Positions 1 to 64,000 of a DNA stretch of 64,000 nucleotides are shown one piece after another (the stretch's first letter is position 1; the number at the start of each line of letters is the position of its first letter). The notes below the pieces were generated by a model that worked only from the letters and a program-made list of their open reading frames with translations, did not search any database and was not told the DNA's origin. The stretch is from positions 186,001 through 250,000 of IMG/VR virus record IMGVR_UViG_3300021137_000001. The stretch is one strand, 5' to 3'. The position numbers and the translations under genes are program-made.

Positions 1-2
1 CA

Positions 3-152
3 TTAGAACTATTAGCAACAGACGAAGCTACACAGGCACGTATTGAGCAAATTGCTCGTACAATGCGTATGGACTTGTTTGCTGTTAGTTGCATGAACAC
101 AACAGCATTACCAGAAGCTGCAAAATTAATTGCTGACGCTTACGGCGCATAA
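3..152 (+). CDS. 3' end of a gene truncated by the window edge (helical, function unknown)
   Basis: Open frame LELLATDEATQARIEQ...DAYGA ends at TAA 150-152 and is followed by a terminator. Confidence 0.7.
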   Translation, partial: LELLATDEATQARIEQIARTMRMDLFAVSCMNTTALPEAAKLIADAYGA

Positions 153-171
153 TTAGTTATATAAGTTTCGC

Positions 172-196
172 AAAAGGGACTTTGGTCCCTTTTTTT
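172..196 (+). terminator. Rho-independent terminator
   Basis: AAAAGGGAC-TTTG-GTCCCTTTTTTT hairpin plus T tract. Confidence 0.85.
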
Positions 197-211
197 ACCT
201 CTAGGATTTCA

Positions 212-442
212 ATGAAAGATTATACAGTTATCATTAAATGGTGTTCAGCAACAATGATTTTATGTGCTATGCCATTGCATATATTAGGCATTACGCCATG
301 GAATAGCATACTACAAATTATCGGTGCTTGCGGTTGGGTATATGTAGGTTTTAAATGGAATGAGAAATCTCTTATTACTAATTTCTTGCCGCAGATTTTT
401 ATGATTATTGCTGGATTAATGTACTTCGCATACTTCAAATGA
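212..442 (+). CDS. Small membrane protein (about 3 TM)
   Basis: Hydrophobic ORF; ATG 212 follows AGGA. The track start at 182 lies inside the terminator. Confidence 0.7.
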   Translation: MKDYTVIIKWCSATMILCAMPLHILGITPWNSILQIIGACGWVYVGFKWNEKSLITNFLPQIFMIIAGLMYFAYFK

Positions 443-975
443 TTATAGCAATTTCGCAAACACAAACTAATATCAATGATACAATTTATGATTGTCTAGA
501 TCCTAGATGGTACAATTTCTTAGACAATCATAAATTGATTCCTATTCCGAATATTATAGATGTACATTTTAATGCAGATATGCTAATATTAACTGGTGGA
601 GAAGATACTCCGGAACGACTAGTAACAGAAACAGCTCTTTTTAATATAGCATTGACAAAAAATATACCTATCCTTGGTATATGCAGAGGTGCATTTATTT
701 TAAACAGTTATTACAATGGCATTAATAGAACAATCACAGGACATAGTAAAACGGAACATGTAATAGAGATGGAAGAAGAAACATTTATTGTTAATAGCTT
801 CCACAGTACATCCATTTACCTAGTAGGCGAGGATATCGAAATTATTGCAACAGCCGACGAATGTGTTGAAGCATATAAACATAAACAATTACCAATTTGG
901 GGACTTTCGTGGCACCCGGAACGAATGGAAGAACCTGTGTTACCAAAAGAGTTAAAGGAGTTATTACTTGTCTAA
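439..975 (+). CDS. Class I glutamine amidotransferase / peptidase C26 (PuuD-like)
   Basis: LTGGED, GICRG nucleophile, VNSFH, WHPE. Confidence 0.85.
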   Translation: MIIAISQTQTNINDTIYDCLDPRWYNFLDNHKLIPIPNIIDVHFNADMLILTGGEDTPERLVTETALFNIALTKNIPILGICRGAFILNSYYNGINRTITGHSKTEHVIEMEEETFIVNSFHSTSIYLVGEDIEIIATADECVEAYKHKQLPIWGLSWHPERMEEPVLPKELKELLLV

Positions 976-1594
976 AATGTTGATTTTAACTGGGCCTCAA
1001 GGTGCCGGAAATCATCTCTGGAGTAAAATATTCAGCTTGCATCCAGAAGTATACGGATGGAAAAGTCTATTAGACAATTACTGGGAAGCACATAGATTTG
1101 CAGAACCATTTTGCGAGCATTGGCGTGACCACAGTAAGTTAGCAGACTTTGATTGGGCGCAAAGCAAATATTTCTTTACAAGTATCAGTTGTCCATTAGG
1201 TATACAAGATAAGAAATGGATGCCTGATGTTGCTGGATTTGTACAGGCAATAGAGCAACAAGGAGTAGAAGTGCAGATTGTTGTGTGTGGGCGTGATCAA
1301 ACTATATTAACCAATCAGCAAACACGTATTAGAGATGAGCACACGTTTCCATTGTTTATGCAACAGCTACCTAAATTTAACAAACCAACATTCCTAAGTT
1401 ATGAATTGTTATATTTGTATAAAGAACAATACTTACACAGTTTATCTCTCAATATACCTATTGCGTGGAATGATCCAACTGTACATACTATTTTAGAAAA
1501 CGATAGTAATGCAAAATATATACACTATGTTGACGATTATATTTTAGATAACTGTAATAAGACGGGTATTCCGCTTAGTGAACTACCAAAATGA
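968..1594 (+). CDS. P-loop / sulfotransferase-like protein, paralog 1
   Basis: N-terminal ILTGPQGAGNH motif; similar to the next ORF; TTG start. Confidence 0.55.
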   Translation: MSKMLILTGPQGAGNHLWSKIFSLHPEVYGWKSLLDNYWEAHRFAEPFCEHWRDHSKLADFDWAQSKYFFTSISCPLGIQDKKWMPDVAGFVQAIEQQGVEVQIVVCGRDQTILTNQQTRIRDEHTFPLFMQQLPKFNKPTFLSYELLYLYKEQYLHSLSLNIPIAWNDPTVHTILENDSNAKYIHYVDDYILDNCNKTGIPLSELPK

Positions 1595-2241
1595 AGAAAC
1601 TATTAATTATTACAGGCCCACAAGGCTCGGGCAATCATTTGTTTAGTCGTGTGTTAAGCACACACCCACAAGTTGGCGGCTGGAAAGAATTGTTAAAACA
1701 ATATTGGGTACCTAGTGACGAAGAACCTTTTGCTAAGTTTTGGGTTAACCCAGACGAACTAACAGCAACACACTTTGAAGGCTATAACTATTGGCTTGCC
1801 AATGTAAGCTGCCCATTCTTTTATGACGGAGTGCGTCATGTACCAAAAATACTCGAAGTAGCAGAGCAAGCACGTGCGTTAGATATTGATGTACAGATTG
1901 CTATTATTGTACGTGATCAAAATATTAACGCAGAACAGCAACAACGTGTACGCAATGAAGTAACATTACCTATCGCACAAAATTACTATTATAATGTGTT
2001 ACTAAACAGCGATTTTCCTATTCATTTCCTCGATAATGAAGCACTTTTCTTACATAAAGAGCACTATTTGAAGTGGATAAGCAAACTCTTAGATTTTCCA
2101 GTGGACTATGCTAATCCTGAGATATTTAAGTTCATAACAGATGACCCAAACGCCAAATATGTTAAGTATGTCGACAAGTATTGGCTAGATGAGCAGGTGT
2201 GGCACGGTGTGCAATCAAAGCAAGCTCGCAGAATTGAATAA
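1591..2241 (+). CDS. P-loop / sulfotransferase-like protein, paralog 2
   Basis: IITGPQGSGNH, SCP, RDQxI..QQxRxR and NAKY shared with the upstream ORF. Confidence 0.55.
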   Translation: MKKLLIITGPQGSGNHLFSRVLSTHPQVGGWKELLKQYWVPSDEEPFAKFWVNPDELTATHFEGYNYWLANVSCPFFYDGVRHVPKILEVAEQARALDIDVQIAIIVRDQNINAEQQQRVRNEVTLPIAQNYYYNVLLNSDFPIHFLDNEALFLHKEHYLKWISKLLDFPVDYANPEIFKFITDDPNAKYVKYVDKYWLDEQVWHGVQSKQARRIE

Positions 2242-2263
2242 ATAACATAAAGAACCTAAACTT

Positions 2264-2797
2264 ATGACCAAAGCAATCTCAGACGTTATACAAAACACAA
2301 AAGAAATATTCATGACTGACAGCAGTTTGAATACTTTACTTGACTTTGAACGAGTATTAGACGAACTCGATCTATACGTGTTTAAACATTGGAAAGAAGG
2401 AGAGTTAGTACAAGGTCCACAATACGAAAAATATTTTGTAACTTGTACATTTATGTGGCCCGCTAAACGTATGCCAGATCCACGTGGCGGAGAGCGTTTA
2501 TTAAGTTATGACTGTGAAGTTTACTATAGTAAAGATATGCTATCATATCCAGTTAAAGTTAAAGACCCAGATGATTTTGAAGCTGGTACTAAAATGCCTA
2601 AATTGAAAAAAGTTCCAGTGTGGCTTGTTAAAATTGTTATGCCTAAAAAACTAATGCAAGAAATACAACAAGGTAGTTTGGAATTAGAAAGCGAAACATT
2701 AGACCTCGAAGATGTAAATCAAGCATATGAAGAAGGTGATGACGCTGCAGAGAATATTCAAGACGATACAACAGGTGAAGAACAAAATGTACAATAA
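2264..2797 (+). CDS. Hypothetical phage protein, acidic tail
   Basis: 177 aa ORF after an ATAAATA motif. Confidence 0.7.
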   Translation: MTKAISDVIQNTKEIFMTDSSLNTLLDFERVLDELDLYVFKHWKEGELVQGPQYEKYFVTCTFMWPAKRMPDPRGGERLLSYDCEVYYSKDMLSYPVKVKDPDDFEAGTKMPKLKKVPVWLVKIVMPKKLMQEIQQGSLELESETLDLEDVNQAYEEGDDAAENIQDDTTGEEQNVQ

Positions 2798-3365
2798 TCA
2801 GCTTAACGAAAACTTAGAAGGTGGCGATTTAAAACGTCTTGTTCACGATGAATTACACATTGATGAATATAAAAGTAAAATGGGCGATGATGCAGATGTC
2901 TGCGTTATTAGCTTTAAAGTATCAGGCAAAGAACCAGCAACAGACTTAGTTAGCTTTATTGAAAAGGGCTATGACTGGGTACTCGATGCTGATGTTAGCT
3001 CAGGTGAGAAAGAGGGTGGCGATTACTTAGTGTTTGTTGAAATCGATCGCACTCCAAATATGCCACAACAAATTTATGATATGATATCAGACCTTGTAAA
3101 CTTAACAGAACAAGATATTTCTGATTGGCGTGTGCTTTATTTTAAATCAAACAAAGAGCATGACTTAACTGTCGAAGCATTAAGTCAAATTATGCCACTG
3201 ACTCCAGCAAAATATCGTGCTAAGTACGAAAAAGATGCTGCAGAAGATGATGCACATGATAAAGAGTTAGATCAACTTAAAACAGCGGCTGGCGTTGATG
3301 TAACTACAACAGCACCAGTAAATGATTTTACAGAAAGTTTAAGACGGGCGGCGGGAATAAAATAA
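2787..3365 (+). CDS. Hypothetical phage protein with C-terminal LxxAAG helices
   Basis: Likely ATG 2787 overlaps the upstream gene; ends ESLRRAAGIK. Confidence 0.7.
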   Translation: MYNNQLNENLEGGDLKRLVHDELHIDEYKSKMGDDADVCVISFKVSGKEPATDLVSFIEKGYDWVLDADVSSGEKEGGDYLVFVEIDRTPNMPQQIYDMISDLVNLTEQDISDWRVLYFKSNKEHDLTVEALSQIMPLTPAKYRAKYEKDAAEDDAHDKELDQLKTAAGVDVTTTAPVNDFTESLRRAAGIK

Positions 3366-3382
3366 CAACGGGATTTTCAATT

Positions 3383-3994
3383 ATGCAAATTACAGCAGAT
3401 CAAATCAAGGTACTATATCCACAGAACAAATATCCAGACGATTTAGCAGAAGTGCTAAACGGAGCATTTGACAAATATCAAATTAATACAGTAAATCGAG
3501 CTGCAGGATTTTTAGCTCAATGTGGGCACGAAAGTAACGGCTTTACTGTATTAAAAGAAAACTTGAATTATAAAGCAGAAGGCTTAAACAAGATTTTTCA
3601 CAAATACTTTCCAACTGTAGAAAGTGCGCAACCATATGCTCACAACCCAGAAGCAATTGCTAATCGCATATATGCTGGACGTATGGGCAATGGTAATGAA
3701 CAATCAGGAGATGGTTATAAATTTCGTGGTCGTGGCGCTATTCAGCTTACTGGGCGTGATAGTTATACACAGTTTGCACAAAGCATGGGTGTAGACTTAG
3801 ATACTTGTATCGGCGATATGGAAACATTAGATGGTGCGTTGGAATCAGCTATGTGGTTTTGGAATACACACGGACTAAATGATATATGCGATCGTGATAA
3901 CATTGTTGCTATGACTAAACGTGTAAATGGCGGTACTATCGGGTTAGAAGAGCGTATTGCAAATTATAAAAAAGCCAAAGCGTTGCTATCATAA
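3383..3994 (+). CDS. GH19 (chitinase-like) endolysin
   Basis: FLAQCGHES, ENLNY, FRGRGAIQLTG, TKRVNGG motifs. Confidence 0.92.
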   Translation: MQITADQIKVLYPQNKYPDDLAEVLNGAFDKYQINTVNRAAGFLAQCGHESNGFTVLKENLNYKAEGLNKIFHKYFPTVESAQPYAHNPEAIANRIYAGRMGNGNEQSGDGYKFRGRGAIQLTGRDSYTQFAQSMGVDLDTCIGDMETLDGALESAMWFWNTHGLNDICDRDNIVAMTKRVNGGTIGLEERIANYKKAKALLS

Positions 3995-4473
3995 TGTGGA
4001 TACTACATTTCCTGCCCGACAGTTTAATACAGTTAGTTGTGATAGCAACTATGTGTACTGGTGCGGGCTTATACATATTAGGTTTATTCATTAACTTTGT
4101 GCCACCAGCACTTCCGTACAGAGAACCCATTCGCATTGTTGGCTCTGCATTATTAATAGCAGGCATATACTTTTATGGTGGTTACTCTGCTGAAATGCAG
4201 TGGCGTGGGCGAGTAGCTGAATTGCAGGCAAAAGTAGCAGTGGCAGAGGCGCAAAGTAAAGAAGCTAACGATGCAATAACAACTAAAGTAGTTGAAAAAA
4301 TCAAAGTCGTACATGATATCAAAGTTATAACCAAAGAAGTAATACATTCAATTGCTTCTCAAATCGATGCTGAATGTAGAATTACTCCAGAAGTAATTAC
4401 TATATTAAATGCATCAGCACATAATGTAGTACCTACAATAGACTTAACTATTCCAAAGGAGGAAGTAAAATGA
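3994..4473 (+). CDS. Inner-membrane spanin (Rz-like)
   Basis: N-terminal TMs then coiled coil; follows the endolysin and precedes a lipoprotein. Confidence 0.65.
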   Translation: MWILHFLPDSLIQLVVIATMCTGAGLYILGLFINFVPPALPYREPIRIVGSALLIAGIYFYGGYSAEMQWRGRVAELQAKVAVAEAQSKEANDAITTKVVEKIKVVHDIKVITKEVIHSIASQIDAECRITPEVITILNASAHNVVPTIDLTIPKEEVK

Positions 4474-4736
4474 AACGTTTACTAATTCTAATTCCTTTTC
4501 TATTTTTAATAGGTTGTGATGATGTGCCAGTCACAACAACATGGCCCGAGGTTCCAGCAGAGCTTAAAACTGCTTGTCCTGGATTACAAGATGTTAAGGA
4601 AGGTACAGTTAAATTAAGTGAAGTACTTGATATTGTTGTTGAAAACTATAGTCAATATCATACATGTCAGATTAAAGTTGATGCCTGGATTGAATGGTAT
4701 AATGCTCAGAAAAAAATACAAGAGGGATTAAAATGA
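4470..4736 (+). CDS. Outer-membrane spanin lipoprotein (Rz1-like)
   Basis: Lipobox FLIGC, Pro-rich WPEVP..CP, conserved-looking Cys. Confidence 0.7.
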   Translation: MKRLLILIPFLFLIGCDDVPVTTTWPEVPAELKTACPGLQDVKEGTVKLSEVLDIVVENYSQYHTCQIKVDAWIEWYNAQKKIQEGLK

Positions 4737-5134
4737 AAAAACTATTACTAATAGCGGTATTGACATCATTAAATGGGTGTGCATTAATTAGTGCATACAA
4801 TATGGCACATTTTGATAATAATGAATATGCACTAGTCAATAATGTTCGTACTACTGCTAATATCGGATTAACTAAATGCGGTACAGCAGACGAAATTGCG
4901 ATAGTAGATAGCTTGTACTATACAACAGAAGAATTAAAGAACTACTCAGCTGGTATTGGGAACAATGAGTTAACTGTAAAAATGACAACAAGTTTAGCTG
5001 TCATAGTAGCTGGGTTAGAAACTAGGTATCACGGTGATGAACCAGTTAGTCCAGCATATTGTAAAATTAAATTAGAAAGTATTGAAAAAGATGCAAAAGC
5101 AATTCAAACAGCGATAGGAGCTAAACCAAGATGA
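4733..5134 (+). CDS. Lipoprotein in lysis cassette
   Basis: Signal peptide with lipobox SLNGC. Confidence 0.7.
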   Translation: MKKLLLIAVLTSLNGCALISAYNMAHFDNNEYALVNNVRTTANIGLTKCGTADEIAIVDSLYYTTEELKNYSAGIGNNELTVKMTTSLAVIVAGLETRYHGDEPVSPAYCKIKLESIEKDAKAIQTAIGAKPR

Positions 5135-5373
5135 ACGATTTATTACAAGCATTAGCAGGTGTAGATCAACCTGATGTTGCAAACTTTACACAACAAGCAG
5201 TGCAACTTAAAAATTTATTAGAATCTAATTCACTTAATAGTGACGAGTACCAAGAACTTATGAGTGATTTAAGTCAAACAGCGCAAATTGCATCTGCAGC
5301 AGTTGATTTGCAAGTACAAGCTGCAATTAATCAAGTACTCAATGGATTGGTTGCTATCGCTGGAGCAGTATAA
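5131..5373 (+). CDS. Small helical hypothetical protein
   Basis: 80 aa, ATGA-coupled, SD GGAG. Confidence 0.7.
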   Translation: MNDLLQALAGVDQPDVANFTQQAVQLKNLLESNSLNSDEYQELMSDLSQTAQIASAAVDLQVQAAINQVLNGLVAIAGAV

Positions 5374-5378
5374 CCATC

Positions 5379-6179
5379 ATGGCAAGAACTACTAGAAGAA
5401 AAACAAAAAAAGTAGTCATTGACCAAACTGGAGCAGTAGATGAAGAACATTGGATGAACAGTAAATGGCGTCCGATGATGGGTTGGATGTACATGGCGAT
5501 ATGTTTATTTGATTTTATGATTGCTCCTATTTTATGGTCGTTAATACAGGCATATTTTCACGGTGGTATTGCTACTCAATGGCAACCATTGACATTGCAA
5601 GGTGCTGGATTATTCCATCTTGCTATGGGTGCAGTAATTGGCATTAGCGCATATGGTCGTACACAAGAAAAACTAAATGGCGCAGAAGGTGGTGGACTAG
5701 GTAGTGCGCCTGCTCCTAATTATGGCAGTTTTGGACCCAACGCCGGCACAACGTATGTTCCGCCAAATCAAATGAATAATAACAATGGCATGGGCAATAA
5801 TGGTATGAACGGCATGGGCAATAATGGTATGAACAGTAGCGGGTTTGGTGGAAGCACTGGCAGTTCGAATGGTTTTGGCAGTAGTGCTGGTGGATTTAAT
5901 AGCCCACTACCAGCAAGTACTGGCTTTGGTGGTGGCTTTGGAAGTACCACACCTCCTCCTGCAAGTGGATTTGGTAGTGGGTTCAATAGTCCGACACCTG
6001 CAAGCACTGGATTTAGTAGTCCGTCATCTGTGTCGACTCCGGCAGTTAATAGTACATTACCGCCAGCAGCAATTACTCCTGCTATGGCAGCTGCAAATGT
6101 CAATCCGGTAGATCCAAGTACAGTACCATTGGCAGATCCAACTGTAGACCCTAATAAACCACTACGTCGTGCAAAATAA
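5379..6179 (+). CDS. Holin (3-TM, GTA-type) with long low-complexity C-terminal tail
   Basis: WRPMMGW...GAVIGISAYGRTQEK signature; located in the lysis cassette. Confidence 0.75.
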   Translation: MARTTRRKTKKVVIDQTGAVDEEHWMNSKWRPMMGWMYMAICLFDFMIAPILWSLIQAYFHGGIATQWQPLTLQGAGLFHLAMGAVIGISAYGRTQEKLNGAEGGGLGSAPAPNYGSFGPNAGTTYVPPNQMNNNNGMGNNGMNGMGNNGMNSSGFGGSTGSSNGFGSSAGGFNSPLPASTGFGGGFGSTTPPPASGFGSGFNSPTPASTGFSSPSSVSTPAVNSTLPPAAITPAMAAANVNPVDPSTVPLADPTVDPNKPLRRAK

Positions 6180-6216
6180 TTAGTCACATTAAATAATCAT
6201 TAAATAAAAGGAGAGC

Positions 6217-6245
6217 TTGACAGTTTTCCTTTTTTCACATATAAT
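6217..6245 (+). promoter_or_regulatory. Sigma70-type promoter for dnaJ-clpA
   Basis: TTGACA-N17-TATAAT. Confidence 0.8.
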
Positions 6246-6252
6246 AACTACT

Positions 6253-7092
6253 ATGACAGATGCATATAAAACATTAGGCGTTGCTCGTGACGCAACAGAA
6301 GACGAGATTAAGAAAGCATATCGAGGCATGGCAAGTAAACATCACCCAGACAAGGGTGGCGATACTGCTAAGTTTCAAGAGGTGCAATCAGCTTACGAAA
6401 CGTTAACTGACCCAAACAAACGTCACGTACATGATAATCCACAACAATACAATCGTGGCCCACATGGTGGCGATAATAATTTCCATGAATTTAGCTTTAA
6501 TACAGGTGGCAACCCACATGATATTTTCAGTCAATTCTTTAGTCAACGTGGCGGGAATCCATTTCAACAACAAGCTCAACCCAGACGTAATAAAGATCTA
6601 CGCATAAACATCACAATTACATTAGCAGAAACACTAACGGGGCAGAAGAAAACAGTTAGCGTAACAACTACTAAGCAAGATAAGTTTAATGTTGATGTCA
6701 ATATCCCACAAGGTGTTGCGAATGGTACAACAATTAAGTACACACAGCTTGGGGATAACTTCTTTGAGTCATTGACACGCGGCGATTTGTATGTTATAAT
6801 TAATGTTATAGAGGATAGCAGATTTGAGATACACGGTATCAATTTAGTTGCTAACTTAGAAATTACTTCAATAGAAGCAATGACAGGTACAGAAAAAGAA
6901 GTACAAGGAATTGATGGTAACACGTTTTTAATTAAGATTCCAGTGGGATGTCAGTTTGGTACTAAGTTTGGTTTACAAGGTAAAGGCTTGTATCAAATGA
7001 ATACGCAACACAGAGGTGATTTAATTGTTAATACCGTAATTAAAACTCCAGTATTAACAGAAGCACAGATAGAAATACTTAAAACAATTTAA
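6253..7092 (+). CDS. dnaJ: DnaJ/CbpA-type co-chaperone (no zinc finger)
   Basis: J domain with HPD, G/F-rich linker, C-terminal GDLYV/GDLIV domains. Confidence 0.92.
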   Translation: MTDAYKTLGVARDATEDEIKKAYRGMASKHHPDKGGDTAKFQEVQSAYETLTDPNKRHVHDNPQQYNRGPHGGDNNFHEFSFNTGGNPHDIFSQFFSQRGGNPFQQQAQPRRNKDLRINITITLAETLTGQKKTVSVTTTKQDKFNVDVNIPQGVANGTTIKYTQLGDNFFESLTRGDLYVIINVIEDSRFEIHGINLVANLEITSIEAMTGTEKEVQGIDGNTFLIKIPVGCQFGTKFGLQGKGLYQMNTQHRGDLIVNTVIKTPVLTEAQIEILKTI

Positions 7093-7106
7093 TAAGTGAG
7101 GCACAC

Positions 7107-9419
7107 ATGGCAATTAATTCCAATCCTGAGATCGAAGAAATCATTGCGTCAGCTACAGAGTTAGCACGTGACTACAGGCATGAATACGTAACATTAGAGC
7201 ATTTGTTGATTGCATTAATTGAGTTTAGATCATTTAAAAAGTTACTAACTGAATACGGTGTTGATACTGCTCCGTTGCTAACAGACTTGTACGAGTATAC
7301 CGCACAGCAACATCACATTGTTGACTTAACAGACACAGAGAAAGAAATTGTTCCACAACGTACACACAGCTTAGAACGTGTGTTTAATCGTGCATTTACG
7401 CAGGTATTGTTTACAGCACGTGAGCAAATGGAGCCGGTTGATTTGTTCCTAAGCATCAGCCAAGAAACTAATAGTCACGCCGCTTACTTTATGCTTAAAT
7501 GGGGTATTGTTCGTAAAGACTTAGTTAAGTATTACGCTGAAAAATACATCGACAAAGGTGCTAAAGCGAAAGATCCAAAAATTAAGCAAGATTATGCAGA
7601 TGCAATTTTAGAAGAGTATTGCACAAACTTAAATGCAGTTGCTACTGATGGTAAGATTGATCCGGTTATTGGTCGCGAGTTCGAATTAGAAGAGATTGCG
7701 CAAGTACTTGCACGTCGACATAAATCAAACGTATTGATGATTGGTGATCCGGGTGTAGGTAAAACTGCTATTGCAGAAGGACTTGCATACAAAATCGTTA
7801 ACGGTGATGTACCAGCTTACTTGAAACCATACACAGTCTACAACTTAGAGATTGGTAGTTTACTTGCAGGTAGTAAATATCGCGGCGAGTTTGAAGAAAA
7901 ACTTAAAGATGTATTGGGTGCGCTTAATGAAAAGGGTAATGCAATTCTATTCATTGATGAAGCACATCAAATGCAAGGTGCTGGCGCAGGTAGTTCAAGC
8001 AGTGTAGACTTTGCTAATATGCTTAAACCAGCATTAGCCAAAGGTGGCATTAAAGTTATTGCAAGTACTACATACGAAGAATACACACAATCGTTTGAAA
8101 AAGATCGTGCATTAATGCGTCGTTTCTATAAACTAAACATTGATGAGCCAAGCCCAGAAGTAGCTAAAGATATTTTACTTGGACTTAAAGGACACTTTGA
8201 ACAATTTCATAATGGTGTAATTTTAGATGAAGCAATTGAACTTGCTGTTGATTTAAGTGTACGTTATCAAACAGACAAACGTTTACCTGATAAAGCCATT
8301 GACTTGATTGATATGAGTTGTGCTCGTCTTAAAATTAACAATCCAACTTGGGTTGTTGGTGCAGACGACATTATCGAAACACTTGCTAAAGCAACTAAGA
8401 TTCCAAAAGAGAACTTTGATAGCAAACATGCATCGACTTCATTGCCAAGTTTAGAAAGCAATATTAAAGATAAACTATACGGACAAGATAGTGCTGTTGA
8501 CGCAGTACTTGAGAAGATTTATGTTGCTAAGGCTGGTTTAAAAGCACACAACAAACCAATTGGTAACTTCTTATTCTTAGGCCCAACCGGTACAGGTAAA
8601 ACAGAGTTAGCTAAATTGCTTAGTGAAAACTTAGGTATGAAATTAATCCGCTTTGATATGAGTGAATACCAAGAGAAGCATGCAATGGCTAAACTTATTG
8701 GTGCTCCTCCGGGCTATGTTGGGTACGAAGATGGTAACTTAGGCGGCGGCTTGTTAATCAGTGAAGTCGAACGTAACCCACATTCAATTATCTTATTAGA
8801 TGAAATTGAAAAAGCTCACCCAGACATTAGTAACTTGTTGTTGCAAATTATGGACGAAGGCACAATTACTGGTAGTAACGGTAAGAAAGCGGATTGTCGC
8901 AATGCTATGCTAGTGCTAACAAGTAACTTAGGTTCAGCAGACAACGAGCAAAACAACATTGGCTTTGGGCGCGAGTTGCAAAAGTCAGGCGAAGATGATA
9001 GTGCTGTTAAAAAGTTCTTCAAACCAGAGTTTCGCAATCGTTTAGATGCAGTGGTTAAGTTTAACGGACTAGATAAGATTAGCATGAAGAAGATTGTTGT
9101 TAAATTCTTAAACGAGCTTAATGAATTACTAGCAGAGAAATCAATTAAACTACGTTCATCTGAAGCATTAGTCGATCACTTAGTCGAAGTTGGATTTGAC
9201 AGAGCAATGGGCGCACGTCCTTTAGCACGTAAGATTAGCGAGCTAATTAAAGTGCCATTAAGTAAAAAAATACTGTTTGAAAACATTAGTGTCGGTAGTA
9301 CAATTACGGCAGACTATAGCAACGAAGCAGTTGAGTTTATTGTTGTAGAACCAATTGATGAAATTGCATTATTGGAAAACAAAACAGTTGACGATAATGG
9401 CTTTATTATAGTAGAATAA
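7107..9419 (+). CDS. clpA: ClpA-type AAA+ chaperone
   Basis: Clp N-domain (HEYVTLEHLL), Walker A GDPGVGKT and GPTGTGKT, IGF ClpP-docking loop. Confidence 0.93.
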   Translation: MAINSNPEIEEIIASATELARDYRHEYVTLEHLLIALIEFRSFKKLLTEYGVDTAPLLTDLYEYTAQQHHIVDLTDTEKEIVPQRTHSLERVFNRAFTQVLFTAREQMEPVDLFLSISQETNSHAAYFMLKWGIVRKDLVKYYAEKYIDKGAKAKDPKIKQDYADAILEEYCTNLNAVATDGKIDPVIGREFELEEIAQVLARRHKSNVLMIGDPGVGKTAIAEGLAYKIVNGDVPAYLKPYTVYNLEIGSLLAGSKYRGEFEEKLKDVLGALNEKGNAILFIDEAHQMQGAGAGSSSSVDFANMLKPALAKGGIKVIASTTYEEYTQSFEKDRALMRRFYKLNIDEPSPEVAKDILLGLKGHFEQFHNGVILDEAIELAVDLSVRYQTDKRLPDKAIDLIDMSCARLKINNPTWVVGADDIIETLAKATKIPKENFDSKHASTSLPSLESNIKDKLYGQDSAVDAVLEKIYVAKAGLKAHNKPIGNFLFLGPTGTGKTELAKLLSENLGMKLIRFDMSEYQEKHAMAKLIGAPPGYVGYEDGNLGGGLLISEVERNPHSIILLDEIEKAHPDISNLLLQIMDEGTITGSNGKKADCRNAMLVLTSNLGSADNEQNNIGFGRELQKSGEDDSAVKKFFKPEFRNRLDAVVKFNGLDKISMKKIVVKFLNELNELLAEKSIKLRSSEALVDHLVEVGFDRAMGARPLARKISELIKVPLSKKILFENISVGSTITADYSNEAVEFIVVEPIDEIALLENKTVDDNGFIIVE

Positions 9420-9476
9420 TTTATGTGCATATTTGCCGTGATAAATAATTATATACAGTTATTATGAGGATATATC

Positions 9477-9641
9477 ATGGCAAAGTTACACGAAGAAGTA
9501 GTGATTATTAAAGTTAGTACGTTACTTAAAGATGATGCAGCTGCTTCAACTATCTTATCAGCTGACATATTAGCTAGTTTAGAAGCAGTAGTACAAGAAC
9601 TTGCTGGTGCAGGCGCACTAGTAGAAATTACAGTAGCATAA
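9477..9641 (+). CDS. Small hypothetical protein (54 aa, not in the ORF track)
   Basis: GAGGA SD, ATAAATA at 9441, MAKLHEEVVIIKVSTLLKD...VEITVA. Confidence 0.75.
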   Translation: MAKLHEEVVIIKVSTLLKDDAAASTILSADILASLEAVVQELAGAGALVEITVA

Positions 9642-9666
9642 TTCAATTTAAAAAGAGAGATTTTCA

Positions 9667-10515
9667 ATGGCAACTAAACCTAATTCAAAACGTATCAAAC
9701 CTAATCAGCCAGCAATGGTTAATGCCGCACTTCCGCAAGCACAACAAGCACAACCAGACTTTAGTAAGTATCATATTCACTTTGCAATCCCATGTTACGG
9801 TGGTATGGTAAACGAGCCAACTATGACTAGTTTCTTACGTTTTGTGCTTATGGCGCAACGTGCAGGACTACAATGGTCGCTTGATACTATGGTTAATGAG
9901 TCACTTGTAACACGTGCTCGTAACAACTTAGTTGCTAAGATGATGACTAATGAAAAAGCAACACATTTTATGTTTATTGACTCTGACATTAGATTCCAGC
10001 CAGAGTCGATCTTTCAAATGATCCTATGCGAAAAAGACATCATTGGTGGTTTGTATCCTAAAAAAGCATTACCAATTAGCTATGTAATTAATGTACAACC
10101 CGGTACTACAATTGAAAATGATATTTTTAAAGTAGACACAATGGGCACTGGCTTTATGATGTTTAAGAAAACAGTTGTTGAGAAGATGATTGAACATTAC
10201 GGCCCAACTACAAAATATGTAGATGATGTTGGTCTAGGTAAACAATACGAACCATATATGTACTCATTGTTTGATTGTGAAATTGATGAGAAAGGTCACT
10301 ATCTGTCAGAAGATTGGTTGTTCTGCAGACGCTGGCAGAAACTTGGTGGCGAGATTTATGCGCATAGTAAAGTGCTATTGAATCATTGTGGTCACTATGA
10401 GTTTGCAGGTGATTTAAGTGTATTGACTGGCGGTAAACCAACAATGCCAGATATTACGCCAGATCAAATAGCTGCAAAAGCTACAGCAGAACCAGTGCAA
10501 CACCAACCGGTATAA
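9667..10515 (+). CDS. GT-A-fold glycosyltransferase-like protein
   Basis: IPCYGG, SLVTRARN, FIDSDI (DxD), GTGFMM, LSEDWLFC. Confidence 0.75.
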   Translation: MATKPNSKRIKPNQPAMVNAALPQAQQAQPDFSKYHIHFAIPCYGGMVNEPTMTSFLRFVLMAQRAGLQWSLDTMVNESLVTRARNNLVAKMMTNEKATHFMFIDSDIRFQPESIFQMILCEKDIIGGLYPKKALPISYVINVQPGTTIENDIFKVDTMGTGFMMFKKTVVEKMIEHYGPTTKYVDDVGLGKQYEPYMYSLFDCEIDEKGHYLSEDWLFCRRWQKLGGEIYAHSKVLLNHCGHYEFAGDLSVLTGGKPTMPDITPDQIAAKATAEPVQHQPV

Positions 10516-10518
10516 ATT

Positions 10519-10965
10519 ATGGAACACGAATCACTAGAATTTGCGGTTACAGTTAGTGGAACATATTGGGATAGAAAACCACAGTTTTCTATCTGGTTAG
10601 ATGACCATGTTATTATCCAAACTTCAATTTCTAGTGAGTCGCAACAACCCCACAAGTTTACCCGCACAATAGATGAAGGTGAGCATACTCTCAAAATTCG
10701 TTTAGAAAACAAAACATCTAGTGATACACAAATAGTTAATGGTGAAGTAACTAACGATATGATACTTAACATTGATGATATCACAATTGATGATATATCG
10801 CTCGGGCAGTTGTTGTGGGACGCAGAATACAAATTAGATAAACCACAACAGTATAATGGCAAAGAGATAACTGAGTTAGATAATTGTGTCAATCTCGGGT
10901 GGAATGGCACGTATGTACTTAAATTCACAAGTCCTTTTTACATTTGGCTGCTCGAGAAACTTTAA
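10519..10965 (+). CDS. Hypothetical beta-rich protein
   Basis: 148 aa ORF in the operon. Confidence 0.7.
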   Translation: MEHESLEFAVTVSGTYWDRKPQFSIWLDDHVIIQTSISSESQQPHKFTRTIDEGEHTLKIRLENKTSSDTQIVNGEVTNDMILNIDDITIDDISLGQLLWDAEYKLDKPQQYNGKEITELDNCVNLGWNGTYVLKFTSPFYIWLLEKL

Positions 10966-11006
10966 AAAACTTTAAACTAAATATAGTAATAGCTACAGGA
11001 TTACTA

Positions 11007-12167
11007 ATGTTTTTATCACAACTTTTTGAATCAACAATTAAACATGCATCATTTTGCTTTGGTCGCATGAACCCACCTACTCTCGGGCACGGGCAATTAA
11101 TTGACACAGTAGCGCAAGCTGCACAAGGTGGAGATTACTTTGTGTTTGCAAGTGGTACACAAGATAAGAAAAAGAATCCGTTAGATTACGCTACAAAAAT
11201 TAAATTCCTCAGAGCTTTGTTTCCCGAACAAGCAAGTCACATTGTAAACGACCCAACACTAAAAACTATCATGCAAGTTGCTGAGTGGTTGTATGCACAG
11301 GGTTATAGATCAGTTACGTTTGTAGCTGGTAGCGATAGACTTGATAGCTTTAAACAATTATTAACTAGTTACAATGGTGTCGAAGGTAAAGATGTTTACT
11401 ACAAATTTGATGCTATTAACTTTGTAAGCAGTGGCGAACGTGACCCAGATGCTGATGGTATTGCTGGTATTAGTGCTAGTGGCGCACGTGAAGCGGCTGT
11501 TAATAGTGATATCAATGCATTTGCGCAAGCAACAGGCGCCGGTAAACTAACACAACCATTGTATGATGCAGTACGTAAGGGTATGTTGTTAGAAGGCTTA
11601 CATGAAAGTTTTCCGGAAGTCTACAGCAACATTGTTGATGCTGCTATTAATGCCAGACGAAAAGGTAAGAAAGTAGTTAAGTCAGCGGGCGGTTACTATA
11701 AAGTTACTGACAAGACTGATTTGGCGACCGAAATAGTTCCTAACGAAGAATACTTATTAAAACAAAGAACTATTATTGCTCGTGTTAAAACAATTGATTT
11801 TGAAATTATTAAAAATTTCGAAAGACCATTTGGACAAGAACGAGTAGAATTAGCACATAGTCTACCTATCGATCCAAAAACTAACAGGTTTATAAATGTT
11901 GACGACTGGGTCAATGGATTAGATAAGCTACGTCAAAAATATTTTGCCAAAGAATACGACGATCTTGAGACAGAAAAACGTAAACTTAGAACTGAACTTA
12001 AGATTCTAAGAAAAACTGAGAAAGCATATACAGAATTAGCAGAGTGCAGTGGCTACATTCCAAAGAATAAGAAAGAAGCAAAAGATCCACGCTGGAGTAA
12101 TTCTCTTACTGTAGATATTAAACCAGGTGCGATTAACAAAAATCTCAAAGCATTGCGCTTAATTTAA
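11007..12167 (+). CDS. Phage cytidyltransferase-like (HIGH superfamily) protein with appended modules
   Basis: FGRMNPPTLGH, KNPL, VAGSDR, ISAS..R; leader MFLSQLFE. Confidence 0.8.
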   Translation: MFLSQLFESTIKHASFCFGRMNPPTLGHGQLIDTVAQAAQGGDYFVFASGTQDKKKNPLDYATKIKFLRALFPEQASHIVNDPTLKTIMQVAEWLYAQGYRSVTFVAGSDRLDSFKQLLTSYNGVEGKDVYYKFDAINFVSSGERDPDADGIAGISASGAREAAVNSDINAFAQATGAGKLTQPLYDAVRKGMLLEGLHESFPEVYSNIVDAAINARRKGKKVVKSAGGYYKVTDKTDLATEIVPNEEYLLKQRTIIARVKTIDFEIIKNFERPFGQERVELAHSLPIDPKTNRFINVDDWVNGLDKLRQKYFAKEYDDLETEKRKLRTELKILRKTEKAYTELAECSGYIPKNKKEAKDPRWSNSLTVDIKPGAINKNLKALRLI

Positions 12168-12168
12168 T

Positions 12169-12480
12169 ATGAATGCAGTAAATCTTACAGTTGAAGTACA
12201 CTGTTTAAAGCCAAGCTGGGTCAATCACGAAAACAACAAATATCGCATATATGTCAATGATGATTTATTAACCGAACGCACATGGATATGGGAATTAAAT
12301 ACCTTAATCAATGAAAATATCTGGGTCATTATTCCCGCAAATAGTACTAATACTGTTAGACTCGAACAAATTCTACAAGATAAATCAGTAGCTCAATTCG
12401 CACTTCGTAATTTACAAGTTGCCGATGCGCCATTTACCTCAGAACAAATCAATGATCTAACCATAAGTTTTACATTGTAA
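12169..12480 (+). CDS. Hypothetical protein
   Basis: 103 aa, YRIYVNDDLLTERTW. Confidence 0.7.
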   Translation: MNAVNLTVEVHCLKPSWVNHENNKYRIYVNDDLLTERTWIWELNTLINENIWVIIPANSTNTVRLEQILQDKSVAQFALRNLQVADAPFTSEQINDLTISFTL

Positions 12481-12491
12481 TAAATACATAT

Positions 12492-12665
12492 ATGAAAATA
12501 AATGACATTATTCAACGACCAGACTTAACCGAAGATGCAACAGGCGGCGGTACAAGTGCCGGCGCAATTGCTACAATCCCAGGTGTTGGTACAGGTGCTA
12601 AAGTGGGCGCACTGTTCGGTGGCACTTATAAACAACCTAAAACTAAAAAGAGAAAAACGAAATGA
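12492..12665 (+). CDS. Small Gly-rich protein with basic tail (57 aa, not in the ORF track)
   Basis: Follows ATAAATA at 12480; MKINDIIQRPDLTE|DATGGGTSAGAIA...; stop overlaps the next ATG. Confidence 0.75.
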   Translation: MKINDIIQRPDLTEDATGGGTSAGAIATIPGVGTGAKVGALFGGTYKQPKTKKRKTK

Positions 12666-15544
12666 TGCGTAAACTATTAGAAGCTATGACTAAATTTGCT
12701 AACCCTGAACAAAAACCGGGTGAGCAGTGGAAGGGTACAGATAAGGGTACTCCGGGCAATAAATTAGTAGGTAGCGCAGATGAAAGTGTGCTTAAAGATT
12801 TAAGCAAAGGTCAAACTCCAAAAACTAAAGAAGAAGAATTAGCTGAAGCATTTGCTAACTTTAACGAAGATGACTTAGGTGTAGAAGAAAAACGCCCACA
12901 TCGCACTGGTTCACGTGCAGATAGAGTTGGCGAACGTGGACATAAAGAACAACCTCGTTACACAACAGTTAAAGACAATGTAGACGAAGCAACTGCTGCA
13001 GAACTTAAAGTAGGAGATCACGTTACAGCAAATACAAGTAAAGGTGAAAAGTGGAATGAATCTGCTGATATGTTTAAAGCTGGACAACGTGCTATTAAGA
13101 ATATAAAATCTACAGAGCAACAACGTAAAGCAGAAGCAAACAAAATGGCGCAAGCGCAATCACAGATTGATGTAGATAAAGAAAACGAGCGTGATAGATT
13201 TAGTCAAGAAGAATTATACCCATCAGATGACTCACATGATTTAGATGAAGGTGCTGCTGACGTTTACTCAATAACATCAGAAAGAAATGGTAGAGAGCGT
13301 AGTAAGTCTGGTACGTTAGCTGAACTTATTGAATACTATGGCTACACATTAGAAACTGGTAAATCATACGAACATGAACGTGGTAACAGCAAAATCAATC
13401 TTAACCCGAAAAATATTGAATCATTGGTGCAAAATTTAAACAATGCTAAAAGCAATGCAGCGGCTAATGGACAAAGTAACGAACGCTTTTACGTAGATAA
13501 TGGTAACATGGCAGAAGGTAAACACTTTAAAACAGCTTACGGTTGGGCAGGTGGACGTAATGAAAAGACTGGTAAAATGTACAAACATCCAGATCAAATC
13601 AAAGCAGACCGAGAAGCAAACAAAATGGCACAAGCTCAAGCACAAATTGATGCAGACAGAGAAAAAGAACGTGACAGATTTAGTCAAGAAGAACTATATC
13701 CATCAGATGACTCACACGATTTAGATGAAGCAGCTTATGATCCAACTATGGGATATTCTGGCAGCAAATGGAATTATACTCCATCTAAAATTGAGCGACA
13801 AAAAGAAAAAAGAGTGCCGCTACGAACATTCCAAGAATTGTGTGATATGTTAGGTATAAGCCGACACGCCATGGCAAATATTGCAAAAAAAGTATCCGAC
13901 TTTCCGAAACCAATCCCGGGTATTGGCGGTAAAAAAACATATTATGATCCACAAAAATTTATACAGTGGGCTAAACAAAACGATATAAAAAAATATCTAC
14001 CTAATCAATCTAACGCAGAAGTAGCGGAAGGATGGGGTGCTGATACACAGAAAGCTGAATCAAGTCGCAGTACTGCGGCATGGGATACGCTACGTGCTAA
14101 GTACGCCAATGATCCGGCAATTATCAAAAGATTAAACTATCTTGAGCGTATGAACTGGACAGCAGCCGCAGCAGAAAAGAAAGCTAACGCTGGTGAAATT
14201 AAAGGTGTTGCTGAAAGCAAAGCAGATACAACAGGTTCGTGGGTTGTACATAGTGGTAGCAAAGTAAAGAAATTTAAAACACGCGATGGTGCTAAAGCCT
14301 ATGCTGAAAAGAATGGCGGTAAAGTAGCATCAAGCGAATTCTATGCAGACAAAGTACAAAAAGATATTAACGAAGATGTATCTTCAACAGATCCATTAGA
14401 AGGTGCGTTACTTAATGCTATCCAAGAGTTAGTTAGTCAAGGTCATAAAGATGTAGACCCGATGGTGTTAACTAATATGGTGGTTGCGGCTACAAGTCAG
14501 CCATTCTTACTTAAAGACTTAGTTGATGCTAATAACAACAGTTTAGCAATACAGCATTATATTGATAGTATTAGCCCAAGCAAAGTTAAGTTCTCAACTG
14601 ATACATTAACAGTTAAGAATGAAGATCCAAGTAAAGACAAAGCTAAATCACAAGCTGGTGTAAGCAGTATGGCCAGCAGAGCTGCAAATCGTAGCAGACT
14701 TGGTGAAGGTACAGAAGGTTTGCCAGCTAAAGCAATTGATATGATTAAGAAAATTGCAATGTCAACAGCAACACCAGAACATAAAAAAGCCGCAATTGAT
14801 GCTATTGTTGCTAAGTTCAGTAGTGTGACAGAAATGCGCCCAGATGCTGTTCCTAGTGATAGCACTGCAAGTCCATTGACTTATGCAGAGGTAACTGAAG
14901 GTATCGAAACTCCTTTACAAAATAAAGAAGATTATACTGCTAAACGTAAAGCACTACAAGATATACAATTAGATCCAGATACCAACAAAGATCCACAACT
15001 TGCAGCTGAATTAGCACGTAGATTGGGTAGTTTGAATCAACAGTACACAGACTTGCAAAGCAAATTGCGTGAATTTAAAGAATCACGTGGGCATAAAGCT
15101 ATTGCTACTAAGTTAGGTAATATAGATCGTATGCAGAATGTGCAAATTCCTACACCAGCAGAACGTAGAGAACAATTACGTATTGCTAAAGCTAAGGAAG
15201 AAGTTGGTAAAAAGCAAGTTAAAGAATTTGCGGCTCCAGGTGCTAATCCTGCTCCAGTAACAAATGCTACTCAACCAGTTGTTGATCCAGCCGCAGCGCA
15301 AAAGGTGGCAACTGCAACAAGTACAATTAAAAGTGCAACTGGTTCTACTGTAGCGGCACCTGTATTAGCTACAGCACTCGATGCTGCAAGTCAAGGACAA
15401 GCAAATCCGGCGCAAGTAAAAGCAATTGCACCGATTGCTAATGTAGTTGATGCTGCAACTAAAGATCCTAAACTAGCTGGACAGTTTAAGACACTGGCGA
15501 CGCAAGCACAACAATCACTAAAAGCACAACAAAAACCGCAATAA
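12662..15544 (+). CDS. 960 aa modular protein, putative internal head polyprotein
   Basis: Short modules separated by hydrophobic-x-E|small-residue sites; internal 40 aa duplication; HTH-like module. Confidence 0.7.
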   Translation: MMRKLLEAMTKFANPEQKPGEQWKGTDKGTPGNKLVGSADESVLKDLSKGQTPKTKEEELAEAFANFNEDDLGVEEKRPHRTGSRADRVGERGHKEQPRYTTVKDNVDEATAAELKVGDHVTANTSKGEKWNESADMFKAGQRAIKNIKSTEQQRKAEANKMAQAQSQIDVDKENERDRFSQEELYPSDDSHDLDEGAADVYSITSERNGRERSKSGTLAELIEYYGYTLETGKSYEHERGNSKINLNPKNIESLVQNLNNAKSNAAANGQSNERFYVDNGNMAEGKHFKTAYGWAGGRNEKTGKMYKHPDQIKADREANKMAQAQAQIDADREKERDRFSQEELYPSDDSHDLDEAAYDPTMGYSGSKWNYTPSKIERQKEKRVPLRTFQELCDMLGISRHAMANIAKKVSDFPKPIPGIGGKKTYYDPQKFIQWAKQNDIKKYLPNQSNAEVAEGWGADTQKAESSRSTAAWDTLRAKYANDPAIIKRLNYLERMNWTAAAAEKKANAGEIKGVAESKADTTGSWVVHSGSKVKKFKTRDGAKAYAEKNGGKVASSEFYADKVQKDINEDVSSTDPLEGALLNAIQELVSQGHKDVDPMVLTNMVVAATSQPFLLKDLVDANNNSLAIQHYIDSISPSKVKFSTDTLTVKNEDPSKDKAKSQAGVSSMASRAANRSRLGEGTEGLPAKAIDMIKKIAMSTATPEHKKAAIDAIVAKFSSVTEMRPDAVPSDSTASPLTYAEVTEGIETPLQNKEDYTAKRKALQDIQLDPDTNKDPQLAAELARRLGSLNQQYTDLQSKLREFKESRGHKAIATKLGNIDRMQNVQIPTPAERREQLRIAKAKEEVGKKQVKEFAAPGANPAPVTNATQPVVDPAAAQKVATATSTIKSATGSTVAAPVLATALDAASQGQANPAQVKAIAPIANVVDAATKDPKLAGQFKTLATQAQQSLKAQQKPQ
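13132..13730 (+). repeat. Imperfect ~119 nt direct repeat (13132-13250 and 13612-13730)
   Basis: Both copies encode EANKMAQAQxQIDxDxExERDRFSQEELYPSDDSHDLDE. Confidence 0.95.
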
Positions 15545-15549
15545 GTAAA

Positions 15550-16008
15550 TTAATCGTCAATTTCCTCAGGTGCTGCAATTGCTGTACCATCTGAGGATAA
15601 TTCGTGATCTACTTTCTTCAAATATACTTTAACTGCTGATAGCTTAGTAAACATACGGGCAACACGTTTCTTGTTAAGATATACGCAAAACTTACCAGAC
15701 AAATCTTTCTTAACTTCGGCAAGTGTATCACGCTTATACCCAATGTTTGCTGTATATACTGGTTCAATGTCTGCAATTGTATCAAAGCCAAGTAATATAC
15801 TATCACCTTTGTTGCCCACTTTAACTAACTTTGTATCAAAGTAACCACTATTATTTGCCTGTCGCATAATCATTGCCGCGAGCTTAACATTGTTCTCGGC
15901 TACTTGAATTGTGCCATCCGTATCAATCCAATAATCTTCACCCTCGTATGGTCCGTCGATTGGATCACCAATAATGTTACTTAGTTGCTCGGATATAGTT
16001 TGCGTCAT
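15550..16008 (-). CDS. Hypothetical protein with its own sigma70 promoter
   Basis: 152 aa ORF, GAGA SD, promoter at 16039-16067 on the minus strand. Confidence 0.75.
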   Translation of the reverse strand: MTQTISEQLSNIIGDPIDGPYEGEDYWIDTDGTIQVAENNVKLAAMIMRQANNSGYFDTKLVKVGNKGDSILLGFDTIADIEPVYTANIGYKRDTLAEVKKDLSGKFCVYLNKKRVARMFTKLSAVKVYLKKVDHELSSDGTAIAAPEEIDD

Positions 16009-16038
16009 AGTTGTTCTCAGTTGTTGTAATATAAAGCT

Positions 16039-16067
16039 ATTATACTACCATTTGTGTCAAAAGTCAA
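16039..16067 (-). promoter_or_regulatory. Sigma70-type promoter
   Basis: Minus strand TTGACT-N17-TATAAT. Confidence 0.8.
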
Positions 16068-16137
16068 GTCTTTTCGTAAGTTTTACTTAGAATTAAATTA
16101 GCATAAATATCTTATATGAGTCAGTCTGAGAGAAACT

Positions 16138-16809
16138 ATGCGAATACAAGATTTTAATCCAGTAATTAAAGAAGATAACGAAATGTCCGATGTTGTTACA
16201 GCACACGGGCTAGTGGGCAAATCATTGCATAATCCTACTGCACGTCAAGAATACTTTGATTATATGACACACTTGCGCAACAAGCATGGTAAAGAATATA
16301 GCACACGTGTACATCAAAAAGCAACGGCACTTGCTAAACCAGTAGAAGAAACAATTGTAAAAGTGGGCAGTCAATATGAACTTAAATCACACACTGGTAA
16401 GAACTTGGGCAAGTACCCAACTCGAGCTGGTGCTGAGAAACGTGAACAACAGGTTAATTATTTTAAGCACGTTAAAGAAGATGCGTGGACTGGTGATAAT
16501 CCAGCATGGAACAATGGCACAGATCAATGGCATAGTGCAGATGATGGATCTGGCGGTGGAGTTAGTGGTGGTGCGCCAGCAGCTCCATTAACTGGGGCAT
16601 TACCAATTGAAGAAGATTTTAATCCACAAGATGTTGTTAGTGTTGATGTTCCACTATTAATACGTTTACTTGAATATGCTCGTGAAGATGCAAAAACAGA
16701 CATGGATTTACATAATGTAACAGAACGTTTAATTGCCTTAAGTCAAGAAGGCAATACACTAACAATGCAAGATTATGACACAATTTGCAACACCAAGGAA
16801 ACTGATTAA
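16138..16809 (+). CDS. Modular hypothetical protein, putative head-internal
   Basis: Leader MRIQDF..IKE|D; junctions VEE|T, VKE|D, IEE|D; ATAAATA at 16103. Confidence 0.7.
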   Translation: MRIQDFNPVIKEDNEMSDVVTAHGLVGKSLHNPTARQEYFDYMTHLRNKHGKEYSTRVHQKATALAKPVEETIVKVGSQYELKSHTGKNLGKYPTRAGAEKREQQVNYFKHVKEDAWTGDNPAWNNGTDQWHSADDGSGGGVSGGAPAAPLTGALPIEEDFNPQDVVSVDVPLLIRLLEYAREDAKTDMDLHNVTERLIALSQEGNTLTMQDYDTICNTKETD

Positions 16810-19142
16810 TGGCATCATTACTGTATACATATATTATTAATACATCAGGACCGCGAGCATTTACTATGCCCGATGGTTTTAAAGATACCGCAGTACTTCA
16901 TTTATGGGGTGCAGGCGGTGGAGCAGGTTCAAATGCCGTAGGCGGTGGCGGTGGTTATTCCAGAACAACAGTAACAATACAAAAAGGTGACATAGTCGAA
17001 CTTGGAGTCGGCTTACCAGGTAGTCCAGCAACTGGAAACACTCCCGGCACAGGTGGCGGCAGTTCAATCGGTCTACGTTATAGTGGAGGTCCTGGAGGTC
17101 CCGGTAGTACAATATCTGGCGATGATAATATCGGCGGAGCAGGTGGTGGTGGTGGCGGCGCAACTGTTGTTATGGTTAATGGCATTGCGGTCGGAGTTGC
17201 CGGCGGCGGAGGCGGTGGGGGCGGTGGAAGTGGTTACCAAACAGGTGCGGCTGGATTGGCCGGTGGAGTATACACTGCATTAACATTAAACACACAAGGC
17301 GGTGCTGGCGCTGCTGCGTATGCAGCTGGAGGCGGTGGTGGTGGTGGCTATTTTGGCGGCGCAGCTGGTGCAGGCAAAGGTGACGATGTTGGTGGTGGCA
17401 ATGGCGGGTCTGGCGGTGAAAATTACGGCACAATTGCTATTATAGGGTCGGGAACAATTAGTGGTGGCGTAGGACAAACTTACGCACCAACAGCAAACTT
17501 TGGACACGCTGGTTACGGCGGTTATGCAGTAATTGAGTTTACCCGTAAATTCCAAATATACACAAAAGATTCAGGTACATGGCATCAAATATTAAATGCG
17601 TGGGTTAAAACACCTGCACATCAAATTCCAGCCACAATAGTACATCAACCAGAAACAGTATCATTTACTACTAATTCAACTTTTACAGTACCGGCCGGAG
17701 TAACTGCACTTACTGTAACTGCTATCGGTGGTGGAGGTGGTGGTGGAGGTGCAGATGGTAATGCAAGTGGCGGATATTACTATGATGAAGCCGGTGTATT
17801 AAAAGGTGGCTACCCGGGTGAGAAAGTGTCAGGTACTATCGCAGTCGCCCCTGGCCAAATATATACAATAACTCCGGGTAATGGTGGTGAAGGTGGACAA
17901 GGTAGAGCTAGTAGTGCAGTCGGTGGTGCAGCAGGTACTGGTTATTTTCCGGGTGGTAGAGGCGGATATGCTGGTGCATCAGGATCATCGGGAGCAGGTG
18001 GTGGCGGTGGCGCAGCAACAGTAATATTACTTGCTGGCAATCCGTTATTAGTAGCCGGTGGTGGCGGAGGCGCTGGTGGATCAGGCAATGGTGCCTATGG
18101 TGTTGCTACAATCGGTACATATACATCTGGAACAACTGGTGCACAAGGACAAGACAAATCAGGCGATGGTGGTGGAGGCGGTGGCGGAGGTGGCGGTCAC
18201 ACACAAGGCGGTTCTGGTGGACCAACACGTGGTGGCGACAGTGGCGGATATTCAGGTCAAACTGGTAAATCATTAGCACCATCAGGAACAACAGTAGGTG
18301 TTGGAACTAACGGTGGTTTATATGCAAGTGGCAACGGTGGACGTGGATCTGTCACTGTAACATACACATTACCAACTGAATATATTACTATTGCAGACGG
18401 TGGCTGGAAAGAAATTGAACAAGTATATGAAAAATATAACGGTGTATGGAATCCAGTATTAAGCATAGAAACAGTAAATGATAAACGTGGTGCACGTTAT
18501 ACTACACCTGGTACGTATGTATGGGTATGCCCTAGTGACATTGTTAGAGTTAAAGCAATGGTATACGGTGCTGGTGGTTCAGGTACTGGGGGTGCTGGTG
18601 GAGCAGGTGGATTTACAACTGATTATACAACAGTAACTCCAGGTGCGCATTATGCAGTGGTAGTCGGTGCTGGTGCAGAACCAACAGGCTCGGCAGCTGG
18701 TCAAGATAGTAGTTTTAATGTAACAGTAGTTGCCCATGGTGGAGCACACGGCGCGGCACAATCAGCTGGAACAGATGCTGGTGGTGCAGGTGGTATATCA
18801 GCAGGTGGAGATATAAATCTAACTGGGGTGGCTGGTACAGCAGGAAACGCTCTTTATTCATACTACTACTATTGGTGGGGTGGCTGGAATAGCTACTACG
18901 GTTGGGGAGGTTATAACTATTATAACTACAATGGTATCGGTAATTACGCCAACGGGTATTATGGCTATAATTATAACTACGGTTATAACAACTATGGTTG
19001 GGGCGGATGGTATGGCTGGGGATGGCCGTACTCTTATCAATCTGGTTATAACTATGGTACGCCAGGAGTTGGTTATGATGGAATCGGTGGTGGGGCAGTT
19101 ACTACTACAGGCGCACCGGGTGCAGTACTTATTGTGTACTAG
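16809..19142 (+). CDS. Glycine-rich virion, tail-fibre or adhesin-like protein
   Basis: Three Gly-rich domains each opening with a xGxGG poly-Gly run; Tyr/Trp/Asn/Gly-rich C-terminal insert. Confidence 0.7.
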   Translation: MASLLYTYIINTSGPRAFTMPDGFKDTAVLHLWGAGGGAGSNAVGGGGGYSRTTVTIQKGDIVELGVGLPGSPATGNTPGTGGGSSIGLRYSGGPGGPGSTISGDDNIGGAGGGGGGATVVMVNGIAVGVAGGGGGGGGGSGYQTGAAGLAGGVYTALTLNTQGGAGAAAYAAGGGGGGGYFGGAAGAGKGDDVGGGNGGSGGENYGTIAIIGSGTISGGVGQTYAPTANFGHAGYGGYAVIEFTRKFQIYTKDSGTWHQILNAWVKTPAHQIPATIVHQPETVSFTTNSTFTVPAGVTALTVTAIGGGGGGGGADGNASGGYYYDEAGVLKGGYPGEKVSGTIAVAPGQIYTITPGNGGEGGQGRASSAVGGAAGTGYFPGGRGGYAGASGSSGAGGGGGAATVILLAGNPLLVAGGGGGAGGSGNGAYGVATIGTYTSGTTGAQGQDKSGDGGGGGGGGGGHTQGGSGGPTRGGDSGGYSGQTGKSLAPSGTTVGVGTNGGLYASGNGGRGSVTVTYTLPTEYITIADGGWKEIEQVYEKYNGVWNPVLSIETVNDKRGARYTTPGTYVWVCPSDIVRVKAMVYGAGGSGTGGAGGAGGFTTDYTTVTPGAHYAVVVGAGAEPTGSAAGQDSSFNVTVVAHGGAHGAAQSAGTDAGGAGGISAGGDINLTGVAGTAGNALYSYYYYWWGGWNSYYGWGGYNYYNYNGIGNYANGYYGYNYNYGYNNYGWGGWYGWGWPYSYQSGYNYGTPGVGYDGIGGGAVTTTGAPGAVLIVY

Positions 19143-19180
19143 ATTGTACACACTATAAATAAAACAAAAGGAGTAATTCA

Positions 19181-20005
19181 ATGAAAAGATTTCTAATAGC
19201 AATAGCATTAATCGCAGTAAGTTTTAACAGTTATGCATGGAATCAACGTGCGCCAGGTACAATACAACAATGTCAACAACATATTCCATATGGTGCCGAA
19301 TCATCAGCAATGCCATTACAACCAATATGCCGTCAAGCATATCTAGTTGAATACGATGTTGCAAATAAGATTCCAAACAATGTAAGTTGGACACTACAAC
19401 CACAAAATGCACTTGGTTGTGTTGCTCGTTCAAATGCATTTGCAGCAGATCAAAGTGTTCCGAATGGTGCATCACCTGCAGAGTATGCAGGTACAAACTA
19501 CGATAAAGGACATATGGCTCCAGATGGTGATCAATCGTGGGACCAACAAGTTGAATTTGAATCATTCTTAATGACTAACATGAATCCACAAGCAGGTTCG
19601 TTAAATCGTGGTATTTGGAAACTATTAGAAACATCATTTCGTGGCTGGGCATATCAATTAAACACACCATTTACAGCATACGCAGGTGCGTTATACAATG
19701 CACAAGATAAAACAATTGGTAAAGGCATACGGGTAAGTCATGCATATTATAAAATTGTAATCAATGATAAAACTGGTGAAGTAGCAGGTTGGTTATTTCC
19801 ACATGTTGCACCATATCCAAATCTTGGCAACGACTTAACTAAATTCCGCACACCAATTGCACAAATCGAACAACAAGCTGGTGTTAAGTTTGCATTTCCA
19901 GCAAATGCTAAAGAACTTGCTCCGGGACAAGAGTGGAAAGTTGACTTTGGTGCACTAACAAACCAAAAACGTAAGTTATGTGGTGCTAACGCAACAACTG
20001 ATTAA
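19181..20005 (+). CDS. Secreted DNA/RNA non-specific endonuclease (NucA/Serratia family)
   Basis: Signal peptide, YDKGHMAP, ESFLMTNMNPQ, LNRGIWKLLE. Confidence 0.9.
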   Translation: MKRFLIAIALIAVSFNSYAWNQRAPGTIQQCQQHIPYGAESSAMPLQPICRQAYLVEYDVANKIPNNVSWTLQPQNALGCVARSNAFAADQSVPNGASPAEYAGTNYDKGHMAPDGDQSWDQQVEFESFLMTNMNPQAGSLNRGIWKLLETSFRGWAYQLNTPFTAYAGALYNAQDKTIGKGIRVSHAYYKIVINDKTGEVAGWLFPHVAPYPNLGNDLTKFRTPIAQIEQQAGVKFAFPANAKELAPGQEWKVDFGALTNQKRKLCGANATTD

Positions 20006-20008
20006 TAG

Positions 20009-20054
20009 TTGACATAACATCAACGAAGTGCTACACTTAATAAAGTAGCACTTC
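20009..20054 (+). promoter_or_regulatory. Sigma70-type promoter overlapped by a 10-bp inverted repeat
   Basis: TTGACA-N17-TACACT; GAAGTGCTAC (20025-34) / GTAGCACTTC (20045-54). Confidence 0.55.
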
Positions 20055-20072
20055 ATTTTAAAGGATTCTTCA

Positions 20073-20462
20073 ATGGTAGACACAACAACTGCACCACCAA
20101 CAACAGATACACGCCCGTGGGGATTTCATGCAATCATGGATTGTGCTAACTGCAATTCAGCAAAAATTACAGATTTATCTAATATTTCTGCATGGTTAGT
20201 AGATGTATTACAAAAAACTAACTTAACATCAGTAGGTACTGCAACAGTGGTTGCTACAGATGCTGGTTATACCGCAGTGCAAATACTTACAACTGGCACA
20301 ATTACAGCACAGTTTGTAGACACACACAATCAAGTTTATATCGATGTGTTTAGTAATACCGAATATAACCCAGTCGAACTTGAAACTTCAATCAAAACAT
20401 TTTTTGATGTTATTGATACAGACATCAAAAAGATATTAATTCCTCGTAACGCCACAGTATAA
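20073..20462 (+). CDS. S-adenosylmethionine decarboxylase (SpeD)-fold protein, apparently catalytically degenerate
   Basis: WGFHAIMDC..C, GYTAVQ, YIDVFS present, but the self-cleavage Ser, His and Cys appear replaced. Confidence 0.65.
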   Translation: MVDTTTAPPTTDTRPWGFHAIMDCANCNSAKITDLSNISAWLVDVLQKTNLTSVGTATVVATDAGYTAVQILTTGTITAQFVDTHNQVYIDVFSNTEYNPVELETSIKTFFDVIDTDIKKILIPRNATV

Positions 20463-20494
20463 ACTCATTGTAGTATTTTAAATAAATACTTAAT

Positions 20495-21859
20495 ATGAGA
20501 ATAATTGACCTATTAACCGAAGCCGTGAGCAGTGTAGTATACCACTACACTAATCTCGATGCCGCCGCAAAGATACTTACAACAGGGCAGTTTGCACTTA
20601 GCTCGACTCTTGGAAGTATAGAAGAAAAGTTTGCTCCGAAAGGTCTGCCATACTTTCTAAGTACAACACGTACAAGACGCGGAGGATATCACTCTAACGC
20701 AATCGGTGATGGTGCCGCAATGTTTAACTTAGATGGCAACTATTACAATCAGCGTTACAAAGGTGGCCCAATTGATTATTGGGGCGACAGACATAATGAC
20801 TATGGTCGTACCGCAGAAGCCGAGGATAGAATATTTAGTAAAGAACCAACAATGCCTGCTGGTGGCATTACATCAGTACATATATTTGTTAAGCCATTAC
20901 CGGTTGCAGCAGTACCGGGTTCATCAGTTGACATACGTGCCCGTGAATCGATATCTAGTTATGCCGCACGTGCTCGTACTGCATTGTTAGCTGCTAAGAA
21001 AGCCGGCATACCTGCATACTTGTACGAAGATAGACTAGGTTGGGTAAATCAAGACCCTACTGCACGTATAGCAATCACTGGTTCACGTGATACATTACGT
21101 GGACAAATTCCAATGTACAATCCAAGTCACCCACCAAGACAGTATATGGCTAAGTGGTTAGAGTTAATGTACAAAGATAGCACTAAAGCACTTAGCACAC
21201 AAAACTTTGGCGATTTACATTCGTTAATATACAATGATCCATATTGGCTTAAAGAGATGGTTACAAGTTTATCATCCGATTTAAGTAATGCTCGCAAACC
21301 ATCAGCTGGGGCAGATAGAGAAGTTGCTGTTAAAATTATTTCGTATATGAATCGACATGGCTTACATACAGTAACAGACTTTATTATGGCATTGCGTAAA
21401 AAGTGGACGATAATTAAAAACAAAGAGCAAGAAGCAAAGTATGATGCTGAACAAGCCGACTACGCAAAGTTTCAAGCAAAAGAAAAAGCAGCACAGCCAG
21501 AGTTAGCAGAGTCAACCAATCCTAAGTCAGCATCACCTGATGAAATTTTTGATTATATAGAAAGCATACACACTGGTCCGGGTTTACACGATACTAACGA
21601 TGATGAACTAAGTACAGAAGAATGGGTACATCAGTTTGATTCATTTGAATTACAACCAGTCAACTTATCAACACTTGCGTTAAAAGCAGGTTCAAACAAA
21701 CAAGCAAAAATAGATCAATACGCACAAAGTCAAGAAGAGTTCCCACCAATTGTAATAGACGGTTCAAGTGATTGGATTATTGATGGGTATCATCGTGCTA
21801 ATGCAGCCGCACAACGTGGCGACACAACAATAATGGCATACGTAGGAGTAGGAAGATGA
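20495..21859 (+). CDS. Two-module protein with C-terminal ParB/Srx-like domain
   Basis: Leader MRIIDLLTE|A; junction LAE|S; PPIVID..IIDGYHRANAA. Confidence 0.7.
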   Translation: MRIIDLLTEAVSSVVYHYTNLDAAAKILTTGQFALSSTLGSIEEKFAPKGLPYFLSTTRTRRGGYHSNAIGDGAAMFNLDGNYYNQRYKGGPIDYWGDRHNDYGRTAEAEDRIFSKEPTMPAGGITSVHIFVKPLPVAAVPGSSVDIRARESISSYAARARTALLAAKKAGIPAYLYEDRLGWVNQDPTARIAITGSRDTLRGQIPMYNPSHPPRQYMAKWLELMYKDSTKALSTQNFGDLHSLIYNDPYWLKEMVTSLSSDLSNARKPSAGADREVAVKIISYMNRHGLHTVTDFIMALRKKWTIIKNKEQEAKYDAEQADYAKFQAKEKAAQPELAESTNPKSASPDEIFDYIESIHTGPGLHDTNDDELSTEEWVHQFDSFELQPVNLSTLALKAGSNKQAKIDQYAQSQEEFPPIVIDGSSDWIIDGYHRANAAAQRGDTTIMAYVGVGR

Positions 21860-22593
21860 AAATAACAGAAGGTGGAAATGTATTTAAGTTAGCTGACGGT
21901 TCTCCTGCAACACAACGAATAAACAAAGCCGATGTATTGCCTACTGTACAATGGTTAGAACAACTAACTGGACTTAATTTAGTCGATAATATGCTTGGGT
22001 CTACTGGATACAAAGAAACAAGTGGTGATTTGGATCTTGCTGTTGACGGAAGTAAAATTAGTAAAGATGTACTTGTACAACAATTATTAAAGAAAGGCAT
22101 CGAGCCAACTGATATTAAAAAGACTGGCGATAGTGTACATTTAAAAACTCCAATCAATGGCGAAGGAAAGTTCGGATTTGTACAGACCGACTTTATGATA
22201 GGAGATCCAAACTTCCAACGTTTTAGCATGACAGGTAGCCCAGAAGGTAGTCCATTCAAAGGTATGCATCGTCATGTATTACTTGCTAGTATTGCCAAAG
22301 CACAAGGCATGAAATGGTCATACAAAAATGGCCTAATGGATAGAGCAACTAACGAAGTTATTTCAAAAGATCCATCTGAAATAGCACACAAATTATTTAA
22401 TGGTAGTGCGGCTGATTTAGCATCAGTTGAAACTATACTTGCTAAGATTAAAAATCGTCCCGACTACAATGCACTAGTAGCAGACGCAAAAGAAACACTA
22501 GGTAAAGAAAATGTACAATTGCCAGAAACACAACAAGCAACAGTAAGCGAAGGTTCGGCAGCATGGTTTAAAAACTGGAAGGCAGTGCTGTGA
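21856..22593 (+). CDS. Pol-beta superfamily nucleotidyltransferase-like protein
   Basis: LGSTG..SGDLDLAVD, VQTDFM; leader MKITE|GG. Confidence 0.7.
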   Translation: MKITEGGNVFKLADGSPATQRINKADVLPTVQWLEQLTGLNLVDNMLGSTGYKETSGDLDLAVDGSKISKDVLVQQLLKKGIEPTDIKKTGDSVHLKTPINGEGKFGFVQTDFMIGDPNFQRFSMTGSPEGSPFKGMHRHVLLASIAKAQGMKWSYKNGLMDRATNEVISKDPSEIAHKLFNGSAADLASVETILAKIKNRPDYNALVADAKETLGKENVQLPETQQATVSEGSAAWFKNWKAVL

Positions 22594-23045
22594 GAGCAAG
22601 AGAGTTTATTATAGAAGGAAAGTTTAATTGGAATGAGTATGCAAGTATTCCAATTAAAGATCGGATTACTATAATCGAATCATTGTTAACAAATAAAAAT
22701 CTACTAGAATCTAATGATATTGAGTATGCAGATTTTTTTCAAGAATTGATCAATTCATCAATTCACGCAGTCAACGGAAATTCGTATATAGTATGTGTAA
22801 TAGCATTAGTAAGTAATACCGTTATCTTAGTAGAACCACCTGTAACCGGCGAGCTCGTTGACACCCTAAACGATGAATATAAAATCAAAACAAGTACTGG
22901 TATTAAAGATTTTCCAGACAATTATCACTGGAGGGAGATGTTAGCTCATACTTTCTTTTTTAATAATCGGGATGAATATAATAAATTTAGAACAGTAATA
23001 AAATTAAGATTTAATAAAGATTTACCGGATACAGGTATAAAATAA
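22590..23045 (+). CDS. Hypothetical protein, paralog of 24806-25309
   Basis: GTG start, leader MRAREFIIE|G; C-terminal FFFN..EYNKFRTVIKLRFNKDLP. Confidence 0.75.
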   Translation: MRAREFIIEGKFNWNEYASIPIKDRITIIESLLTNKNLLESNDIEYADFFQELINSSIHAVNGNSYIVCVIALVSNTVILVEPPVTGELVDTLNDEYKIKTSTGIKDFPDNYHWREMLAHTFFFNNRDEYNKFRTVIKLRFNKDLPDTGIK

Positions 23046-23047
23046 TT

Positions 23048-23878
23048 ATGAGAGCGATCGAATTCATTATCGAGGATTATAAAACTGCAAAAGTAGCTTT
23101 TGTCAATCAGGGTATAAATCCAGATGACGTAACACAAGCGTTAACTGATTATAAATCATTAGTAACTAGAAATCAATTTAAAGATCAAGAAAAGAATATT
23201 GATTGGTGGGTAAAAAATAAACCGTGGGCAGAATTTAAGCAGGCTGTTGAAAAGCAAATTATTACTCCATCTACTACGCAAATTAAACGAGCAACACTAA
23301 GCGGTAATGCAATCGATTTATCCAATGAGTTAGGCTTACAAGGCAAATGGCAAATTGTTGTCCCACTTGATATTGATGCTAGTTGTCATTATGGTAAAAA
23401 CACAGATTGGTGTACTGCTAAACGCACACCGTTGTATGGTTCGTATATTGCAAAAGGCACTATTTTAATATATTGCCAATATCTAAAAACTAATAAAAAA
23501 TGGGCAATTAGTGTAATTGGTAATAGAGCACAAGCATACACAGCAAATGATTATCCAATGGAAGATGGGCAATTTGATAAAGCAACTGGTCTTAATATTG
23601 ATACTATTGTATCTGCTGCAAAGAAACATTTAGGTGAGATTTTATCCGCCAGAGACAAATTAATAAAAATTGACCCGTGGGTTGCATATCCGTATGTGAG
23701 AGATATACTTAAACAACGTAGTCCAGAATTAGAAAAAGTAGTTATGCAAGATCCAATGGCAGCGGCAAGATATGCTCGTGATGTTATTAACGGTGAATGG
23801 CCCGAAGCTGAACAACTAATTAGTTCTGATCCAACCGCTGCTGCATTTTATAATAAGAATACAGGACGTAGCGAATGA
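23048..23878 (+). CDS. Hypothetical protein with CxYGxxTxWCT domain and C-terminal helical repeats
   Basis: Leader MRAIEFIIE|D; IVVP..ASCHYGKNTDWCTA; DP..A..YARDVI.G.WPEAE repeats. Confidence 0.75.
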   Translation: MRAIEFIIEDYKTAKVAFVNQGINPDDVTQALTDYKSLVTRNQFKDQEKNIDWWVKNKPWAEFKQAVEKQIITPSTTQIKRATLSGNAIDLSNELGLQGKWQIVVPLDIDASCHYGKNTDWCTAKRTPLYGSYIAKGTILIYCQYLKTNKKWAISVIGNRAQAYTANDYPMEDGQFDKATGLNIDTIVSAAKKHLGEILSARDKLIKIDPWVAYPYVRDILKQRSPELEKVVMQDPMAAARYARDVINGEWPEAEQLISSDPTAAAFYNKNTGRSE

Positions 23879-24816
23879 GAGCAAGAGAATTTATCTTAGA
23901 GGGTGGATGGGCAAGTACTTTAACACAAGGTACACACATTACACCTGCGTTAGTTGATGTTGTAGTACAATCAATGCCTGCGTTACAACAAGCACTAAAT
24001 GCCTTCTTAAAAACTAAAGACCTGGCACCTGTTAAGATTGGCACACCTGTTGGTAGTACAACATACTACAAGAGAGATCTTGCGCAAAATCCAACTCGTG
24101 AGTACGGCGATATTGATGTTAACTTCTTTGTGCCTCGTTTACCCAATATGTCAGACAATGCAAATGAACAAACATACAGTGCCGCAATTAAAGAGTTTTG
24201 CGATAGTAATCCAAACTATTCAACTAACAACGGTACGAATGTTATAATTAGAGTGGGCGATCAATATGTACAAGTTGACTTTGTTACTTCGTACTATGAA
24301 AATGAACAGTGGAGTCGTGCATTAGGTCCAGAATACAATGTCAAGGGTGTACTAAGCGCAAGTTTATATTCATCATTGGCAGAAGCATTAAATCTTAGTT
24401 TTGGCGGACGTGGTGTACAAGTTAAATTACAAAATGGCGTTCCGGTTAGTTTTAGACAAACTAAAGATACAGAGCTTAAAACCGTAACAAACAATCCCGA
24501 CACTTGGGCAATTGATATTGCTAAGTTTCTTGGCGCAAAAACTATTAGTCCACGTTTAGCCAAATATCCGGGCATGGGCGACGAAATAAAGACACTAAAC
24601 ACTATTAACAGTATTGTTGGCATTGCCGAAAGTTTAAACAAACCTGAGTTAATAGAACAGGTGAAAGCAATCTACATAAGTAAAATAAGCAAGGCAGTTA
24701 ATAGTAGTAAGTTTGACAAGGCGGCTACTCCAGAAGCAATTAAAAAAGCCGAAGATACTAAAGCATTATTGACTAGAGAAGCACAACGTATATTAGGACA
24801 GTTCGATGCGATTTAA
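23875..24816 (+). CDS. Pol-beta superfamily nucleotidyltransferase-like protein
   Basis: VGST...YGDIDV, VQVDFV; leader MRAREFILE|GG. Confidence 0.7.
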   Translation: MRAREFILEGGWASTLTQGTHITPALVDVVVQSMPALQQALNAFLKTKDLAPVKIGTPVGSTTYYKRDLAQNPTREYGDIDVNFFVPRLPNMSDNANEQTYSAAIKEFCDSNPNYSTNNGTNVIIRVGDQYVQVDFVTSYYENEQWSRALGPEYNVKGVLSASLYSSLAEALNLSFGGRGVQVKLQNGVPVSFRQTKDTELKTVTNNPDTWAIDIAKFLGAKTISPRLAKYPGMGDEIKTLNTINSIVGIAESLNKPELIEQVKAIYISKISKAVNSSKFDKAATPEAIKKAEDTKALLTREAQRILGQFDAI

Positions 24817-25320
24817 AGAGATATTAAACGAAGTTACAGTGTGTTGGGATGGGATATCAATATCATCAATGAGCGATAAACTGAAATTTTTTGAACAATA
24901 TTGCTCAAAAAAGTCATATCTTAGAGAATCAATTGATACATCCGATGTAGAAATATTTGAATCATTATCACATTATGCCACATCTCCTGTTGTAAATAAT
25001 TGGTATATCGGTGCGTTATTAATGTTATTAGAGAATAATAATGTTATTCCATTCAATGACGCACAAATTTTAAAATACACAGGCACAAGTACAGGAGCAG
25101 ACGGTATTATCATTATACATTTTCTTAAAGAAGATGGTACCAAAGGAACATGGCCGGATTCGGTCCTCTCAGAGAAAAGTTATTATAAATCATTTCTATT
25201 CGATTCAACCGCACAGTATGATATATTTAGATCAGCAGTAGCATTAAGATATAGTAAACCATTGCCAAAAATTGAGTCGGACAAATTAGGAAAGCAAGAT
25301 GCGATTTAAAGAGATATTAA
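24792..25320 (+). repeat. Direct repeat covering SD, start and leader codons (24792-24827 and 25285-25320)
   Basis: Identical 23-mer GATGCGATTTAAAGAGATATTAA at 24805 and 25298, each preceded by ATTAGGAxAG. Confidence 0.9.
24806..25309 (+). CDS. Hypothetical protein, paralog of 22590-23045
   Basis: Leader MRFKEILNE|V; FLFD..QYDIFRSAVALRYSKPLP. Confidence 0.75.
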   Translation: MRFKEILNEVTVCWDGISISSMSDKLKFFEQYCSKKSYLRESIDTSDVEIFESLSHYATSPVVNNWYIGALLMLLENNNVIPFNDAQILKYTGTSTGADGIIIIHFLKEDGTKGTWPDSVLSEKSYYKSFLFDSTAQYDIFRSAVALRYSKPLPKIESDKLGKQDAI

Positions 25321-26633
25321 GAGAGTATAGTAGAGAGAAAACTGCTAACGTGTTTGGCAAGAAACTTATTGCGGCACTACTAGCAGAAAAGGGATTGAAC
25401 TATGGTGGAGCGGGGTTTCATCAAATCTTATCTGACATTAGATTTAGAATACAACAAAAGTTAAAGATTGGCTCACCGCTTGATGCCGAACAAGAAGACT
25501 TAACTGCTAAACAAATACTACACGCCATCGAACAAGGCGATCCAACACCAAATAAAGAGTATGTACAGTGGCTGGCAAAATGCTATGCAAATGAAGGCGT
25601 AAAGCTGGAAGATATCGTCAGTAAAGGGGCAGATTGGCTCAAAACTTACGCTCAATTGAAGGTTAAACGTCTACTACCACCAAATGTCACAAACATAATG
25701 AATTTGAAGTTTGCACAGTTGCCAGACGTTGTATTCGACGAAGAGCTTGTTAGCAAACTACAAGCGGCGGAAGATAAGACAGCAGACAAAGGTAAGGCAA
25801 CTACAGTATTTGAGAATGGCGCAGTACGTATTATTGTACCACAAGATGAAACTTCAGCTTGCTACTATGGACAAGGTACACGTTGGTGTACTGCGGCACG
25901 TGCAAACAATATGTATGATAACTATGCTCGTGATGGCGACTTATATATAATGTTGCCAAAACAACCTAAGTATGATGGCGAGAAGTATCAATTGCATTTT
26001 GCTAGTGGACAGTTCATGGACGAGGGTGATAGTCCAGTGAGTGATATGATTGCGTTATTAACTGGTCGCTTTGGCGATGATGTCATGACGTTTTTCTTTA
26101 ATAAAGAGCCAATGATTAAACAATGGATTGTAGTTACTCCAGCAGAAATATTACAACCATTAATAGATCAAATTGCTGACATCGCTAGCGACTACATAAA
26201 CGATAAAATAAGTGATTGGGAAATGGAAGATGACTATTACTACAACGAGCTACGTGAAAAGGGCTATGTTGACGAAGATGGTGATGTTGACTGGACCAGA
26301 GTTGAAAAAGATGGCATGTCTTGGTTAGAAACTAATGATGAGGCGCAGGAATGGCTTAGTAGAGCACAAGATGCTGTTAGACCAAGTATTGATAGATTAC
26401 GCGATGCGGCACAAGAGTGGGCTGAAGACAATGGTGAGGAATGTACGCTACATCAGTTAGATAGTTTAGTGGCCAGTATTGTTATAGAAGAATTTACATC
26501 ACGTCGTGGCAATACTGAAGATGGTGGGCTATCTGAGTGGATGGAAAAACATATTCAAATACGTGCATCAACTCCATCACAACAAGCTGCGGGCGAGCCG
26601 CAGTGGAAAGCTGAATATACTAAAGGGCAATAA
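25299..26633 (+). CDS. Hypothetical protein with CxYGxxTxWCT domain, paralog of 23048-23878
   Basis: Leader MRFKEILRE|Y; IIVP..SACYYGQGTRWCTA; acidic C-terminus. Confidence 0.75.
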   Translation: MRFKEILREYSREKTANVFGKKLIAALLAEKGLNYGGAGFHQILSDIRFRIQQKLKIGSPLDAEQEDLTAKQILHAIEQGDPTPNKEYVQWLAKCYANEGVKLEDIVSKGADWLKTYAQLKVKRLLPPNVTNIMNLKFAQLPDVVFDEELVSKLQAAEDKTADKGKATTVFENGAVRIIVPQDETSACYYGQGTRWCTAARANNMYDNYARDGDLYIMLPKQPKYDGEKYQLHFASGQFMDEGDSPVSDMIALLTGRFGDDVMTFFFNKEPMIKQWIVVTPAEILQPLIDQIADIASDYINDKISDWEMEDDYYYNELREKGYVDEDGDVDWTRVEKDGMSWLETNDEAQEWLSRAQDAVRPSIDRLRDAAQEWAEDNGEECTLHQLDSLVASIVIEEFTSRRGNTEDGGLSEWMEKHIQIRASTPSQQAAGEPQWKAEYTKGQ

Positions 26634-27742
26634 TGAAATTATCAGACGTACATCGTAAAACAAACAGAGTTGACTGTACATTTGACGGCAGTTGGACAGC
26701 ACCATCTACGATTGTAGTTAAAGCAGTGCTTAAACAAGAACACAAAGATTGGACTAACGAGTGGGAAAAAGAAGTTATGCGTGGAGAAGCATTATTAAAT
26801 GTTTCATCACATACACTTTATGTTAGTCGCATCGACGCTCGACCATCGGGACAAGGCTTCGGTGGTGAAATGCTTAAATGTATTATTGAACATGCACGTG
26901 CGCATAAGATTCCCCGTATTGAAACATACGTTGAAAACAACAATGCTGATTCACGTAACTTATTTAGAAAAGCGGGCTTTGAAGAAATGCCCGGAACAGA
27001 TGGCGGAAGATGGCGTCTGGACTTAACAACTAACGAAGCACGTATACCTAAAGATGTTGTAAAGAATAATGTTGCTTATCACAATGAACTTAATCCAGCG
27101 GCATGGGATGGTGATCATTTAAATCCAGAAGTAAAAGATCGTTTACTAGAAATTGCTGAACGTTTTGTTAGTTATTTAGAAATCCCAGACTTTAAAGTAT
27201 TAGACATTGTACTAACTGGTAGTATGTCTAACTATAACTGGACTAAGTTTAGTGACTTTGACCTACACGTAATTACAAATTATAGTGATTTAAAATGCGA
27301 TAACATTGTAGCAGAGTTTTATCACGCTAAGAAAAAGATATGGAATGATGATCACGATATTACTATCTATGGTTATGATACTGAGTTGTATGTTGAAGAT
27401 TCTAAAAACCCACCAGTTAGTGAAGGTGTGTATAGTATACTAAATGACGAATGGGTTAAGACTCCTACATATAGTCCGCCAAGTATTAACAACAATGCTG
27501 TTAATGCCAAGGTTAGAGATTTAATTAATCAAATCGATACTGCTATTAGTACAGCAGATGACCCAGCAGACATTAAACGTATATCAGACAAACTTGCTAA
27601 AATGCGCAGAGCAGGCTTAGATGAAGCCGGTGAGTTTAGTACAGAGAACTTGGCGTTTAAAATATTACGTAACATGAAATACATTGATAGATTACACAAA
27701 GCATATCATCAGCAACAAGATGATGAACTTAGTTTGAAATAA
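26633..27742 (+). CDS. GNAT acetyltransferase fused to a nucleotidyltransferase
   Basis: SGQGFGGEML, NADSRNLFRKAGF (GNAT); LTGSMSNYNW..SDFDLH (NTase); junction TNE|A. Confidence 0.8.
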   Translation: MKLSDVHRKTNRVDCTFDGSWTAPSTIVVKAVLKQEHKDWTNEWEKEVMRGEALLNVSSHTLYVSRIDARPSGQGFGGEMLKCIIEHARAHKIPRIETYVENNNADSRNLFRKAGFEEMPGTDGGRWRLDLTTNEARIPKDVVKNNVAYHNELNPAAWDGDHLNPEVKDRLLEIAERFVSYLEIPDFKVLDIVLTGSMSNYNWTKFSDFDLHVITNYSDLKCDNIVAEFYHAKKKIWNDDHDITIYGYDTELYVEDSKNPPVSEGVYSILNDEWVKTPTYSPPSINNNAVNAKVRDLINQIDTAISTADDPADIKRISDKLAKMRRAGLDEAGEFSTENLAFKILRNMKYIDRLHKAYHQQQDDELSLK

Positions 27743-27747
27743 AATTA

Positions 27748-27834
27748 TCACCTTAGGACCGGTAATTCGTTACCGCAGGTGGGGCGGCTACTGCCCTGGG
27801 GAAACAATTCGCTACTGCGTACCCTAAAAGTAGC
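27748..27834 (+). ncRNA. Candidate structured ncRNA with rRNA-complementary segments
   Basis: GC-rich island in an AT-rich intergenic gap; CACCU/AGGUG stem, CGGUAA-UUCG-UUACCG hairpin, GGGC/GCCC hairpin, possible GCUACU/AGUAGC pseudoknot. Confidence 0.65.
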
Positions 27835-27849
27835 AACTTGATTTCTGTA

Positions 27850-27856
27850 ATAAATA
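27850..27856 (+). promoter_or_regulatory. T4-late-like (T)ATAAATA promoter motif, representative copy
   Basis: ATAAATA sits shortly upstream of starts at 2238, 9441, 12480, 16103, 19155, 20482, 27850, 55928 and 57429, and on the minus strand before all five endonuclease genes. Confidence 0.65.
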
Positions 27857-27877
27857 CACTATAATAAGAGAATCCTG

Positions 27878-30800
27878 ATGCGCTTTAAAGAAATCAAAAA
27901 ACTATTTGAAACTACACAACTTGATGAAGTTTCAATGAGTCCAACTAACTTACAAAAATTCCTTAATAGTCCAGAAGCTATTGGTATGTTAATTGGTATC
28001 GAGTTTGAAATGGCTGTGCCTAATGTAGACGGTAGCGATGATGAAGATTCGAACTACGAGCCAGATTATAGTTACAATGAAAGCTGTACTGACATTAGCG
28101 AGATTGTAAACTTCTTTCAGCATGGTGACTTTGCTAGCATGGGCCGAAGTGATGCAAATCGTGTACGTGATGATTTGTTTGAAGAATATATGAATTGGTC
28201 GTATGATGCCGCAGAAGATTATGTAAACGATCACGATGATGACTTAACCAGTAACATCCGTAGTCGCTTATTTGACAATGAAGTTGATCGTGATGATACC
28301 GCAGAAGAAGCACACACACGCTGGGTAGAGGAAAATCCAGACGGCGACACAGCATCAGAAGAAGCCAGCGAAGAAATACGTAATCTAACATTGCAAATGA
28401 TGGAAGATAAATTAGATGCTATGATGGAAGATATTGAAAGTAGTGAATATCAAAATGCGTACGATGAAGCAAAACAAGAAATGGAATATGACTTTCGTAA
28501 TAGTGGCGACGGAGACATGGAAGCATGGCTAAGTGATATAGGCGTCAACGATATGCAAGATGCTGCTGGACAATGGGGACTTGATTGGCCGCACATGGAA
28601 GACACTAACTATAACAATGGTGGTGCTTCTATAGAAACTGTAGCAGACGAGTTTGCCGAATGGATGGGATTAAGTAATGTAAACAGTTCAAGTAAATATC
28701 ACGGTGCTAGAAGAGATGGCAAATCTTGGTGTATTGAACCGGATGGCAGTATCGATCACGATGAAAACGAAGCTGGGTTAGAGTTTATTAGTCCACCACT
28801 ACCATTGAAAGATGGCTTAGAGCAAATGACTAAAATCATTGCGTGGGCAAATGATAAAGGTTGTAGAACTAATAGTTCAACTGGTCTACACATGAACATT
28901 AGTGTGCCTGATTATAATTTCGACCATTTAGACTTTGTTAAACTTGCATTGTTTATGGGCGATGAACATATATTAGAACAGTTTGGCCGTACTTACAATA
29001 ATTTTTGTAAGAGTGCGTTAAAAATTGTTAAAGAAAAAATTGATAAAGAAGGTGTTGCTGGGCCATTACTACAAGCAATGCGTGACCATTTGAACGTTGC
29101 CGCAAGTAAAGCAGTACACAATGGTACAACACAAAAGTATACAAGTATCAACACACAAACTGGTTATGTGGAATTTCGCGGCCCGGGTGGTGATTATTTA
29201 AATCAAGACATTACGCAACTAATTTCAACAGCATTACGTTTAGCACAAAGTTTACGTATAGCTACAGATCCGTTAGCACATAAACAAGAGTATGCTAAAA
29301 AATTATACAAACTTGTAGTACCAACCGATAAAGATACAGACGATGATAACAGTGTTGCTATGTTTACTCGTTATGCAATGGGTCAGATTAAGAAAGATGA
29401 CTTGTTAAACAGTTTACGTCAGGCGCAATCAACTCGTAAAGCTAAAAAATTCCCACATGGTCCGAAACGTGAATGGACAGTTGTACGTAAGAGCAATCCA
29501 GGATACAAAGTATCATTCAACGCATCATCTGCAGCAGAAGCATTACAGTTAGCTAAGAATCAAATTGGTGGTTGGCAAGGTGTAGCAGATGAACACTTTA
29601 AAGTAACAGCAGATGCTAGTGGTGATTCTGCATACAATAAAGCAAGAGAGGAACATTATCTATCTACAATGAATCCGGTGTGGCAGAAGTTTATTCGTGA
29701 TATCGCAACTATAGATACTGATAGATTGAAAAAACGAAAAGCTGAATTTGAAACGAAATCTGAAAGTACACCGTTAGAAGAGTGGGAAAAAATAGCACTT
29801 ACTAAAATCAATAATGAATTAGCAACACGTAAAGACGATGTTGCAGCTACTGGTGCAATAGATGATTTAGAAGAATTACCACAACAACATCGCGAGTATG
29901 CGCAAGATATACAAAATAAATCAGAAGATACATTAAACCGTATTAAAGCCGAGATAGAAGCTGGCGACTTTAGAAATGCGTTAACAAACATACAAGCATC
30001 AATTTTCCTCGGCGTTGTTGTAAATGAACTTGCTCGTCGTGCTGGATTAACTGCTGATATGGCTGACTTAGATGGCTTTGTTAATACGCTTGGACAAACA
30101 AGCACGTGGCAGTTGTATAATCCTGCAACAGACGAAGTATTAGCTACATACACTGGATTAACACAAGGGCAAGCAATAGACAGACGTTCAGCAATGCGTT
30201 CGAATCAAGGCAATGAAAATATTGAAATGCGCAACTTAGGTAGTGCAGAACAATCAACAGCGCAAGCCAATGCTACTCCCTCAACACTATGGGATAACTG
30301 GATACGTACACTTCCAACTAGAAATACAGACTCTATTAATAGCTTTAGAGATCAAATACGTGGCGGTGAGCACAATAATACATTGCCATCAGAACATGAA
30401 AGAGATGTTGTTATTATTGCTATTGATGATGAACTACGTAGCAGAATGGCACGAGGCGAAGGTTCGGGCACAAGAACTTATACAATATACGATGGTACAG
30501 GCAGAATTGTAAATACTATTCGCTCAACATCAGTGGCAAGGGCATTAGATGACTTTGGTGAGAATAATGATATCGATACAACTCATTACACCGCTCGCGA
30601 ACTTGGAGTTACATATAATAATTATGGCGATGCGCAAGCGGCTGCGGATACACAAAATTCAGCACAACGTCTGGGACCGGGTCAATCAACATACAGTGTT
30701 GAACATATTCCAACCGGACAAGTTACTAGTCAGATAGGCAACGATGCTGCAGATGCTATACAACGTGTTGCTAGACTAACTGGCAGCACTCCTAATAATT

Positions 30801-31075
30801 TTAGAATTGCACAAGCAGCACCAGCCAACAACTTAAAACGATATAGAGTGGGCAATCATACATACGGTCGTGAAATTATACATGCAGCAAATCGTGAAGA
30901 AGCTATTCGTTTGTTTGCTTTCAACAATAACATATCAGTTGATGACGTTACTTCGGGACCGAGCTTTGTAGCAGATTTAGTAGATGACGAACAGTCACAA
31001 GATGCAGCCGCACAGTTAGCAACTCAAGTAGCAGAATCACTCAACCGTATGCGTAAACTAGCAGGGCTGAAGTAA
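27878..31075 (+). CDS. Putative amidoligase (COOH-NH2 ligase type 2) with long C-terminal extension
   Basis: IGIEFE, IEPDGSI, LEFISPP, TNSSTGLHMNIS, KYTSIN, VEFRGPGG; leader MRFKEIKKLFE..LDE|V; ends ESLNRMRKLAGLK. Confidence 0.8.
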   Translation: MRFKEIKKLFETTQLDEVSMSPTNLQKFLNSPEAIGMLIGIEFEMAVPNVDGSDDEDSNYEPDYSYNESCTDISEIVNFFQHGDFASMGRSDANRVRDDLFEEYMNWSYDAAEDYVNDHDDDLTSNIRSRLFDNEVDRDDTAEEAHTRWVEENPDGDTASEEASEEIRNLTLQMMEDKLDAMMEDIESSEYQNAYDEAKQEMEYDFRNSGDGDMEAWLSDIGVNDMQDAAGQWGLDWPHMEDTNYNNGGASIETVADEFAEWMGLSNVNSSSKYHGARRDGKSWCIEPDGSIDHDENEAGLEFISPPLPLKDGLEQMTKIIAWANDKGCRTNSSTGLHMNISVPDYNFDHLDFVKLALFMGDEHILEQFGRTYNNFCKSALKIVKEKIDKEGVAGPLLQAMRDHLNVAASKAVHNGTTQKYTSINTQTGYVEFRGPGGDYLNQDITQLISTALRLAQSLRIATDPLAHKQEYAKKLYKLVVPTDKDTDDDNSVAMFTRYAMGQIKKDDLLNSLRQAQSTRKAKKFPHGPKREWTVVRKSNPGYKVSFNASSAAEALQLAKNQIGGWQGVADEHFKVTADASGDSAYNKAREEHYLSTMNPVWQKFIRDIATIDTDRLKKRKAEFETKSESTPLEEWEKIALTKINNELATRKDDVAATGAIDDLEELPQQHREYAQDIQNKSEDTLNRIKAEIEAGDFRNALTNIQASIFLGVVVNELARRAGLTADMADLDGFVNTLGQTSTWQLYNPATDEVLATYTGLTQGQAIDRRSAMRSNQGNENIEMRNLGSAEQSTAQANATPSTLWDNWIRTLPTRNTDSINSFRDQIRGGEHNNTLPSEHERDVVIIAIDDELRSRMARGEGSGTRTYTIYDGTGRIVNTIRSTSVARALDDFGENNDIDTTHYTARELGVTYNNYGDAQAAADTQNSAQRLGPGQSTYSVEHIPTGQVTSQIGNDAADAIQRVARLTGSTPNNFRIAQAAPANNLKRYRVGNHTYGREIIHAANREEAIRLFAFNNNISVDDVTSGPSFVADLVDDEQSQDAAAQLATQVAESLNRMRKLAGLK

Positions 31076-31716
31076 TGAACATATTTGAAATGTTCGACGA
31101 GCCAAAGCAACTAACGCTGATTGATGCGTTACGTGACTTTTTACCTATCGCTATTGCATACTTAGAGTTAGATCACATTCCTAAAATTAAGTTAGTTAAA
31201 TCATTAGACGATACAACATTTGGGCATTTCAATAGCGAAGAACAAGTAATATATGCTGTAGTTGCTAATCGTAACCCAGTTGATATTTTACGTACTATTG
31301 CACACGAAATGACACACTACAAGCAAGGACAGGAACATCAACTTACTAACGACTCTGGTGAAACAGGTAGCACAGTTGAAGACGAAGCAAACGCAGAAGG
31401 TGGTGTTATTATGCGTGAGTTCAATGAGCAATTCCCACAATACTTACAATCTAGTTCAGTACAGTTAGCAGAAAGTGTTAAGTATGAAATTAAAAGTACA
31501 AAAGAAAATGGGCAACTTGAATTCTTCGGTACTACTGTAGACTTTCGCGGGTCAGCAATGAATAGAGCAATTAACGCATTAGATAGAACTAGCCGTCCAG
31601 TACAAGTATCTACTATAGAATACAGCAGTGAAAAGAAACGTTTTGTACCTATTAAAACAGTAATTATTAATCCGGGCGAGAATGTTAAGACTAAAATACT
31701 AAGTCTAGATGACTAA
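31075..31716 (+). CDS. Zincin-like metallopeptidase (HExxH) plus a C-terminal module
   Basis: LRTIAHEMTHYKQ..EDEANA; junction LAE|S. Confidence 0.75.
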   Translation: MNIFEMFDEPKQLTLIDALRDFLPIAIAYLELDHIPKIKLVKSLDDTTFGHFNSEEQVIYAVVANRNPVDILRTIAHEMTHYKQGQEHQLTNDSGETGSTVEDEANAEGGVIMREFNEQFPQYLQSSSVQLAESVKYEIKSTKENGQLEFFGTTVDFRGSAMNRAINALDRTSRPVQVSTIEYSSEKKRFVPIKTVIINPGENVKTKILSLDD

Positions 31717-31719
31717 CTC

Positions 31720-32043
31720 ATGAGAGCAACTGAATTTATAATCGAAACAAAAGTCGGCACGTTACATATCAACGGGTTAATTATTGATGTTGATGATCAT
31801 TCATTTGAACGTACAGCAGGGCGCAGAGTAAATACTGCAATGATTGACAGAGTTGTGCGCAGACTAGTTAACATACAAGATCAAATAATCAAAATAGAAG
31901 CTGGTCAGAAGTTTTGGGTTTATAGTCAGGCATTTGATATAGGACTTGGCTTAAGAAAACAATCAGATTCAAATCGTATATTACTAAAAACTGTAGTAGG
32001 TGATCGCCCATGGGATAGTGATATTCCAGTCTTAGAACTATAA
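31720..32043 (+). CDS. Hypothetical protein with CTS-like leader
   Basis: MRATEFIIE|T. Confidence 0.7.
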   Translation: MRATEFIIETKVGTLHINGLIIDVDDHSFERTAGRRVNTAMIDRVVRRLVNIQDQIIKIEAGQKFWVYSQAFDIGLGLRKQSDSNRILLKTVVGDRPWDSDIPVLEL

Positions 32044-32044
32044 C

Positions 32045-32464
32045 ATGACTAACTGGGAAACTTACGTTAAAGAATCCTATTCGCTAATCAAAGAAGCAGA
32101 GCAAGCACTATCAATTACATTAGAACATAATGTCGAAGCATATCTTGTGCATTTGTTTGCACACTTTATGGATAAACCCAACATCAACACAGAACCCGTT
32201 TGCATTAAATTAATGGCAAGTGCTAATCTACCTATTGCGCAACGTAAAGTATTACTCAAAGATGTAGGTGATGAGTGCTTGTTAATTAACGCAATGGAAT
32301 GGAACAAACGTCGTTGGCCAAGCAATAACTACTATGCAGAGATGGGGCAGATGGCTTACATGAATCGTGCGTTTGTAGTAAGACCTATTGAAGATATCTA
32401 CGATGATTTGTCAATGGAATTTACAACAGTTACCCAAGTTCTACGCAAGTGTAGAATATCTTAG
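32045..32464 (+). CDS. Hypothetical helical protein
   Basis: 139 aa; VEAYLVHL, LKDVGDECLL, YYAEMGQMAY. Confidence 0.7.
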   Translation: MTNWETYVKESYSLIKEAEQALSITLEHNVEAYLVHLFAHFMDKPNINTEPVCIKLMASANLPIAQRKVLLKDVGDECLLINAMEWNKRRWPSNNYYAEMGQMAYMNRAFVVRPIEDIYDDLSMEFTTVTQVLRKCRIS

Positions 32465-32473
32465 CCATACCGC

Positions 32474-32502
32474 TTGACTCCGATAAGTAATTCGTATATA
32501 AT
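32474..32502 (+). promoter_or_regulatory. Sigma70-type promoter opening the replication block
   Basis: TTGACT-N17-TATAAT. Confidence 0.8.
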
Positions 32503-32528
32503 ATATTTTTAACTAAAGGAATGACATC

Positions 32529-32786
32529 ATGGCATTAATGTTTTCAGCTGAGCAAAAGGCAAAACTTATTCAAATCGTTAACGAAGGCGTACAAGTACTA
32601 CAAGAAGTAGAAGATTTAAGTGCTGGCCTTAGTGACACAATTAAAGCAGTGGCAGAAGAATTAGAAATCAAACCGGGCTTACTTAAAAAAGCAATTAAGA
32701 TTGCACAAAAATCTAAATTTGGTGAAACAAATGAAGATCACGAAACTGTTACTGACATTTTAGAAACTGTTGGTCGTACACTATAA
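32529..32786 (+). CDS. T4 DsbA-like dsDNA-binding protein
   Basis: 85 aa helical protein, ..DTIKAVAEELEIKPGLLKKAIKIA.. pattern; close to the polymerase gene. Confidence 0.6.
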   Translation: MALMFSAEQKAKLIQIVNEGVQVLQEVEDLSAGLSDTIKAVAEELEIKPGLLKKAIKIAQKSKFGETNEDHETVTDILETVGRTL

Positions 32787-33076
32787 TGAAAGCAAATTGG
32801 CACAAAACTGTTAAGTTTATTCAGGACGATTGGTATAGCCACCCTGGCAGATTGTGTATAGAAACAGTTAATTGGGTACTGAATATTGTAATTGCTTCGG
32901 CGGTTTCATTTACAGTGCCTGATACTAATTGGTTGATAGTATATCCGTTATTTTTTACTGCGTTAGGCATTAGTATATATTCTGCTATTAGTCGAGGCAG
33001 TTTCGGCATACTAATAACAAGTATAACTATATTGTTAATCGATATAGTAGGATATATACGAATAATAATGTTATAA
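32786..33076 (+). CDS. Small membrane protein
   Basis: Three hydrophobic segments. Confidence 0.7.
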   Translation: MKANWHKTVKFIQDDWYSHPGRLCIETVNWVLNIVIASAVSFTVPDTNWLIVYPLFFTALGISIYSAISRGSFGILITSITILLIDIVGYIRIIML

Positions 33077-33143
33077 TAAAGAATCGTACACTTTACGTAC
33101 AAGTACAAGGTTAACCGGCCATAAGCGGTAAAAGGAGTTTCAA

Positions 33144-35834
33144 ATTTCATACGTCGACGCATTATTCGATAGAGCAAAAGATCGCATCTATGTCGTAGAA
33201 AGAAAAGAAGGCATACGTGAGTATGTCGAGTATCCAGCAAATTATGTTATGTACACAGATGATCCAAAAGGCAAGTATCGCACAGTATATGACACACCTG
33301 TAAGTCGTTTTAGCACTCGCATTGGTAAGGAATTCCATAAAGAAACGCGAGTCAATTCAAATAAGAAGATATGGGAAAGCGATATCAATCCTGTATTCCG
33401 TTGTTTATCAGACAACTATCTCGGAGCAACATCCCCTAAGTTACAAACTGCGTTTTGGGATATTGAAACAGACTTTGACCCAGCACGTGGATATGCGCCA
33501 ACTAGCGACCCGTTTAATCCTATTACTGCTATTTCAGTATACTTGGATTGGCTAGACAAGATGGTTACACTTGTTATTCCACCTAAGAGCTATTCATGGG
33601 AAACTGCACAAGAGATTTGTGACCAGTATGAGAACTGCTTTTTGTTTGAGCGTGAAGCAGATATGCTGGATACGTTTCTTAATTTAATCGATGATGCAGA
33701 CGTATTAAGTGGATGGAACAGTGAGGGTTATGATATTCCATACACAGTTGGACGTATTGTACGTGTATTAAGCAAAGATGACACACGACGTCTTTGTCTA
33801 TGGGGTCAGTATCCAAAACAGCGTGAATTTGAACGTTTTGGTGCCACAAGTGTCACCTTTGACCTCATTGGACGTGTCCATTTAGACTACATGCAGTTAT
33901 ACCGCAAATACACATACGAAGAACGACATAGCTATGCGTTAGATGCAATTGGCGAGTATGAGTTAGATGAGCGTAAAGTTGCATACGAAGGTACATTAGA
34001 TCAATTGTATAACAAAGACTTTCCAAAGTTTATTGATTACAACAGACAAGATACTATGTTGCTGGCTAAGTTAGATAAGAAGTTACGCTTCTTAGATTTA
34101 GCTAACGAACTTGCGCATGATAATACTGTATTGCTGCAAACAACAATGGGCGCGGTAGCAGTTACCGAGCAAGCTATCATTAACGAAGCACATCAACAAG
34201 GTCTGATTGTTCCAAATCGCAAGGGCAGAGATGACATGGGCGATACGCAAGCGGCTGGTGCGTATGTCGCAACTCCAAAAGCAGGCATGCATGATTGGAT
34301 TGGGTCAGTCGATATTAACTCACTGTATCCAAGTGCAATTCGTGCGCTTAACATGGGACCAGAATCAATCATTGGACAGATTCGTCCAATTATGACAGAC
34401 CATTATATTACTGAGAAAATGGCAGACAAAATAGTTAATGGCAAAAAATCTAAAGGCTCAAGTTTTGCAGATGCGTGGGACGGACTATTTGCTACATTAG
34501 AATACACCGCAGTCATGGAAGGTAAGACAGGTATTGAGCTTACTATCGATTGGGAAAGCTCAGGCGAGAGTACTGTACACACTGCGGCAGAAGTATGGAC
34601 CTTAATCTTTGATAGTAATCAACCGTGGATACTTAGTGCAAACGGTACTATCTTTAGTTTTGAGAAAGAAGCAGTTATCCCAGGTTTGCTAAAACGTTGG
34701 TATGCTGAACGTAAAGAACTACAGGCTAAAATGCGTTCATGTACAGATCCGGAAGAGATTGCATTTTGGGATAAGCGTCAGTTAGTTAAGAAGATTAACT
34801 TGAACAGTTTGTATGGTGCCTTACTTAATCCGGGCTGTCGTTTCTTTGATAAGCGTATCGGACAGAGTACTACCTTAACAGGCAGAACTATTGCTAAACA
34901 TATGGATGCGTATATTAACGAATGTATTACTGGCACGTACGATCACGTTGGTGATGCAATTATTTACGGTGATACCGACTCATGTTACTTTAGTGCATGG
35001 CCATTAATTAAAGATGAAGTCGAATCCGGTAAGATGGAATGGAGTCCCGAGATTGCAATTCAATTGTATGATGGTATCTCAGACCAAGTTAACGAAAGTT
35101 TTCCAGCAATGATGGAACGTGCATTTCACGTGCCACGCAATATGGGTAATGTAATTAAAGGTGGGCGTGAACTTGTTGCAAGTAAAGGACTATTCATTAA
35201 GAAGAAACGTTATGCTGTATTAATTACAGACTTAGATGGTAAACGTTTAGATACACACGGCAAGCCCGGCAAAGTTAAAGCAATGGGCTTAGACTTAAAA
35301 CGTTCAGATACTCCGAAGATTGTACAAGACTTCTTAAGTGACATCTTACTCGATGTGCTAACAGGTGTAGATAAGACAGATATTATTGATAAGGTGCGTG
35401 AGTTTAAAATTGCATTCCAAGATAGACCTGCATGGGAGAAAGGTACGCCGAAACGTGTAAACAATCTTACTAACTACACAGCGGCTGAAGTTAGAGAAGG
35501 TAGAGCTAATATGCCCGGGCATGTACGTGCGGCAATGAACTGGAATAACTTAAAGCGTATGCATGGTGATAACTATTCAATTAACATTGTTGATGGTATG
35601 AAAACTATTGTGTGTAAACTTAAAGATAATCCAATCGGGTTTACTAGTGTGGGCTATCCAACAGATGGGACACATATTCCGCAATGGTTTAAAGATTTGC
35701 CGTTTGATAATGACTTAATGGAGTCAACAATTGTTAATCAGAAAGTAGAGAACTTATTAGGTGTGCTTAACTGGGATATTGCCGGAAGCACAGACATTAA
35801 GACTACATTTGATGCATTGTTTAGTTTTGACTAA
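33144..35834 (+). CDS. Family B DNA polymerase (gp43-like), probable ATT start
   Basis: ExoI WDIETD, DINSLYPS, KINLNSLYG, YGDTDS, KKRYA; frame open to ATT 33144, which is 6 nt after AAGGAG; the track starts at ATG 33249. Confidence 0.93.
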   Translation: MSYVDALFDRAKDRIYVVERKEGIREYVEYPANYVMYTDDPKGKYRTVYDTPVSRFSTRIGKEFHKETRVNSNKKIWESDINPVFRCLSDNYLGATSPKLQTAFWDIETDFDPARGYAPTSDPFNPITAISVYLDWLDKMVTLVIPPKSYSWETAQEICDQYENCFLFEREADMLDTFLNLIDDADVLSGWNSEGYDIPYTVGRIVRVLSKDDTRRLCLWGQYPKQREFERFGATSVTFDLIGRVHLDYMQLYRKYTYEERHSYALDAIGEYELDERKVAYEGTLDQLYNKDFPKFIDYNRQDTMLLAKLDKKLRFLDLANELAHDNTVLLQTTMGAVAVTEQAIINEAHQQGLIVPNRKGRDDMGDTQAAGAYVATPKAGMHDWIGSVDINSLYPSAIRALNMGPESIIGQIRPIMTDHYITEKMADKIVNGKKSKGSSFADAWDGLFATLEYTAVMEGKTGIELTIDWESSGESTVHTAAEVWTLIFDSNQPWILSANGTIFSFEKEAVIPGLLKRWYAERKELQAKMRSCTDPEEIAFWDKRQLVKKINLNSLYGALLNPGCRFFDKRIGQSTTLTGRTIAKHMDAYINECITGTYDHVGDAIIYGDTDSCYFSAWPLIKDEVESGKMEWSPEIAIQLYDGISDQVNESFPAMMERAFHVPRNMGNVIKGGRELVASKGLFIKKKRYAVLITDLDGKRLDTHGKPGKVKAMGLDLKRSDTPKIVQDFLSDILLDVLTGVDKTDIIDKVREFKIAFQDRPAWEKGTPKRVNNLTNYTAAEVREGRANMPGHVRAAMNWNNLKRMHGDNYSINIVDGMKTIVCKLKDNPIGFTSVGYPTDGTHIPQWFKDLPFDNDLMESTIVNQKVENLLGVLNWDIAGSTDIKTTFDALFSFD

Positions 35835-36760
35835 TGGGTAAATTAGCAGACTTAGTTAAGTATAGAAACGAGTTAACCAGTGCAGTCAACTCGTTAAATC
35901 TGCAGAAAGCAATCACTAAGAAAATTACGTTATTAGACCAAGTACAAGGAAATAATGCCGTAGCGTATAATGTCGATCATATTACTAACAATTATAAACA
36001 ACTAATACTAGATAACGATAGTAATATCAATCAGCTAAATGAATTAATAGAATTAGTTAATTTGGATATTACTATCCTAGCAACAACATTATTTGCGAAT
36101 AGAGAATTATTAGCATATACTGGCCGAATCGACTTGCCGTTTGAGTCGGATCTCAGACTACTTGTTAAAACTAAAATTAAACAATATTGTGATTGGCATT
36201 ATCCAGGTTTACAAATTAATTCCGACAAAAAAGAATGGGTCGATTGTATGGTAACTTCTGATCCGCTGTATCTCGCTAATTCGAATGAGGCTACGGCAGT
36301 TAGAGAATTAACGGATATAATTAGTGAATATCCAGATCAATATCAAAATCGGTTACGATTATATCCAATCGATGGTCGAGATTTTTCTATACTACCACAA
36401 GAACAGTTTAGTGTTATAGTGTGTTGGAACTTCTTAGATTATATTGAACTCAAAGGTATTACAGAATATATGCAACAAATGTTTAAATTGCTACGAGCAG
36501 GCGGTGTGTTTATGTTTAGCTATAACAACTGCGATATAGTTGAATCTGCTAGATTAGCAGAAGAGAATGGTATGAGTTGGGTAAGCTCACGTGCAATCAA
36601 ACAACTATGCAATGATATTGGGTTCGAAGTTATTACATTTGAGGATCACGAAACTGGCGATGCGTACATTACACAGATTAGTTGGGCAGAAATACGCAAA
36701 CCGGGCGTGTTAACAACAGTAAAGGCGCATCAAGTCGCTGGAAAAATACTTGAAAAATAA
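35834..36760 (+). CDS. Coiled coil plus SAM-dependent methyltransferase-like domain
   Basis: LPQEQFSVIVCWNFLDY..LLRAGGVFMFSY. Confidence 0.6.
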   Translation: MGKLADLVKYRNELTSAVNSLNLQKAITKKITLLDQVQGNNAVAYNVDHITNNYKQLILDNDSNINQLNELIELVNLDITILATTLFANRELLAYTGRIDLPFESDLRLLVKTKIKQYCDWHYPGLQINSDKKEWVDCMVTSDPLYLANSNEATAVRELTDIISEYPDQYQNRLRLYPIDGRDFSILPQEQFSVIVCWNFLDYIELKGITEYMQQMFKLLRAGGVFMFSYNNCDIVESARLAEENGMSWVSSRAIKQLCNDIGFEVITFEDHETGDAYITQISWAEIRKPGVLTTVKAHQVAGKILEK

Positions 36761-36832
36761 TTACCATATGACTTGCATTTTCTAAATACATCATATACAC
36801 TATACATTACATTACTTTATTAGGAGAACTAC

Positions 36833-37564
36833 ATGCGTGATCAATTATTAGACATCGTTAAAAATACTTACGGACTGGGTATTATCGATTTAGTTAAAGT
36901 AACAGGAACAGATTCAGAAACAACAATCGAAGCAATTGCAGAAGATCGTAGTGTTATAGTGCAGGCAAAAGTAAACAATCCAGTACCGGAGTTCATCGGT
37001 ACATTTGGTATGCCAAACTTAGGTAAACTAAGTACAATTCTCGGTATTCCAGAGTACAAGGAAGATGCTAAGATTAGCTTAACTAAACAAGATCGTAATG
37101 GCGAATCAGTTCCGTCGGGCTTACATTTTGAAAACAAATCAGGTGACTTTAAAAATGATTATCGTTTTATGACATCTGAAATTGTTAACGACAAACTTAA
37201 AACAGTTAAGTTCAAAGGTGTTAAATGGAATGTTGAATTTCAACCAACAGTTGCTAACATTCAACGTTTGAAATTCCAAGCAAGTGCAAACAGTGACGAA
37301 ACTACGTTCACTGCTAAAACAGAAGGTACTGACTTAAAACTATTCTTCGGTGATCATAGTTCACATGCTGGTAACTTTGTGTTTCAAGCAGATGTTGTTG
37401 GTACGTTAACTAAAGGTTGGTCATGGCCAGTAGCGGCAGTTATTAGTATCCTTAGTTTGCCAGGTGATAAAACATTCCGTATTAGTGACGAGGGTGCGGC
37501 ACAAATTACTGTTGATAGCGGTATGGCAACTTATAACTACATTTTACCTGCACAAAGCAAATAA
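36833..37564 (+). CDS. Probable sliding clamp (gp45-like processivity factor)
   Basis: 243 aa, two-lobed beta/alpha pattern, FGMPNL, ends YNYILPA; located beside PolB. Confidence 0.6.
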   Translation: MRDQLLDIVKNTYGLGIIDLVKVTGTDSETTIEAIAEDRSVIVQAKVNNPVPEFIGTFGMPNLGKLSTILGIPEYKEDAKISLTKQDRNGESVPSGLHFENKSGDFKNDYRFMTSEIVNDKLKTVKFKGVKWNVEFQPTVANIQRLKFQASANSDETTFTAKTEGTDLKLFFGDHSSHAGNFVFQADVVGTLTKGWSWPVAAVISILSLPGDKTFRISDEGAAQITVDSGMATYNYILPAQSK

Positions 37565-37906
37565 ATGATCAAGTCAATCCAATCATTGTCGCCACATGTA
37601 ACTGTTGACCATTATAGTCCACCATATGTTGGTGGTAATTCTCAGTCAGCTGGGCAGATGCGGTTTAATACTAATACGCAACAAGTAGACGTATACGATG
37701 GCAATAGTTGGATTAGCATGAGTCAAAATGTTAATGTTAGAATGAGTTACACTGCCGAAGAAGCTATTCGGTGGGCTACTATTAAGATGCAGGAAGAGAA
37801 CGAACTTAAAGCTAAAATGGAAAAATACCCAACGTTAAAATCAGCTTATGAACAATATAAGCTAGTTGAGGCGTTGGTTTATGAGGATGATAAAGTTGGA
37901 ACGTGA
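37565..37906 (+). CDS. Hypothetical protein
   Basis: GQMRFNTNTQQVDVYDGNSW motif plus a helical tail. Confidence 0.65.
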   Translation: MIKSIQSLSPHVTVDHYSPPYVGGNSQSAGQMRFNTNTQQVDVYDGNSWISMSQNVNVRMSYTAEEAIRWATIKMQEENELKAKMEKYPTLKSAYEQYKLVEALVYEDDKVGT

Positions 37907-39590
37907 TAATTTAACAGCAAAACAACTCGGAGAAAACAATACATCGGGGTTGAGTCAGTGGAGTGTCTTTTTACCAGCACTGTCTGGCTTTTATGCAACG
38001 TATGTGGGAAAGCAACGCTTCCCTGATCCAGTAAAAGGATTGTATGTTGATGCAACTCGTATGCCGCCAGACTTTGAAAATGGTATGGAAGGGCTCAACT
38101 GGCTTAATCCAGAACAAGCATACTTTCCGTATCATTGGTCATTATATTCTGCAGGTCATGCTGAATTAGATGTTAACAAGTTTAGTCCAAAAGAAGATAT
38201 GGTTCGTAACAGAGATCGTAGTAAATCGTTTATTCTCGGTGACAGTGGTGGGTTCCAGATTGGTAAAGGTGTATGGGAAGGTGATTGGAAGAATCCTAAC
38301 TGTCCTAAAGCACAAAAGAAACGTGAGCTAGTGTTAACTTGGATGGATGCATATATGGATTATGGTATGTGTTTGGATATTCCAGCGTGGGTTGCTCGTA
38401 GTCCAAACGGTGCTAAAGCTACAGGTATTAGCACATACGAAGAAGCTGTACAAGGCACATACATTAATAATGATTGGTTTATTAATAATCGTACAGGTGC
38501 TTGTAAGTTTCTAAACGTATTGCAGGGCGAAAACCATACAGATGCAGACGATTGGTATGATCGTATGAAGAAGTATTGCGACCCTGTACAATATCCAGGC
38601 CGCCATTTTAATGGATGGGCAATGGGCGGGCAAAATATGTGTGATGTACATTTAGTACTTCGCAGACTTGTTGCATTACGCTTTGATGGCTTGTTAGAAA
38701 AAGGTTTGCATGATTGGATGCACTTTTTGGGTACAAGTAAACTAGAGTGGGCAGTGCTATTAACTGACATTCAACGTGCTGTCCGTAAATATCACAACCC
38801 TAACTTTACAATATCATTTGATTGTGCTAGTCCGTTCTTAGCAAGTGCTAACGGACAGATTTATACTCAAACAGAAGTTGAAGATGGTAAGAAATGGGTA
38901 TATCGTATGGTACCAAGTGTAGACAATAAGAAATATGCACTAGATACACGTAGATTCCGTGATGCAGTATTACAAGATGGTAAATTTAAAACGTTTACTG
39001 AAAGCCCAATTAGCGCACGTATTCAAATTAATGATGTGTGTGTATATCACGATGGTGTGCGTAAAACTAAAGCAGAATTAAACGGTGAAGAGTTTGATGT
39101 AACTAATCAAAATCATTATAGCACACCGCCAGCACTTAATAAGATTAATAAGGTTGGCAAAACATCATGGGATAGCTTTGCGTATGCTATTCAAATGGGT
39201 CATAATGTTTGGAGTCATCTTACTTCTGTACAAGAAGCAAACAGACAATATGATAAAGGTATTCGTCCTGCAATGATGTCAGCAATTACAGCAGATAAGA
39301 AATCACATAGAGCATATGATTTAATCTATTTTAGAGACATTGTTGATGCTATATTTGCAATCGACAATAGAGCCGATGCAGAAGCACTAATCGAACACTA
39401 TAATCAATATTGGATGGCTATTCCTGGTTCGCGTGGCGCAATTGGTAAGAAAACAATGAATGCCAGTACTACGTTTAATAGCTTGTTTGATGAAGTTGCA
39501 GTACCAGAAACAGAAGAAGAGCATCACATAGATGACAGTGGATTTGACGAAACTAATCTTAATAACTTAGAAGCAGGTTTGGAGGAATAA
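37887..39590 (+). CDS. dpdA: TGT-family transglycosylase, DpdA-like (7-deazaguanine insertion into DNA)
   Basis: LGDSGGFQ, LDIP, NVLQG, GWAMGG, HFLG, SFDCAS; clustered with folE/queD/queE; start may be TTG 37896. Confidence 0.75.
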   Translation: MIKLERDNLTAKQLGENNTSGLSQWSVFLPALSGFYATYVGKQRFPDPVKGLYVDATRMPPDFENGMEGLNWLNPEQAYFPYHWSLYSAGHAELDVNKFSPKEDMVRNRDRSKSFILGDSGGFQIGKGVWEGDWKNPNCPKAQKKRELVLTWMDAYMDYGMCLDIPAWVARSPNGAKATGISTYEEAVQGTYINNDWFINNRTGACKFLNVLQGENHTDADDWYDRMKKYCDPVQYPGRHFNGWAMGGQNMCDVHLVLRRLVALRFDGLLEKGLHDWMHFLGTSKLEWAVLLTDIQRAVRKYHNPNFTISFDCASPFLASANGQIYTQTEVEDGKKWVYRMVPSVDNKKYALDTRRFRDAVLQDGKFKTFTESPISARIQINDVCVYHDGVRKTKAELNGEEFDVTNQNHYSTPPALNKINKVGKTSWDSFAYAIQMGHNVWSHLTSVQEANRQYDKGIRPAMMSAITADKKSHRAYDLIYFRDIVDAIFAIDNRADAEALIEHYNQYWMAIPGSRGAIGKKTMNASTTFNSLFDEVAVPETEEEHHIDDSGFDETNLNNLEAGLEE

Positions 39591-39591
39591 C

Positions 39592-39777
39592 ATGGATAAA
39601 GGCAAACTCGAAAGTCATATCGAACGCTTAGTACAGCACCACGCAGATCTCGAACTGCAAATTAAAGAAGGGCGTAGTAACTATGTTGGCGATGCTAAAC
39701 TTAGCAAAGTTAAGCAAGAAAGATTAATTGTTAAGCGTCAAATTGAAGAATCTAAAACAAAATTAAAGGCACTATAA
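39592..39777 (+). CDS. Small coiled-coil protein (YdcH/DUF465-like)
   Basis: L..H..LE..I...K.ERL.VK..IE pattern; GGAGG SD. Confidence 0.6.
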   Translation: MDKGKLESHIERLVQHHADLELQIKEGRSNYVGDAKLSKVKQERLIVKRQIEESKTKLKAL

Positions 39778-40658
39778 TGAAAAGTTTAGTTATTGGTATG
39801 GGTATTGGTAATTTGTATCATGAAGTACTTACAAATTTAGGATATGAAATCGTAACCGTAGATCAAGATGCAACAAAAAATGCAGACTTTACCAGTGTTG
39901 CACTTGCACTAGCATCACATGAATATTTTGACACAGTGCATATCTGCACACCAAACTTTACACACGAAGCTATCGCGAGAGAAGTTGCTACCCATGCTAA
40001 ACTTGTATTCATCGAAAAGCCAGGAGTTAAAACTTCGGCAATTTGGCAACAGCTAGTCAAAGACTTTCCATATACACGTTTTATGATGGTTAAGAACAAT
40101 CAATGGCGTGAAAATATTGCAGAGTTACAAGCACTTGCGCAACGTAGTGTTAAAGTGGAACTTAATTGGATTAATCGTAATCGTGTTCCTGGTCCAGGTA
40201 CTTGGTTTACTACTAAAGAGTTAGCATATGGCGGTGTTAGCCGTGATTTGATGACACACTTGTTAAGTCTTTATATAGCACTTAGCGAAGATTATACTAA
40301 GCCAGCATTAACTCATTATAACGTAGCACAACGTTATACATTGGCAGAAGTGTCTGATACAGAATACGGTACGGTTAAGGCAGATGGTATATATGACGTA
40401 GATGATTTATGTGAATTTATATTTGAATCTCCCGAGCGTAAGTGGCGTTTAGTAGCAGACTGGCGCAATTTAACTGACGATGACCGCGGTATTAACTTTC
40501 ATATGGCAGACGGTAAAGTCGAACGTTTTGAATTAGGATTGTGCCCAGCAGAAGCATACCAAGCAATGATTAAAGATGCTGTTGAAAACATTGACAACGA
40601 TGCTTGGTTTAGTGTACAATTAGACTATGACTTATGGATTCATGGAAAGGTAGAATAG
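39777..40658 (+). CDS. Gfo/Idh/MocA-family NAD-dependent oxidoreductase
   Basis: IGMGIG, ICTPNFTH, IEKPG, GGVSRDLMTH. Confidence 0.85.
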   Translation: MKSLVIGMGIGNLYHEVLTNLGYEIVTVDQDATKNADFTSVALALASHEYFDTVHICTPNFTHEAIAREVATHAKLVFIEKPGVKTSAIWQQLVKDFPYTRFMMVKNNQWRENIAELQALAQRSVKVELNWINRNRVPGPGTWFTTKELAYGGVSRDLMTHLLSLYIALSEDYTKPALTHYNVAQRYTLAEVSDTEYGTVKADGIYDVDDLCEFIFESPERKWRLVADWRNLTDDDRGINFHMADGKVERFELGLCPAEAYQAMIKDAVENIDNDAWFSVQLDYDLWIHGKVE

Positions 40659-40659
40659 C

Positions 40660-41556
40660 TTGAGAGTTAAATTATTATGCACAGATGGCCTAGGCACATT
40701 CCAAGAAATTGCGTGGGATAAGCCAGCAATTAACAACAACGAAATTGAAGTTAAAGCAGTAATGACGGGTGTTTGTCGTAGTGACATCGATATGATGAAT
40801 GGCGAGTTTGGCCCATTGCCTATTCATATGCACGGACACGAAGGATTAGGCATTGTAACTAAAGTGGGTGCTAACATAACTGATGTAGAAGTAGGCAATT
40901 ATGTTGCTACCCGTGGTGAACCTGCTTATGCGGATTATTACAATGTACGCAAAGACGAATATGTCGGGGTACCCACATCAGAACCTAAATACATATTAGA
41001 ACCTGTTGCTTGTGGTATCAACGTAGTAAATCAAAATTTACGTGATGTTGCCGAACGTGCTGGCGAAGGTCGACGCTTGTTGATATTAGGCAGTGGCTTC
41101 CTTGCGTGGGTTGCGTATAATACATTGTTGATTAACCATTTAGAATTCGATATTACAGTGATTGGTCGTAGTAATCAAGACTTATGGCAAGGTAAGCTAT
41201 CTCATGAAATTACTGGTGTTTATGATGTTATTATTGACTTAACTGAACGCACTGATTACTTACAGGGCGATTGTGTTGCAAATAATGGCTTAATCATTAT
41301 TGGTACAGACAAGCACATTAATCAAACGTTCGGACAGTTAATTTGGAAAGCAGTTACTATTAGTTTTCCAAGTCCACGTACACCACGCTTTTATGAAGCA
41401 ATGGTAATGGCACGTGACTGGGTCGCTAGTGGTCAATTAAATGTTGACAAATTCTGGACAAAGTCGTATAATCGTAATACAGAGTGGCAATCTGCATTTG
41501 CAGATGGCCAAAACAGACCAGTAGGCTACAGCAGAGGATATATTAAGTGGGATTAA
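40660..41556 (+). CDS. Zn-dependent MDR alcohol/sugar dehydrogenase
   Basis: GVCRSD, GHEG.G.V..VG, LEPVAC, ILGSG; TTG start. Confidence 0.85.
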   Translation: MRVKLLCTDGLGTFQEIAWDKPAINNNEIEVKAVMTGVCRSDIDMMNGEFGPLPIHMHGHEGLGIVTKVGANITDVEVGNYVATRGEPAYADYYNVRKDEYVGVPTSEPKYILEPVACGINVVNQNLRDVAERAGEGRRLLILGSGFLAWVAYNTLLINHLEFDITVIGRSNQDLWQGKLSHEITGVYDVIIDLTERTDYLQGDCVANNGLIIIGTDKHINQTFGQLIWKAVTISFPSPRTPRFYEAMVMARDWVASGQLNVDKFWTKSYNRNTEWQSAFADGQNRPVGYSRGYIKWD

Positions 41557-42068
41557 ACACAGAAGAAAGACAGGAGGTAGTTTACTTTACAGGATTTGAA
41601 GTAGAGCATACTATTTGCTATGGTATGAAAACTTTGTTTGTTGTAGGTACTCCGCCAGTGGCAGAAATTATAGAAAAAGCTGAAACAAACGAATGTAAGC
41701 ATATTTACTTTGGCACAAGTCAAAGTTTCAATCCTACAGCAATGACACAGGAAGAATATAAACCATGGGATGATGTCATTATTGAATGTTTAAAGAATGA
41801 CTATTGGGTTAGCTTAGACTTTGGTGTTGAACATATCGAAGGTGTTATCGAAAGTGGCTATTCAGAATACGCTAGATTTGTTCCTATGATTAGTGTTAAA
41901 TTGCCGTATATCAGCTTACTTAATTATAATGCAACACTTAAACTTGATGACATTACTTGGGGCAAAACAAACCCTGGTGTATGGACACATCATTTACAAA
42001 CGCTAATGGGTAAAGATAAATTTACCCATTGGGATCAATATACACAAGATACTTCAATCGATCTATAA
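41547..42068 (+). CDS. Hypothetical protein in the modification cluster
   Basis: GTG start; EVEHT, HIYFG, KLDD..NPGVW. Confidence 0.7.
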   Translation: MGLNTEERQEVVYFTGFEVEHTICYGMKTLFVVGTPPVAEIIEKAETNECKHIYFGTSQSFNPTAMTQEEYKPWDDVIIECLKNDYWVSLDFGVEHIEGVIESGYSEYARFVPMISVKLPYISLLNYNATLKLDDITWGKTNPGVWTHHLQTLMGKDKFTHWDQYTQDTSIDL

Positions 42069-42079
42069 AGGATTGCAAA

Positions 42080-42592
42080 ATGAATAAAAGTTTCTTTTTA
42101 TATTTACATAATGATTTAAGCGGAAACCCGGCTTGGAAAAAGGTGGGAATAGGAATGACTCCGTATTCCGTTGTGAGATCTAGACAAAAATTTTGTTCTG
42201 ACAGATTTGGATTAACTCATTTATTTTTCGGTGATCCTAGCCATATTGCTTTTTTAGAAAAAGAATTTAAAGATAAATTTTTTCATAATTCGGGTACATA
42301 CATTAATAAAATAAGTGCGCAAACAGAATTATTTAATATGGCAGAAGAAGATATTTTGTTAGCAATTAACAATATCATTAAAATTAATGAATTACATATA
42401 AAGAAATTAGATTTAGCAGTACCGTATTCTGCTGCAAATAGTGGCGAATGTCCGTACAATATACCTTCAGAAGCCGAGTCTCATAATCATTTACGAGATT
42501 TGATTATCGAAGAATGGGATACTATAGTAGTAAGAGGTAAAACATCAAAGGCATCTATTAGATTTTCAAAATTATTCGAGGAAGTAGAATGA
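42080..42592 (+). CDS. GIY-YIG/T5orf172-like hypothetical protein
   Basis: FLYL..WKKVGI..R, TELF; AAGGA SD before ATG 42080. Confidence 0.5.
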   Translation: MNKSFFLYLHNDLSGNPAWKKVGIGMTPYSVVRSRQKFCSDRFGLTHLFFGDPSHIAFLEKEFKDKFFHNSGTYINKISAQTELFNMAEEDILLAINNIIKINELHIKKLDLAVPYSAANSGECPYNIPSEAESHNHLRDLIIEEWDTIVVRGKTSKASIRFSKLFEEVE

Positions 42593-42993
42593 TACAAGCA
42601 GAACGTGAAAAGATAGAACGTATTAAGTCTAATGGAATACGTACAACTTATATTAAAGTTAGAACTGAATTTGAGGGATTTCATTACTACCCTAACGCAG
42701 GTACTATTGATTCGCGTATCAAATTTCTTGAGAATGAACATCGACATATATTCAAAGTTGAAGTGAAAATATCAGTTACGCACCTCGACCGTGAGTTAGA
42801 ATTTTTCTTAGTTAAATGGGCGTTACAAGAATTTATTAAAGCAGGTAATCAAAATCACAAATCGTGTGAGATGATTGCTGTTAACATTTTAGAAAATCAT
42901 TTAATACCATTGTATGGTAATAGATCGTATACTGTAATAGTGTCCGAGGATGGGGAATCAGATGGTATCATTGAATTTGATCCACAGATTTGA
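42589..42993 (+). CDS. Divergent QueD/PTPS-like T-fold protein
   Basis: FEGFH, HRHIF, RELEF, SCEMIA, VSEDGE. Confidence 0.6.
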   Translation: MIQAEREKIERIKSNGIRTTYIKVRTEFEGFHYYPNAGTIDSRIKFLENEHRHIFKVEVKISVTHLDRELEFFLVKWALQEFIKAGNQNHKSCEMIAVNILENHLIPLYGNRSYTVIVSEDGESDGIIEFDPQI

Positions 42994-43705
42994 TTAATGC
43001 ATCTAGAGTAATAGAACATTGTGTGCGTTTAGACCTATTGTCTAATTTCGGAAGTAATTCTAAATTAACATAATGACCTATAATCTCCGGAGAAATATTT
43101 TGTTTAAATCCTTCTGTAATGCTAAATTTGTGATCTAATTCAAATTTTGTACCTCTTTCTAAATTTTGAGGATTAATTTTATTTTGATGATGCGTCCAAC
43201 TCTTATAAGTATGATTAAGGACTTGTTCTCTATATAATTCCCATTCACTTTTTTGTTCTTTAGGAATAGCAATGCCATTTTTAATTTTTGTATTAGTTGC
43301 TTCTGAATAACATACAGGATCTCGACCATTGGCTTTAGCAGATTGTTTTTGTTTAGTTTCGATGCTATGAGTTTTTCCGTACATTGGATTATTAACTCCG
43401 CTGTGCCCGCCACGAAACCTAACTGCTTTAGAGATAGTACTTCCTTTATTCGCAAGCCAGTCGCTATCAGTATGGAGTTGTTTAAGAACAGCATTGCCTT
43501 TCTCGCTCATCTGTTTCATATGAGCTTTCCGTTGTTCAGGAGTAGTATTTTTATCCCGAGATGCTTGCGCTTTTTTAATAAATCCCGGGCATTGGGTAAT
43601 TTTTTCAACACATCTCATTTTTTTGGAGTTATAACTTATGTAAAAGGCTTGACATTCACACAAATAACATGTATTATTAACATTAACAGTAGTAAGTTTA
43701 GGCAT
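42968..43705 (-). mobile_element. Free-standing HNH homing endonuclease with NUMOD3
   Basis: N-terminal Cys cluster, NNPMYGKTHSIETK, ELDHKFS..NLELL..DNRSK; overlaps the 3' end of the neighbouring gene. Confidence 0.75.
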
Positions 43706-43764
43706 AGTTCTATCTCTCTATTGTTATTATTTATCAGTCTGTCACTATTTAAGGAGATTTTTCC

Positions 43765-43992
43765 GTGGCAAATCCAGTTTGGCTTAAGAAGTACCTAGTA
43801 ATGAAACCAGATGTAAGACAAATTTTTAACGATTTAGATGCATGGTGCAACTATTGTCGCTTCCATATGATTAAGTATGATGAAGCAGACTTGTACACGT
43901 CACAAGCGTACAAGGAATGGCAAGAGAAGCGCAAACGCCGTGAGCAATGGCGTCAGCAACAAGGGCATCCAGGTTACCAAGGACGTAAATAG
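43765..43992 (+). CDS. Hypothetical protein
   Basis: AAGGAG SD, GTG start, IFNDLDAWCNYCR..YDEADLY. Confidence 0.75.
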   Translation: MANPVWLKKYLVMKPDVRQIFNDLDAWCNYCRFHMIKYDEADLYTSQAYKEWQEKRKRREQWRQQQGHPGYQGRK

Positions 43993-43993
43993 T

Positions 43994-45085
43994 ATGACCG
44001 TTTACATCGTTGATTTAGAGGCGGTGGACAGTAGGTACACGGGTCAATGGAAAACTCATGTGCCTACTTTGCTTGAAGAACATGGTCATGAAGTATATGT
44101 GATTAATGGTCCTCACGATATTCCGGCTGCAACAACTCCTGGTGCATTCCTTAACTTTGGTGGTACTAACATTTACAAGGCCGCACAGGTTGAGAAAATG
44201 GCTAGACTATTTACTGAAGGACAAATTCATAAAGGTGATCACTTCATCTTTACAGATGCATGGCATCCTGGCATTATCAACTTGAAGTATATGAGTGAGC
44301 TATTACAGATTCCTGTAACTATTCACGCACTATGGCATGCTGGCAGTTACGACCCGCAAGACTTTTTAGGTCGTTTGATTGGTAATAAATCGTGGGTAAG
44401 ACATGCAGAGAAAAGTTTCTTTGCGGCAATTGATCATAACTACTTTGCAACAGACTTTCATATTGATATGTTCTGTGCTAACTTACTTAATGATGGCTTA
44501 TGTGAAAATCCGTGGGCGGCTGAAGATCGAGCAGATATGATTGCTGAAGGTAAGATTGTGCGTAGCGGTTGGCCTATGGAATATATGCCAACAGTACTTG
44601 CGCCATTTAAGAATTTAGAGAAACGTGACTTAATTCTGTTTCCGCATCGTATAGCACCAGAGAAGCAAGTAGAAATCTTTAAGAATCTTGCAAAAACATT
44701 ACCGCAATATGAATGGATTGTCTGTCAGGAAGAACAACTCACTAAAGATGAGTATCATACATTGTTAGGTGAAGCTAAGTTAGTGTTTAGCGCAAACTTA
44801 CAAGAAACACTTGGTATTAGTATGTATGAAGGTGCGTTAGTAAGTGCTATACCGATGGTGCCCGATAGACTCAGCTATCGTGAAATGTTCGATGATACGT
44901 GGAGGTATCCAAGCAAGTGGACTGAATCGTTTGAAAGTTACTTACATCATAAAGAATGTGTGTGTAATTTGATTAATGAATATATGAATAATTACAGTGA
45001 ATATGCTCCGTTAATTCCACAGCAAGCACACAATTTGCATACTAATTTCTTCTCAGCAACTGAAATAATAAAGAATGTCATTTAA
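43994..45085 (+). CDS. GT-B (GT4-like) glycosyltransferase
   Basis: FPHRIAPEKQ, QETLGISMYEG, PDRLSY; ATG 43994 preferred as start. Confidence 0.8.
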   Translation: MTVYIVDLEAVDSRYTGQWKTHVPTLLEEHGHEVYVINGPHDIPAATTPGAFLNFGGTNIYKAAQVEKMARLFTEGQIHKGDHFIFTDAWHPGIINLKYMSELLQIPVTIHALWHAGSYDPQDFLGRLIGNKSWVRHAEKSFFAAIDHNYFATDFHIDMFCANLLNDGLCENPWAAEDRADMIAEGKIVRSGWPMEYMPTVLAPFKNLEKRDLILFPHRIAPEKQVEIFKNLAKTLPQYEWIVCQEEQLTKDEYHTLLGEAKLVFSANLQETLGISMYEGALVSAIPMVPDRLSYREMFDDTWRYPSKWTESFESYLHHKECVCNLINEYMNNYSEYAPLIPQQAHNLHTNFFSATEIIKNVI

Positions 45086-45656
45086 TGCAATAGCAAAGTT
45101 TGAACAGGCTTTAGGTGAACTTACAGGCGCACCTTTTGTTGTTATGACAGATTGTTGCACACATGCACTAGAACTGTGTCTACGTTACGAGAAGGTAAAA
45201 CGATGTCGTTTTAGTGCATTTACCTACCTTTCTGTGCCAATGACCATGCATAAACTGAACATTTCGTATGGTTTAACAGCCGATAATGAATGGGTCGGAG
45301 AATATCCTATACTTGGTACACGGATATGGGATAGTGCAAGATTGTTGCGTATGGGTATGTATCGTGCGGGACAAATGCAGTGCTTGAGCTTTGGATATAG
45401 CAAACCGTTAGACATTGGGCGTGGTGGTGCAATACTCCTAGACGATGAAGTTGCGTATAACAAACTTATACAGCAACGCAGTGATGGCCGAGACCTGCGT
45501 ATTGCTCCGTGGCAAGATCAAAAAGTATTTGAAGTGGGTTATCATTATAGACCAACTATAGAAGAAGCAGTAAGAGCATTAGAAAAATTACTAACCATCA
45601 ATCAAGAACCTAAATACATTAAGTATCCAGACTTACGTGAAATTATTATCAAATAA
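45075..45656 (+). CDS. Short DegT/DnrJ-family PLP aminotransferase
   Basis: CTHALEL, TYLS, IWDSA, LSFGYSKPL..GRGGAI. Confidence 0.8.
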   Translation: MSFNAIAKFEQALGELTGAPFVVMTDCCTHALELCLRYEKVKRCRFSAFTYLSVPMTMHKLNISYGLTADNEWVGEYPILGTRIWDSARLLRMGMYRAGQMQCLSFGYSKPLDIGRGGAILLDDEVAYNKLIQQRSDGRDLRIAPWQDQKVFEVGYHYRPTIEEAVRALEKLLTINQEPKYIKYPDLREIIIK

Positions 45657-45733
45657 CTTGACGTGACCTAAATAATAGTGTTATACTAATTTATCAATCG
45701 CCAATATCCACTGGCTTAACATAGGAGCAGTAC

Positions 45734-46435
45734 ATGTCAGACATAAAATATTCAGTAAGTCAATCAGTTCGCGAAAACTTAAAAGCACACAATAAACGTT
45801 TTTGGGCAGGTGACAACATCTCAGAATTCATCAGTGAATCTACTAAAGAAATGCTTATAGACGAAGCCACCGTAGCGTTTGAAGGTGTATTAGATGCATT
45901 GCTAATTGATCGCGAGAATGATCCAAACAGTAAAGGTACAGCACGTAGACTTGCTAAGATGTACTACACAGAGATTATGGCTGGACGTTACGAATTAGCA
46001 CCAGATGCAACAGCGTTTCCAAATGATTCAGAAGATCGTTACGAAGGTATGCTAGTTGTACGTAGCGAACTTAAAAGCATGTGCAGTCATCATCACCAAC
46101 CAGTTTCCGGAGTCGCATACATTGGTATTATTGCTGCGCACAAACTAATCGGACTTAGTAAGTATACACGTATTGCACAATGGTGCGCCACCCGTGGTAC
46201 ATTACAAGAAGAACTATGTAATGATATCTCAAAAGAAATTATGAATGCAACAGCAAGTGAGAATGTAGCAGTTTATATCCAAGCGACACACGGTTGCTGT
46301 GAGAATCGCGGCATTATGGCACATAGTTCATTGACTCAAACTACAGTACTCAAAGGTGCGTTTAATACTGATCCTGGTACTAAGCAAGAATTCTTTGATA
46401 ATGTAAAACTACAACAGCAGTTTGCTCCAAGATAA
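45734..46435 (+). CDS. folE: GTP cyclohydrolase I
   Basis: SMCSHH, IGLSKY.R, LQE, HGCCENRG. Confidence 0.95.
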   Translation: MSDIKYSVSQSVRENLKAHNKRFWAGDNISEFISESTKEMLIDEATVAFEGVLDALLIDRENDPNSKGTARRLAKMYYTEIMAGRYELAPDATAFPNDSEDRYEGMLVVRSELKSMCSHHHQPVSGVAYIGIIAAHKLIGLSKYTRIAQWCATRGTLQEELCNDISKEIMNATASENVAVYIQATHGCCENRGIMAHSSLTQTTVLKGAFNTDPGTKQEFFDNVKLQQQFAPR

Positions 46436-46444
46436 GGAATAAGT

Positions 46445-46804
46445 ATGTTTAAGAGATGGTTAATACGTTTAGCAGATAAATGGCGCATAAATGACTGGGA
46501 AGATACTGTGCCAGAACCCAAACAAGTCTGGGGCGGTGGGCGTAAACAGCGTAAGCAGACACTTAGTAGTGGGATGAATAGTTCAACACTAACATCTAAG
46601 TCACATCACCGGGTATCACACAACTACGACGACGATGGAGTAATTACATTTAAAGTGTATAGTGCAAATGGTGGCAAGATAGTTGAGGCATCACGTTACG
46701 ATAACAATCGAGACAACGAAGTTATTAAACTGTATATTATTGAAGAAAATGCAGACTTTACAGAATCGTTGGCTAAAATTGTTACAATGGAGTATTTACG
46801 ATGA
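46445..46804 (+). CDS. Hypothetical protein
   Basis: FKVYSANGGKIVE..YD. Confidence 0.7.
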   Translation: MFKRWLIRLADKWRINDWEDTVPEPKQVWGGGRKQRKQTLSSGMNSSTLTSKSHHRVSHNYDDDGVITFKVYSANGGKIVEASRYDNNRDNEVIKLYIIEENADFTESLAKIVTMEYLR

Positions 46805-47295
46805 ATAAGATTGAAAAAGTATATTATGGTGATGTACACGTTAGAGATATGATTAGCGATATCTCTATGAAAATGCATCGTGACAATTGGAAACCCGATT
46901 ACATTGTTGGGTTAACACGTGGCGGATTGATTCCAGCAGTGTATCTAAGTCACTATCTTGATGTTCCAATGGAAACATTAAAAGTAAGTTTGCGTGATAA
47001 TGCAGATACCGAAAGTAACTTATGGATGGCAGAAGATGCGTTTAATGGTAAAAACATTCTTATCGTAGACGACATTAATGACACCGGTGCTACGTTAGAT
47101 TGGATTATCAATGATTGGCAAAGCAGTTGCTTACCAGATGACCCACATTGGGAACATGTGTGGGGAGATAATGTTAGAATAGCGGTATTAGTTGATAATT
47201 TAAGTAGTAACTTTAGTTGTCAAGTAGACTATTGTGCTGTTGAGATTAACAAAGCAGAAAAAGATGTATGGATTGTTTACCCATGGGAAAGATAG
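46801..47295 (+). CDS. Type I phosphoribosyltransferase (Gpt-like)
   Basis: GLTRGGLIP, LIVDDINDTGAT, WIVYPWE. Confidence 0.92.
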   Translation: MNKIEKVYYGDVHVRDMISDISMKMHRDNWKPDYIVGLTRGGLIPAVYLSHYLDVPMETLKVSLRDNADTESNLWMAEDAFNGKNILIVDDINDTGATLDWIINDWQSSCLPDDPHWEHVWGDNVRIAVLVDNLSSNFSCQVDYCAVEINKAEKDVWIVYPWER

Positions 47296-49368
47296 ATGTC
47301 TGCAGCATATAAAATAAGATTAATTAATAAAACAGGTGCTATCCGTTATCCTCTTTCACTACTATGGGCCACAGCAAAAACATATTACGAAGAAAATAGC
47401 AAACATGCCGACTTATGGGATTGGGGCGAAGCCGATTACGATTATTCAGACATCGACGCACTGATTAATCGATTGATAGATGAACAGCCAACTATTGTTG
47501 GATTTAGTGTGTACCTTTGGAATGAATCTGTTGTTTTACTTATGTCGGAAAAATTAAAAGATGCAATGCCCAATCTCATTATTGTATATGGTGGGCCACA
47601 GCAAGATATAAAATTCAATGGTGATTATTTCAAAGATCGTCCTTATACTGATTTGATTGTTCCTAGTGATGCATACGGCGAAGGATCTATATATGATATA
47701 TTAGAAAACATCGTTAATAATAATGGTATACTAGATGCACCGTTAGTTCCGTATTCGTATTGGCCAAACCAATCTCGCGAAGTACAGTTCAACAGTTTGT
47801 CTCCGAAGAAAAGAGATTTTAAATGGCCAAAAAATGCACTCAGGGCACAAGAGAAACATATAATTCCGTTAATTAAAAAAGCCAAAGATGCAAACATAGG
47901 CAATATTTGGATACAGATGGAAACCAGTCGAGGATGTCCATATAAATGTAGTTTTTGTGACTGGGGTGGCGGAACATTTACTAAAACAGTTAAGAAAGAT
48001 TTTGGTTTTGTCATGGATGAAATAACATGGGCAGGCGAAAACCAAATTGATGGGTTATTCTTTTGTGATGCAAATTTTGGTCTTTTTTCTATAGATATAG
48101 AATATATTAAACATTGCATAAAAATGAAAGAAAAATACGGGTATCCTAAGTTTGTAAATATACAACCTACTAAGACTAAAATTGACAATTTATATCAAGT
48201 ATACTTACTATTATCAAATGCAGATATGCTAGCGTATTATAGTATCTCAATTCAAGACCTGAATGACGATGTTAAAAAGAATGTAGATCGAATTGACTTT
48301 AGTTTCGAAGATCAGGTACAGATGTTTAGAAAATTACAAACAAATGCAGACAGATATTTGCCAGTTTGGATCGAAACTATTATGGGTTTGCCGGGATCTT
48401 CAATCAATACCATAAAAGAAAGTATACATCGTATTAATTTAGAAAAATTACCATTTCCGATTGGCTATGTATGGGCTCTGCTGCCTGCGGCGCCCGCATA
48501 TGATCCCGAATACAGAAAACAATATAAAATAAAAACAATCAAAGGTAAAACATCAGCCGGTATGGGCAGCGGAACACCGTTGAGGGAGAAACCAAATAGG
48601 ACTATGGACCCTGGTGTTAATAAAACAGTAGCCGATACTGCTGATACAATGACAGAATATGTAGTAGAAACTATGTCGTATAATTCCAACGACTGGGTCA
48701 ACATGAATATGCTGTCAATATTTACTGCATCTACTCAATCATCTGAAATTTTAGATCTAGTATCACATTATATGTGGCAAGAACATAAAGTTAACTACGG
48801 TGATCTTTTTCATGAAATAATGAATACAGTACTTTATGACGAGCGAGTAGATTATGAATTTAGAAAGGAAATGTCTAATTTAAAACTAGCATACGATACT
48901 TGGTTAACTGATAGTAAAAGTGATGTCTTTTGTGATTTTAAAGATGAATTTGCATTTACTATTTCTCCAGTTATCTATTATATTTTTATTATTCTTATTA
49001 ATACTGATAAGTTTTTTGACGGAGTAATACTTGCTATTAGTAAATTTGTCGAAGTAGATGATCGTATCTTAGATCTATGTCATTTTTCAAAAAATAGATT
49101 ATTGGATATCACTTATCGTCCAGGAAGAATTTTTAGTACACAATACGATTGGCCTAAATATAATAAAGAAGGTATATTAGATCATACACCAAAAACTTAT
49201 CAAATTACTGATACAGAAGTATTTACTGGGAAGGTGTGGTTTCCAATTGATTGGGAATTATATGAAGGTACCCTTAATTATTATTCACATTATATCTACA
49301 GAGTATGTTATGATATGCGATCCAAAAAAACTTCAGTCAATATGAATGAACTTGACTTAACAGTTTAA
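47296..49368 (+). CDS. Radical SAM enzyme with N-terminal B12-binding-like domain
   Basis: GFSVYLWN, YGGP, ETSRGCPYKCSFCDW, DANFG, IMGLPG. Confidence 0.85.
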   Translation: MSAAYKIRLINKTGAIRYPLSLLWATAKTYYEENSKHADLWDWGEADYDYSDIDALINRLIDEQPTIVGFSVYLWNESVVLLMSEKLKDAMPNLIIVYGGPQQDIKFNGDYFKDRPYTDLIVPSDAYGEGSIYDILENIVNNNGILDAPLVPYSYWPNQSREVQFNSLSPKKRDFKWPKNALRAQEKHIIPLIKKAKDANIGNIWIQMETSRGCPYKCSFCDWGGGTFTKTVKKDFGFVMDEITWAGENQIDGLFFCDANFGLFSIDIEYIKHCIKMKEKYGYPKFVNIQPTKTKIDNLYQVYLLLSNADMLAYYSISIQDLNDDVKKNVDRIDFSFEDQVQMFRKLQTNADRYLPVWIETIMGLPGSSINTIKESIHRINLEKLPFPIGYVWALLPAAPAYDPEYRKQYKIKTIKGKTSAGMGSGTPLREKPNRTMDPGVNKTVADTADTMTEYVVETMSYNSNDWVNMNMLSIFTASTQSSEILDLVSHYMWQEHKVNYGDLFHEIMNTVLYDERVDYEFRKEMSNLKLAYDTWLTDSKSDVFCDFKDEFAFTISPVIYYIFIILINTDKFFDGVILAISKFVEVDDRILDLCHFSKNRLLDITYRPGRIFSTQYDWPKYNKEGILDHTPKTYQITDTEVFTGKVWFPIDWELYEGTLNYYSHYIYRVCYDMRSKKTSVNMNELDLTV

Positions 49369-49380
49369 TTATAGTATAAT
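49352..49380 (+). promoter_or_regulatory. Sigma70-type promoter for queE
   Basis: TTGACT-N17-TATAAT. Confidence 0.8.
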
Positions 49381-49408
49381 TAATTATCAATAAGAAAGAG
49401 ATACAATT

Positions 49409-50257
49409 ATGAAATTAAAAGTTAGTGAGATATTTTATTCAGCGCAAGGTGAAGGACGCTTTATTGGCGTTCCGTCGTTATTTCTGCGTACATTTGGCTG
49501 TAACTTTACCTGCGGTGGCTTTGGTATGCCACGCGGCACAGTTAGTGCAGAGCGCAATGTAATTAAAGTCGAACAATACAAGTCGTACAATGACCTACCA
49601 CTTGTTAATACAGGGTGCGATAGTTACGCAAGCTGGGATCCGAAATTTAAAAGTTTAAGTCCGTTATTATCTATAGACGAAACAGTTAAGCAAATGCTTG
49701 ATGTTATTCCCAATAACAATTGGCAACAAACAAATGGTAATAACGTGCATTTAGTTATTACAGGCGGTGAGCCGTTATTAGGATGGCAACGTGCGTTTCC
49801 TAAGTTGTTAGATCATGCTGATATGGCAAACTTACAGAATCTTACGTTTGAAACAAACGGCACACAGGCGTTACATGCAGACTTTGCTAGATATTTACAA
49901 GTATGGTCTGCTACACGTGGAGAAGTTACATTTAGTGTAAGCCCTAAACTATCAGCAAGTGGGGAAACTTGGGAAGATGCTATTAAACCCGAGATTGTAA
50001 ACAGTTACGAGTTTGCTGGTACAACGTATCTCAAGTTTGTTATCGAAACACCAAATGACTTCGATGAAGTTGATCGCGCTGTAGTTGCATATAGAACAGC
50101 AGGCTTTACTGGTATGGTTTATGTTATGCCTGTTGGTGGTGTTGTTAGCGTATATGATGGTAACAAGTTCCATATTGCAGACGAAGCAATGAAACGCGGT
50201 TATTATTACAGTCCACGACTTCATATCGAACTTTGGGGCAATTCTTGGGGAAAATGA
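49409..50257 (+). CDS. queE: 7-carboxy-7-deazaguanine synthase
   Basis: EIFYSAQGEG..G.P.LFLRTFGCN..C, GCDS, VITGGEP, FETNG, SVSPKL, PRLH. Confidence 0.9.
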   Translation: MKLKVSEIFYSAQGEGRFIGVPSLFLRTFGCNFTCGGFGMPRGTVSAERNVIKVEQYKSYNDLPLVNTGCDSYASWDPKFKSLSPLLSIDETVKQMLDVIPNNNWQQTNGNNVHLVITGGEPLLGWQRAFPKLLDHADMANLQNLTFETNGTQALHADFARYLQVWSATRGEVTFSVSPKLSASGETWEDAIKPEIVNSYEFAGTTYLKFVIETPNDFDEVDRAVVAYRTAGFTGMVYVMPVGGVVSVYDGNKFHIADEAMKRGYYYSPRLHIELWGNSWGK

Positions 50258-50379
50258 TGTTTAAACGATTTATAGCATGGGTTAAAGAATGGCACGAGAC
50301 GTTAAGTGATCCAACAAATTGGGATGATAGCAACGATCCTTGCCCGTATAAATGTAATTGTGATAAGGACAACAAATAA
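50254..50379 (+). CDS. Small hypothetical protein (41 aa, not in the ORF track)
   Basis: Exactly fills the gap with ATGA and TAATG coupling at the two ends. Confidence 0.55.
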   Translation: MMFKRFIAWVKEWHETLSDPTNWDDSNDPCPYKCNCDKDNK

Positions 50380-50828
50380 TGTGGAAAAAAATTAAAGCAA
50401 CACTAGGTTTAAACAAAGCAGAGCTAGCAGAAGCCGAAGCCAAAGCGATGGCCGCGAGCGAAGCACGAACTAAACGTGCAGAAGCAAAAGCCGAAGCTAA
50501 AGCAGAGAAAGCCAAAGTTAAAGTGCTATCGGCTAAAGACGAAGCAACTGCAAACGGTCAGCCGTGGGTAGAAGTACTTGGCATTGAAGTAGACGAAGCT
50601 GATCCAGGACAAGGTGCGTTTGAACTTGACTGGAATGATGTGTTTATCACTAAATTGGTACGTGCAGGCTTCCAAGGTAAAACAGATCAAGACTTAGTCG
50701 ACAACTGGTTTAAAGCAGTATGTCGCAATGTAGTAACAGAAACATACGAACAAGATCAAGCCGACCCAGAAAAACGTGCAGAATCACGTAGACGTGACTT
50801 AGGTAACGGCAGAACAGAAGTATCTTGA
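50379..50828 (+). CDS. Hypothetical protein with Ala/Glu/Lys-rich N-terminus
   Basis: PWVEVL..GAFELDWN..VDNWF..VCRN. Confidence 0.75.
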   Translation: MWKKIKATLGLNKAELAEAEAKAMAASEARTKRAEAKAEAKAEKAKVKVLSAKDEATANGQPWVEVLGIEVDEADPGQGAFELDWNDVFITKLVRAGFQGKTDQDLVDNWFKAVCRNVVTETYEQDQADPEKRAESRRRDLGNGRTEVS

Positions 50829-50831
50829 CAT

Positions 50832-51413
50832 TTAACTGGCGTTGTTTATTAGGAAATTCTTATATTGTTCGTGTGTTCCAGCAAATCTTAAAATCATTTG
50901 ATAGTTAAGTTTATGCTCCGTGCACCAAAGTTTTAATTTAGAAGTAATGATAGTATTTCCACTGATAGTATCAACTATATTCCATGTTTGACTGTTTGAT
51001 CTACTTATGTTCTGTTTGTGAGTATTAGTTTTAGGCTTTGATACGGCTTCAATCACTGTTTGTGGGCGCGGTTTTCCTTTTTTGGACTCTGAAATTCGTT
51101 TACGTCCTTGCCAAGTAATTCCAGTGTCTCCGCCGGTTTCTCCGTTCTCTAACATTAGATTAGCCCACTCAGATGATTCTACAATTTTATTCTTTTCCGA
51201 AAAGTTTATAGCAAATTCTGTTAATTCTTTTTTGTTGTTAAATAGTTTGCACCAAATAGTTTCTATATTATATCCGTGCTTTTTTAAGTGATTATTCCAA
51301 TACACACCTGATCCGGTATATTTATATGGGTCTTGTTTTGTTTTACCAAAGTACTTTAATCCTGTTGCGGTATGTTGTTTAATATACAACCAAGTTGGGG
51401 TATAAATAGTCAT
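50832..51413 (-). mobile_element. Free-standing GIY-YIG (Seg-like) endonuclease
   Basis: WLYIKQH..GLKYFGKT, YTGSG, WANL..E.G..GG. Confidence 0.75.
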
Positions 51414-51480
51414 GCTGACATAGTTCCTTTATGTTAGAGTAGTTGGATGTTGTCGCATCGCGAACTACACTTCTATTTAT
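51411..51480 (-). promoter_or_regulatory. Conserved 5' leader element of GIY-YIG genes, copy 1
   Basis: ATAAATA, then GUAGUU-CGC-GAUG-N6-CAUC-C-AACUAC hairpin, then SD/AUG hairpin. Confidence 0.8.
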
Positions 51481-51555
51481 CCAAAATACTAGTTGACTTA
51501 ACCATAGTAATGTGCTATTATATACTATAATTAAGTGTTAAGGAAGTAATAAATC

Positions 51556-52578
51556 ATGCGTTATTTAATCGTAGATGCAGCAAACACATTCTTCAGAGCC
51601 AGACATAGTGCGCACAGACAAAGTGACACGTGGGATAAGCTGGGCTTTGCCATTCATGTTACCTTAGCTAGTATTAACAAAGCGTGGCGGGATCAAAAAG
51701 CTGACCATGTTATTATTTGTTTAGAAGGGCGTAGCTGGCGTAAAACTTTCTACACTCCTTACAAAGCGAATCGTGCTGTTGCCCGTGCCGCTAAGACAGA
51801 AGCAGAGCAAGAAGAAGAACAAATGTTTTGGGACGCTTTTGACGCTATGAAAACATTCCTAAGCGAAAAGACTAACTGCACAGTATTACAACATGGCGAG
51901 TTAGAAGCAGATGACTTAGTTGCTGGCTGGATACAAACACACCCAAATGACCATCACACTATTGTTTCTAGTGACACAGACTTCTATCAGTTACTAAGTG
52001 AAAATGTTAATCAGTATAATGGTATTAGTGATGAATTACATACTCTTACTGGTATTTTAGATAAACGTGGTAAACTTGTTATAGATAAGAAAACTAAATT
52101 ACCTAAAGTTATTCCAGATCCTAAGTATATTCTATTTGAAAAATGTGTACGCGGTGATCCAACTGACAACATCTTTAGTGCATATCCTGGTGTGCGGTCT
52201 AAGGGTACTAAGAACAAAGTTGGGTTAGAAGAAGCATATGGAGATAAAGATAAACAAGGATATGCGTGGAATAACTTAATGCTACAACGCTGGACTGATC
52301 ATAACGGTGTAGAACATAGAGTATTAGATGATTATAATCGCAATGTTACCCTAGTTGATTTAAATGCACAGCCTGCACAGTACAGAGTATTCATAGAAGA
52401 AACTATTAAGTCCAATGCAGTTGCATTAAATCGTCCAATGATTGGTGCACAGTTTCTTAAGTTCTGTGGCAAATATGATCTTGTTAAACTTAGCGATAAT
52501 GCAAGTGCAATGGCGCAATGGATGGGCGCAGGTTATCCACCAGAAGCAGTTACAATGTATCACTTAATTAATACGTAG
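51556..52578 (+). CDS. rnh: T4 RNase H-like 5'-3' exonuclease / flap nuclease
   Basis: LIVDAAN, YKANR, LEADD, SSDTDF, GDPTDNI..PGV. Confidence 0.9.
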   Translation: MRYLIVDAANTFFRARHSAHRQSDTWDKLGFAIHVTLASINKAWRDQKADHVIICLEGRSWRKTFYTPYKANRAVARAAKTEAEQEEEQMFWDAFDAMKTFLSEKTNCTVLQHGELEADDLVAGWIQTHPNDHHTIVSSDTDFYQLLSENVNQYNGISDELHTLTGILDKRGKLVIDKKTKLPKVIPDPKYILFEKCVRGDPTDNIFSAYPGVRSKGTKNKVGLEEAYGDKDKQGYAWNNLMLQRWTDHNGVEHRVLDDYNRNVTLVDLNAQPAQYRVFIEETIKSNAVALNRPMIGAQFLKFCGKYDLVKLSDNASAMAQWMGAGYPPEAVTMYHLINT

Positions 52579-52579
52579 A

Positions 52580-52744
52580 ATGAGCCAAGATACAGATTTT
52601 TCAGGATTCGGTGGATGGACGTGGATAGCATTAGCGGCACTCGATGGGTATTTTTTTCATTTTACGTATACTATAATGATAGTAAAGTTAGCATGGGCAC
52701 TTCTGTCTATAGGGTGGATGTTTTTTAGTTGGTTTTGGTTTTAA
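52580..52744 (+). CDS. Small membrane protein (54 aa, not in the ORF track)
   Basis: Trp/Phe-rich ORF filling the gap. Confidence 0.55.
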   Translation: MSQDTDFSGFGGWTWIALAALDGYFFHFTYTIMIVKLAWALLSIGWMFFSWFWF

Positions 52745-52757
52745 TGAAAGAAAATAA

Positions 52758-53348
52758 ATGATAGAAAAGTCACAAAAGTTTTTAGCGTTAGACTTAGAAT
52801 TAAACCAACCGAGTGGTAAGATCATTCAGGTTGGTATTGCCATTGGCAGTGCAAATGATAAGTTTGAAAATTACATTGTTAAGAAGTGGTATATCGATCC
52901 AAAAGAACCAATTAGTGACTTTATTATTGGCTTAACTGGCATTACCGACCACGATATTAGATTAAATTGCGTAAGTCACGAAACAGTTGCACGTGAGCTT
53001 AGTGAGCTAATTAAACAACATAACACTTGGATTAACCCAATTACTTGGGGTGGTGGAGATAGTAGAGAACTATTAGATGAGTTCTGCAAAAACTATGCCG
53101 ACTTCCCACACTTTGGCCGTCGTTGGATCGATACAAAGACTTGGTATACGTTTATGATGTTTGCACGTGGCAAGAATCCAAGCGGTGGACTTGCAAGTGC
53201 TATGGGTGCGTTTAAAATGCATTTTAAGGGCACTGCACACAGAGCAGATATCGACGCAGTTAATACACTTGCATTATTCTTCAAGCTAATTGATCGTCAA
53301 CGCAAGATGGAATATCTACTATCTGCCGCACATGATATTAAATCTTAG
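52758..53348 (+). CDS. DEDDh 3'-5' exonuclease (DnaQ-like)
   Basis: ALDLE, LTGIT, WG..D, IDTK, AHRADIDA. Confidence 0.88.
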   Translation: MIEKSQKFLALDLELNQPSGKIIQVGIAIGSANDKFENYIVKKWYIDPKEPISDFIIGLTGITDHDIRLNCVSHETVARELSELIKQHNTWINPITWGGGDSRELLDEFCKNYADFPHFGRRWIDTKTWYTFMMFARGKNPSGGLASAMGAFKMHFKGTAHRADIDAVNTLALFFKLIDRQRKMEYLLSAAHDIKS

Positions 53349-54015
53349 TGCGGCCCAATACAAAACCGTCAGCGGGACATTCTTTAGAAAATTTTTGAAT
53401 GTCCCCATTAGTCCACCATCGCTTTTCTTTGTTTACGGCAGCACCTAATGCGGCACCCACATTGTTGAATTTTAATCTACCTCGTATATACGAACTATCT
53501 GGAGCAGTCGGAGTAAAACATTGTTCCACGCCGTTGTTCCACCATTTATTATTCTTACGCTGTATACCCATTTCTATTTTTTGTTCTTCTGTGAACTTTT
53601 GTAAACCTTTATGTGCTCGTCCTATTTTTAATTTAGTAGCATCTGTCATCGGTAGACGCTGTAGATGTGCTGCCACTAACTTTGCTCGCTTACTGTCGGT
53701 GATTTTAACATTCGGTGCTCCGTCACCTCCATCTGTTAAATTAAGCAATATACCAGTGCCCAAATCCTTACGTCCATACCACGCAATTATTCTACGCTCA
53801 ATAGCAAACGCACCGATTTCAGTTAAATTAGTTTCAAGTATTGTGATATTCGATTTATCAGCAGGCACAGCAACACCTCGGGGGCCGTTACGATGCTGTT
53901 GATATGCTCTATTGTTCTTACCTTTGCCTATATAGTAAGGAGTGCCTGCTTTGGCTGTAGTGGAATCTTTATCTCGCAGGTATGCGTAGACGTAATAAAT
54001 AGTATTGCTGAACAT
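53338..54015 (-). mobile_element. Free-standing GIY-YIG endonuclease
   Basis: YYVYAYLR..PYYIGKG..R, E..II..YGRKD..LLNLTDGGDG, two WWxNG repeats. Confidence 0.8.
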
Positions 54016-54080
54016 ATAACCCTCCCAGGTTGTTTAGAGTAGTTGGATATTTCCGTATCGCGAACTACACTATTATTTAT
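54013..54080 (-). promoter_or_regulatory. Conserved 5' leader element of GIY-YIG genes, copy 2
   Basis: ATAAATA, then GUAGUU-CGC-GAUA-N6-UAUC-C-AACUAC hairpin. Confidence 0.8.
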
Positions 54081-54151
54081 CAAAAATACTTGCTCTTCTT
54101 CTTTTTTTCGTATATACTAACAGTTAAATCAACTAATAAAGGACATCAAAT

Positions 54152-54703
54152 ATGTTATGGACAATAGACAAAGAATTTCACTTCGAAATGGGGCATCGGG
54201 TATGGGCACAGAAATTAGATCGCCCAGATTTAAGTATTGAAACAGACTGCCAGTGCCGCCACCTCCACGGTCATTCCTATTCTATTAAGGTATTCCTAGG
54301 AGCAGATACCTTAGACCAAAGTGCTATGGTTACAGACTTTAAGAACTTAAACTTTATGAAAGAGTTTGTGGATAATGTATTAGATCATAAGTTTATGATT
54401 GATATTAATGATCCAAACTTTGAAATTATTACAAGTGTTAGCCCAAAGTTTACTGATAATATTGGAGAGTTTAAGAACTTTATAAACTTAGGTGAAGTAT
54501 TTGGCGTAGGTATTCCTGGTTTAGTAGACGCAGATAGACAATTACATATGAACAGCTTCGTATTAGTAGACTTTGTTCCTACAAGCGAAAACATCTGTAA
54601 GTATTTGAAACTGTATGCTCAAGAGCGTATTGGCGATTTTGCCACAGTAACAGCCGTTGAACTTTGGGAAACTAAAAAATCACATTGTAGATACGAGGAT
54701 TAA
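54152..54703 (+). CDS. queD: 6-carboxytetrahydropterin synthase
   Basis: FEMGHR, CRHLHGHSY, VTDF, LDH, PTSEN, WET. Confidence 0.9.
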   Translation: MLWTIDKEFHFEMGHRVWAQKLDRPDLSIETDCQCRHLHGHSYSIKVFLGADTLDQSAMVTDFKNLNFMKEFVDNVLDHKFMIDINDPNFEIITSVSPKFTDNIGEFKNFINLGEVFGVGIPGLVDADRQLHMNSFVLVDFVPTSENICKYLKLYAQERIGDFATVTAVELWETKKSHCRYED

Positions 54704-54786
54704 AATGTCAGCATTAAATGTTAGAGTAGATCGTATTGACTGGTGGGAAACTCCCAAGTCACGTAGTACTTTTATTAGGGGTTAAT

Positions 54787-55149
54787 ATGAACACAACTGC
54801 CTTTATCTTACTAGCATTATTTGGCGTTAAGCACTTTATTGCCGACTTCTTAATGCAATCTGAATACATGCTACGTGAGAAGGGTACATATGGTGCTGAT
54901 GGTGGTATTCATCATGCAGCGGTACATGCGGCATTTACTTTCTTAATTCTTGTGTTCTTTGCGCATAGTGCTAACGATATTATTATGCTTGCACTAGCAG
55001 ATGGTGTTATACATTATCACATCGACTGGGTTAAGCAAAAACTAAATAAAGGCCTCAGCCCTGCTGATCGCATGTTTTGGGTATGGATGGGCGCAGATCA
55101 AGGGTTACATTACTTAACATATATTGGAATTATCTATGCAGTTGCTTAA
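54787..55149 (+). CDS. DUF3307-like membrane protein
   Basis: KHFIADF..Q, H...H, HYHID..K, DQGLH. Confidence 0.75.
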   Translation: MNTTAFILLALFGVKHFIADFLMQSEYMLREKGTYGADGGIHHAAVHAAFTFLILVFFAHSANDIIMLALADGVIHYHIDWVKQKLNKGLSPADRMFWVWMGADQGLHYLTYIGIIYAVA

Positions 55150-55216
55150 ACAAAAAACAAAAGAATGCCCACTTACAGCTACTTGCCCTGAAGTGGCTAC
55201 TTGCGGAGGACCAGTT

Positions 55217-55723
55217 ATGACATTACTAGCAAGATCAGTGGTTAAGAATAAGTGCTGGATTGTTGAACAAGATGGTACTAAGATTGCAACTATTCATGCA
55301 AACGAACAAGGTGTAACTTTAGTACAGAATACTACCCGTGAACAGTTTCCTAATCTTAAAACACTTAGTGATAGATATAATATCATTATTGACAAATCCA
55401 AGCCAGCTAAAGTAGCAAAAGAAACGCATAACGTTCATGGATATCCTTGCGATAATAAACCACAGAATGAACTATGGGATTTGCATCATAAACTACCAGT
55501 GTTTACCAAAGGTAGTAAAAGCAAAAGTTTCTTCTGTGCTGGATATTATATTGTACAGTTTAACAACGGATGGGTTAAAAGTTATTGTCCTAAGTTTATT
55601 ACACTTAATAGATATCCGTATCAAGGACCATTTAAAACAGTCGAAGAACGAAATGCACAGTTAAAAATAGCAAACGGAGGTTACGATGGAGAATCAACTA
55701 AGTCTACACTTAAAGGCATTTAA
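55217..55723 (+). CDS. Hypothetical protein
   Basis: GGAGGA SD before ATG 55217; SKSFFCAGYY..CPK. Confidence 0.7.
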   Translation: MTLLARSVVKNKCWIVEQDGTKIATIHANEQGVTLVQNTTREQFPNLKTLSDRYNIIIDKSKPAKVAKETHNVHGYPCDNKPQNELWDLHHKLPVFTKGSKSKSFFCAGYYIVQFNNGWVKSYCPKFITLNRYPYQGPFKTVEERNAQLKIANGGYDGESTKSTLKGI

Positions 55724-55904
55724 CAATCGGGTTAAAGTAATGAATCAAACTAACAGCAAGGACTTAACATTATCTGCGCTGGATGCACGTAATCTACATA
55801 ATGATTTGTTTGAATTGCTTACACAGATTGCGGCGCTGACTGCAATTAAAGAAGCAGAAGAAAGTACAGTAGTAAACGTAGAGATGGATGGTGGTGGATT
55901 TTAG
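55686..55904 (+). CDS. Hypothetical protein
   Basis: GGAGG SD; ends MDGGGF. Confidence 0.75.
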   Translation: MENQLSLHLKAFNNRVKVMNQTNSKDLTLSALDARNLHNDLFELLTQIAALTAIKEAEESTVVNVEMDGGGF

Positions 55905-55954
55905 TATAAAGTATGTAGTTAATTGGCATAAATAACTGTAAGTAGGAATTATTA

Positions 55955-56242
55955 ATGTCACGCCCAAAACCAACAGTTCTATTAGAGCATGTAAACAAAA
56001 CAAACTATAAAAGCGACCAGATACTAGATTCAGAAGGTATCTGGGCTGTATTCTTTGATGCACAACCAATCAATCTAAAAACACAAAACATACTTGTGGC
56101 ATATCCTGGACCAAAGTATAAGAAAGTTTCATTTAGTAACAAAGGACATGCAATCAACCTTGCTAAGAAACTCAATGCACTGTTTAAGTCAGATAAGTTT
56201 TCAGTTGTGCTATTAACCGGTGGAACCCAAATCTACCCGTAA
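55955..56242 (+). CDS. Hypothetical protein
   Basis: Follows ATAAATA; MSRPKP, YPGPKYKK. Confidence 0.75.
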   Translation: MSRPKPTVLLEHVNKTNYKSDQILDSEGIWAVFFDAQPINLKTQNILVAYPGPKYKKVSFSNKGHAINLAKKLNALFKSDKFSVVLLTGGTQIYP

Positions 56243-56959
56243 TTTACAATTGTTACCATGCCATCTAGTATACATAGCAATAGCACAATCTCTCCCACAA
56301 TACTCGCATATCTTCCTAGGATGTACTATTCCTAATTTTGCTCGACGCATCTTTTCTTTAGTGTCAGTCGATCGCTGTATATTAGCAGATAGCATAGTTT
56401 CAGAAGTTTTCTTTTTTGTAGACATCGACGGGGTTCTAGTTTTGCCAAACTCTGATAATCTTTTTCTAGTTTCTAGCGAATGAGTTTTGCCAAGCATAGG
56501 GCCTATTCTTCCTTTAAGTTTTTGTTTTTGCTCATCGGTTAATTTTGTTCCTTTTTTCTGTAAAGACATTTTGGCCCGAGTCTCGTCGGAATGTTTCTTA
56601 CCATAAAAGTGATTTCCGTGTCCGATCATTTTATTTTTCAGATACTTACTACGTTCTTGTTTTATAATCGTATAAATTCTAGAATTTATACATCTACCAT
56701 TATGATCATTTGCTAATCTTAAGGCAGCATTTACCATTTTTGCTTTATTTTCGCCTGTTAACATTTTAGTTAGTAATAAGTGACATACAAAATGTTCGCG
56801 TGGCATTAGTTTAACAATATTATCTTTCTTATTTGTGCCGCCTAAACTTTTAGGAAGAATATGATGTTTTTCTATATAAATCGATGATTCGAGTTCTCTT
56901 ATTTGTGCCGCTTCTATAATATTAAAATAATATCGAGTATATTTATTGTGTAAATACAT
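56213..56959 (-). mobile_element. Free-standing HNH homing endonuclease with NUMOD3 repeats
   Basis: EKHHILPKSLGG..N...L..REHFVCH; GKKHSDET and GKTHSLET repeats; C-terminal CEYC. Confidence 0.85.
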
Positions 56960-57012
56960 TATGTTTAATCAACCTTTAATTAGTAATACATACTTATTTA
57001 TACAAAATAATC

Positions 57013-57369
57013 ATGGCACTCATTAAGTCACGTGCCGAATCTCCGCAGTCAATTTGGCAAGATAAGTTTTATCAAATAATCCCATACGCAGTAAATCCAA
57101 GTATGTGGTGGTATAATCCAACTAATCACAATAGTCTACGTCTTACGCAAAATGCGTATCTCACAATGCGTAAGCACATTAGATTTTATAAATTCAAATT
57201 ATTACACGAAATACGACCCAAGACCTTTGTACAGTTAGAACGCTACTTTGCAGAGCCTTACTATGTACAAAATCGTTCCACTATCCATATTGTCAGTGAC
57301 CGTGATGCTATGATGTTAGGGTTACATGCCAACGATTTACAACAATATTTAGATAACCAAAGTCTGTAA
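57013..57369 (+). CDS. Hypothetical protein
   Basis: WWYNP..SLRLT, PYY. Confidence 0.7.
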   Translation: MALIKSRAESPQSIWQDKFYQIIPYAVNPSMWWYNPTNHNSLRLTQNAYLTMRKHIRFYKFKLLHEIRPKTFVQLERYFAEPYYVQNRSTIHIVSDRDAMMLGLHANDLQQYLDNQSL

Positions 57370-57469
57370 AGTTTTGTAGGAATTTGTAACAAGCATTGAC
57401 TTTTTGGTATATTTCATGTATAGTTACTATAAATACTGCTTTATACAGTATACAACGGGGTAGGAAATT

Positions 57470-57805
57470 ATGAAGAATATTTTATTAGTAGCATTGATTG
57501 CAAGTATCGGTATTTCATCTTTTGCTAATGCTGAAGGACGTGAAGGTGGACGAGGCGGTTATTATCGCGGTGGTTATTATCGCGGGGGCAGTGGTATGGA
57601 ATGGATCGCTCCATTGGCAATTGGTGGATTGATTGGTTATGAACTTAATCGTCAACCAACTGTAACTGCACAGCGACCACCTATAATTTATCAACAAGCA
57701 CCAGCAATAGTGAATGTTCAACCTAACCAACCAATCTATCAATACCAGAACATTTATGACACGAATTGTGCTTGTTATCATCAAGTTTTAGTTCAAATCA
57801 ATTAA
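57470..57805 (+). CDS. Small secreted or membrane protein with GGYYR repeat
   Basis: Signal peptide, GGYYRGGYYRGG, hydrophobic segment. Confidence 0.7.
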   Translation: MKNILLVALIASIGISSFANAEGREGGRGGYYRGGYYRGGSGMEWIAPLAIGGLIGYELNRQPTVTAQRPPIIYQQAPAIVNVQPNQPIYQYQNIYDTNCACYHQVLVQIN

Positions 57806-57817
57806 TAAAATGATTGG

Positions 57818-57846
57818 TTGACTTTTCCTTGTTTTGACTGTATAAT
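57818..57846 (+). promoter_or_regulatory. Sigma70-type early promoter
   Basis: TTGACT-N17-TATAAT. Confidence 0.8.
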
Positions 57847-57879
57847 GTTACACATACACTAACAACAAGGAAGAAATAA

Positions 57880-58272
57880 ATGGCTTATATTAGCGCACAA
57901 GATGTAAAAGCAATACGCGACGAACTTAAAGTAACTTTTCCTAACTTCAAGTTTGGTGTACGTAAAGGTTATAGTGGCAGTTCAGTTGATGTTACTATTA
58001 AGCAGGGTCCAGTTGACTTTGCTGAAGTATTTAAAGGTGAACGTAATGCTTATGCACAAATTAATGAATTTCATTTGTACTTTTACGGTAAGCACGAAGC
58101 GTTCTTTGAACAAGTATTAAACATTATCAAGACTGCTCCAGCTAATGCAGGTGGACGTGCTTGGTTTGATAAAAGCGATGCGCAAACAGATTATTTCTCA
58201 ATTGCGTATTACATTCATTTAAACGTGGGCGAATGGAATGCTCCATACGCTTGCACCAAGGAGTTTGCATAA
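57880..58272 (+). CDS. LPD29-like early protein
   Basis: IRDELK..FP..KFGVR...DKSDAQTDYF...YY pattern. Confidence 0.55.
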   Translation: MAYISAQDVKAIRDELKVTFPNFKFGVRKGYSGSSVDVTIKQGPVDFAEVFKGERNAYAQINEFHLYFYGKHEAFFEQVLNIIKTAPANAGGRAWFDKSDAQTDYFSIAYYIHLNVGEWNAPYACTKEFA

Positions 58273-58448
58273 TGTCATCAGCTTATTTCGTAAATTATCA
58301 CAAGAGTCGTATTTCTATTTTGTCAGATGACGATTTAGAAGTTGCATTTGAAACATATAAAACATTACAGGCACGTTCAGTTAACGATGAGATTGTTACT
58401 GAATTGCTTGCCCAAGAATTAGACAACAGAGAAAAGGAATTAGTATAA
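58272..58448 (+). CDS. Small hypothetical protein
   Basis: TAATG coupling, AAGGAG SD. Confidence 0.65.
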   Translation: MSSAYFVNYHKSRISILSDDDLEVAFETYKTLQARSVNDEIVTELLAQELDNREKELV

Positions 58449-58612
58449 TGAATACAAGAATACAACGGTTGGTACTTGCAGTCTTATTAATCATCGGTTA
58501 CGTAGCAATTGGTTACTGTGGTGAGGTTGGTAAGGTGATTAATGGTCTACTTGGTAACTTTGCAGTAGGTTGGTTGGTTATGGACATTGCAAAAGCAATC
58601 ATTAAAGATTAA
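58448..58612 (+). CDS. Small membrane protein (54 aa, not in the ORF track)
   Basis: TAATG coupling, AAGGA SD, two hydrophobic segments. Confidence 0.6.
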   Translation: MNTRIQRLVLAVLLIIGYVAIGYCGEVGKVINGLLGNFAVGWLVMDIAKAIIKD

Positions 58613-58619
58613 ACAGTAC

Positions 58620-58648
58620 TTGACAAGAACATAGTTTGGTAGTATAAT
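58620..58648 (+). promoter_or_regulatory. Consensus sigma70 promoter
   Basis: TTGACA-N17-TATAAT. Confidence 0.85.
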
Positions 58649-58690
58649 ATGTTTTGTTACGTTAAGTTAATAATTAATTAGGAGTTACAA

Positions 58691-59788
58691 ATGGCAACAA
58701 TTACTGAAAATAGAACTGTTACTGCAACAGAAGCAAAGGCGGCAATTTTACGTTGCTTTACAAAACAACGCCCACTATTTTTATGGGGTCCCCCAGGCAT
58801 TGGTAAGAGTGAATTAGTAGAAGGCATTACTAAAGATATGGGCGGGTTGATGATTGACTTGCGCTTGGCGCAGATGGACCCGACGGATATACGTGGTATT
58901 CCTTACTTTAATAAAGACTTGGGTGTGATGGATTGGGCTCCCCCAATTGACTTGCCCGATGAAGCAACAGCGGCGCAATATCCGATTGTTGTATTGTTTT
59001 TAGATGAGATGAACAGTGCGGCGCCAAGTGTGCAAGCAGTTGCGTATCAACTTATTTTAAACAGACGTGTTGGTAAGTATAAACTTCCCGACAACGTTGT
59101 AATGGTTGCGGCAGGTAACAGAGAAGGTGACAAGGGTGTTAGCTACAGAATGCCTGCTCCTTTAGCAAACAGATTTGTGCATTTGGAAATGCGTGTTGAC
59201 TTTCAAAGCTGGTTACAATGGGCTACTGAAAATCGCATTCACAAAGATGTGATTGGTTACTGTTCTTTTGCTAAACAAGATTTGTACGACTTTGATCCGA
59301 AAAGTTCAAGTCGTAGTTTTGCAACACCTCGTAGCTGGACTTTTGTTAGCGAGTTGTTAGACGATGGCATTGCTGATAGTACAACTACTGATATGGTAGC
59401 TGGTACAATTGGTGAAGGTACTGCTGTTAAGTTTATGGCGCATAGAAAGATTGCAGGACAAATGCCGTTGCCAGAAGACATTTTAAGCGGTAAGATTACA
59501 GAGCTTAAGATTAAAGAAATTAGTGCAATGTATTCTTTAACTATTAGTATGTGTTACGAGTTGAAAGATGCGTATGCTAAGTTTGGCAAAGAAGATAATG
59601 CTAAATGGCACACTATGGCAGATTACTTCTTTAAGTTTATGATGGAGAACTTTACTACTGAAGTAACGGTAATGGGGGCCAGGGTCGCACTTACGACATA
59701 CAACCTTCCGTTTATTCCTAACAAGTTGAAAAACTTTGATGAGTTTCACAAAAAGTTTGGTCGTTACGTGGTTGCAGCTGTAGCATAG
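58691..59788 (+). CDS. MoxR-like AAA+ ATPase
   Basis: WGPPGIGKS, DIRGIP, LFLDEMN, AAGNR, LANRF, TPRSW. Confidence 0.88.
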   Translation: MATITENRTVTATEAKAAILRCFTKQRPLFLWGPPGIGKSELVEGITKDMGGLMIDLRLAQMDPTDIRGIPYFNKDLGVMDWAPPIDLPDEATAAQYPIVVLFLDEMNSAAPSVQAVAYQLILNRRVGKYKLPDNVVMVAAGNREGDKGVSYRMPAPLANRFVHLEMRVDFQSWLQWATENRIHKDVIGYCSFAKQDLYDFDPKSSSRSFATPRSWTFVSELLDDGIADSTTTDMVAGTIGEGTAVKFMAHRKIAGQMPLPEDILSGKITELKIKEISAMYSLTISMCYELKDAYAKFGKEDNAKWHTMADYFFKFMMENFTTEVTVMGARVALTTYNLPFIPNKLKNFDEFHKKFGRYVVAAVA

Positions 59789-59798
59789 TAGCATAAAG

Positions 59799-59823
59799 AT
59801 AATAGGGGCTTAGGTCCCTATTA
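59799..59823. terminator. Probable bidirectional terminator hairpin
   Basis: AATAGGGGC-TTAG-GTCCCTATT between convergent genes. Confidence 0.65.
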
Positions 59824-60477
59824 TTTTGGCTCACGTTTCTTATATGGTCCAACAATTTTACCCTTACGATGCGACACACGACCTTTTAATGTAGCGGAAC
59901 GTTTAGCATTAGATTCAGCTGTTTGTGCTTTACCAGTAAGTGCGTCACTAATCTTTTTACATGTTTCATCGGAACGATTATTGTGTATTGCCACCATCTT
60001 TAACTTCTGTTCATCCGACATTGGCTTGCCTTTATTGTGTGCTTCTCTCCCAACTAATTTAGCCGAGGCCGTTGCCATACTTGCATTAGTATCTTTAGTT
60101 AATCCTTTATTCCAAGATGGATAATTGCGAGGTTGGTTTAATCCTTTATTCCACGGAGCAACACCGGCGGTGCTAAACTTACCATCACCATTGTGTTGAT
60201 TGTAGCTTAAAGGGTCGTTTTTAGCGTCTACAAGCGTTAGTAATGCGGTCTCTAATGCTAACATATCAACAGCGTGGCCAATGCACAGCACAGTTCGAAT
60301 CCAGTTGGTTTGGTTGGATTCAACCAACGGTTTGACTATACGACTACTACAAATATAACCATCTGCGGGGTTACATCCGTGCTTAGTGCGAGATCCGATA
60401 TACCAACGTCCGGTCGATAATTCTGTCCACTTATAAACATAAGCATAGGTAGGTGAGGTTAAATACATTGCTGACAT
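59821..60477 (-). mobile_element. Free-standing GIY-YIG endonuclease with NUMOD3-like repeats
   Basis: YVYKW...WYIGSR, YICSS, SYNQHNG, PWNKG/SWNKG/HNKG repeats. Confidence 0.8.
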
Positions 60478-60535
60478 AGTCCTTTATGTTAGAGTAGTCG
60501 GATAGTGAGATATCGTGGACTACACTTCTATTTAT
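60466..60535 (-). promoter_or_regulatory. Conserved 5' leader element of GIY-YIG genes, copy 3
   Basis: ATAAATA, then GUAGUC-CAC-GAUA-N6-UAUC-C-GACUAC hairpin, then ACAUA-AAGGAC-UAUGU hairpin. Confidence 0.8.
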
Positions 60536-60546
60536 CATTTCTCCAA

Positions 60547-60575
60547 TTGACTTCCCCAAACTTCTATGTTATAAT
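60547..60575 (+). promoter_or_regulatory. Sigma70-type promoter
   Basis: TTGACT-N17-TATAAT. Confidence 0.8.
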
Positions 60576-60601
60576 ATGCTTTACAATAATACGGTAACGA
60601 T

Positions 60602-60919
60602 ATGGCAGAATTTAAAATTAAGAAGACGGATAGTCGATACAATGGACATAGACACTTTAAGTACATTATTGATTATGGCGGCAAGTATGGTGATAGCCTA
60701 ACCTTCCAACTACATCGAAATTGGTGGTGGGAAGGGTTTGGTTCAAGTTGTGAGATTGAGGCTTGGAAACGATTATATGAACGTAACGCTGTTGCACTTG
60801 CACTCGATGATACTATTATTGCTAAGACGTGGGCATGGAACACAGAGTTTGGTAACAGAAAGATTTATGTTAAAGACGACGACACACTTAGTTTCTTTGT
60901 ACTTAAATTTTCTGCGTAG
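60602..60919 (+). CDS. Hypothetical protein
   Basis: 105 aa, Trp-rich. Confidence 0.7.
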   Translation: MAEFKIKKTDSRYNGHRHFKYIIDYGGKYGDSLTFQLHRNWWWEGFGSSCEIEAWKRLYERNAVALALDDTIIAKTWAWNTEFGNRKIYVKDDDTLSFFVLKFSA

Positions 60920-60953
60920 TAATATAACACGTAAATATTAATTTAGGAACAAT

Positions 60954-61937
60954 ATGATATTACTTGTCGGTACTGCTAATGAATATTTAGTTAATATTGC
61001 TAAATCATATTCGGCCGATGCAGTATTAATTACCGAGGATAACTGGAACAAGCTGTCGCGTCTACCACTCGTCGGTTACACAGGTATAGAAGAGTTTAAT
61101 GATAAATTATTATTATTAAATGTATTACTTTCGGCAACTGAGATAATATATTACTCAAATAACACATTAACTAAATTTGATTTAAGTTTCCCTACCGAAA
61201 GTTCACGTGGATGGTTAGAAAATATCTTATTAACTGTTAATCAACATATTCCTGTTACTAATTTAAAATCACAATTGTTAGGCACAGAAAAAGTTAAGTC
61301 TGATAGTAGAATGTTTTTAGAATTAGCAGATTGTAGACAAACAGAAAAGCCACAATTATGGGGAGTCGGCTGTAGCTTTACATACGGAACAGGAGTAGAA
61401 TCACACCAACGATATATCAATTTAATCGAATCAGCAATACATAAACCTATAAGTTGCCTTGCGGCACCCGGCGGATCAATTTCGTGGGCTGCAGATCAAA
61501 TTTTGAGATCCGATATCAGAAAAAATGATATTGTAATATGGGGAGTAACAACTAAAGAAAGATTGACATGGTGTTATCGAGATACTATATATAATATTAC
61601 AGTAAATGCATACACTAAGTATAAATGGTTAGAAAAACTTGTACCTCAAAAAATAATAGTCAATGAAGAAAATGCATTATATCAATCATTGATACATATA
61701 CATCAGGTTATAAATTTTTGTGATAAGATTGGTGCAAAATTATTATTAGTTGGATTATTGACTAACTCAACAGACTTGTTATATTTGCATAATCTTCCAA
61801 ATTTTTATCAATACTACAATAAAAATAGCAATGATTACATCGATCTCGGGCACGATAACGAACACCCAGGATCATTGCAACATCAACTGTATGCAGATGC
61901 TATTATCGAACAGTTGCAAAAACGCAACTGGATTTAA
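60954..61937 (+). CDS. SGNH/GDSL-like hydrolase domain protein
   Basis: GCSFTYG, APGGS, D.GHDNEHPG..QH. Confidence 0.65.
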   Translation: MILLVGTANEYLVNIAKSYSADAVLITEDNWNKLSRLPLVGYTGIEEFNDKLLLLNVLLSATEIIYYSNNTLTKFDLSFPTESSRGWLENILLTVNQHIPVTNLKSQLLGTEKVKSDSRMFLELADCRQTEKPQLWGVGCSFTYGTGVESHQRYINLIESAIHKPISCLAAPGGSISWAADQILRSDIRKNDIVIWGVTTKERLTWCYRDTIYNITVNAYTKYKWLEKLVPQKIIVNEENALYQSLIHIHQVINFCDKIGAKLLLVGLLTNSTDLLYLHNLPNFYQYYNKNSNDYIDLGHDNEHPGSLQHQLYADAIIEQLQKRNWI

Positions 61938-61946
61938 ATTCTCCGC

Positions 61947-61975
61947 TTGACAACGACAGAAAATGGTAGTATAAT
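61947..61975 (+). promoter_or_regulatory. Consensus sigma70 promoter
   Basis: TTGACA-N17-TATAAT. Confidence 0.85.
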
Positions 61976-62006
61976 AGTCTTTATAGTAAACGATTAGGAG
62001 CAGGCA

Positions 62007-63290
62007 ATGGCAACAGCAACTACAACAGCAGAAAAGAAAAAAACAGTTACAGTAACTGATGCACGTATTGATGGTATAGTACGTGAAAAACTTATTACGG
62101 CACGTATTGCGCTGTTACTTAAAGCGCCGTTTTTCGGTAACTTAGCGACACGTTTAAAACTTGTTAATGCTGATGAGTGGCTAGGTACTGCGGCTACAGA
62201 CGGGCGTAACTTTTATTACAATAGTGAATTTGTAAACAGACTGCCGCAAAAGCAATTGGAGTTTTTGGTTGGGCATGAAGTGTTACACGTAGTTTACGAT
62301 CACATGGGACGTAGACAAGATAGAGATGGGCAGTTGTATAACATTGCGGCAGATTACTGTGTTAACGCTGACTTAATTGATAGCAAGATTGGTGAGAAAA
62401 TTACAGTTGTGCCTGTGTTGTATGATAGAAAATATGCGGGTATGAGTAGTGAGCAAGTGTACGATTTGCTGTTTGAAAACGCAGACAAAATTGATATGGC
62501 TGAACTAATGAAACAAGTGCTTGATGAGCATTTGGATGAAGATGGTGACGGCGATGATGAAGGTGAGGGCGGCGAAGGAAACAAAGAAGGTAAAGGTGGT
62601 AGCGGTCCGGACAAAATGACTAAGGAAGAACGCAAAGCATTGCGTGATGAAGTACGCGAAGCTATTTTAAATGCGGCAGAAGCGGCAGGTGCAGGTGGCG
62701 TTCCGGCTGGTGTTAAACGTTTGATTAAAGACTTAACAAACCCACAATTAAACTGGCGTGAGTTGATTAGACAACAAGTGCAAAGTTTAGTTAAAAGTGA
62801 CTTTACTTGGGCACGTCCAAATCGCAAGGGTCAACACATGGATGCAATTTTGCCGGGCAATAGCTTTGCAGAAACAATTGACGTTAGCGTTAGTATTGAT
62901 GCGTCGGGTAGTATGAGTAGCGAAATGTTACATGATATCTTAAGTGAAGTTAAAGGTATTATGGAAGCGTTTGATGACTTTAAACTTGATGTATGGACAT
63001 TTGATACTAAAGTATACGGTTACGAAAAGTACACTCCAGATAACATTGATGATATCGATGATTATGAATTACAAGGTGGTGGCGGTACAGACTTTGAATG
63101 TAATTGGGACTTTATGCGTGAAAATGAACTTACGCCAAAATTGTTTATTATGTTTACAGATGGTTACCCGAATGGTGGTTGGGGCGATGCAGACTTTGTA
63201 GATACATTGTTTGTTATACATGGCACTACAAGTATCGAAGCTCCGTTCGGAATGACTGCTTATTATGATTTGTCTAAAGGAACTGACTAA
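62007..63290 (+). CDS. DUF2201-type metallopeptidase plus vWA domain (MoxR partner)
   Basis: TAATDG, HEVLH, NIAAD; MIDAS DASGSM, GGGGTDF, FTDGY. Confidence 0.88.
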   Translation: MATATTTAEKKKTVTVTDARIDGIVREKLITARIALLLKAPFFGNLATRLKLVNADEWLGTAATDGRNFYYNSEFVNRLPQKQLEFLVGHEVLHVVYDHMGRRQDRDGQLYNIAADYCVNADLIDSKIGEKITVVPVLYDRKYAGMSSEQVYDLLFENADKIDMAELMKQVLDEHLDEDGDGDDEGEGGEGNKEGKGGSGPDKMTKEERKALRDEVREAILNAAEAAGAGGVPAGVKRLIKDLTNPQLNWRELIRQQVQSLVKSDFTWARPNRKGQHMDAILPGNSFAETIDVSVSIDASGSMSSEMLHDILSEVKGIMEAFDDFKLDVWTFDTKVYGYEKYTPDNIDDIDDYELQGGGGTDFECNWDFMRENELTPKLFIMFTDGYPNGGWGDADFVDTLFVIHGTTSIEAPFGMTAYYDLSKGTD

Positions 63291-63595
63291 TGGCAATATA
63301 CGAAAGTTTTACACATACTCCGGCTGAGTATGCAGGTGCGCTAACCAATCAAACTCATGCCACACTTGATTGGTTAGTGAATAACAAGTATATCACCTCA
63401 GAACAATGGAATAAGTTAACTGGTACACTTGTAGTTACTGCGATTCAAAATAATAAAACTTGGGGCACAAAGCTATTGGAACGCTTCTTTAAAGAGGCTG
63501 AAACTAACACTTATGTATTTCCGCTTGCACAGTTAGATGAGTATGTTGCTCCGACTAAAGCCAAACCAACCAAACCAAAGTTAGAGATTGTATAA
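63290..63595 (+). CDS. Hypothetical protein
   Basis: TAATG coupling, AAGGA SD. Confidence 0.7.
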   Translation: MAIYESFTHTPAEYAGALTNQTHATLDWLVNNKYITSEQWNKLTGTLVVTAIQNNKTWGTKLLERFFKEAETNTYVFPLAQLDEYVAPTKAKPTKPKLEIV

Positions 63596-63753
63596 TGATT
63601 AGACTATTTGAATTTTTATGGCATGGTTGTTGGCATCGCTGGGAAGAAACAAAACAATATAAAGTTGTAGACAATGATGGCATTGATATTGGATTTGCAA
63701 TGATTCAACAATGTACAAAGTGTGGGTATGCTAAACGTACTGATTTATATTAG
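63595..63753 (+). CDS. Small Cys/His protein (52 aa, not in the ORF track)
   Basis: TAATG coupling; CWHRW...CTKCG. Confidence 0.6.
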   Translation: MIRLFEFLWHGCWHRWEETKQYKVVDNDGIDIGFAMIQQCTKCGYAKRTDLY

Positions 63754-63782
63754 TTGACTTTTAGTTAAAGTTCATGTATAAT
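63754..63782 (+). promoter_or_regulatory. Sigma70-type promoter
   Basis: TTGACT-N17-TATAAT. Confidence 0.8.
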
Positions 63783-63810
63783 AGCTATATTGAAATTAGG
63801 AAAGCTGTAT

Positions 63811-64000
63811 ATGACAATTAACGCTTACATTTTTGCATGGGACAATACGGGCATTGACAGCATTATCCCAATTACGCAATATGAGCAACATGACCGCGAT
63901 AACACAATGCGCATACTAAACGATGAGCCAGTTGTACGTAATCCGTTGAATAGTATTGTGCAAGGGGTAATGCTTCGCGCTCGTTACAATGCACAACGTT
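63811..64000 (+). CDS. Hypothetical protein running off the window
   Basis: MTINAYIFAWDNTGIDSIIPIT..., open to the end of the window. Confidence 0.7.
   Translation, partial: MTINAYIFAWDNTGIDSIIPITQYEQHDRDNTMRILNDEPVVRNPLNSIVQGVMLRARYNAQR

What the first reader, a model, noticed from the sequence alone, without database searches (positions are those of the whole stretch)
11007..32043. A ~21 kb set of about 15 proteins carrying a T4 capsid-targeting-like leader: putative packaged and injected effectors
Seen: unrelated ORFs begin with one leader pattern ending in Glu: MRAREFIIE (22590), MRAIEFIIE (23048), MRAREFILE (23875), MRATEFIIE (31720), MRFKEILNE (24806), MRFKEILRE (25299), MRFKEIKKLFE (27878), MRIIDLLTE (20495), MNIFEMFDE (31075), MFLSQLFE (11007), MKITE (21856), MRKLLE (12665), MKINDII..LTE (12492), MRIQDF..IKE (16138). 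I saw no such leader in the replication or early genes, and the block uses ATAAATA late-type motifs. Established: T4 internal proteins carry an ~10 aa capsid targeting sequence (IPIII MKTYQEFIAE) removed by the gp21 protease after (I/L)-x-E, and they are injected with the DNA; IPI* blocks GmrSD. Inference: the same tag here loads enzymes into the head (nucleotidyltransferases, cytidyltransferase, amidoligase, Zn-peptidase, ParB-like), giving a host-takeover or anti-defence payload much larger than T4's three IPs.
Basis: partly seen in the sequence, partly recalled or inferred. Interest (0 to 1): 0.85.

Follow-up and report, generated by a model that had tools for sequence, protein, structure and literature searches.

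The report
Capsid-targeting leader on jumbo-phage enzymes
Fourteen otherwise unrelated genes of an uncultured 329-kb freshwater jumbo phage begin with a short T4-type "capsid targeting" leader ending in Glu, which suggests the phage loads enzymes, including a DarT-like ADP-ribosyltransferase, into its head for delivery with the DNA, as T4 does with its internal proteins and Alt.

Summary
In 11007-32043, 8 of 18 plus-strand genes start with M-x(2-4)-[EDQ]-[FILMV]-[FILMVTAN]-x-E. None of 63 other window genes and none of 39 genes in the ±10 kb flanks do (Fisher p=5e-8).

The same leader (MRAxEFIIE) starts more than 120 ORFs in IMG/VR viral contigs, with freely varying synonymous codons and at least 25 unrelated cargo clusters. 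In 596 Gb of cellular genomes it is nearly absent at ORF starts.

It matches T4's own gp21-processed N-termini: IPII/III MKTYQEFIAE, Alt MELITELFDE, gp24 MAKINELLRE.

In related jumbo-phage contigs the motif also heads the capsid protein, the scaffold-like core protein and the small post-portal protein. These lie next to a gp21-type protease, and in one contig six leader genes follow the head module.

Best reading: a T4-type capsid-targeting and cleavage propeptide placed on enzymes, namely a DarT-like ADP-ribosyltransferase, an amidoligase, a zincin and nucleotidyltransferases.

Not shown: the protease of this genome, cleavage, packaging, injection. I rate it a new variant of a known kind, of high interest.

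The parts
11007..12167 (+). Leader MFLSQLFE (8-residue class) followed by a cytidylyltransferase-like HxGH nucleotidyltransferase, 386 aa
   Evidence: PHROG 3041 and 395, E=7e-49 and 3e-45. Pfam CTP_transf_like, E=3e-4. Orthologues start at this ATG with MLLNELFE, MKLRELFE and similar.
12492..12665 (+). Leader MKINDIIQRPDLTE followed by a 57-aa Gly/Ala-rich basic protein
   Evidence: The orthologue starts MKIKELLE|TATAGATSAG. ATAAATA lies 12 nt upstream. PA5oct gp150, which starts MKINDIITE, carries an ESI-MS/MS note in its GenBank record.
12662..15544 (+). Leader M(M)RKLLE followed by a 960-aa protein of unknown function
   Evidence: The N-terminal module M[RK]KLLE|A.TKFAGEPEQKPGEQWKG is conserved in more than 70 homologues with variable C-termini. 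Some variants are canonical, such as MDIKQLLE.
16138..16809 (+). Possible leader MRIQDFNPVIKE on a 223-aa protein; the weakest member
   Evidence: Only the minimal I-x-E feature is present. The orthologue's N-terminus does not align. ATAAATA lies 35 nt upstream.
20495..21859 (+). Leader MRIIDLLTE, then a DarT-like ADP-ribosyltransferase fold (aa 10-320), then a possible ParB-like C-terminal domain
   Evidence: AF2 model with pLDDT 90.9. The top six Foldseek PDB hits are all DarT, probability 0.54-0.99 (top five at least 0.96), best E=8e-3. About 100 of 120 homologues carry an 8-9 aa leader. ParBc_2 scores only E=0.099.
21856..22593 (+). Short leader MKITE followed by a 245-aa protein with a G-D-L-D-L motif (putative Pol-beta-type nucleotidyltransferase)
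   Evidence: Orthologues start MILLE|GGNVFK and MKLFE|GGN. S56, D58 and D60 are invariant. There is no Pfam or PDB sequence hit.
22590..23045 (+). Leader (GTG) MRAREFIIE followed by a 151-aa protein of unknown function; resembles 24806 at the C-terminus (by eye)
23048..23878 (+). Leader MRAIEFIIE followed by a 276-aa protein (phrog_28193 family, conserved G-T-x-W-C-T motif)
   Evidence: PHROG E=1.4e-33. Orthologues start MRAREFIFE|DYKDAK. The Salicola phage SCTP-2 homologue has ...NQILLE|SYKDARKSF.
23875..24816 (+). Leader MRAREFILE followed by a 313-aa protein with a G-D-I-D motif (putative nucleotidyltransferase)
   Evidence: Orthologues start MRAKEFILE|GGWAS and MRIKELFE|GGWDT. The motif was seen. 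There is no family hit.
24806..25309 (+). Leader MRFKEILNE followed by a 167-aa protein of unknown function
25299..26633 (+). Leader MRFKEILRE followed by a 444-aa protein of unknown function; same family as 23048
   Evidence: Orthologues start MRAKEFILE|YNQTKT and MRARHFIIE|YDRSKT. AF2 pLDDT is 80, with no PDB fold match.
27878..31075 (+). Leader MRFKEIKKLFE followed by a 1065-aa protein with an amidoligase domain (aa 249-455)
   Evidence: Pfam Amidoligase_2, E=8.7e-15. Orthologues carry MRAxEFIIE|T or MRYSQIKQALKE|A. ATAAATA lies 28 nt upstream.
31075..31716 (+). Leader MNIFEMFDE followed by a 213-aa zincin-like protein (HEMTH at residue 77)
   Evidence: H77, E78 and H81 are invariant in the family alignment. 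Orthologues carry MRAKEFIIE, MRIQELLE or MKITEIIVE. Pfam DUF6782 is weak, E=0.036.
31720..32043 (+). Leader MRATEFIIE followed by a 107-aa protein of unknown function
12480..12486 (+). ATAAATA promoter-like motif. Further copies lie at 16103, 19155, 20482 and 27850 in the block, and at 2238 before a virion structural gene
   Evidence: Eleven plus-strand copies against 22.6 expected. Nine are intergenic, 12-41 nt upstream of plus-strand genes.
26633..27742 (+). GNAT plus nucleotidyltransferase fusion without a leader; in the block but not tagged
   Evidence: Pfam GNAT, E=4e-6. Stand-alone orthologues of its NTase half carry their own leader, such as MRLTELFE.

Best explanation
The 5-14-residue N-terminal leaders are the jumbo-phage version of the T4 capsid targeting sequence and prohead-protease propeptide. 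Consensus: M-[RK]-x-x-[ED]-[FIL]-[ILF]-x-E.

Proposed mechanism. The genes are probably transcribed late, from ATAAATA-type promoters. The leader docks each protein onto the scaffolding core of the assembling prohead. A gp21-family (S77) serine protease then cuts after the Glu of the (L/I/F)-x-E motif. The mature protein stays inside the head with the DNA and enters the host cell with it.

The cargo here is mostly enzymatic: a DarT-like ADP-ribosyltransferase, an amidoligase-containing giant protein, a zincin, a cytidylyltransferase-like protein and putative Pol-beta-type nucleotidyltransferases, plus several unknowns. This is a multi-gene counterpart of T4 Alt and the internal proteins.

Shown: the motif, its confinement to this block, protein-level selection on it, its modular spread over unrelated proteins, its identity with T4 substrates, and its presence on head-core proteins next to a gp21 homologue in relatives.

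Inferred: cleavage, packaging, injection, and the function of the cargo in the host.
For: 1. Enrichment: 8 of 18 against 0 of 102 genes, p=5e-8.

2. T4 sequences fetched from NC_000866: IPII/III MKTYQEFIAE|A, IPI MKTFKEF...ITE|A, Alt MELITELFDE, gp24 MAKINELLRE|S, gp22 MLKEQLIAE|A, gp21 MNEPQLLIE|T. In 54 kb of T4 the same regex selects five known gp21 substrates among seven hits.

All 126 matches lie at ORF starts. Synonymous codons vary freely, for example Ile ATT/ATA/ATC 44/35/22. The residue after the Glu is A, N, G, S, D, T or R. The cargo falls into at least 25 BLAST clusters.

4. Control scan of 596 Gb of cellular genomes: 25 matches, 19 of them internal to longer ORFs.

5. Orthologues swap leader variants, for example MNIFEMFDE, MRAKEFIIE and MRIQELLE. 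Dickeya and Salmonella phage homologues of the DarT-like domain have no leader at all.

6. In 16 of 16 fusion proteins the junction before the DarT-like domain keeps L/I-x-E. L012 keeps a full internal ...KEFIIE|R.

7. Head-module link. L016 runs portal, MNLFEIFE small protein, MSKYEKLIE acidic protein, gp21 homologue, scaffold, capsid protein (MSQVLLE|GRW..ALLE|G), one intervening 497-aa ORF, then six leader genes. In the 80 protease-anchored loci the motif-positive genes are mostly the capsid protein, the acidic scaffold-like protein and the post-portal protein; 43 capsid proteins start with the ..LLE-type propeptide. Phosso has a gp21 homologue (E=2.4e-20) immediately followed by an MRASELFE protein.

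8. PA5oct gp150 (MKINDIITE|G) is recorded as detected by virion ESI-MS/MS.

9. In both AF2 models the leader is a low-confidence N-terminal appendage: mean pLDDT 67 and 38 over the first ten residues.

10. ATAAATA motifs sit upstream of the block's operons and of a virion structural gene.
Against: - The prohead protease and head module of this genome were not seen. They lie outside record positions 176-259 kb.
- There is no proteomic or N-terminal sequencing data for this phage or for any leader-tagged enzyme in a close relative.
- The syntenic ClpA-to-DNA-polymerase slot of Atu_ph07 holds tail-fibre-like genes without leaders, so synteny gives no virion evidence.
- PA5oct shows only one clear leader protein in the 75 kb examined.
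- Depletion of internal cleavage-like motifs in the cargo is not significant after composition control.
- The block lies between chaperone/lysis genes and the DNA polymerase, not beside head genes.
- The 'late' timing of ATAAATA rests on analogy with T4.
- The minimal L-x-E feature occurs in 11% of other proteins, so 16138 may be a false member.
Confidence: 0.75

Rival explanations
1. The leader is the conserved N-terminus of a prohead-core targeting tag, but the tagged proteins serve only as assembly or scaffold components, or act inside the producer cell or the head. They are degraded or stay behind and are not injected effectors.
For: The same motif heads scaffold-like and core proteins, which in T4 are degraded (PMC5694885). 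Injection was not tested. Internal cleavage-like motifs are not significantly depleted in the cargo.
Against: The cargo consists of folded enzymes: a DarT-like ART at pLDDT 90.9, an amidoligase and a zincin. It is not made of acidic coiled-coil scaffold proteins. In T4, the proteins with a single N-terminal site (IPs, Alt) are the ones retained and injected. Fusion junctions keep one L-x-E site, which looks like release of intact domains.
Confidence: 0.12
2. The leader is a recognition tag for something other than the prohead. Candidates are the phage-encoded ClpA/B-like AAA+ protein and DnaJ just upstream (6217-9419), a degron or timing device, or a localisation signal.
For: DnaJ and a 770-aa Clp-type ATPase lie directly upstream of the block. 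No direct evidence links the leader to this genome's capsid.
Against: The leader is nearly the same as T4's CTS and gp21 substrates, and it is found on the capsid protein and core proteins beside the protease in relatives. It also occurs in contigs where the neighbours are head genes, not Clp. Atu_ph07 has the same DnaJ-ClpA pair but no leader genes next to it.
Confidence: 0.05
3. The shared N-terminus is a nucleic-acid-level feature: a translation-initiation enhancer, or a recombination cassette that shuffles genes, with no function as a peptide.
For: 24806 and 25299 share 22 identical nucleotides at their starts. Gene shuffling is evident, since orthologues carry different leader variants.
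Against: Across 101 unique instances the amino acids are fixed while the synonymous third positions vary freely. Leader variants of different length and DNA sequence occupy the same position in orthologues. The L-x-E element is retained at internal fusion junctions, where no translation starts. Neighbouring genes in the same operons lack it.
Confidence: 0.03

Closest known systems
T4 capsid targeting sequence on internal proteins IPI/II/III and Alt, removed by the gp21 prohead protease (Mullaney & Black 1996; Repoila et al. 1994; reviewed in PMC3012670, PMC5694885, PMC12373910)
   Same: A 6-19-residue N-terminal leader ends in (L/I)-x-E. It has a near-identical core (EF-I-x-E), is shared by otherwise unrelated proteins and is clustered in hypervariable loci. 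One cargo protein is an ADP-ribosyltransferase, as Alt is. Relatives carry a gp21-family protease and a gp23-type capsid.
   Different: The host phage is a 329-kb uncultured jumbo phage of the Atu_ph07/Phosso/Rak2-like group, not a Tequatrovirus. It has 14 tagged genes (5061 aa) against T4's IPI-III and Alt. The cargo is mostly large enzymes rather than small basic inhibitors. The ART has a DarT-like fold rather than Alt's R-S-E type. The leader consensus MRAxEFIIE is one residue shorter and is conserved across hundreds of environmental contigs. Cleavage and packaging are untested.
Polyvalent proteins and MuF- or portal-fused effectors predicted to be packaged and injected (Iyer et al., cited in PMC7824862 and PMC9503650)
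   Same: The domain repertoire is the same: ART, GNAT, zincin peptidase, ParB-like, nucleotidyltransferase. The proposed logic is the same: delivery with the DNA to act early. One related contig, L063, has a 1467-aa fusion of NTase, zincin and amidoligase modules.
   Different: Here the modules are separate genes, each with its own short cleavable tag, rather than one giant polypeptide or a fusion to a structural head domain.
phiKZ/SPN3US ejection (inner-body) proteins processed by the S80 prohead protease
   Same: These are giant phages in which many head-internal proteins are cut after Glu by a gp21-related protease (PMC5694885, PMC10052503).
   Different: The motif differs (S/A/G-x-E or A-x-E), the propeptides are long, the phage lineage differs (group 1, with a virion RNA polymerase), and there is no short portable consensus leader.
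DarT ssDNA ADP-ribosyltransferase toxins (for gene 20495 only)
   Same: The fold matches: the top six PDB hits are DarT. There is an N-terminal [YF]-H-[YF]-T motif and an invariant E-x-E.
   Different: Sequence identity is only 10-12% and TM-scores are 0.43-0.46. There is no DarG-type antitoxin next to it. It carries a phage leader and variable C-terminal fusions. Its substrate is unknown.

Membership tests
T4-type CTS / gp21-processed head-internal proteins | Short N-terminal propeptide ending in (L/I)-x-E, followed by a small or polar residue | tested here: met
   Eight strict matches, and five more supported through orthologues. In 101 environmental instances the residue after the Glu is A, N, G, S, D, T or R.
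T4-type CTS / gp21-processed head-internal proteins | Sequence resemblance to the experimentally defined T4 CTS (MKTYQEFIAE) and other gp21 substrates | tested here: met
   The T4 sequences were fetched. The shared core is [EQ]-[FL]-[IL]-x-E. One regex captures both sets and is specific within T4.
T4-type CTS / gp21-processed head-internal proteins | The tag is portable: shared by proteins with no other similarity | tested here: met
   At least 25 cargo clusters. Homologues without a tag exist in Dickeya and Salmonella phages.
T4-type CTS / gp21-processed head-internal proteins | The phage encodes a gp21-family (S77) prohead protease and a gp23-type capsid | tested here: inconclusive
   Not found in the 84 kb of this genome that I examined. 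Present in the relatives Phosso, L016, L073 and PA5oct. Reported for all group 2 jumbo phages (PMC7824862).
T4-type CTS / gp21-processed head-internal proteins | Known protease substrates of the same phage group (capsid protein, scaffold/core proteins) carry the same motif | tested here: met
   The capsid proteins of the protease-anchored loci start MS..LLE|.RW..TK.ALLE|G (43 by pattern, 47 by homology to T4 gp23). The acidic core protein starts MNKFEQLIE|Y. The post-portal protein starts MFLKQLVE|N.
T4-type CTS / gp21-processed head-internal proteins | Proteolytic removal of the leader in the prohead; mature protein present in virions; injection into the host | not testable with these tools
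   The only indirect support is PA5oct gp150 (MKINDIITE), annotated as ESI-MS/MS-detected.
T4-type CTS / gp21-processed head-internal proteins | Late expression | tested here: inconclusive
   ATAAATA motifs lie upstream of the block's operons and of a virion structural gene. The timing is inferred from T4's TATAAATA late promoter only.
Polyvalent proteins | Many effector domains fused into a single giant polypeptide | tested here: not met
   The window has separate genes of 57-1065 aa. A fused version exists in L063.
DarT family (gene 20495) | ART fold with an NAD-binding H-x-T motif and a catalytic Glu | tested here: met
   Foldseek probability 0.54-0.99 to six DarT structures. H17, T19, E108 and E110 are invariant.
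DarT family (gene 20495) | Paired DarG (macrodomain or NADAR) antitoxin; activity on ssDNA | tested here: not met
   No macro or NADAR hit in the neighbours scanned. Activity is not testable.

The most novel reading that the evidence does not exclude
A 9-residue portable tag (MRAxEFIIE and its variants) marks a very large, so far unrecognised repertoire of enzymes in freshwater and other environmental jumbo phages. These include DarT-like ARTs, nucleotidyltransferases, zincins and amidoligases, which are loaded into capsids and delivered with the DNA. If so, injected effectors of uncultured phages could be read directly from sequence, and a natural, short, protease-removable packaging tag exists for phages well beyond T4.
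Probability: 0.55. Interest if true: 0.85.

Novelty: new variant of a known kind. Interest (0 to 1): 0.72.

Why it matters
Proteins injected with phage DNA act before any phage gene is expressed. They are a main route for switching off host defences and taking over the cell, yet outside T4 and phiKZ-like phages they are hard to recognise.

If this short leader is a capsid-targeting and cleavage tag, the packaged cargo of uncultured jumbo phages can be listed from sequence alone. Here that gives 14 proteins, about 5,000 residues, including a DarT-like ADP-ribosyltransferase.

It would also show that T4's Alt and internal-protein strategy has been scaled up into an enzymatic toolkit. It would supply candidates for new host-takeover or counter-defence activities. 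And it would offer a natural 9-residue tag for loading foreign proteins into large capsids.

Tried and rejected
- Megablast of the block against cultured phages found nothing.
- Literature searches for the leader string and for CTS in jumbo phages found no prior description of this leader in this phage group. Only T4 and SPN3US/phiKZ work turned up.
- Walking the source contig 10 kb each way found replication and metabolism genes but no head module. A full walk was beyond the look-up cap.
- A protease-profile scan of IMG/VR did not return a locus I could assign to this genome.
- Synteny with Atu_ph07: the ClpA-to-DNA-polymerase slot is conserved in position, but it holds unrelated tail-fibre-like genes without leaders.
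- I scanned 75 kb of PA5oct, whose record carries virion MS notes. Only gp150 carries a clear leader, so no statistical test of leader against virion detection was possible.
- Depletion of internal cleavage-like motifs in the cargo appears against other proteins (0.41 against 1.76 per 1000 aa). It is not significant against composition-matched shuffles, P=0.11.
- Cargo annotation: relaxed Pfam scans and PDB profile searches gave nothing for 21856, 23048/25299 and 31075. The AF2 model of 25299 (pLDDT 80) has no PDB fold match.
- The bS21-phage paper (PMC9723584) describes a different freshwater jumbo phage group, with 27-34% GC.

Full report
**What the window is.** The window is positions 186001-250000 of a 329,321-bp metagenomic contig from a bog-lake sample (JGI 3300021137, Ga0214165_1000003). 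The same genes recur in other assemblies. No cultured phage is close at the DNA level. The family-B DNA polymerase (33249-35834) is 52% identical to that of Sinorhizobium phage Phosso. It is 46% identical to Agrobacterium phage Atu_ph07 and about 44% to Serratia BF and the Erwinia and Yersinia Rak2-like jumbo phages. Gene order matches Atu_ph07: DnaJ, Clp-type ATPase, a variable slot, DNA polymerase, then a MoxR-vWA pair. This is therefore a 'group 2.2' jumbo myovirus in the sense of Iyer et al. (PMC7824862). That group is described as having a gp23-type capsid and a T4 gp21-type (S77) prohead protease.

**The observation.** To avoid circularity I fetched T4 itself. Its gp21-processed proteins begin as follows:
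- IPII and IPIII: MKTYQEFIAE|A
- IPI: MKTFKEFTSTTTPVSTITE|A
- Alt: MELITELFDE
- gp24: MAKINELLRE|S
- gp22: MLKEQLIAE|A
- gp21: MNEPQLLIE|T

A regex that covers these (^M.{2,4}[EDQ][FILMV][FILMVTAN].E) hits 8 of 18 plus-strand genes in 11007-32043. It hits none of 63 other window genes, none of 39 genes in the ±10 kb flanks, and 1 of about 490 internal Met positions. Fisher p is 5e-8. In 54 kb of T4 the regex, with its 8-residue variant, picks gp21, gp22, gp24, IPII and IPIII, plus only gp2 and vs.6. The pattern is therefore a fairly specific marker of gp21 substrates.

**The weaker leaders.** Local BLAST against environmental relatives settles most of them.
- 11007: the internal ATG is the real start. 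Orthologues begin MLLNELFE, MKLRELFE or MKLLELFE just before the conserved nucleotidyltransferase motif. This defines an 8-residue leader class.
- 12492: the orthologue begins MKIKELLE.
- 21856 (MKITE|GGN): orthologues begin MILLE|GGN or MKLFE|GGN. This parallels T4 Alt, which is cut at ITE-6 (PMC5694885).
- 27878: orthologues carry MRAxEFIIE or MRYSQIKQALKE.
- 12662: the N-terminus M[RK]KLLE|A.TKFAGEPEQKPGEQW is conserved in more than 70 homologues with very different C-termini.
- 16138 remains doubtful.

Six genes in the interval have no leader: 12169, 15550(-), 16809, 19181, 20073 and 26633.

**The leader is a widespread, phage-specific, protein-level module.** Among 101 unique instances the synonymous positions vary freely (Ile ATT/ATA/ATC 44/35/22; Phe TTT/TTC 76/25). 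The residue after the Glu is small or polar. The downstream proteins fall into at least 25 unrelated clusters. The same scan of 596 Gb of bacterial and archaeal genomes gave 25 matches. Nineteen lie inside longer ORFs, and the rest are on MAG contigs that look phage-derived.

Orthologues exchange leader variants freely, for example MNIFEMFDE, MRAKEFIIE, MRIQELLE and MKITEIIVE on the zincin family. The 20495 family has more than 200 homologues. About 100 of the 120 inspected carry an 8- or 9-residue leader directly before [SAG]-L-S-x-x-V-[YF]-H-Y-T. Homologues in Dickeya phage JA13 and Salmonella phage Sen-NF start directly at the domain. Where this domain is fused behind another module, the junction keeps L/I-x-E in 16 of 16 cases. 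In L012 a complete second ...KEFIIE| lies inside the protein. That is what a retained cleavage site would look like.

**Link to the head and its protease.** Three of the leader-containing contigs (L013, L016, L073) carry homologues of T4 gp21 and gp23. L016 reads: portal, a 75-aa protein MNLFEIFE|P, an acidic protein MSKYEKLIE|Y, the protease, a scaffold protein, the capsid protein MSQVLLE|GRWGETKEALLE|G, and one 497-aa ORF. Six consecutive leader genes follow, among them the orthologue of window gene 20495. Its capsid protein is 65-71% identical to those of Vibrio phage 2.275.O, Phosso, PA5oct and Serratia BF, so it belongs to the same jumbo group as the window.

Phosso has a gp21 homologue (E=2.4e-20). 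It is flanked by MRYNEFSKE, MQKVELSKVLDLLIAE, MRASELFE and MNQGLKELLE proteins, and its capsid protein starts MSKLFE|SNW..ALCE|G.

As an independent sample I collected 80 IMG/VR loci through a protease profile. Forty-three capsid proteins there begin with the ..LLE-type propeptide (47 by homology to T4 gp23). Most of the 32 motif-positive genes are the capsid protein, the acidic scaffold-like protein upstream of the protease (MNKFEQLIE|Y) and the roughly 70-aa post-portal protein (MFLKQLVE|N, MNLLEVFE|Q). These are the positional counterparts of T4's gp23 and its gp67/gp68 core proteins. The PA5oct homologue of the small protein (gp150, MKINDIITE|G) is annotated as detected by virion ESI-MS/MS. 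The same N-terminal motif therefore marks the expected protease substrates of this phage group and also the enzymes in the window.

**Cargo.**
- 11007 is a cytidylyltransferase-like HxGH enzyme.
- 27878 contains an amidoligase domain.
- 31075 has an invariant HExxH.
- 21856 and 23875 have G-x-D-x-D motifs typical of Pol-beta nucleotidyltransferases, but no family hit.
- 20495 was modelled with 44 homologues (pLDDT 90.9). Its six best PDB matches are all DarT ssDNA ADP-ribosyltransferases: probability 0.54-0.99, best E=8e-3, target-normalised TM 0.32-0.46, identity 10-12%. The viral structure library returns homologues in Dickeya JA11, Atu_ph07 and Bacillus phage SP-15, plus a baculovirus ORF32.
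- The C-terminal 'ParB-like' call on 20495 is sub-threshold.
- The 25299/23048 family remains unassigned.

A leader-tagged ART directly parallels T4 Alt. The overall domain mix matches the 'polyvalent proteins' that Iyer and colleagues predicted to be injected (PMC7824862, PMC9503650). Here the modules are separate genes, each with its own tag. Contig L063 shows a 1467-aa fused version.

**Expression signal.** ATAAATA occurs 11 times on the plus strand, against 22.6 expected from composition. Nine copies are intergenic and lie 12-41 nt upstream of plus-strand genes. Five precede operons of the block and one precedes a virion structural gene. The motif is within 60 nt upstream of 17% of genes in the head loci. 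This fits a T4-like late promoter, but the timing is inferred.

**What is not shown.** I did not see the protease or head genes of this genome. Nothing tests cleavage, packaging or injection. Atu_ph07's syntenic slot holds unrelated fibre-like genes. The 75 kb of PA5oct that I scanned has only one clear leader protein. The apparent depletion of internal cleavage-like motifs in the cargo is not significant after composition control.

**Rivals.** A scaffold-only role, a Clp/DnaJ recognition tag and an RNA-level element are each less consistent with the data. The evidence against them is the identity with T4 substrates, the head-module association, the free synonymous variation and the retention of L-x-E at internal junctions.

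**Verdict.** The interpretation, a T4-type capsid-targeting and cleavage leader on a large enzymatic cargo, is the best-supported explanation. I put about 0.75 on targeting and cleavage, and less on injection and anti-defence function. The principle is known from T-even phages, where at least 10 internal proteins have been recognised by their signal sequence (PMC12373910). I found no description of the following:
- the tag in Rak2/Atu_ph07-type jumbo phages;
- its near-invariant environmental consensus;
- the number of tagged genes;
- the enzymatic nature of the cargo.

I therefore rate it a new variant of a known kind.

Noticed in passing
window 45734-46435, 49409-50257, 54152-54703: GTP cyclohydrolase I (Pfam 7e-38), a QueE-like protein (judged from its N-terminal sequence only, no Pfam hit) and a PTPS/QueD protein. 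Together these suggest a 7-deazaguanine (preQ0-type) pathway, and so possibly modified DNA.
   Followed up: partly
window 42968-43705(-), 50832-51413(-), 53338-54015(-), 56213-56959(-), 59821-60477(-): Minus-strand ORFs are interspersed among the plus-strand replication genes. The three at 50832, 53338 and 59821 have GIY-YIG-like N-termini. JGI calls give faint or weak NUMOD3 hits for those at 56213 and 59821. They look like homing endonucleases.
   Followed up: partly
window 19181-20005: A DNA/RNA non-specific endonuclease (Pfam 1.5e-35) with a signal peptide and no leader. It is 60-71% identical in eight environmental loci that were picked up only through the leader, so it is a conserved neighbour of the cargo genes.
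   Followed up: partly
window 26633-27742: A GNAT domain is fused in front of a nucleotidyltransferase and the protein has no leader. Orthologues of the NTase half stand alone with their own leader (MRLTELFE, MRARDF...). The fusion appears to have replaced the tag.
   Followed up: partly
L012:646-2088: A 481-aa protein with MRAKEFIIE at the N-terminus has a second, internal ...NIKEFIIE| directly before the DarT-like domain. It looks like two tagged genes fused with the cleavage site kept.
   Followed up: yes
L137 (Alishewanella phage vB_AspM_Slickus01, record 86.6-91.8 kb): Seven consecutive genes of a cultured 141-kb phage all start with a 12-13-residue leader, MKIDNLYESLLEE or a variant. Four of them are paralogues of the DarT-like domain. 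This is a cultured system in which the tag could be tested.
   Followed up: partly
window 6217-9419 and 58691-63290: A DnaJ plus two-AAA Clp-type ATPase pair and a MoxR-AAA plus vWA/DUF2201 pair lie in the same order as in Atu_ph07. Iyer et al. describe both pairs as typical of group 2.2 jumbo phages.
   Followed up: partly
window 12662-12760 and homologues P0121-P0197: A 25-residue N-terminal module (MRKLLEAMTKFAGEPEQKPGEQWKG) is conserved far better than the rest of these 500-1600-aa proteins. This suggests a second conserved element just after the putative cleavage site.
   Followed up: partly
window 16809-19142: A 777-aa protein with a C-terminal glycine-rich domain (Gly_rich_2, 9e-9) has no leader. 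It sits in the slot where Atu_ph07 has tail-fibre-like genes, so it may be a fibre or decoration protein rather than cargo.
   Followed up: no
window 20073-20462, 439-975, 47296-49368: An S-adenosylmethionine decarboxylase homologue, a glutamine amidotransferase and a B12-binding radical-SAM protein. These are auxiliary metabolic or modification enzymes of unknown target.
   Followed up: no

Follow-up and report, generated by a model that had tools for sequence, protein, structure and literature searches.

Introduction

[quoted passage not shown] The T4 capsid-targeting sequence, MKTYQEFIAE, is cut after Glu (PMC8442874); the known gp21 motif is L/I-x-E↓ (PMC9026906). Each internal protein is encoded by its own gene and is cut once, next to the leader. 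Multiple cuts after Glu within one polypeptide by a gp21-related head protease have been described for the T4 core proteins gp22, gp67 and gp68 and for the head proteins and propeptides of phiKZ, 201phi2-1 and SPN3US (PMC9026906, PMC10052503), but in those systems the cleaved parts are scaffolds or propeptides that are discarded. Polyvalent proteins of phages and conjugative elements combine many (2-15) unrelated domains in one polypeptide, in variable order among relatives, and are proposed to be processed by their own metallopeptidase domains, which are frequent but not universal, possibly after delivery (PMC5512222). In the polyproteins of RNA viruses, protease sites lie at the boundaries of functional units of one translation product.

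We describe here a 960-aa protein of an uncultured 329-kb T4-related jumbo phage (IMG/VR record IMGVR_UViG_3300021137_000001) that looks like a string of small independent proteins joined by cutting sites for the phage's own head protease. The window that was analysed is a stretch of 64,000 nucleotides, positions 186,001 to 250,000 of that record, and all coordinates below refer to it. A first-pass annotation made from the sequence alone had proposed that the protein is a protease-processed polyprotein of short modules, and our computational analyses support this interpretation, although cleavage itself has not been shown.

Results

The 960-aa protein and its neighbours

The ORF at 12662..15544 (+) encodes 960 aa, and all 14 junctions listed in the first-pass annotation are present, at aa 69, 109, 133, 196, 285, 356, 456, 518, 571, 682, 724, 746, 807 and 855. 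The motif strings that it had reported for neighbouring ORFs are also present, although the ParB-like domain that it assigned to the ORF at 20495 was not recovered by Pfam. The internal duplication is real: the two copies of 119 nt, at 13132..13250 (+) (aa about 158-196, ending at LDE↓G, where the arrow marks the putative cleavage point) and 13612..13730 (+) (aa about 318-356, ending at LDE↓A), are about 87% identical and lie 480 nt apart, and identity stops one base after the Glu codon of LDE in both copies.

The first-pass annotation had overlooked an N-terminal leader, MMRKLLE↓A (12662..12682 (+), aa 1-7), a putative short capsid-targeting sequence ending in an L-x-E site; L-x-E is kept in 73 of 74 aligned homologues. 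It had also missed a family of capsid-targeting-like leaders on neighbouring genes. Of 439 predicted proteins, 17 start with M[KR]x2-3[EDQ][FIL], against 2.5 expected, and nine of these lie in the window. The leader of the 960-aa protein is shorter than the MRxxEFIxE leaders of its neighbours and than the T4 sequence, and it is less like the leaders of its neighbours. Immediately upstream is a 57-aa ORF (12492..12665 (+)) with a capsid-targeting-like leader (MKINDIIQRPDLTE↓D), whose stop overlaps the start of the 960-aa ORF (ATGA). It is conserved as a 56-aa ORF in the contig L007, whereas in the relative L011 the homologous sequence is the C-terminus of a 241-aa leader-bearing protein. A late-promoter-like motif, ATAAATAC (12480..12487 (+)), lies 4 nt before the ATG of the 57-aa ORF, which is translationally coupled to the 960-aa ORF. 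The genome holds 29 copies of this motif, 23 of them within 40 nt upstream of a start codon on the same strand, including those of the portal and tail-fibre-like genes and three other leader-bearing genes. The motif appears to be a variant of the T4 late promoter TATAAATA, which was itself not clearly enriched upstream of genes.

The genome encodes a matching protease. A Pfam search identified a Peptidase_S77 (gp21-type) prohead protease (PF03420, 95.5 bits) and a gp23-type capsid protein (PF07068, 278.7 bits), with a coiled-coil, gp22-like scaffold gene between them, about 120 kb from the 960-aa ORF. The protease matches the T4 gp21 structure 5JBL at E 3.8e-14, with the Ser-Arg-Gly stretch aligned. 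A prediction of a protease-peptide complex gave no answer and is not evidence either way.

The site motif is enriched and specific

We next examined whether the junction motif is more frequent than expected from composition. [LIVMF]xE[GASDT] occurs 13 times in the 960-aa protein against 5.2 expected (p about 0.001, 1000 shuffles), which ranks second of 318 proteins of at least 100 aa in the genome, behind only the scaffold (18 against 3.7); the protease itself ranks fourth. In 90 homologues the count is 952 against 489 expected. In a non-redundant pan-family sequence of 8041 aa it is 99 against 45 (z 8.5), and neither Asp at P1 (46 against 48) nor other spacings showed enrichment. Plain hydrophobic-x-Glu (hxE) without the P1' condition is only modestly enriched in the protein (22 against 13.6, z 2.6), and it is also mildly enriched genome-wide (1.77 against 1.50 per 100 aa), as expected for amphipathic helices. 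Several hxE sites lie inside confidently predicted helices with bulky P1' residues (aa 221, 224, 392, 589, 804) and are probably not sites. The Glu at hxE sites followed by a small residue is conserved 0.77 on average, against 0.47 for other Glu, and the sites are conserved where the flanking sequence is not.

The AlphaFold model resembles beads on a string, with about 10 separate modules. Ten of the 14 listed sites fall in linkers with pLDDT<50, which make up 28% of the residues (P = 9e-4). Based on the model, the products would mostly be folded mini-proteins of 5-16 kDa rather than the small peptides inferred in the first-pass annotation.

Module boundaries coincide with the sites

To test whether module gain and loss respects the sites, we compared the protein with its homologues, which range from 571 to 1663 aa, carry different module sets and are not colinear. 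Gapped BLAST coverage maps blurred the module borders and were replaced with ungapped HSP chains. Clean insertions of 53, 64, 89 and 128 aa between the closest homologues begin and end exactly at x-x-E. In the 960-aa protein, 8 of 15 module boundaries coincide with sites, against 2.8 expected (p about 0.0015). Family-wide, boundary-to-site distances peak sharply at 0 and -3, and 316 of 506 insertion end points (62%) lie within 4 aa of a site, against 16% at random. Not every boundary conforms, however; those at aa 535, 331 and 874 have no hxE site, and the large insertion at aa 127-129 is bounded by K-G-E and R-G-E, not by a hydrophobic P3.

The modules differ in conservation and distribution. 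The N-terminal region (12683..12988 (+), aa 8-109) is conserved and mostly disordered, carries conserved sites LAE↓A (62) and FNE↓D (69), and ends near VDE↓A (109), where most homologues diverge. The module at aa 197-285 (13250..13516 (+)), a predicted alpha/beta domain with pLDDT 86-97 between LDE↓G and MAE↓G, is present or absent as an exact 89-aa unit, being absent from the homologue P0003 with breakpoints at the two sites. Free-standing homologues of 85-127 aa (P0099-P0102, 56-65% identity) and an 89-aa BFVD entry (54% identity, TM 0.88) have ends that match those of the module. The module at aa 357-456 (13730..14029 (+)), a linker plus a helix-turn-helix (HTH)-like domain ending at VAE↓G, gave weak HTH hits, the only hits obtained when the protein was searched against Pfam and PHROGs; twelve library hits are confined to this interval, including stand-alone proteins of 82-87 aa. 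It is followed by a predicted helical domain with pLDDT 91-94 (14030..14215 (+), aa 457-518) that ends at VAE↓S and to which 7 hits are confined. The beta-beta-alpha-beta module at aa 519-571 (14216..14374 (+)), ending at INE↓D, is an exact 53-aa insertion relative to the homologues P0005 and P0006. Of 150 library-wide hits, 106 are confined to it, in proteins of 129-1748 aa; 108 of 150 matched stretches end at aa 566-568, and the hit is usually followed by GV[AST]E↓G.

The core module (14375..14707 (+), aa 572-682), which lies between INE↓D and the invariant RLGE↓, is the most conserved. At least 13 unrelated upstream contexts of this module all end in [LIV(T)]-x-E↓[GSD]. The core module also exists as stand-alone proteins of 116-173 aa, made of a T4-like leader (such as MKSSEFIRE↓S or MKINEIILE↓S) plus the module, and these stop where the polyprotein has RLGE↓. 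In L011 such a gene sits directly upstream of an orthologue that lacks the module. Three modules (core, aa 197-285 and HTH-like) also exist as small separate proteins whose ends match the sites. Downstream of the core, the module at aa 683-746 (14708..14899 (+)), between GTE↓G and VTE↓G, is a 64-aa insertion absent from six of the eight closest homologues compared. The conserved helical module at aa 747-807 (14900..15082 (+)) ends at FKE↓S, a site kept in 60 of 72 homologues. The basic C-terminal part (15083..15541 (+), aa 808-960, net charge +10) holds the conserved VKE↓F/Y at 855 and a conserved Ala/Gln/Pro-rich predicted helical bundle (pLDDT 88-94).

Searches for characterized relatives

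Megablast and tblastn searches with the whole protein, the core module and module 197-285 found nothing in 50,697 phage records, which include T4, and a profile of the core module found nothing in Vibrio phage 2.275.O or PA5oct. No sequence homology to T4 IPI, IPII, IPIII or Alt was detected in these searches or with Pfam and PHROGs. The syntenic DnaJ-ClpA...PolB block of the cultured relative PA5oct encodes virion proteins detected by mass spectrometry, but they look like tail fibres, with no leaders and no motif enrichment, and lend no support to the polyprotein interpretation. A fold search of the PDB with the whole model gave nothing below E 0.1, because the inter-domain geometry is arbitrary; the viral library gave one useful module-level hit, and the ESM Atlas gave only weak helix-hairpin-helix-like leads at TM about 0.5 for the core module. 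No peptidase domain was found by Pfam in the protein or in the eight long homologues scanned, and none of the enzymatic domains typical of polyvalent proteins was found in the protein. The L011 orthologue, however, carries an LPD11 domain (E 1.5e-27) as one of its modules, and the homologue P0090 has an RMF-like module just under the cut-off.

Discussion

We favor the interpretation, with a probability of roughly 0.7, that the 960-aa protein is a capsid-targeted polyprotein of internal-protein-like modules. In the mechanism that we propose, the short leader ending in L-L-E takes the protein into the scaffolding core of the prohead, where the gp21-type protease cuts it at about a dozen hydrophobic-x-Glu sites followed by a small residue, which sit in flexible linkers. 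This would free about 10-14 small folded modules, the size of T4 internal proteins, which probably stay in the head and enter the host with the DNA. Because each module carries its own flanking sites, modules could be inserted, deleted, duplicated or moved out into separate leader-bearing genes without disturbing the others, which would explain the length range of the family. Packaging, cleavage, retention and injection of the products, and what the modules do, are inferred; there is no proteomic or biochemical evidence.

One could envisage instead that the protein is an uncleaved multidomain protein in which the hydrophobic-x-Glu-Gly pattern is a structural end-of-domain or linker motif, for example a helix or strand cap followed by Gly. 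The motifs do sit at domain ends and linker starts, where Gly and Ser are common anyway, and hxE is slightly enriched in the whole proteome. We consider this unlikely, given that the motif equals the known specificity of the protease family that the phage encodes, is strongest in the phage's own scaffold and protease, is specific for Glu over Asp and for one spacing, and recurs at the ends of unrelated folds. In addition, stand-alone versions of the core module carry a cleavable leader in place of the upstream site and a stop codon in place of the downstream site. An accessory scaffold or core protein, analogous in function to gp22, gp67 or gp68 and chopped up only so that it can leave the prohead and make room for DNA, would also account for the many sites, the leader-like N-terminus and the conserved N- and C-terminal parts, and T4 core proteins are indeed cut into multiple fragments (PMC9026906). 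This, too, seems improbable. The phage already has a scaffold gene in its head cluster, and site density is lower in the 960-aa protein (2.3 hxE per 100 aa) than in the scaffold (7.1). The middle of the protein is a fast-changing set of small globular folds that also exist as independent genes in other phages and include HTH-like, RMF-like, KOW-like and LPD11 modules, and the predicted fragments are the size of T4 internal proteins, which are retained, rather than of expelled peptides (PMC8442874).

Processing at these sites by a different enzyme, such as a host protease or the putative peptidase part of the neighbouring 1065-aa amidoligase protein, or processing after injection rather than in the prohead, has a precedent in the proposal for polyvalent proteins (PMC5512222), and the first-pass annotation had noted a peptidase next door. 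However, the site motif is that of gp21-type proteases, and Pfam recovered no peptidase in the neighbouring protein at E below 0.001. We regard this alternative as very unlikely.

The proposed polyprotein shares with the T4 internal proteins small predicted products and a set that is highly variable between relatives; its putative leader, shorter than that of T4, ends in hydrophobic-x-Glu, and the leaders of neighbouring genes and of the stand-alone module genes are very like that of T4. It differs in that about 10-20 modules share one leader and would be separated by internal cuts. Compared with the cleaved core proteins and propeptides of T4, phiKZ, 201phi2-1 and SPN3US, the stretches between sites are folded, independently evolving modules that also exist as separate genes. 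Like polyvalent proteins, it is a large protein of many unrelated small domains in shuffled order, it is predicted to be delivered with the DNA, and its modules also occur solo near structural genes, as reported for LPD domains; processing by the prohead protease at regular inter-module sites, however, is not described in the reviews that we read, and our literature searches found no description of such a phage polyprotein. Compared with RNA virus polyproteins, the protease is encoded elsewhere in the genome of a dsDNA tailed phage and would act inside the assembling capsid, and the units are accessory, not core replication or capsid proteins. A more far-reaching possibility, which we consider about as likely as not, is that this phage lineage uses a true polyprotein strategy for its injected arsenal, with one leader carrying up to about 20 interchangeable mini-proteins into the prohead and modules moving freely between the polyprotein and stand-alone leader-bearing genes, a cassette system for fast turnover of host-takeover or anti-defence factors.

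If the proposed mechanism is correct, a leader plus hydrophobic-x-Glu-small at linkers gives a simple sequence rule for delimiting dozens of unknown small phage proteins in metagenomes, which are likely early-acting host-directed factors, and suggests a natural design for packaging several proteins at once into T4-type capsids. It would also link the polyvalent-protein concept to T4-type head maturation and add a new way of organising phage cargo. T4 uses one gene per internal protein and polyvalent proteins use self-processing; here the head protease would double as a polyprotein-processing enzyme, and the cleavage motif would act as a universal joint that lets modules be added, lost or duplicated in frame.

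Genome context of the putative polyprotein

The virus record from which the window (bases 186001-250000) derives is 329,321 bp long and carries direct terminal repeats, that is, it is a complete jumbo phage genome. Outside the window, the genome encodes a T4 gp21-type prohead protease (Pfam Peptidase_S77, 95.5 bits, genome 320468-321109) and a gp23-type major capsid protein (278.7 bits), with a 365-aa coiled-coil gene between the two. The protease aligns with the solved T4 gp21 structure 5JBL at E 3.8e-14, and the capsid protein aligns with mature gp23-type chains, its first 42 residues holding four hydrophobic-x-Glu (hxE) sites. By capsid protein and DNA polymerase, the nearest cultured phages are Vibrio phage 2.275.O (67%), PA5oct, 121Q/PBECO4, Phosso and Atu_ph07, which belong to the T4-related group 2 jumbo phages that use the S77 head protease (PMC7824862). 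T4 gp21 cuts after Glu in the short motif L/I-x-E; it cuts the core proteins gp22, gp67 and gp68 into several fragments (PMC9026906), but cuts the internal proteins once, next to the 10-residue capsid-targeting sequence (CTS) MKTYQEFIAE (PMC8442874, PMC3012670).

Enrichment and specificity of the hydrophobic-x-Glu motif

The ORF at 12662..15544 (+) encodes 960 residues. The first-pass annotation had proposed that this protein is divided by 14 junctions of the type hydrophobic-x-Glu, mostly followed by a small residue, and all 14 are present. The internal duplication noted there was also found; it is 119 nt long (13132-13250 and 13612-13730, spaced 480 nt apart), and the identity of the two copies ends one base after the Glu codon of LDE in both. 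Its left end also starts right after a Glu (KAE/A and DRE/A, where the slash follows the Glu).

We next examined whether the motif is more frequent than expected by chance. [LIVMF]xE followed by G, A, S, D or T occurs 13 times in the protein against 5.2 expected from 1000 shuffles (p about 0.001), which ranks second among the 318 predicted proteins of at least 100 aa. The scaffold ranks first (18 against 3.7) and the protease itself fourth; the scaffold is the natural positive control, so this motif is very likely the site of the protease in this phage. The third-ranking protein (10 against 3.7), of 518 aa (genome 18006-19562, outside the window), sits between two genes with leader-like N-termini (17407 and 19562) and may be a second processed head protein. 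The 90 homologues found in public metagenomes show 952 sites against 489 expected. In a non-redundant pan-family sequence built from 47 segments (8041 aa), the motif occurs 99 times against 45.4 expected (z 8.5), the highest value of all 20 possible P1 residues. In contrast, Asp at P1 is not enriched (46 against 48), nor are spacings one residue shorter or longer, and Glu followed by a small residue without a hydrophobic P3 is depleted. Although a mild excess of plain hxE exists genome-wide (1.77 against 1.50 per 100 aa), as expected from amphipathic helices, this background does not explain the P1' preference or the Glu specificity.

Predicted structure and position of the sites

An AlphaFold2 model built on a 77-sequence alignment has a mean pLDDT of 68 and shows about ten confidently folded small modules separated by low-confidence linkers. 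Ten of the 14 junctions fall inside stretches with pLDDT<50, which make up 28% of the residues (P = 9e-4). The hxE sites that were not listed in the first-pass annotation, at aa 221, 224, 392, 589 and 804, lie inside confident helices and have Leu, Tyr or Phe at P1'. Cutting at the hxE+small sites would give 15 pieces of 0.8-15.8 kDa, and most of those in the middle and C-terminal parts would be 5-16 kDa, some acidic and some basic.

Module boundaries and conservation among relatives

The family is strongly modular, with lengths from 571 to 1663 aa. A conserved N-terminal part (aa about 10-109), a core module (572-682), a helical module (747-800) and a C-terminal bundle (about 875-955) are shared, but the modules between them vary widely. 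Using ungapped HSP chains, we found that 8 of 15 module boundaries in the query lie within 4 residues of an hxE bond, against 2.8 expected (p about 0.0015). The strongest boundaries are at 571 (exactly INE/D), 682 (exactly LGE/G), 745 (VTE/G), 287 (MAE/G) and 105 (VDE/A); however, boundaries at aa 535, 331 and 874 have no site, and the large insertion at aa 127-129 is bounded by K-G-E and R-G-E. Family-wide, the distance from a boundary to the nearest site peaks sharply at 0 (169 against 25 expected) and at -3 (132 against 23).

Clean indels were seen between the closest orthologues. Aa 684-748 is a 64-residue insertion between GTE/ and VTE/, aa 515-568 is a 53-residue insertion between VAE/ and INE/, and aa 195-284 is an 89-residue insertion between LDE/ and MAE/, whereas the homologue P0007 has a 128-residue insertion between VNE/ and MAE/. 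Over 253 roughly distinct insertion events in the family, 316 of 506 end points lie within 4 residues of a site, whereas a random position does so 16% of the time; although the events are not fully independent, the effect is large.

Glu at hxE+small sites is conserved 0.77 on average (median 0.88), against 0.47 for other Glu residues. The clearest case is the junction before the core module, where an alignment shows at least 13 unrelated upstream sequences that all end in Ile, Val or Leu (twice Thr), any residue at P2, and Glu, followed by G, S or D. The module itself ends with an invariant RLGE followed by unrelated sequence. A distant 960-aa homologue (P0056, 39% identical over 39% of the query) has quite different middle modules, yet each of them still ends in VEE/G, VDE/G, LAE/G, VAE/G, MSE/G, LKE/G, LGE/S, ISE/S or VDE/A.

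Modules as independent proteins

We searched the model against viral structures, and found an 89-aa stand-alone protein matching one module at 54% identity, TM 0.88 and rmsd 1.1 Å. The output gave no query range, and we take the module to be aa 197-285. A length-restricted sequence search with module 197-285 then found proteins of 85-127 aa (56-65% identity), whose first and last residues coincide within a few residues with the two flanking sites; one of them sits in an array of small ORFs next to a T4-type portal gene. The same search with the core module found 16 proteins of 81-173 aa (52-72% identity). In the 13 that were aligned (116-173 aa), nearly every one starts with a T4-CTS-like leader, such as MKSSEFIRE/S, MKINEIILE/S or MRASEFLNE/A, and each ends at ...RAANRNRG(L)-stop, exactly where the polyprotein has RLGE/. 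In the shortest ones, the residue after the Glu of the leader aligns within one position of the residue after INE/ in the polyprotein.

In the relative L011, the gene order is conserved (DnaJ, ClpA-like, glycosyltransferase, NMNAT-like, and so on), and a 134-aa leader-plus-core gene sits directly upstream of a 1129-aa orthologue that starts MMKKLLE/S, has the usual N- and C-terminal modules, and lacks the core module. The same mature product can therefore be encoded either way at the same locus. That orthologue (L011:10407-13793) also carries, at aa 215-282, a clear Pfam LPD11 domain (large polyvalent protein-associated domain 11, E 1.5e-27) as one module between VAE/D and MNE/A. Other hints of module function, which remains inferred, are an HTH-like module in the target and, both under Pfam cut-offs, modules in homologues that resemble ribosome modulation factor (P0090 aa 452-495, Pfam RMF, E 8.9e-6, 26.1 bits, just under the cut-off) and a KOW motif (P0005 aa 906-936, E 0.0097). 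By eye, many other modules appear to share a beta-hairpin plus 'F-x-S/T-x-x-E-A' helix pattern.

An exhaustive HMMER search of 1.84 billion representatives with aa 357-571 gave 150 matched stretches, of which 125 are confined to a single inter-site interval (106 in 519-571, 12 in 357-456 and 7 in 457-518). In addition, 108 stretches end at aa 566-568, just before INE/. The hits lie in proteins of 82-1748 aa, many with CTS-like leaders, and the 53-aa module is typically followed by GV[AST]E/G.

Neighbouring genes and a shared upstream motif

Seventeen of 439 predicted proteins start with M[KR]x2-3[EDQ][FIL], against 2.5 expected from internal Met positions. Nine of them lie in the window, at 12492, 16138, 20495, 22590, 23048, 23875, 24806, 25299 and 27878, and leaders of this family are also found at genome positions 33077, 70098, 70521, 71122 and 166078; examples from the whole family are MRAREFIIE/G, MRFKEILNE/V and MKINEILAE/S. 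Two neighbours with looser leaders, at 11007 and 31075, carry enzyme domains, an NMNAT-like protein and an amidoligase protein. Like the window, the syntenic locus L007 has leaders of this family, and the region between the ClpA-like gene and the DNA polymerase therefore looks like a large locus of capsid-targeted proteins. The ClpA/ClpB-like double AAA+ protein is encoded at 7107-9419 and upstream; in relatives a DnaJ-like protein sits beside it, and the pair is conserved across PA5oct, Vibrio phage 2.275.O and the metagenomic relatives.

The motif ATAAATAC, which appears to resemble the T4 late promoter, occurs 29 times in the genome (in the window at 12480-12487, 20482-20489 and 27850-27857), 23 of them within 40 nt upstream of a start codon. 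These include the portal and tail-fibre-like genes and four leader-bearing genes, one of which is the 57-aa ORF coupled to the target. In eight cases the motif lies only 3-5 nt from the ATG, which would give leaderless late mRNAs if transcription starts about 6 nt downstream, as in T4. The 57-aa ORF (12492-12665) has a leader, a Gly/Ala/Thr-rich middle and a basic tail, and its stop overlaps the start of the target; it is conserved as 56 aa in L007, whereas in L011 it is fused as the C-terminus of a 241-aa leader-bearing protein.

Downstream of the target, the only minus-strand gene in this stretch (15550-16008, 152 aa) is conserved in L007 and L011 and has a weak LlaJI restriction endonuclease-like hit (E 6.7e-5, 22.7 bits, under the cut-off). 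A 777-aa protein (16809-19142) that directly follows a leader-bearing 223-aa protein is extremely rich in Gly, with a Tyr/Asn/Trp/Gly tail (Pfam Gly_rich_2, E 9e-9), and is conserved in L011. A DNA/RNA non-specific endonuclease (19181-20005, Endonuclease_NS, E 1.5e-35) has a signal-peptide-like N-terminus, is preceded by TATAAATA 20 nt upstream, and is conserved in L007.

Discussion

No cultured phage was found to carry the family, the virion proteome of PA5oct could not be transferred to it, and a protease-peptide complex prediction gave no answer; packaging, cleavage, retention and injection are all inferred. One could envisage an uncleaved multidomain protein in which the motif is merely a structural linker, but this is unlikely, as it is hard to reconcile with the Glu and spacing specificity, with the scaffold control, and with the equivalence of leader and stop codon in the stand-alone genes. 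An accessory scaffold that is merely degraded would fit the site density, yet it does not fit the globular, fast-changing, independently occurring modules or the presence of a separate scaffold gene, and we regard it as similarly doubtful. Processing by another protease, or after injection, seems the least probable of these alternatives.

Multiple head-protease cuts in one chain are known for the T4 core proteins and for the propeptides of phiKZ and SPN3US (PMC9026906, PMC10052503), where the cut pieces are discarded parts and not independent modules. The protein resembles the polyvalent proteins of Iyer et al. (PMC5512222) in architecture, and through LPD11 in one orthologue, but lacks their in-built peptidase and would use the head protease instead. 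We found no description of such a phage polyprotein in the searchable literature.

In the best-supported reading, the protein enters the prohead core by its leader and is cut by the gp21-type protease at the linker sites. It would work like the T4 internal proteins, but with many products per leader, yielding a set of mini-proteins the size of T4 internal proteins, whose composition changes quickly between relatives because each module brings its own sites.

Follow-up and report, generated by a model that had tools for sequence, protein, structure and literature searches.

Leader-tagged, shuffled enzyme genes in a jumbo phage with a T4-type head: a probable set of packaged and ejected proteins

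The window, a stretch of 64,000 nucleotides, contains seven consecutive open reading frames in the order A-B-C-A'-B'-C'-A'', which raises the question of whether this periodicity derives from the old duplication of a functional triad, as proposed in an earlier note, or from a different process. The seven frames are real, all on the + strand and located as that note had described; they are part of an eleven-gene array (positions 20495-32043 of the window) in a 329-kb genome, and this region is best read as a hyperplastic locus made of gene cassettes, in a jumbo phage whose head is of the T4 type. Rather than a duplicated three-part machine, the array seems to be a series of shuffled, unrelated enzyme genes, whose products are probably injected with the DNA; the reading that we favor, with a probability of about 0.6, is that the locus is a hyperplastic set of "internal proteins", namely enzymes that would be packaged in the capsid, cleaved and ejected. 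The genes are the following (the slash indicates the end of the leader peptide discussed below):

20495-21859, + strand: 454-aa protein; leader MRIIDLLTE
21856-22593, + strand: A, 245 aa; predicted minimal family-X-polymerase-like nucleotidyltransferase (palm and thumb); N-terminus MKITE/GG
22590-23045, + strand: B, 151 aa; leader MRAREFIIE; belongs to the B+C cassette
23048-23878, + strand: C, 276 aa; leader MRAIEFIIE; WCTA core
23875-24816, + strand: A', 313 aa; distant A homologue; full leader MRAREFILE/GGW
24806-25309, + strand: B', 167 aa; B paralogue; leader MRFKEILNE; single-gene cassette of 493 nt
25299-26633, + strand: C', 444 aa; leader MRFKEILRE; conserved WCTA core
26633-27742, + strand: A'', 369 aa; GNAT (residues ~60-120) fused to a Pol-beta-type nucleotidyltransferase (NTase; residues ~140-369)
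27878-31075, + strand: amidoligase gene, 1065 aa; leader variant MRFKEIKKLFE; Amidoligase_2 domain (Pfam PF12224, E 9e-15)
31075-31716, + strand: 213-aa protein; second-class leader MNIFEMFDE
31720-32043, + strand: 107-aa protein; leader MRATEFIIE; carries repeat D1

Pairwise comparisons bear out the shared motifs on which the duplication had been proposed. B and B' are homologous over their full length (BLASTP E 8e-11, 23% identity), including the C-terminal motif F.F..Y..FR....L...K.LP, while the homology of C and C' (E 1e-8) is limited to a 44-residue core with VP....C.YG..T.WCTA. A and A' are only weakly similar by BLASTP (E 0.019) and appear to be related at the profile level only (hhalign, 88.5% probability, E 2.7e-6, over the VQxDF...KG region); the GS, GDxD and VQxD motifs are kept in both families, and GG opens the domain in both. 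Together with the gene order, the B/B' and C/C' homologies favor an ancient duplication of a co-functioning triad, in which the NTase A, its partner B and the Cys-domain protein C would jointly target host RNA, protein or nucleotide signals as a single machine; however, divergence is very unequal between the A/A', B/B' and C/C' pairs, A'' is not homologous to A, and the gene boundaries reveal a different history. Four direct repeats delimit the cassettes:

22591-22618, + strand: 28-nt leader-coding direct repeat D1, 86% identical to 23876-23903; left boundary of the B+C cassette
23876-23903, + strand: 28-nt leader-coding direct repeat; right boundary of the B+C cassette
24792-24827, + strand: 36-nt direct repeat D6 (ribosome-binding region and leader codons), 89% identical to 25285-25320; left boundary of the B' cassette
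25285-25320, + strand: 36-nt direct repeat; right boundary of the B' cassette

Relatives in which A and A' share 92-94% identity with those of the window lack B, C and B', and there A abuts A' and A' abuts C'; in the relative L005, one copy aligns to both 28-nt repeats, and both copies of the 36-nt repeat align to one site. B+C and B' are two cassette indels, with breakpoints inside the leader repeats. Other relatives display the orders A-A''-C', A-A'-A''-C', A-A''-A', A-C'-A'' and A-C'-B, and the neighborhood survey indicated that the families occur independently, an outcome that the earlier note had named as refuting its proposal: A is present in no fewer than 2,161 protein clusters and in 54 IMG/VR loci, and many loci have A with neither B nor C, compared to 6 clusters for B among 5.8 billion proteins. 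What survives of the proposed partnership is the association of B with C, since a stand-alone B-type gene adjoins a C-type gene in all four sites seen (B-C and B'-C' in the window, C'-B in L047 and L078), albeit in an order that varies between genomes. The duplication of a triad is largely refuted, and we consider it very unlikely.

The repeats encode a nine-residue N-terminal leader, M-R-A-[RK]-E-F-[IL]-x-E, which occurs, as such or as a close variant, in at least nine of the eleven genes (seven counted as strict consensus, plus variants in the amidoligase gene and in that at 31075). The motif M[RK]xx[EDQ][FILM][ILVTAK]xE has 11 matches across the 105,487-aa proteome, every one of them at the extreme N-terminus, and seven of these fall in the array; among the 761 proteins in the loci of relatives, 81 occurrences of the leader motif lie in the first 20 residues, against 8 at other places. 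At P3 every leader of the window has I or L, and at P1 it has E; the leader ends in the T4 prohead-protease motif L/I-x-E. Different codons encode 57 of 105 identical leader residues and the upstream DNA is not conserved; the leader appears to be under selection as a peptide, not as DNA. The A homologues of Atu_ph07, Phosso and L074 begin directly at MGG, i.e., where MKITE/GG and MRAREFILE/GG would begin after cleavage, indicating that the domain starts at the end of the leader; EGGN is also found internally in fused A homologues, so that E/GG could be a feature of the domain and not a cleavage site.

Similar N-termini are found on prohead core proteins, such as EST35_0150 of PA5oct (MKINDIITE) and two proteins of this genome (MNLLEMF and MNKYEQLIE), and the leader of the 213-aa protein resembles the gp67-like core protein of the same genome (MNLLEMFNDD). 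PA5oct, Vibrio phage 2.275.O and Atu_ph07 gave no match to the leader in its exact form, and Phosso gave one doubtful match only (reverse strand, M-S-W-D start); these four lineages have other leader variants.

The leader closely resembles the capsid-targeting sequence (CTS) of T4, MKTYQEFIAE (PMC8442874), a 10-residue tag that gp21 cuts after L/I-x-E and that is the only part in which the T4 internal proteins are alike (PMC9026906, PMC3012670); these proteins are injected and their loci are highly variable (PMC2839356). The E-F-I-x-E core of the N-terminal tag of about 10 residues, with its gp21 site, carried by IPI, IPII, IPIII and the products of the hypervariable T-even IP loci, is found also in the window leaders, and in both systems the mature parts are unrelated and the loci differ in content between close relatives. 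As in T4 heads, a T4-type prohead protease (Peptidase_S77, E 5e-28) and a gp23-type capsid protein (Gp23, E 1e-83) are encoded by the 329-kb genome, within a portal/gp67-like/gp68-like/protease/scaffold/capsid module; the capsid protein shares 62-67% identity with those of Vibrio phage 2.275.O, Phosso, PA5oct and E. coli phage A4. Unlike the T4 internal proteins, which are small and basic, the proteins of the locus have masses of 12-119 kDa, are mostly acidic to neutral (pI 4.7-8.2) and include recognizable enzymes; moreover, their leader is one residue shorter than the T4 tag and starts with M-R-A, and the locus comprises eleven genes.

T4 Alt, a packaged ADP-ribosyltransferase (ART), has propeptides that are cut by gp21, is injected and acts at once (PMC9026906). 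The window proteins would share with Alt the presence in the head of an enzyme, instead of a scaffold or an inhibitor; in contrast to Alt, the window yielded no ART domain, and its enzymes belong to the NTase, GNAT and amidoligase types. The ejection ('E') and inner-body proteins of phiKZ/SPN3US-type giant phages and the Dar proteins of P1 are packaged in the head in large numbers, by way of propeptides that a gp21-related protease removes after Glu, and are delivered to the host (PMC9026906); in those phages, however, the sites are S/A-x-E and the propeptides long, compared to the short conserved N-terminal tag of the window, and heads and gene sets differ from those of the present phage group.

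Two motifs precede the leader genes:

20481-20489, + strand: late-promoter-like motif AATAAATAC, 5 nt ahead of the first leader gene
27849-27857, + strand: late-promoter-like motif AATAAATAC(ACTA), 20 nt ahead of the amidoligase gene

The late promoter of T4 is TATAAATA, which the motif of this genome resembles, and its assignment as a promoter is by analogy only. The genome has 46 copies of ATAAATA[CG], of which 36 are in sense orientation and at most 90 nt upstream of a start codon; the same motif precedes the portal gene (TATAAATACACTA), nearly identical to the one before the amidoligase gene; both operon-first leader genes have a late-promoter-like motif in common with the portal gene.

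Homologues of the locus are virion proteins in two cultured relatives, both distant from the present phage. In Atu_ph07, gp65, an A homologue, was detected by virion mass spectrometry (10 peptides, 36.8% coverage) together with gp55-63 (PMC6102473 Table S5), which we mapped as the adjoining leader-bearing array; this preparation was PEG-purified only and contained some replication proteins too. Since gp65 has no leader and is nonetheless virion-associated, the leader is not strictly required. In PA5oct, the C' homologue EST35_0205 is annotated as a structural/virion protein by ESI-MS/MS. As an alternative, the leader might be a shared translation-initiation or recombination module, or a signal for another fate such as localization or turnover, on ordinary cytoplasmic accessory proteins of a hyperplastic region, acting in the producing cell; in T4-type phages, such regions exchange accessory ORFans by means of short repeated cassettes (PMC2839356), and the leader repeats do act as recombination breakpoints. 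Conservation of the peptide and not of the DNA, the terminal protease site mirroring the T4 CTS, the related N-termini on prohead core proteins, the virion homologues and the late-promoter-like motifs argue against this alternative, which we regard as improbable, albeit less so than the duplicated triad.

If the locus does encode packaged enzymes, the leader would work like the T4 CTS, bringing each protein into the core of the assembling prohead, where a gp21-type protease would remove it after the glutamate of L/I-x-E; the mature enzymes would remain inside the head until their ejection along with the DNA, to act first in the infected cell, on targets that we can only infer. The cargo would include A and A' (two minimal Pol-X-like NTases), the GNAT-NTase fusion A'', the WCTA-domain proteins C and C', the small proteins B and B', the 454-aa protein and the amidoligase-domain giant. 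Because the gene starts share leader codons, homologous recombination between leaders would insert, delete and reorder whole genes, thus producing the apparent A-B-C-A'-B'-C' periodicity. A host-directed role, as the earlier note had suggested, is plausible.

Regarding the enzymes, A is predicted to fold as a minimal family-X polymerase, with palm and thumb. Its AF2 model (pLDDT 88) retrieved from the PDB with Foldseek only Pol lambda, beta, mu and PolX among the top 50 matches (E 5e-5, TM 0.5), and with VIA aligned to Pol beta (Z 9.6 over 164 aa) and to ASFV PolX (Z 8.4 over 156/176 aa), whereas matches to other NTases were confined to about 90 aa of the palm. The model superposes on the palm and thumb of family X (Pol beta, lambda, mu, TdT, bacterial PolX) and, like ASFV Pol X, lacks the 8-kDa and fingers domains; GS and three carboxylates are conserved, with G48, D58, D60 and D112 invariant among 22 sequences and S49 nearly always Ser (Thr in five). 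Unlike family X members, A matches no Pol X by sequence (Pfam, PDB profile), its C-terminus has an additional helical region, and GGN is invariant at its N-terminus. In A' (7 sequences), G60, S61, G78, D79, D81, Q133 and D135 are invariant. As a low-confidence guess, A and A' might perform gap-filling or end-tailing on nucleic-acid ends, possibly of the incoming genome. In Atu_ph07 and Phosso, the A homologue adjoins a gene with a KxDG ligase-type motif.

All three A-type proteins have Pol-beta-superfamily NTase signatures, confirmed by fold for A; the third, A'', was rejected as a copy of A, being a different NTase, fused to a GNAT, with no similarity to A in profile comparison. A'' matches phrog_36119 (E 4e-52); its GNAT domain is above the Pfam cut-off (Acetyltransf_1, 26.9 bits vs 20.7), while NTP_transf_2 (18.4-19.6 bits) is just below the cut-off of 21 and is matched by seven of 11 family members. 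In relatives the NTase is a separate protein that opens with the leader variant MRA[KR]D[FL].K[GN]N, and L078 has a stand-alone, leader-tagged GNAT 40% identical to that of A''; A'' of the window has no leader, and the variant of its family (MRAKDL.K) lacks the terminal Glu.

The three NTase-signature proteins, and a homologue of A'' annotated as an aminoglycoside nucleotidyltransferase in a cyanophage record, might recall a nucleotide-signaling or toxin-antitoxin cluster (CD-NTase/CBASS-like, MNT-HEPN-like or aminoglycoside-NTase-like). However, PADLOC on nine proteins gave no significant match (the only row was B, 0.071), the structural searches gave for A a family-X polymerase and no CD-NTase, CBASS or MNT signature, CD-NTases and OAS matching over the ~90-residue palm only (Z 5.9 or less), and no HEPN or effector partner was found in the window cluster; this reading of the locus is hardly credible.

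C matches phrog_28193 (E 1e-33) and gp435 of Salicola phage SCTP-2 (29% identity, E 2e-23), and its Atlas neighbors are all viral in nature, with DUF4116 or LRV repeats present in some of them. In C' (14 sequences), C197 is invariant and C188, H233, D241 and D244 are nearly so; its AF2 model (pLDDT 81) has no fold match in the PDB. Weak fold and sequence hints, all sub-significant, connect the C/C' core to PcfJ-like domain proteins of phages and conjugative elements (PF14284): Foldseek against BFVD gave E 3e-3 to 0.25, and a single member of the family matched PF14284 at E 0.06. B gave no lead to a fold in Pfam, PHROG or Atlas.

At the 5' end of the array, the stop codon of the 454-aa gene overlaps the start of A; its product had no Pfam matches, and the DGYHR motif in its C-terminus makes it ParB-like by motif only. 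Most relatives retain the amidoligase gene at the far end of the locus, and the 107-aa gene is the final leader gene ahead of a DNA polymerase B module. Separately, Atu_ph07 has a possible ART-like array with a YRG motif, a motif-level impression only.

The seven open reading frames that the earlier note had described as a repeated three-gene unit built around nucleotidyltransferases (NTases) all lie on the + strand as that note placed them, with stops and starts that overlap or nearly abut, and its nucleotidyltransferase calls were right. The features of the locus are listed below in window positions.

21856-22593, + strand: A, nucleotidyltransferase, N-terminus MKITE|GG
22590-23045, + strand: B, small protein
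23048-23878, + strand: C, WCTA-core protein
23875-24816, + strand: A', nucleotidyltransferase
24806-25309, + strand: B', small protein
25299-26633, + strand: C', WCTA-core protein
26633-27742, + strand: A'', GNAT fused to an NTP_transf_2-type NTase
27878-31075: amidoligase gene, leader variant MRFKEIKKLFE
31075 (start): further leader gene, N-terminus MNIFEMFDE
31720 (start): further leader gene
22591-22618 and 23876-23903: 28-nt direct repeat flanking the B+C indel of 1,285 nt
24792-24827 and 25285-25320: 36-nt direct repeat flanking the B' indel of 493 nt

Homology between B and B' is full-length (BLASTP E 8e-11, 23% identity), and that between C and C' is confined to a 44-residue core carrying VP....C.YG..T.WCTA (E 1e-8). 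Kinship of A and A' is barely visible by BLASTP (E 0.019) and was recovered by profiles built from relatives (88.5% probability, E 2.7e-6); GS, GDxD and VQxD are kept in both families, the domain starts with GG in both, and A' is a distant homologue of A with a full leader. A'' is of a different make and not a third copy of A: profile comparison of the two gave no sign of relationship.

The proposal that these genes derive from an old duplication of a functional triad, made up of NTase, partner and Cys-containing domain, found no support when 64 related IMG/VR loci were retrieved and the window proteins were mapped onto them. In relatives that share 92-94% identity in A and A' with the window, B, C and B' are missing: A' comes right after A, and C' right after A'. 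The orders A-A''-C', A-A'-A''-C', A-A''-A', A-C'-A'' and A-C'-B also occur, and in many of the loci A is found without any other family of the set. In DNA alignment, one continuous stretch of the related locus L005 is collinear with window 21856-22618 and 23876-24827, and one is likewise collinear with 24792-24827 and 25285-25376; the window thus differs from L005 by two indels, B+C and B', each bounded by a direct repeat. The A-B-C-A'-B'-C' periodicity is therefore the outcome of two cassette events and not of a duplicated triad, and an apparent tandem duplication can come instead from cassette exchange between repeated gene starts. What survives of the proposed partnership is a recurring adjacency: a stand-alone B-type gene lies beside a C-type gene in four of four places, twice in the window and as C'-B in the related loci L047 and L078, which may reflect shared ancestry. 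In a further relative, L074, B is present as a domain within a 645-aa protein. Prediction of an A+B complex returned a score of 0.00, which speaks neither for nor against binding, and the B family comprises 6 clusters among 5.8 billion proteins.

The direct repeats are gene starts, and their content is the sequence coding for an N-terminal leader peptide. Nine window genes begin with M-R-x-x-E-[FI]-[IL]-x-E or a near variant; the form M-R-x-x-[ED]-[FIL]-[IL]-x-E opens B, C, A', B', C', the 454-aa gene at 20495 and the gene at 31720. Across the 105,487 residues of the proteome, 11 occurrences of the motif were counted, all at the extreme N-terminus and 7 of them within the locus. In the loci of relatives, 81 of its occurrences fall in the first 20 residues of a protein and 8 lie outside that stretch; its consensus there, M-R-A-[KR]-E-F-[IL]-x-E, heads many unrelated types of protein, the genes are shuffled in order, and indels are flanked by leader repeats. 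The pattern was found in at least 597 places in IMG/VR. Conservation does not extend to the DNA upstream of the leader, and different codons encode 57 of the 105 leader residues that are identical; selection therefore acts on the peptide, and the remaining DNA identity suffices for recombination breakpoints. As an exact DNA pattern, the leader had no match in PA5oct, Vibrio phage 2.275.O or Atu_ph07, and the one match in Phosso was discarded, being on the reverse strand with a start M-S-W-D that is not a leader; these four phages carry other N-terminal variants. Further leader-like N-termini, MKINEILAES (twice), MKLFEIKKE, MKLSEM, MRLREF, MKINDIIQ and MRIQDF, belong to genes at 70098-71409 and 75363-76429 of the whole genome (G000), outside the window, and at window 12492-12665 and 16138-16809; these genes suggest a second leader cluster and an upstream extension of the present one. 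In L078 (13132-13665), an Fe/Mn superoxide dismutase domain protein (Sod_Fe_C) starts with the leader MRAREFITE and is possibly a packaged superoxide dismutase.

The closest known counterpart of this peptide is the capsid-targeting sequence (CTS) of phage T4, MKTYQEFIAE (PMC8442874), a 10-residue tag sufficient for loading proteins into the prohead, in which residues 4 and 7 play a part in targeting and residues 8 and 10 in processing, and which the gp21 protease cuts off after L/I-x-E (PMC9026906). The T-even internal proteins are diverse and have the CTS alone in common (PMC3012670); more than 30 variants, encoded in highly variable loci, are injected and have defensive or adaptive functions (PMC2839356). 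A tag of about 10 residues ending in L/I-x-E is present in the window as well: the E-F-I-x-E core is common to both, and every window copy has I or L at P3 and E at P1. As in the CTS system, a conserved tag precedes mature parts that have nothing in common, and the locus that holds the genes is hypervariable.

As in the T4 CTS system, the genome encodes a gp21-type prohead protease and a gp23-type capsid protein. The virus record, of 329,321 bp with direct terminal repeats (the window being bases 186001-250000), has a head module in T4 order: portal, core proteins of 74 and 279 aa, protease, scaffold and capsid protein. Two of its genes are placed as follows in whole-genome (G000) positions.

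320468-321109: prohead protease, Peptidase_S77 (PF03420), E 5e-28
322244-323419: gp23-type capsid protein (PF07068), E 1e-83

Prohead core proteins proper have N-termini akin to the leader: the two of this genome open with MNLLEMF and MNKYEQLIE, and MKINDIITE opens a PA5oct protein whose gene lies between those for portal and protease. Capsid proteins of Vibrio phage 2.275.O, Sinorhizobium phage Phosso, Pseudomonas phage PA5oct and E. coli phage A4 share 62-67% identity with that of the present phage. As Atu_ph07 is closely related to Rak2-like jumbo phages (PMC6102473), the present phage is placed near that assemblage. Megablast of the region against cultured phages and tblastn of A' both gave zero matches.

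Evidence on virions is indirect and comes from two distant phages, Atu_ph07 and PA5oct, by mass-spectrometric detection of the proteins. In Agrobacterium phage Atu_ph07 (locus L071), gp numbers were assigned with gp70 (primase/helicase) as anchor, on the basis of gene order and molecular weight, and by this mapping the A homologue is gp65, which was detected in virions (10 unique peptides, coverage 36.8%; PMC6102473 Table S5). Also detected were gp63 and an adjacent array of ~30-kDa paralogues starting with M-[RK]-W-x-Q-L-[TIN]-E, and gp66, the gene with a ligase-type KxDG motif, was undetected (PMC6102473 Table S5); by the above mapping, the array and gp63 together make up gp55-63, L071 extending only to about gp55. 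The preparation also held a few replication proteins (PMC6102473). The PA5oct homologue of C', EST35_0205 (30% identity, E 2e-17), bears the annotation of a structural protein identified by ESI-MS/MS and sits in a cluster of proteins annotated in the same way. The A homologues of Atu_ph07, Phosso and L074 start at M-G-G, which corresponds to the predicted start of A and A' after cleavage behind the leader Glu. T4 IPI-III are small, highly basic and DNA-associated, whereas the window proteins have pI 4.7-8.2 and masses of 12-119 kDa; packaged proteins of T4 need not be small and basic, Alt being a large enzyme (PMC9026906). Within the Atu_ph07 array, L071:9673-14296 (gp56-61, gp55 lying beyond the locus end) encodes tandem paralogues of ~255 aa with M-[RK]-W-x-Q-L-[TIN]-E starts and a YRG motif; all YRG-motif paralogues were detected in virions, and at the motif level they may be ADP-ribosyltransferase-like.

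Our best reading, to which we give a probability of roughly 0.6, is that the region is an internal-protein locus of the T4 style at a larger scale. Leader-tagged enzymes would be loaded into the head, where the prohead protease would trim them, and would leave it with the phage DNA on ejection; the common leader would double as a recombination site through which the genes are shuffled. Should the leader prove to be a capsid-targeting tag, sequence alone would suffice to predict the injected proteome, the first proteins to meet host defences, of an uncultured giant-phage group; the T4 internal-protein paradigm would widen from small inhibitors to a shuffled enzyme toolbox, and a natural short tag would be at hand with which large phage heads could be loaded with foreign proteins. 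More tentatively, and at slightly less than even odds, the leader may be a portable tag for capsid loading and protease release that defines a large unrecognised repertoire of ejected enzymes, with swappable cassettes, in uncultured T4-headed jumbo phages; the cargo would then include minimal Pol-X-like polymerases, GNATs, amidoligases and even a superoxide dismutase. The literature searched yielded no account of this leader, nor of arrays of this kind, in the jumbo phage group concerned.

Sequence searches with A, A', B and B' against Pfam, NCBIfam, PHROG, PADLOC and PDB gave nothing, and family X membership of A and A' was not recovered at the sequence level, PDB profile searches returning nothing relevant. 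The model of A (pLDDT 88) has a Pol-beta palm followed by a Pol-X thumb. Its top 50 PDB matches in Foldseek are all family-X polymerases (E 5e-5, TM 0.5), as are the top nine structure alignments (VIA; Z 7.5-9.6 over 156-176 residues), led by Pol beta, TdT, Thermus PolX, Pol lambda, ASFV Pol X and Pol mu. The hG[GS] motif and three catalytic carboxylates of family X are found in both proteins: 22 A sequences all have G48, D58, D60 and D112, with Ser or Thr at position 49, and 7 A' sequences all have G60, S61, D79, D81 and D135. The alignments span palm and thumb only, and neither the 8-kDa (dRP lyase) domain nor the fingers/HhH domain was found in the 245 residues of A; ASFV Pol X likewise lacks both. 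The fold matches, taken with the conserved GS motif and carboxylates, make A a minimal Pol-X-like enzyme of palm and thumb, comparable in scope to ASFV Pol X. This would be the first structural identity for an abundant phage family, whose clusters, at least 2,161 in number, are all unnamed and lack a Pfam or PHROG model.

Defence nucleotidyltransferases (CD-NTase/CBASS, MNT-HEPN and others) were considered and rejected: PADLOC returned nothing significant, TUTases, CD-NTases, OAS and CCA enzymes match A over a palm of ~90 residues only (Z up to 5.9 for CD-NTases and OAS), and a Pfam scan found no effector or HEPN partner domain for the NTases. A homologues adjoin a gene with a ligase-type KxDG motif in Atu_ph07 and Phosso and elsewhere are fused behind a HIGH-motif NTase, associations that hint at nucleic-acid end chemistry. 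In more distant phages (L057, L059, L062, L044 and L065; A domain at 8001-87xx), the A domain lies inside proteins of 600-870 aa, some with an N-terminal GRFQPP (HIGH-type) nucleotidyltransferase. A CTP_transf_like protein is encoded at window 10944-12167, and another in L074, two genes after the A homologue.

The GNAT part of A'' scores above the cut-offs of PF00583 (26.9 bits, cut-off 20.7) and PF13302 (28 bits, cut-off 25.4) over residues 72-118. Its NTase part, of family phrog_36119, reaches 18.4-19.6 bits against a cut-off of 21 for NTP_transf_2, a model that 7 of 11 family members match (best E 7e-5); G57, S58, D69, D71, E116 and D117 are invariant. Relatives encode the A'' NTase as a separate protein headed by a variant of the leader; in the window, the GNAT is fused exactly at the expected leader position, and L078 encodes a stand-alone, leader-tagged GNAT 40% identical to it. 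Cassettes also fuse with one another. Other A'' homologues (L033:8732-9916, L055:9869-11041, L028, L032 and L039) have differing C-terminal extensions, one with an EGWHR motif similar to DGYHR at the C-terminus of the 454-aa protein (20495-21859), which suggests domain shuffling on top of gene shuffling.

The model of C' is of fair quality (pLDDT 81) and gave nothing in Foldseek against PDB; likeness to GNAT-like acyltransferases was set aside, the best VIA Z of 5.6 being within noise. Conserved columns mark Cys197, His233 and Asp241/244 as a candidate triad. The C/C' core matches PcfJ-like PF14284 weakly, in 1 of 14 members at E 0.06, and its BFVD Foldseek matches to PcfJ-like proteins have E 3e-3 or weaker. 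Atlas feature searches gave unnamed viral clusters only for C and no usable match for B.

The T4 late promoter is TATAAATA. Among 8-mers, ATAAATAC and its neighbours show the strongest enrichment upstream of genes in the present genome; the exact TATAAATA is not enriched in the window, the enriched form being ATAAATA[CG], which occurs 46 times in the genome, in 36 cases at most 90 nt upstream of a start codon and in sense orientation. The motif of this type before the portal gene is TATAAATACACTA, and nearly the same form precedes the operon-first leader genes 20495 and 27878 and gene 12492. The likeness to the T4 late promoter suggests that the leader genes may be transcribed late, together with the head genes. 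A scan of the region for sigma-70 promoters and terminators did no better than shuffles. The motif often ends 3-6 nt before the ATG, as in nine genes including 20495 and 12492 (window 20481-20489 and 12479-12487); so short a gap would imply leaderless or nearly leaderless late mRNAs.

Several neighbouring genes deserve mention. A DNA/RNA non-specific endonuclease (window 19181-20005, + strand; Endonuclease_NS, E 1.5e-35) has an apparent N-terminal signal peptide, MKRFLIAIALIAVSFNSYA, a secreted nuclease being unusual for a phage, and most relatives keep it immediately before the leader locus. Between it and the first leader gene lies an S-adenosylmethionine decarboxylase-like gene without leader (20073-20462, + strand; AdoMet_dc, E 2e-12), found in many relatives. 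The gene at 16809-19142 (+ strand) encodes an extremely glycine-rich protein of 777 aa with a Tyr/Trp/Gly-rich tail (Gly_rich_2, E 9e-9), conserved yet highly variable among relatives, and that at 7107-9419 (+ strand) a phage-encoded double-AAA chaperone of the ClpB/Hsp104 type (AAA_2, E 1e-54; ClpB_D2-small). Four genes of ~190-250 aa on the - strand (50832-51413, 53338-54015, 56213-56959 and 59821-60477) interrupt the flow of + strand genes; their Tyr-rich N-termini resemble each other, a ATAAATAG motif lies upstream of two of them, and they look like insertions of the homing-endonuclease type.
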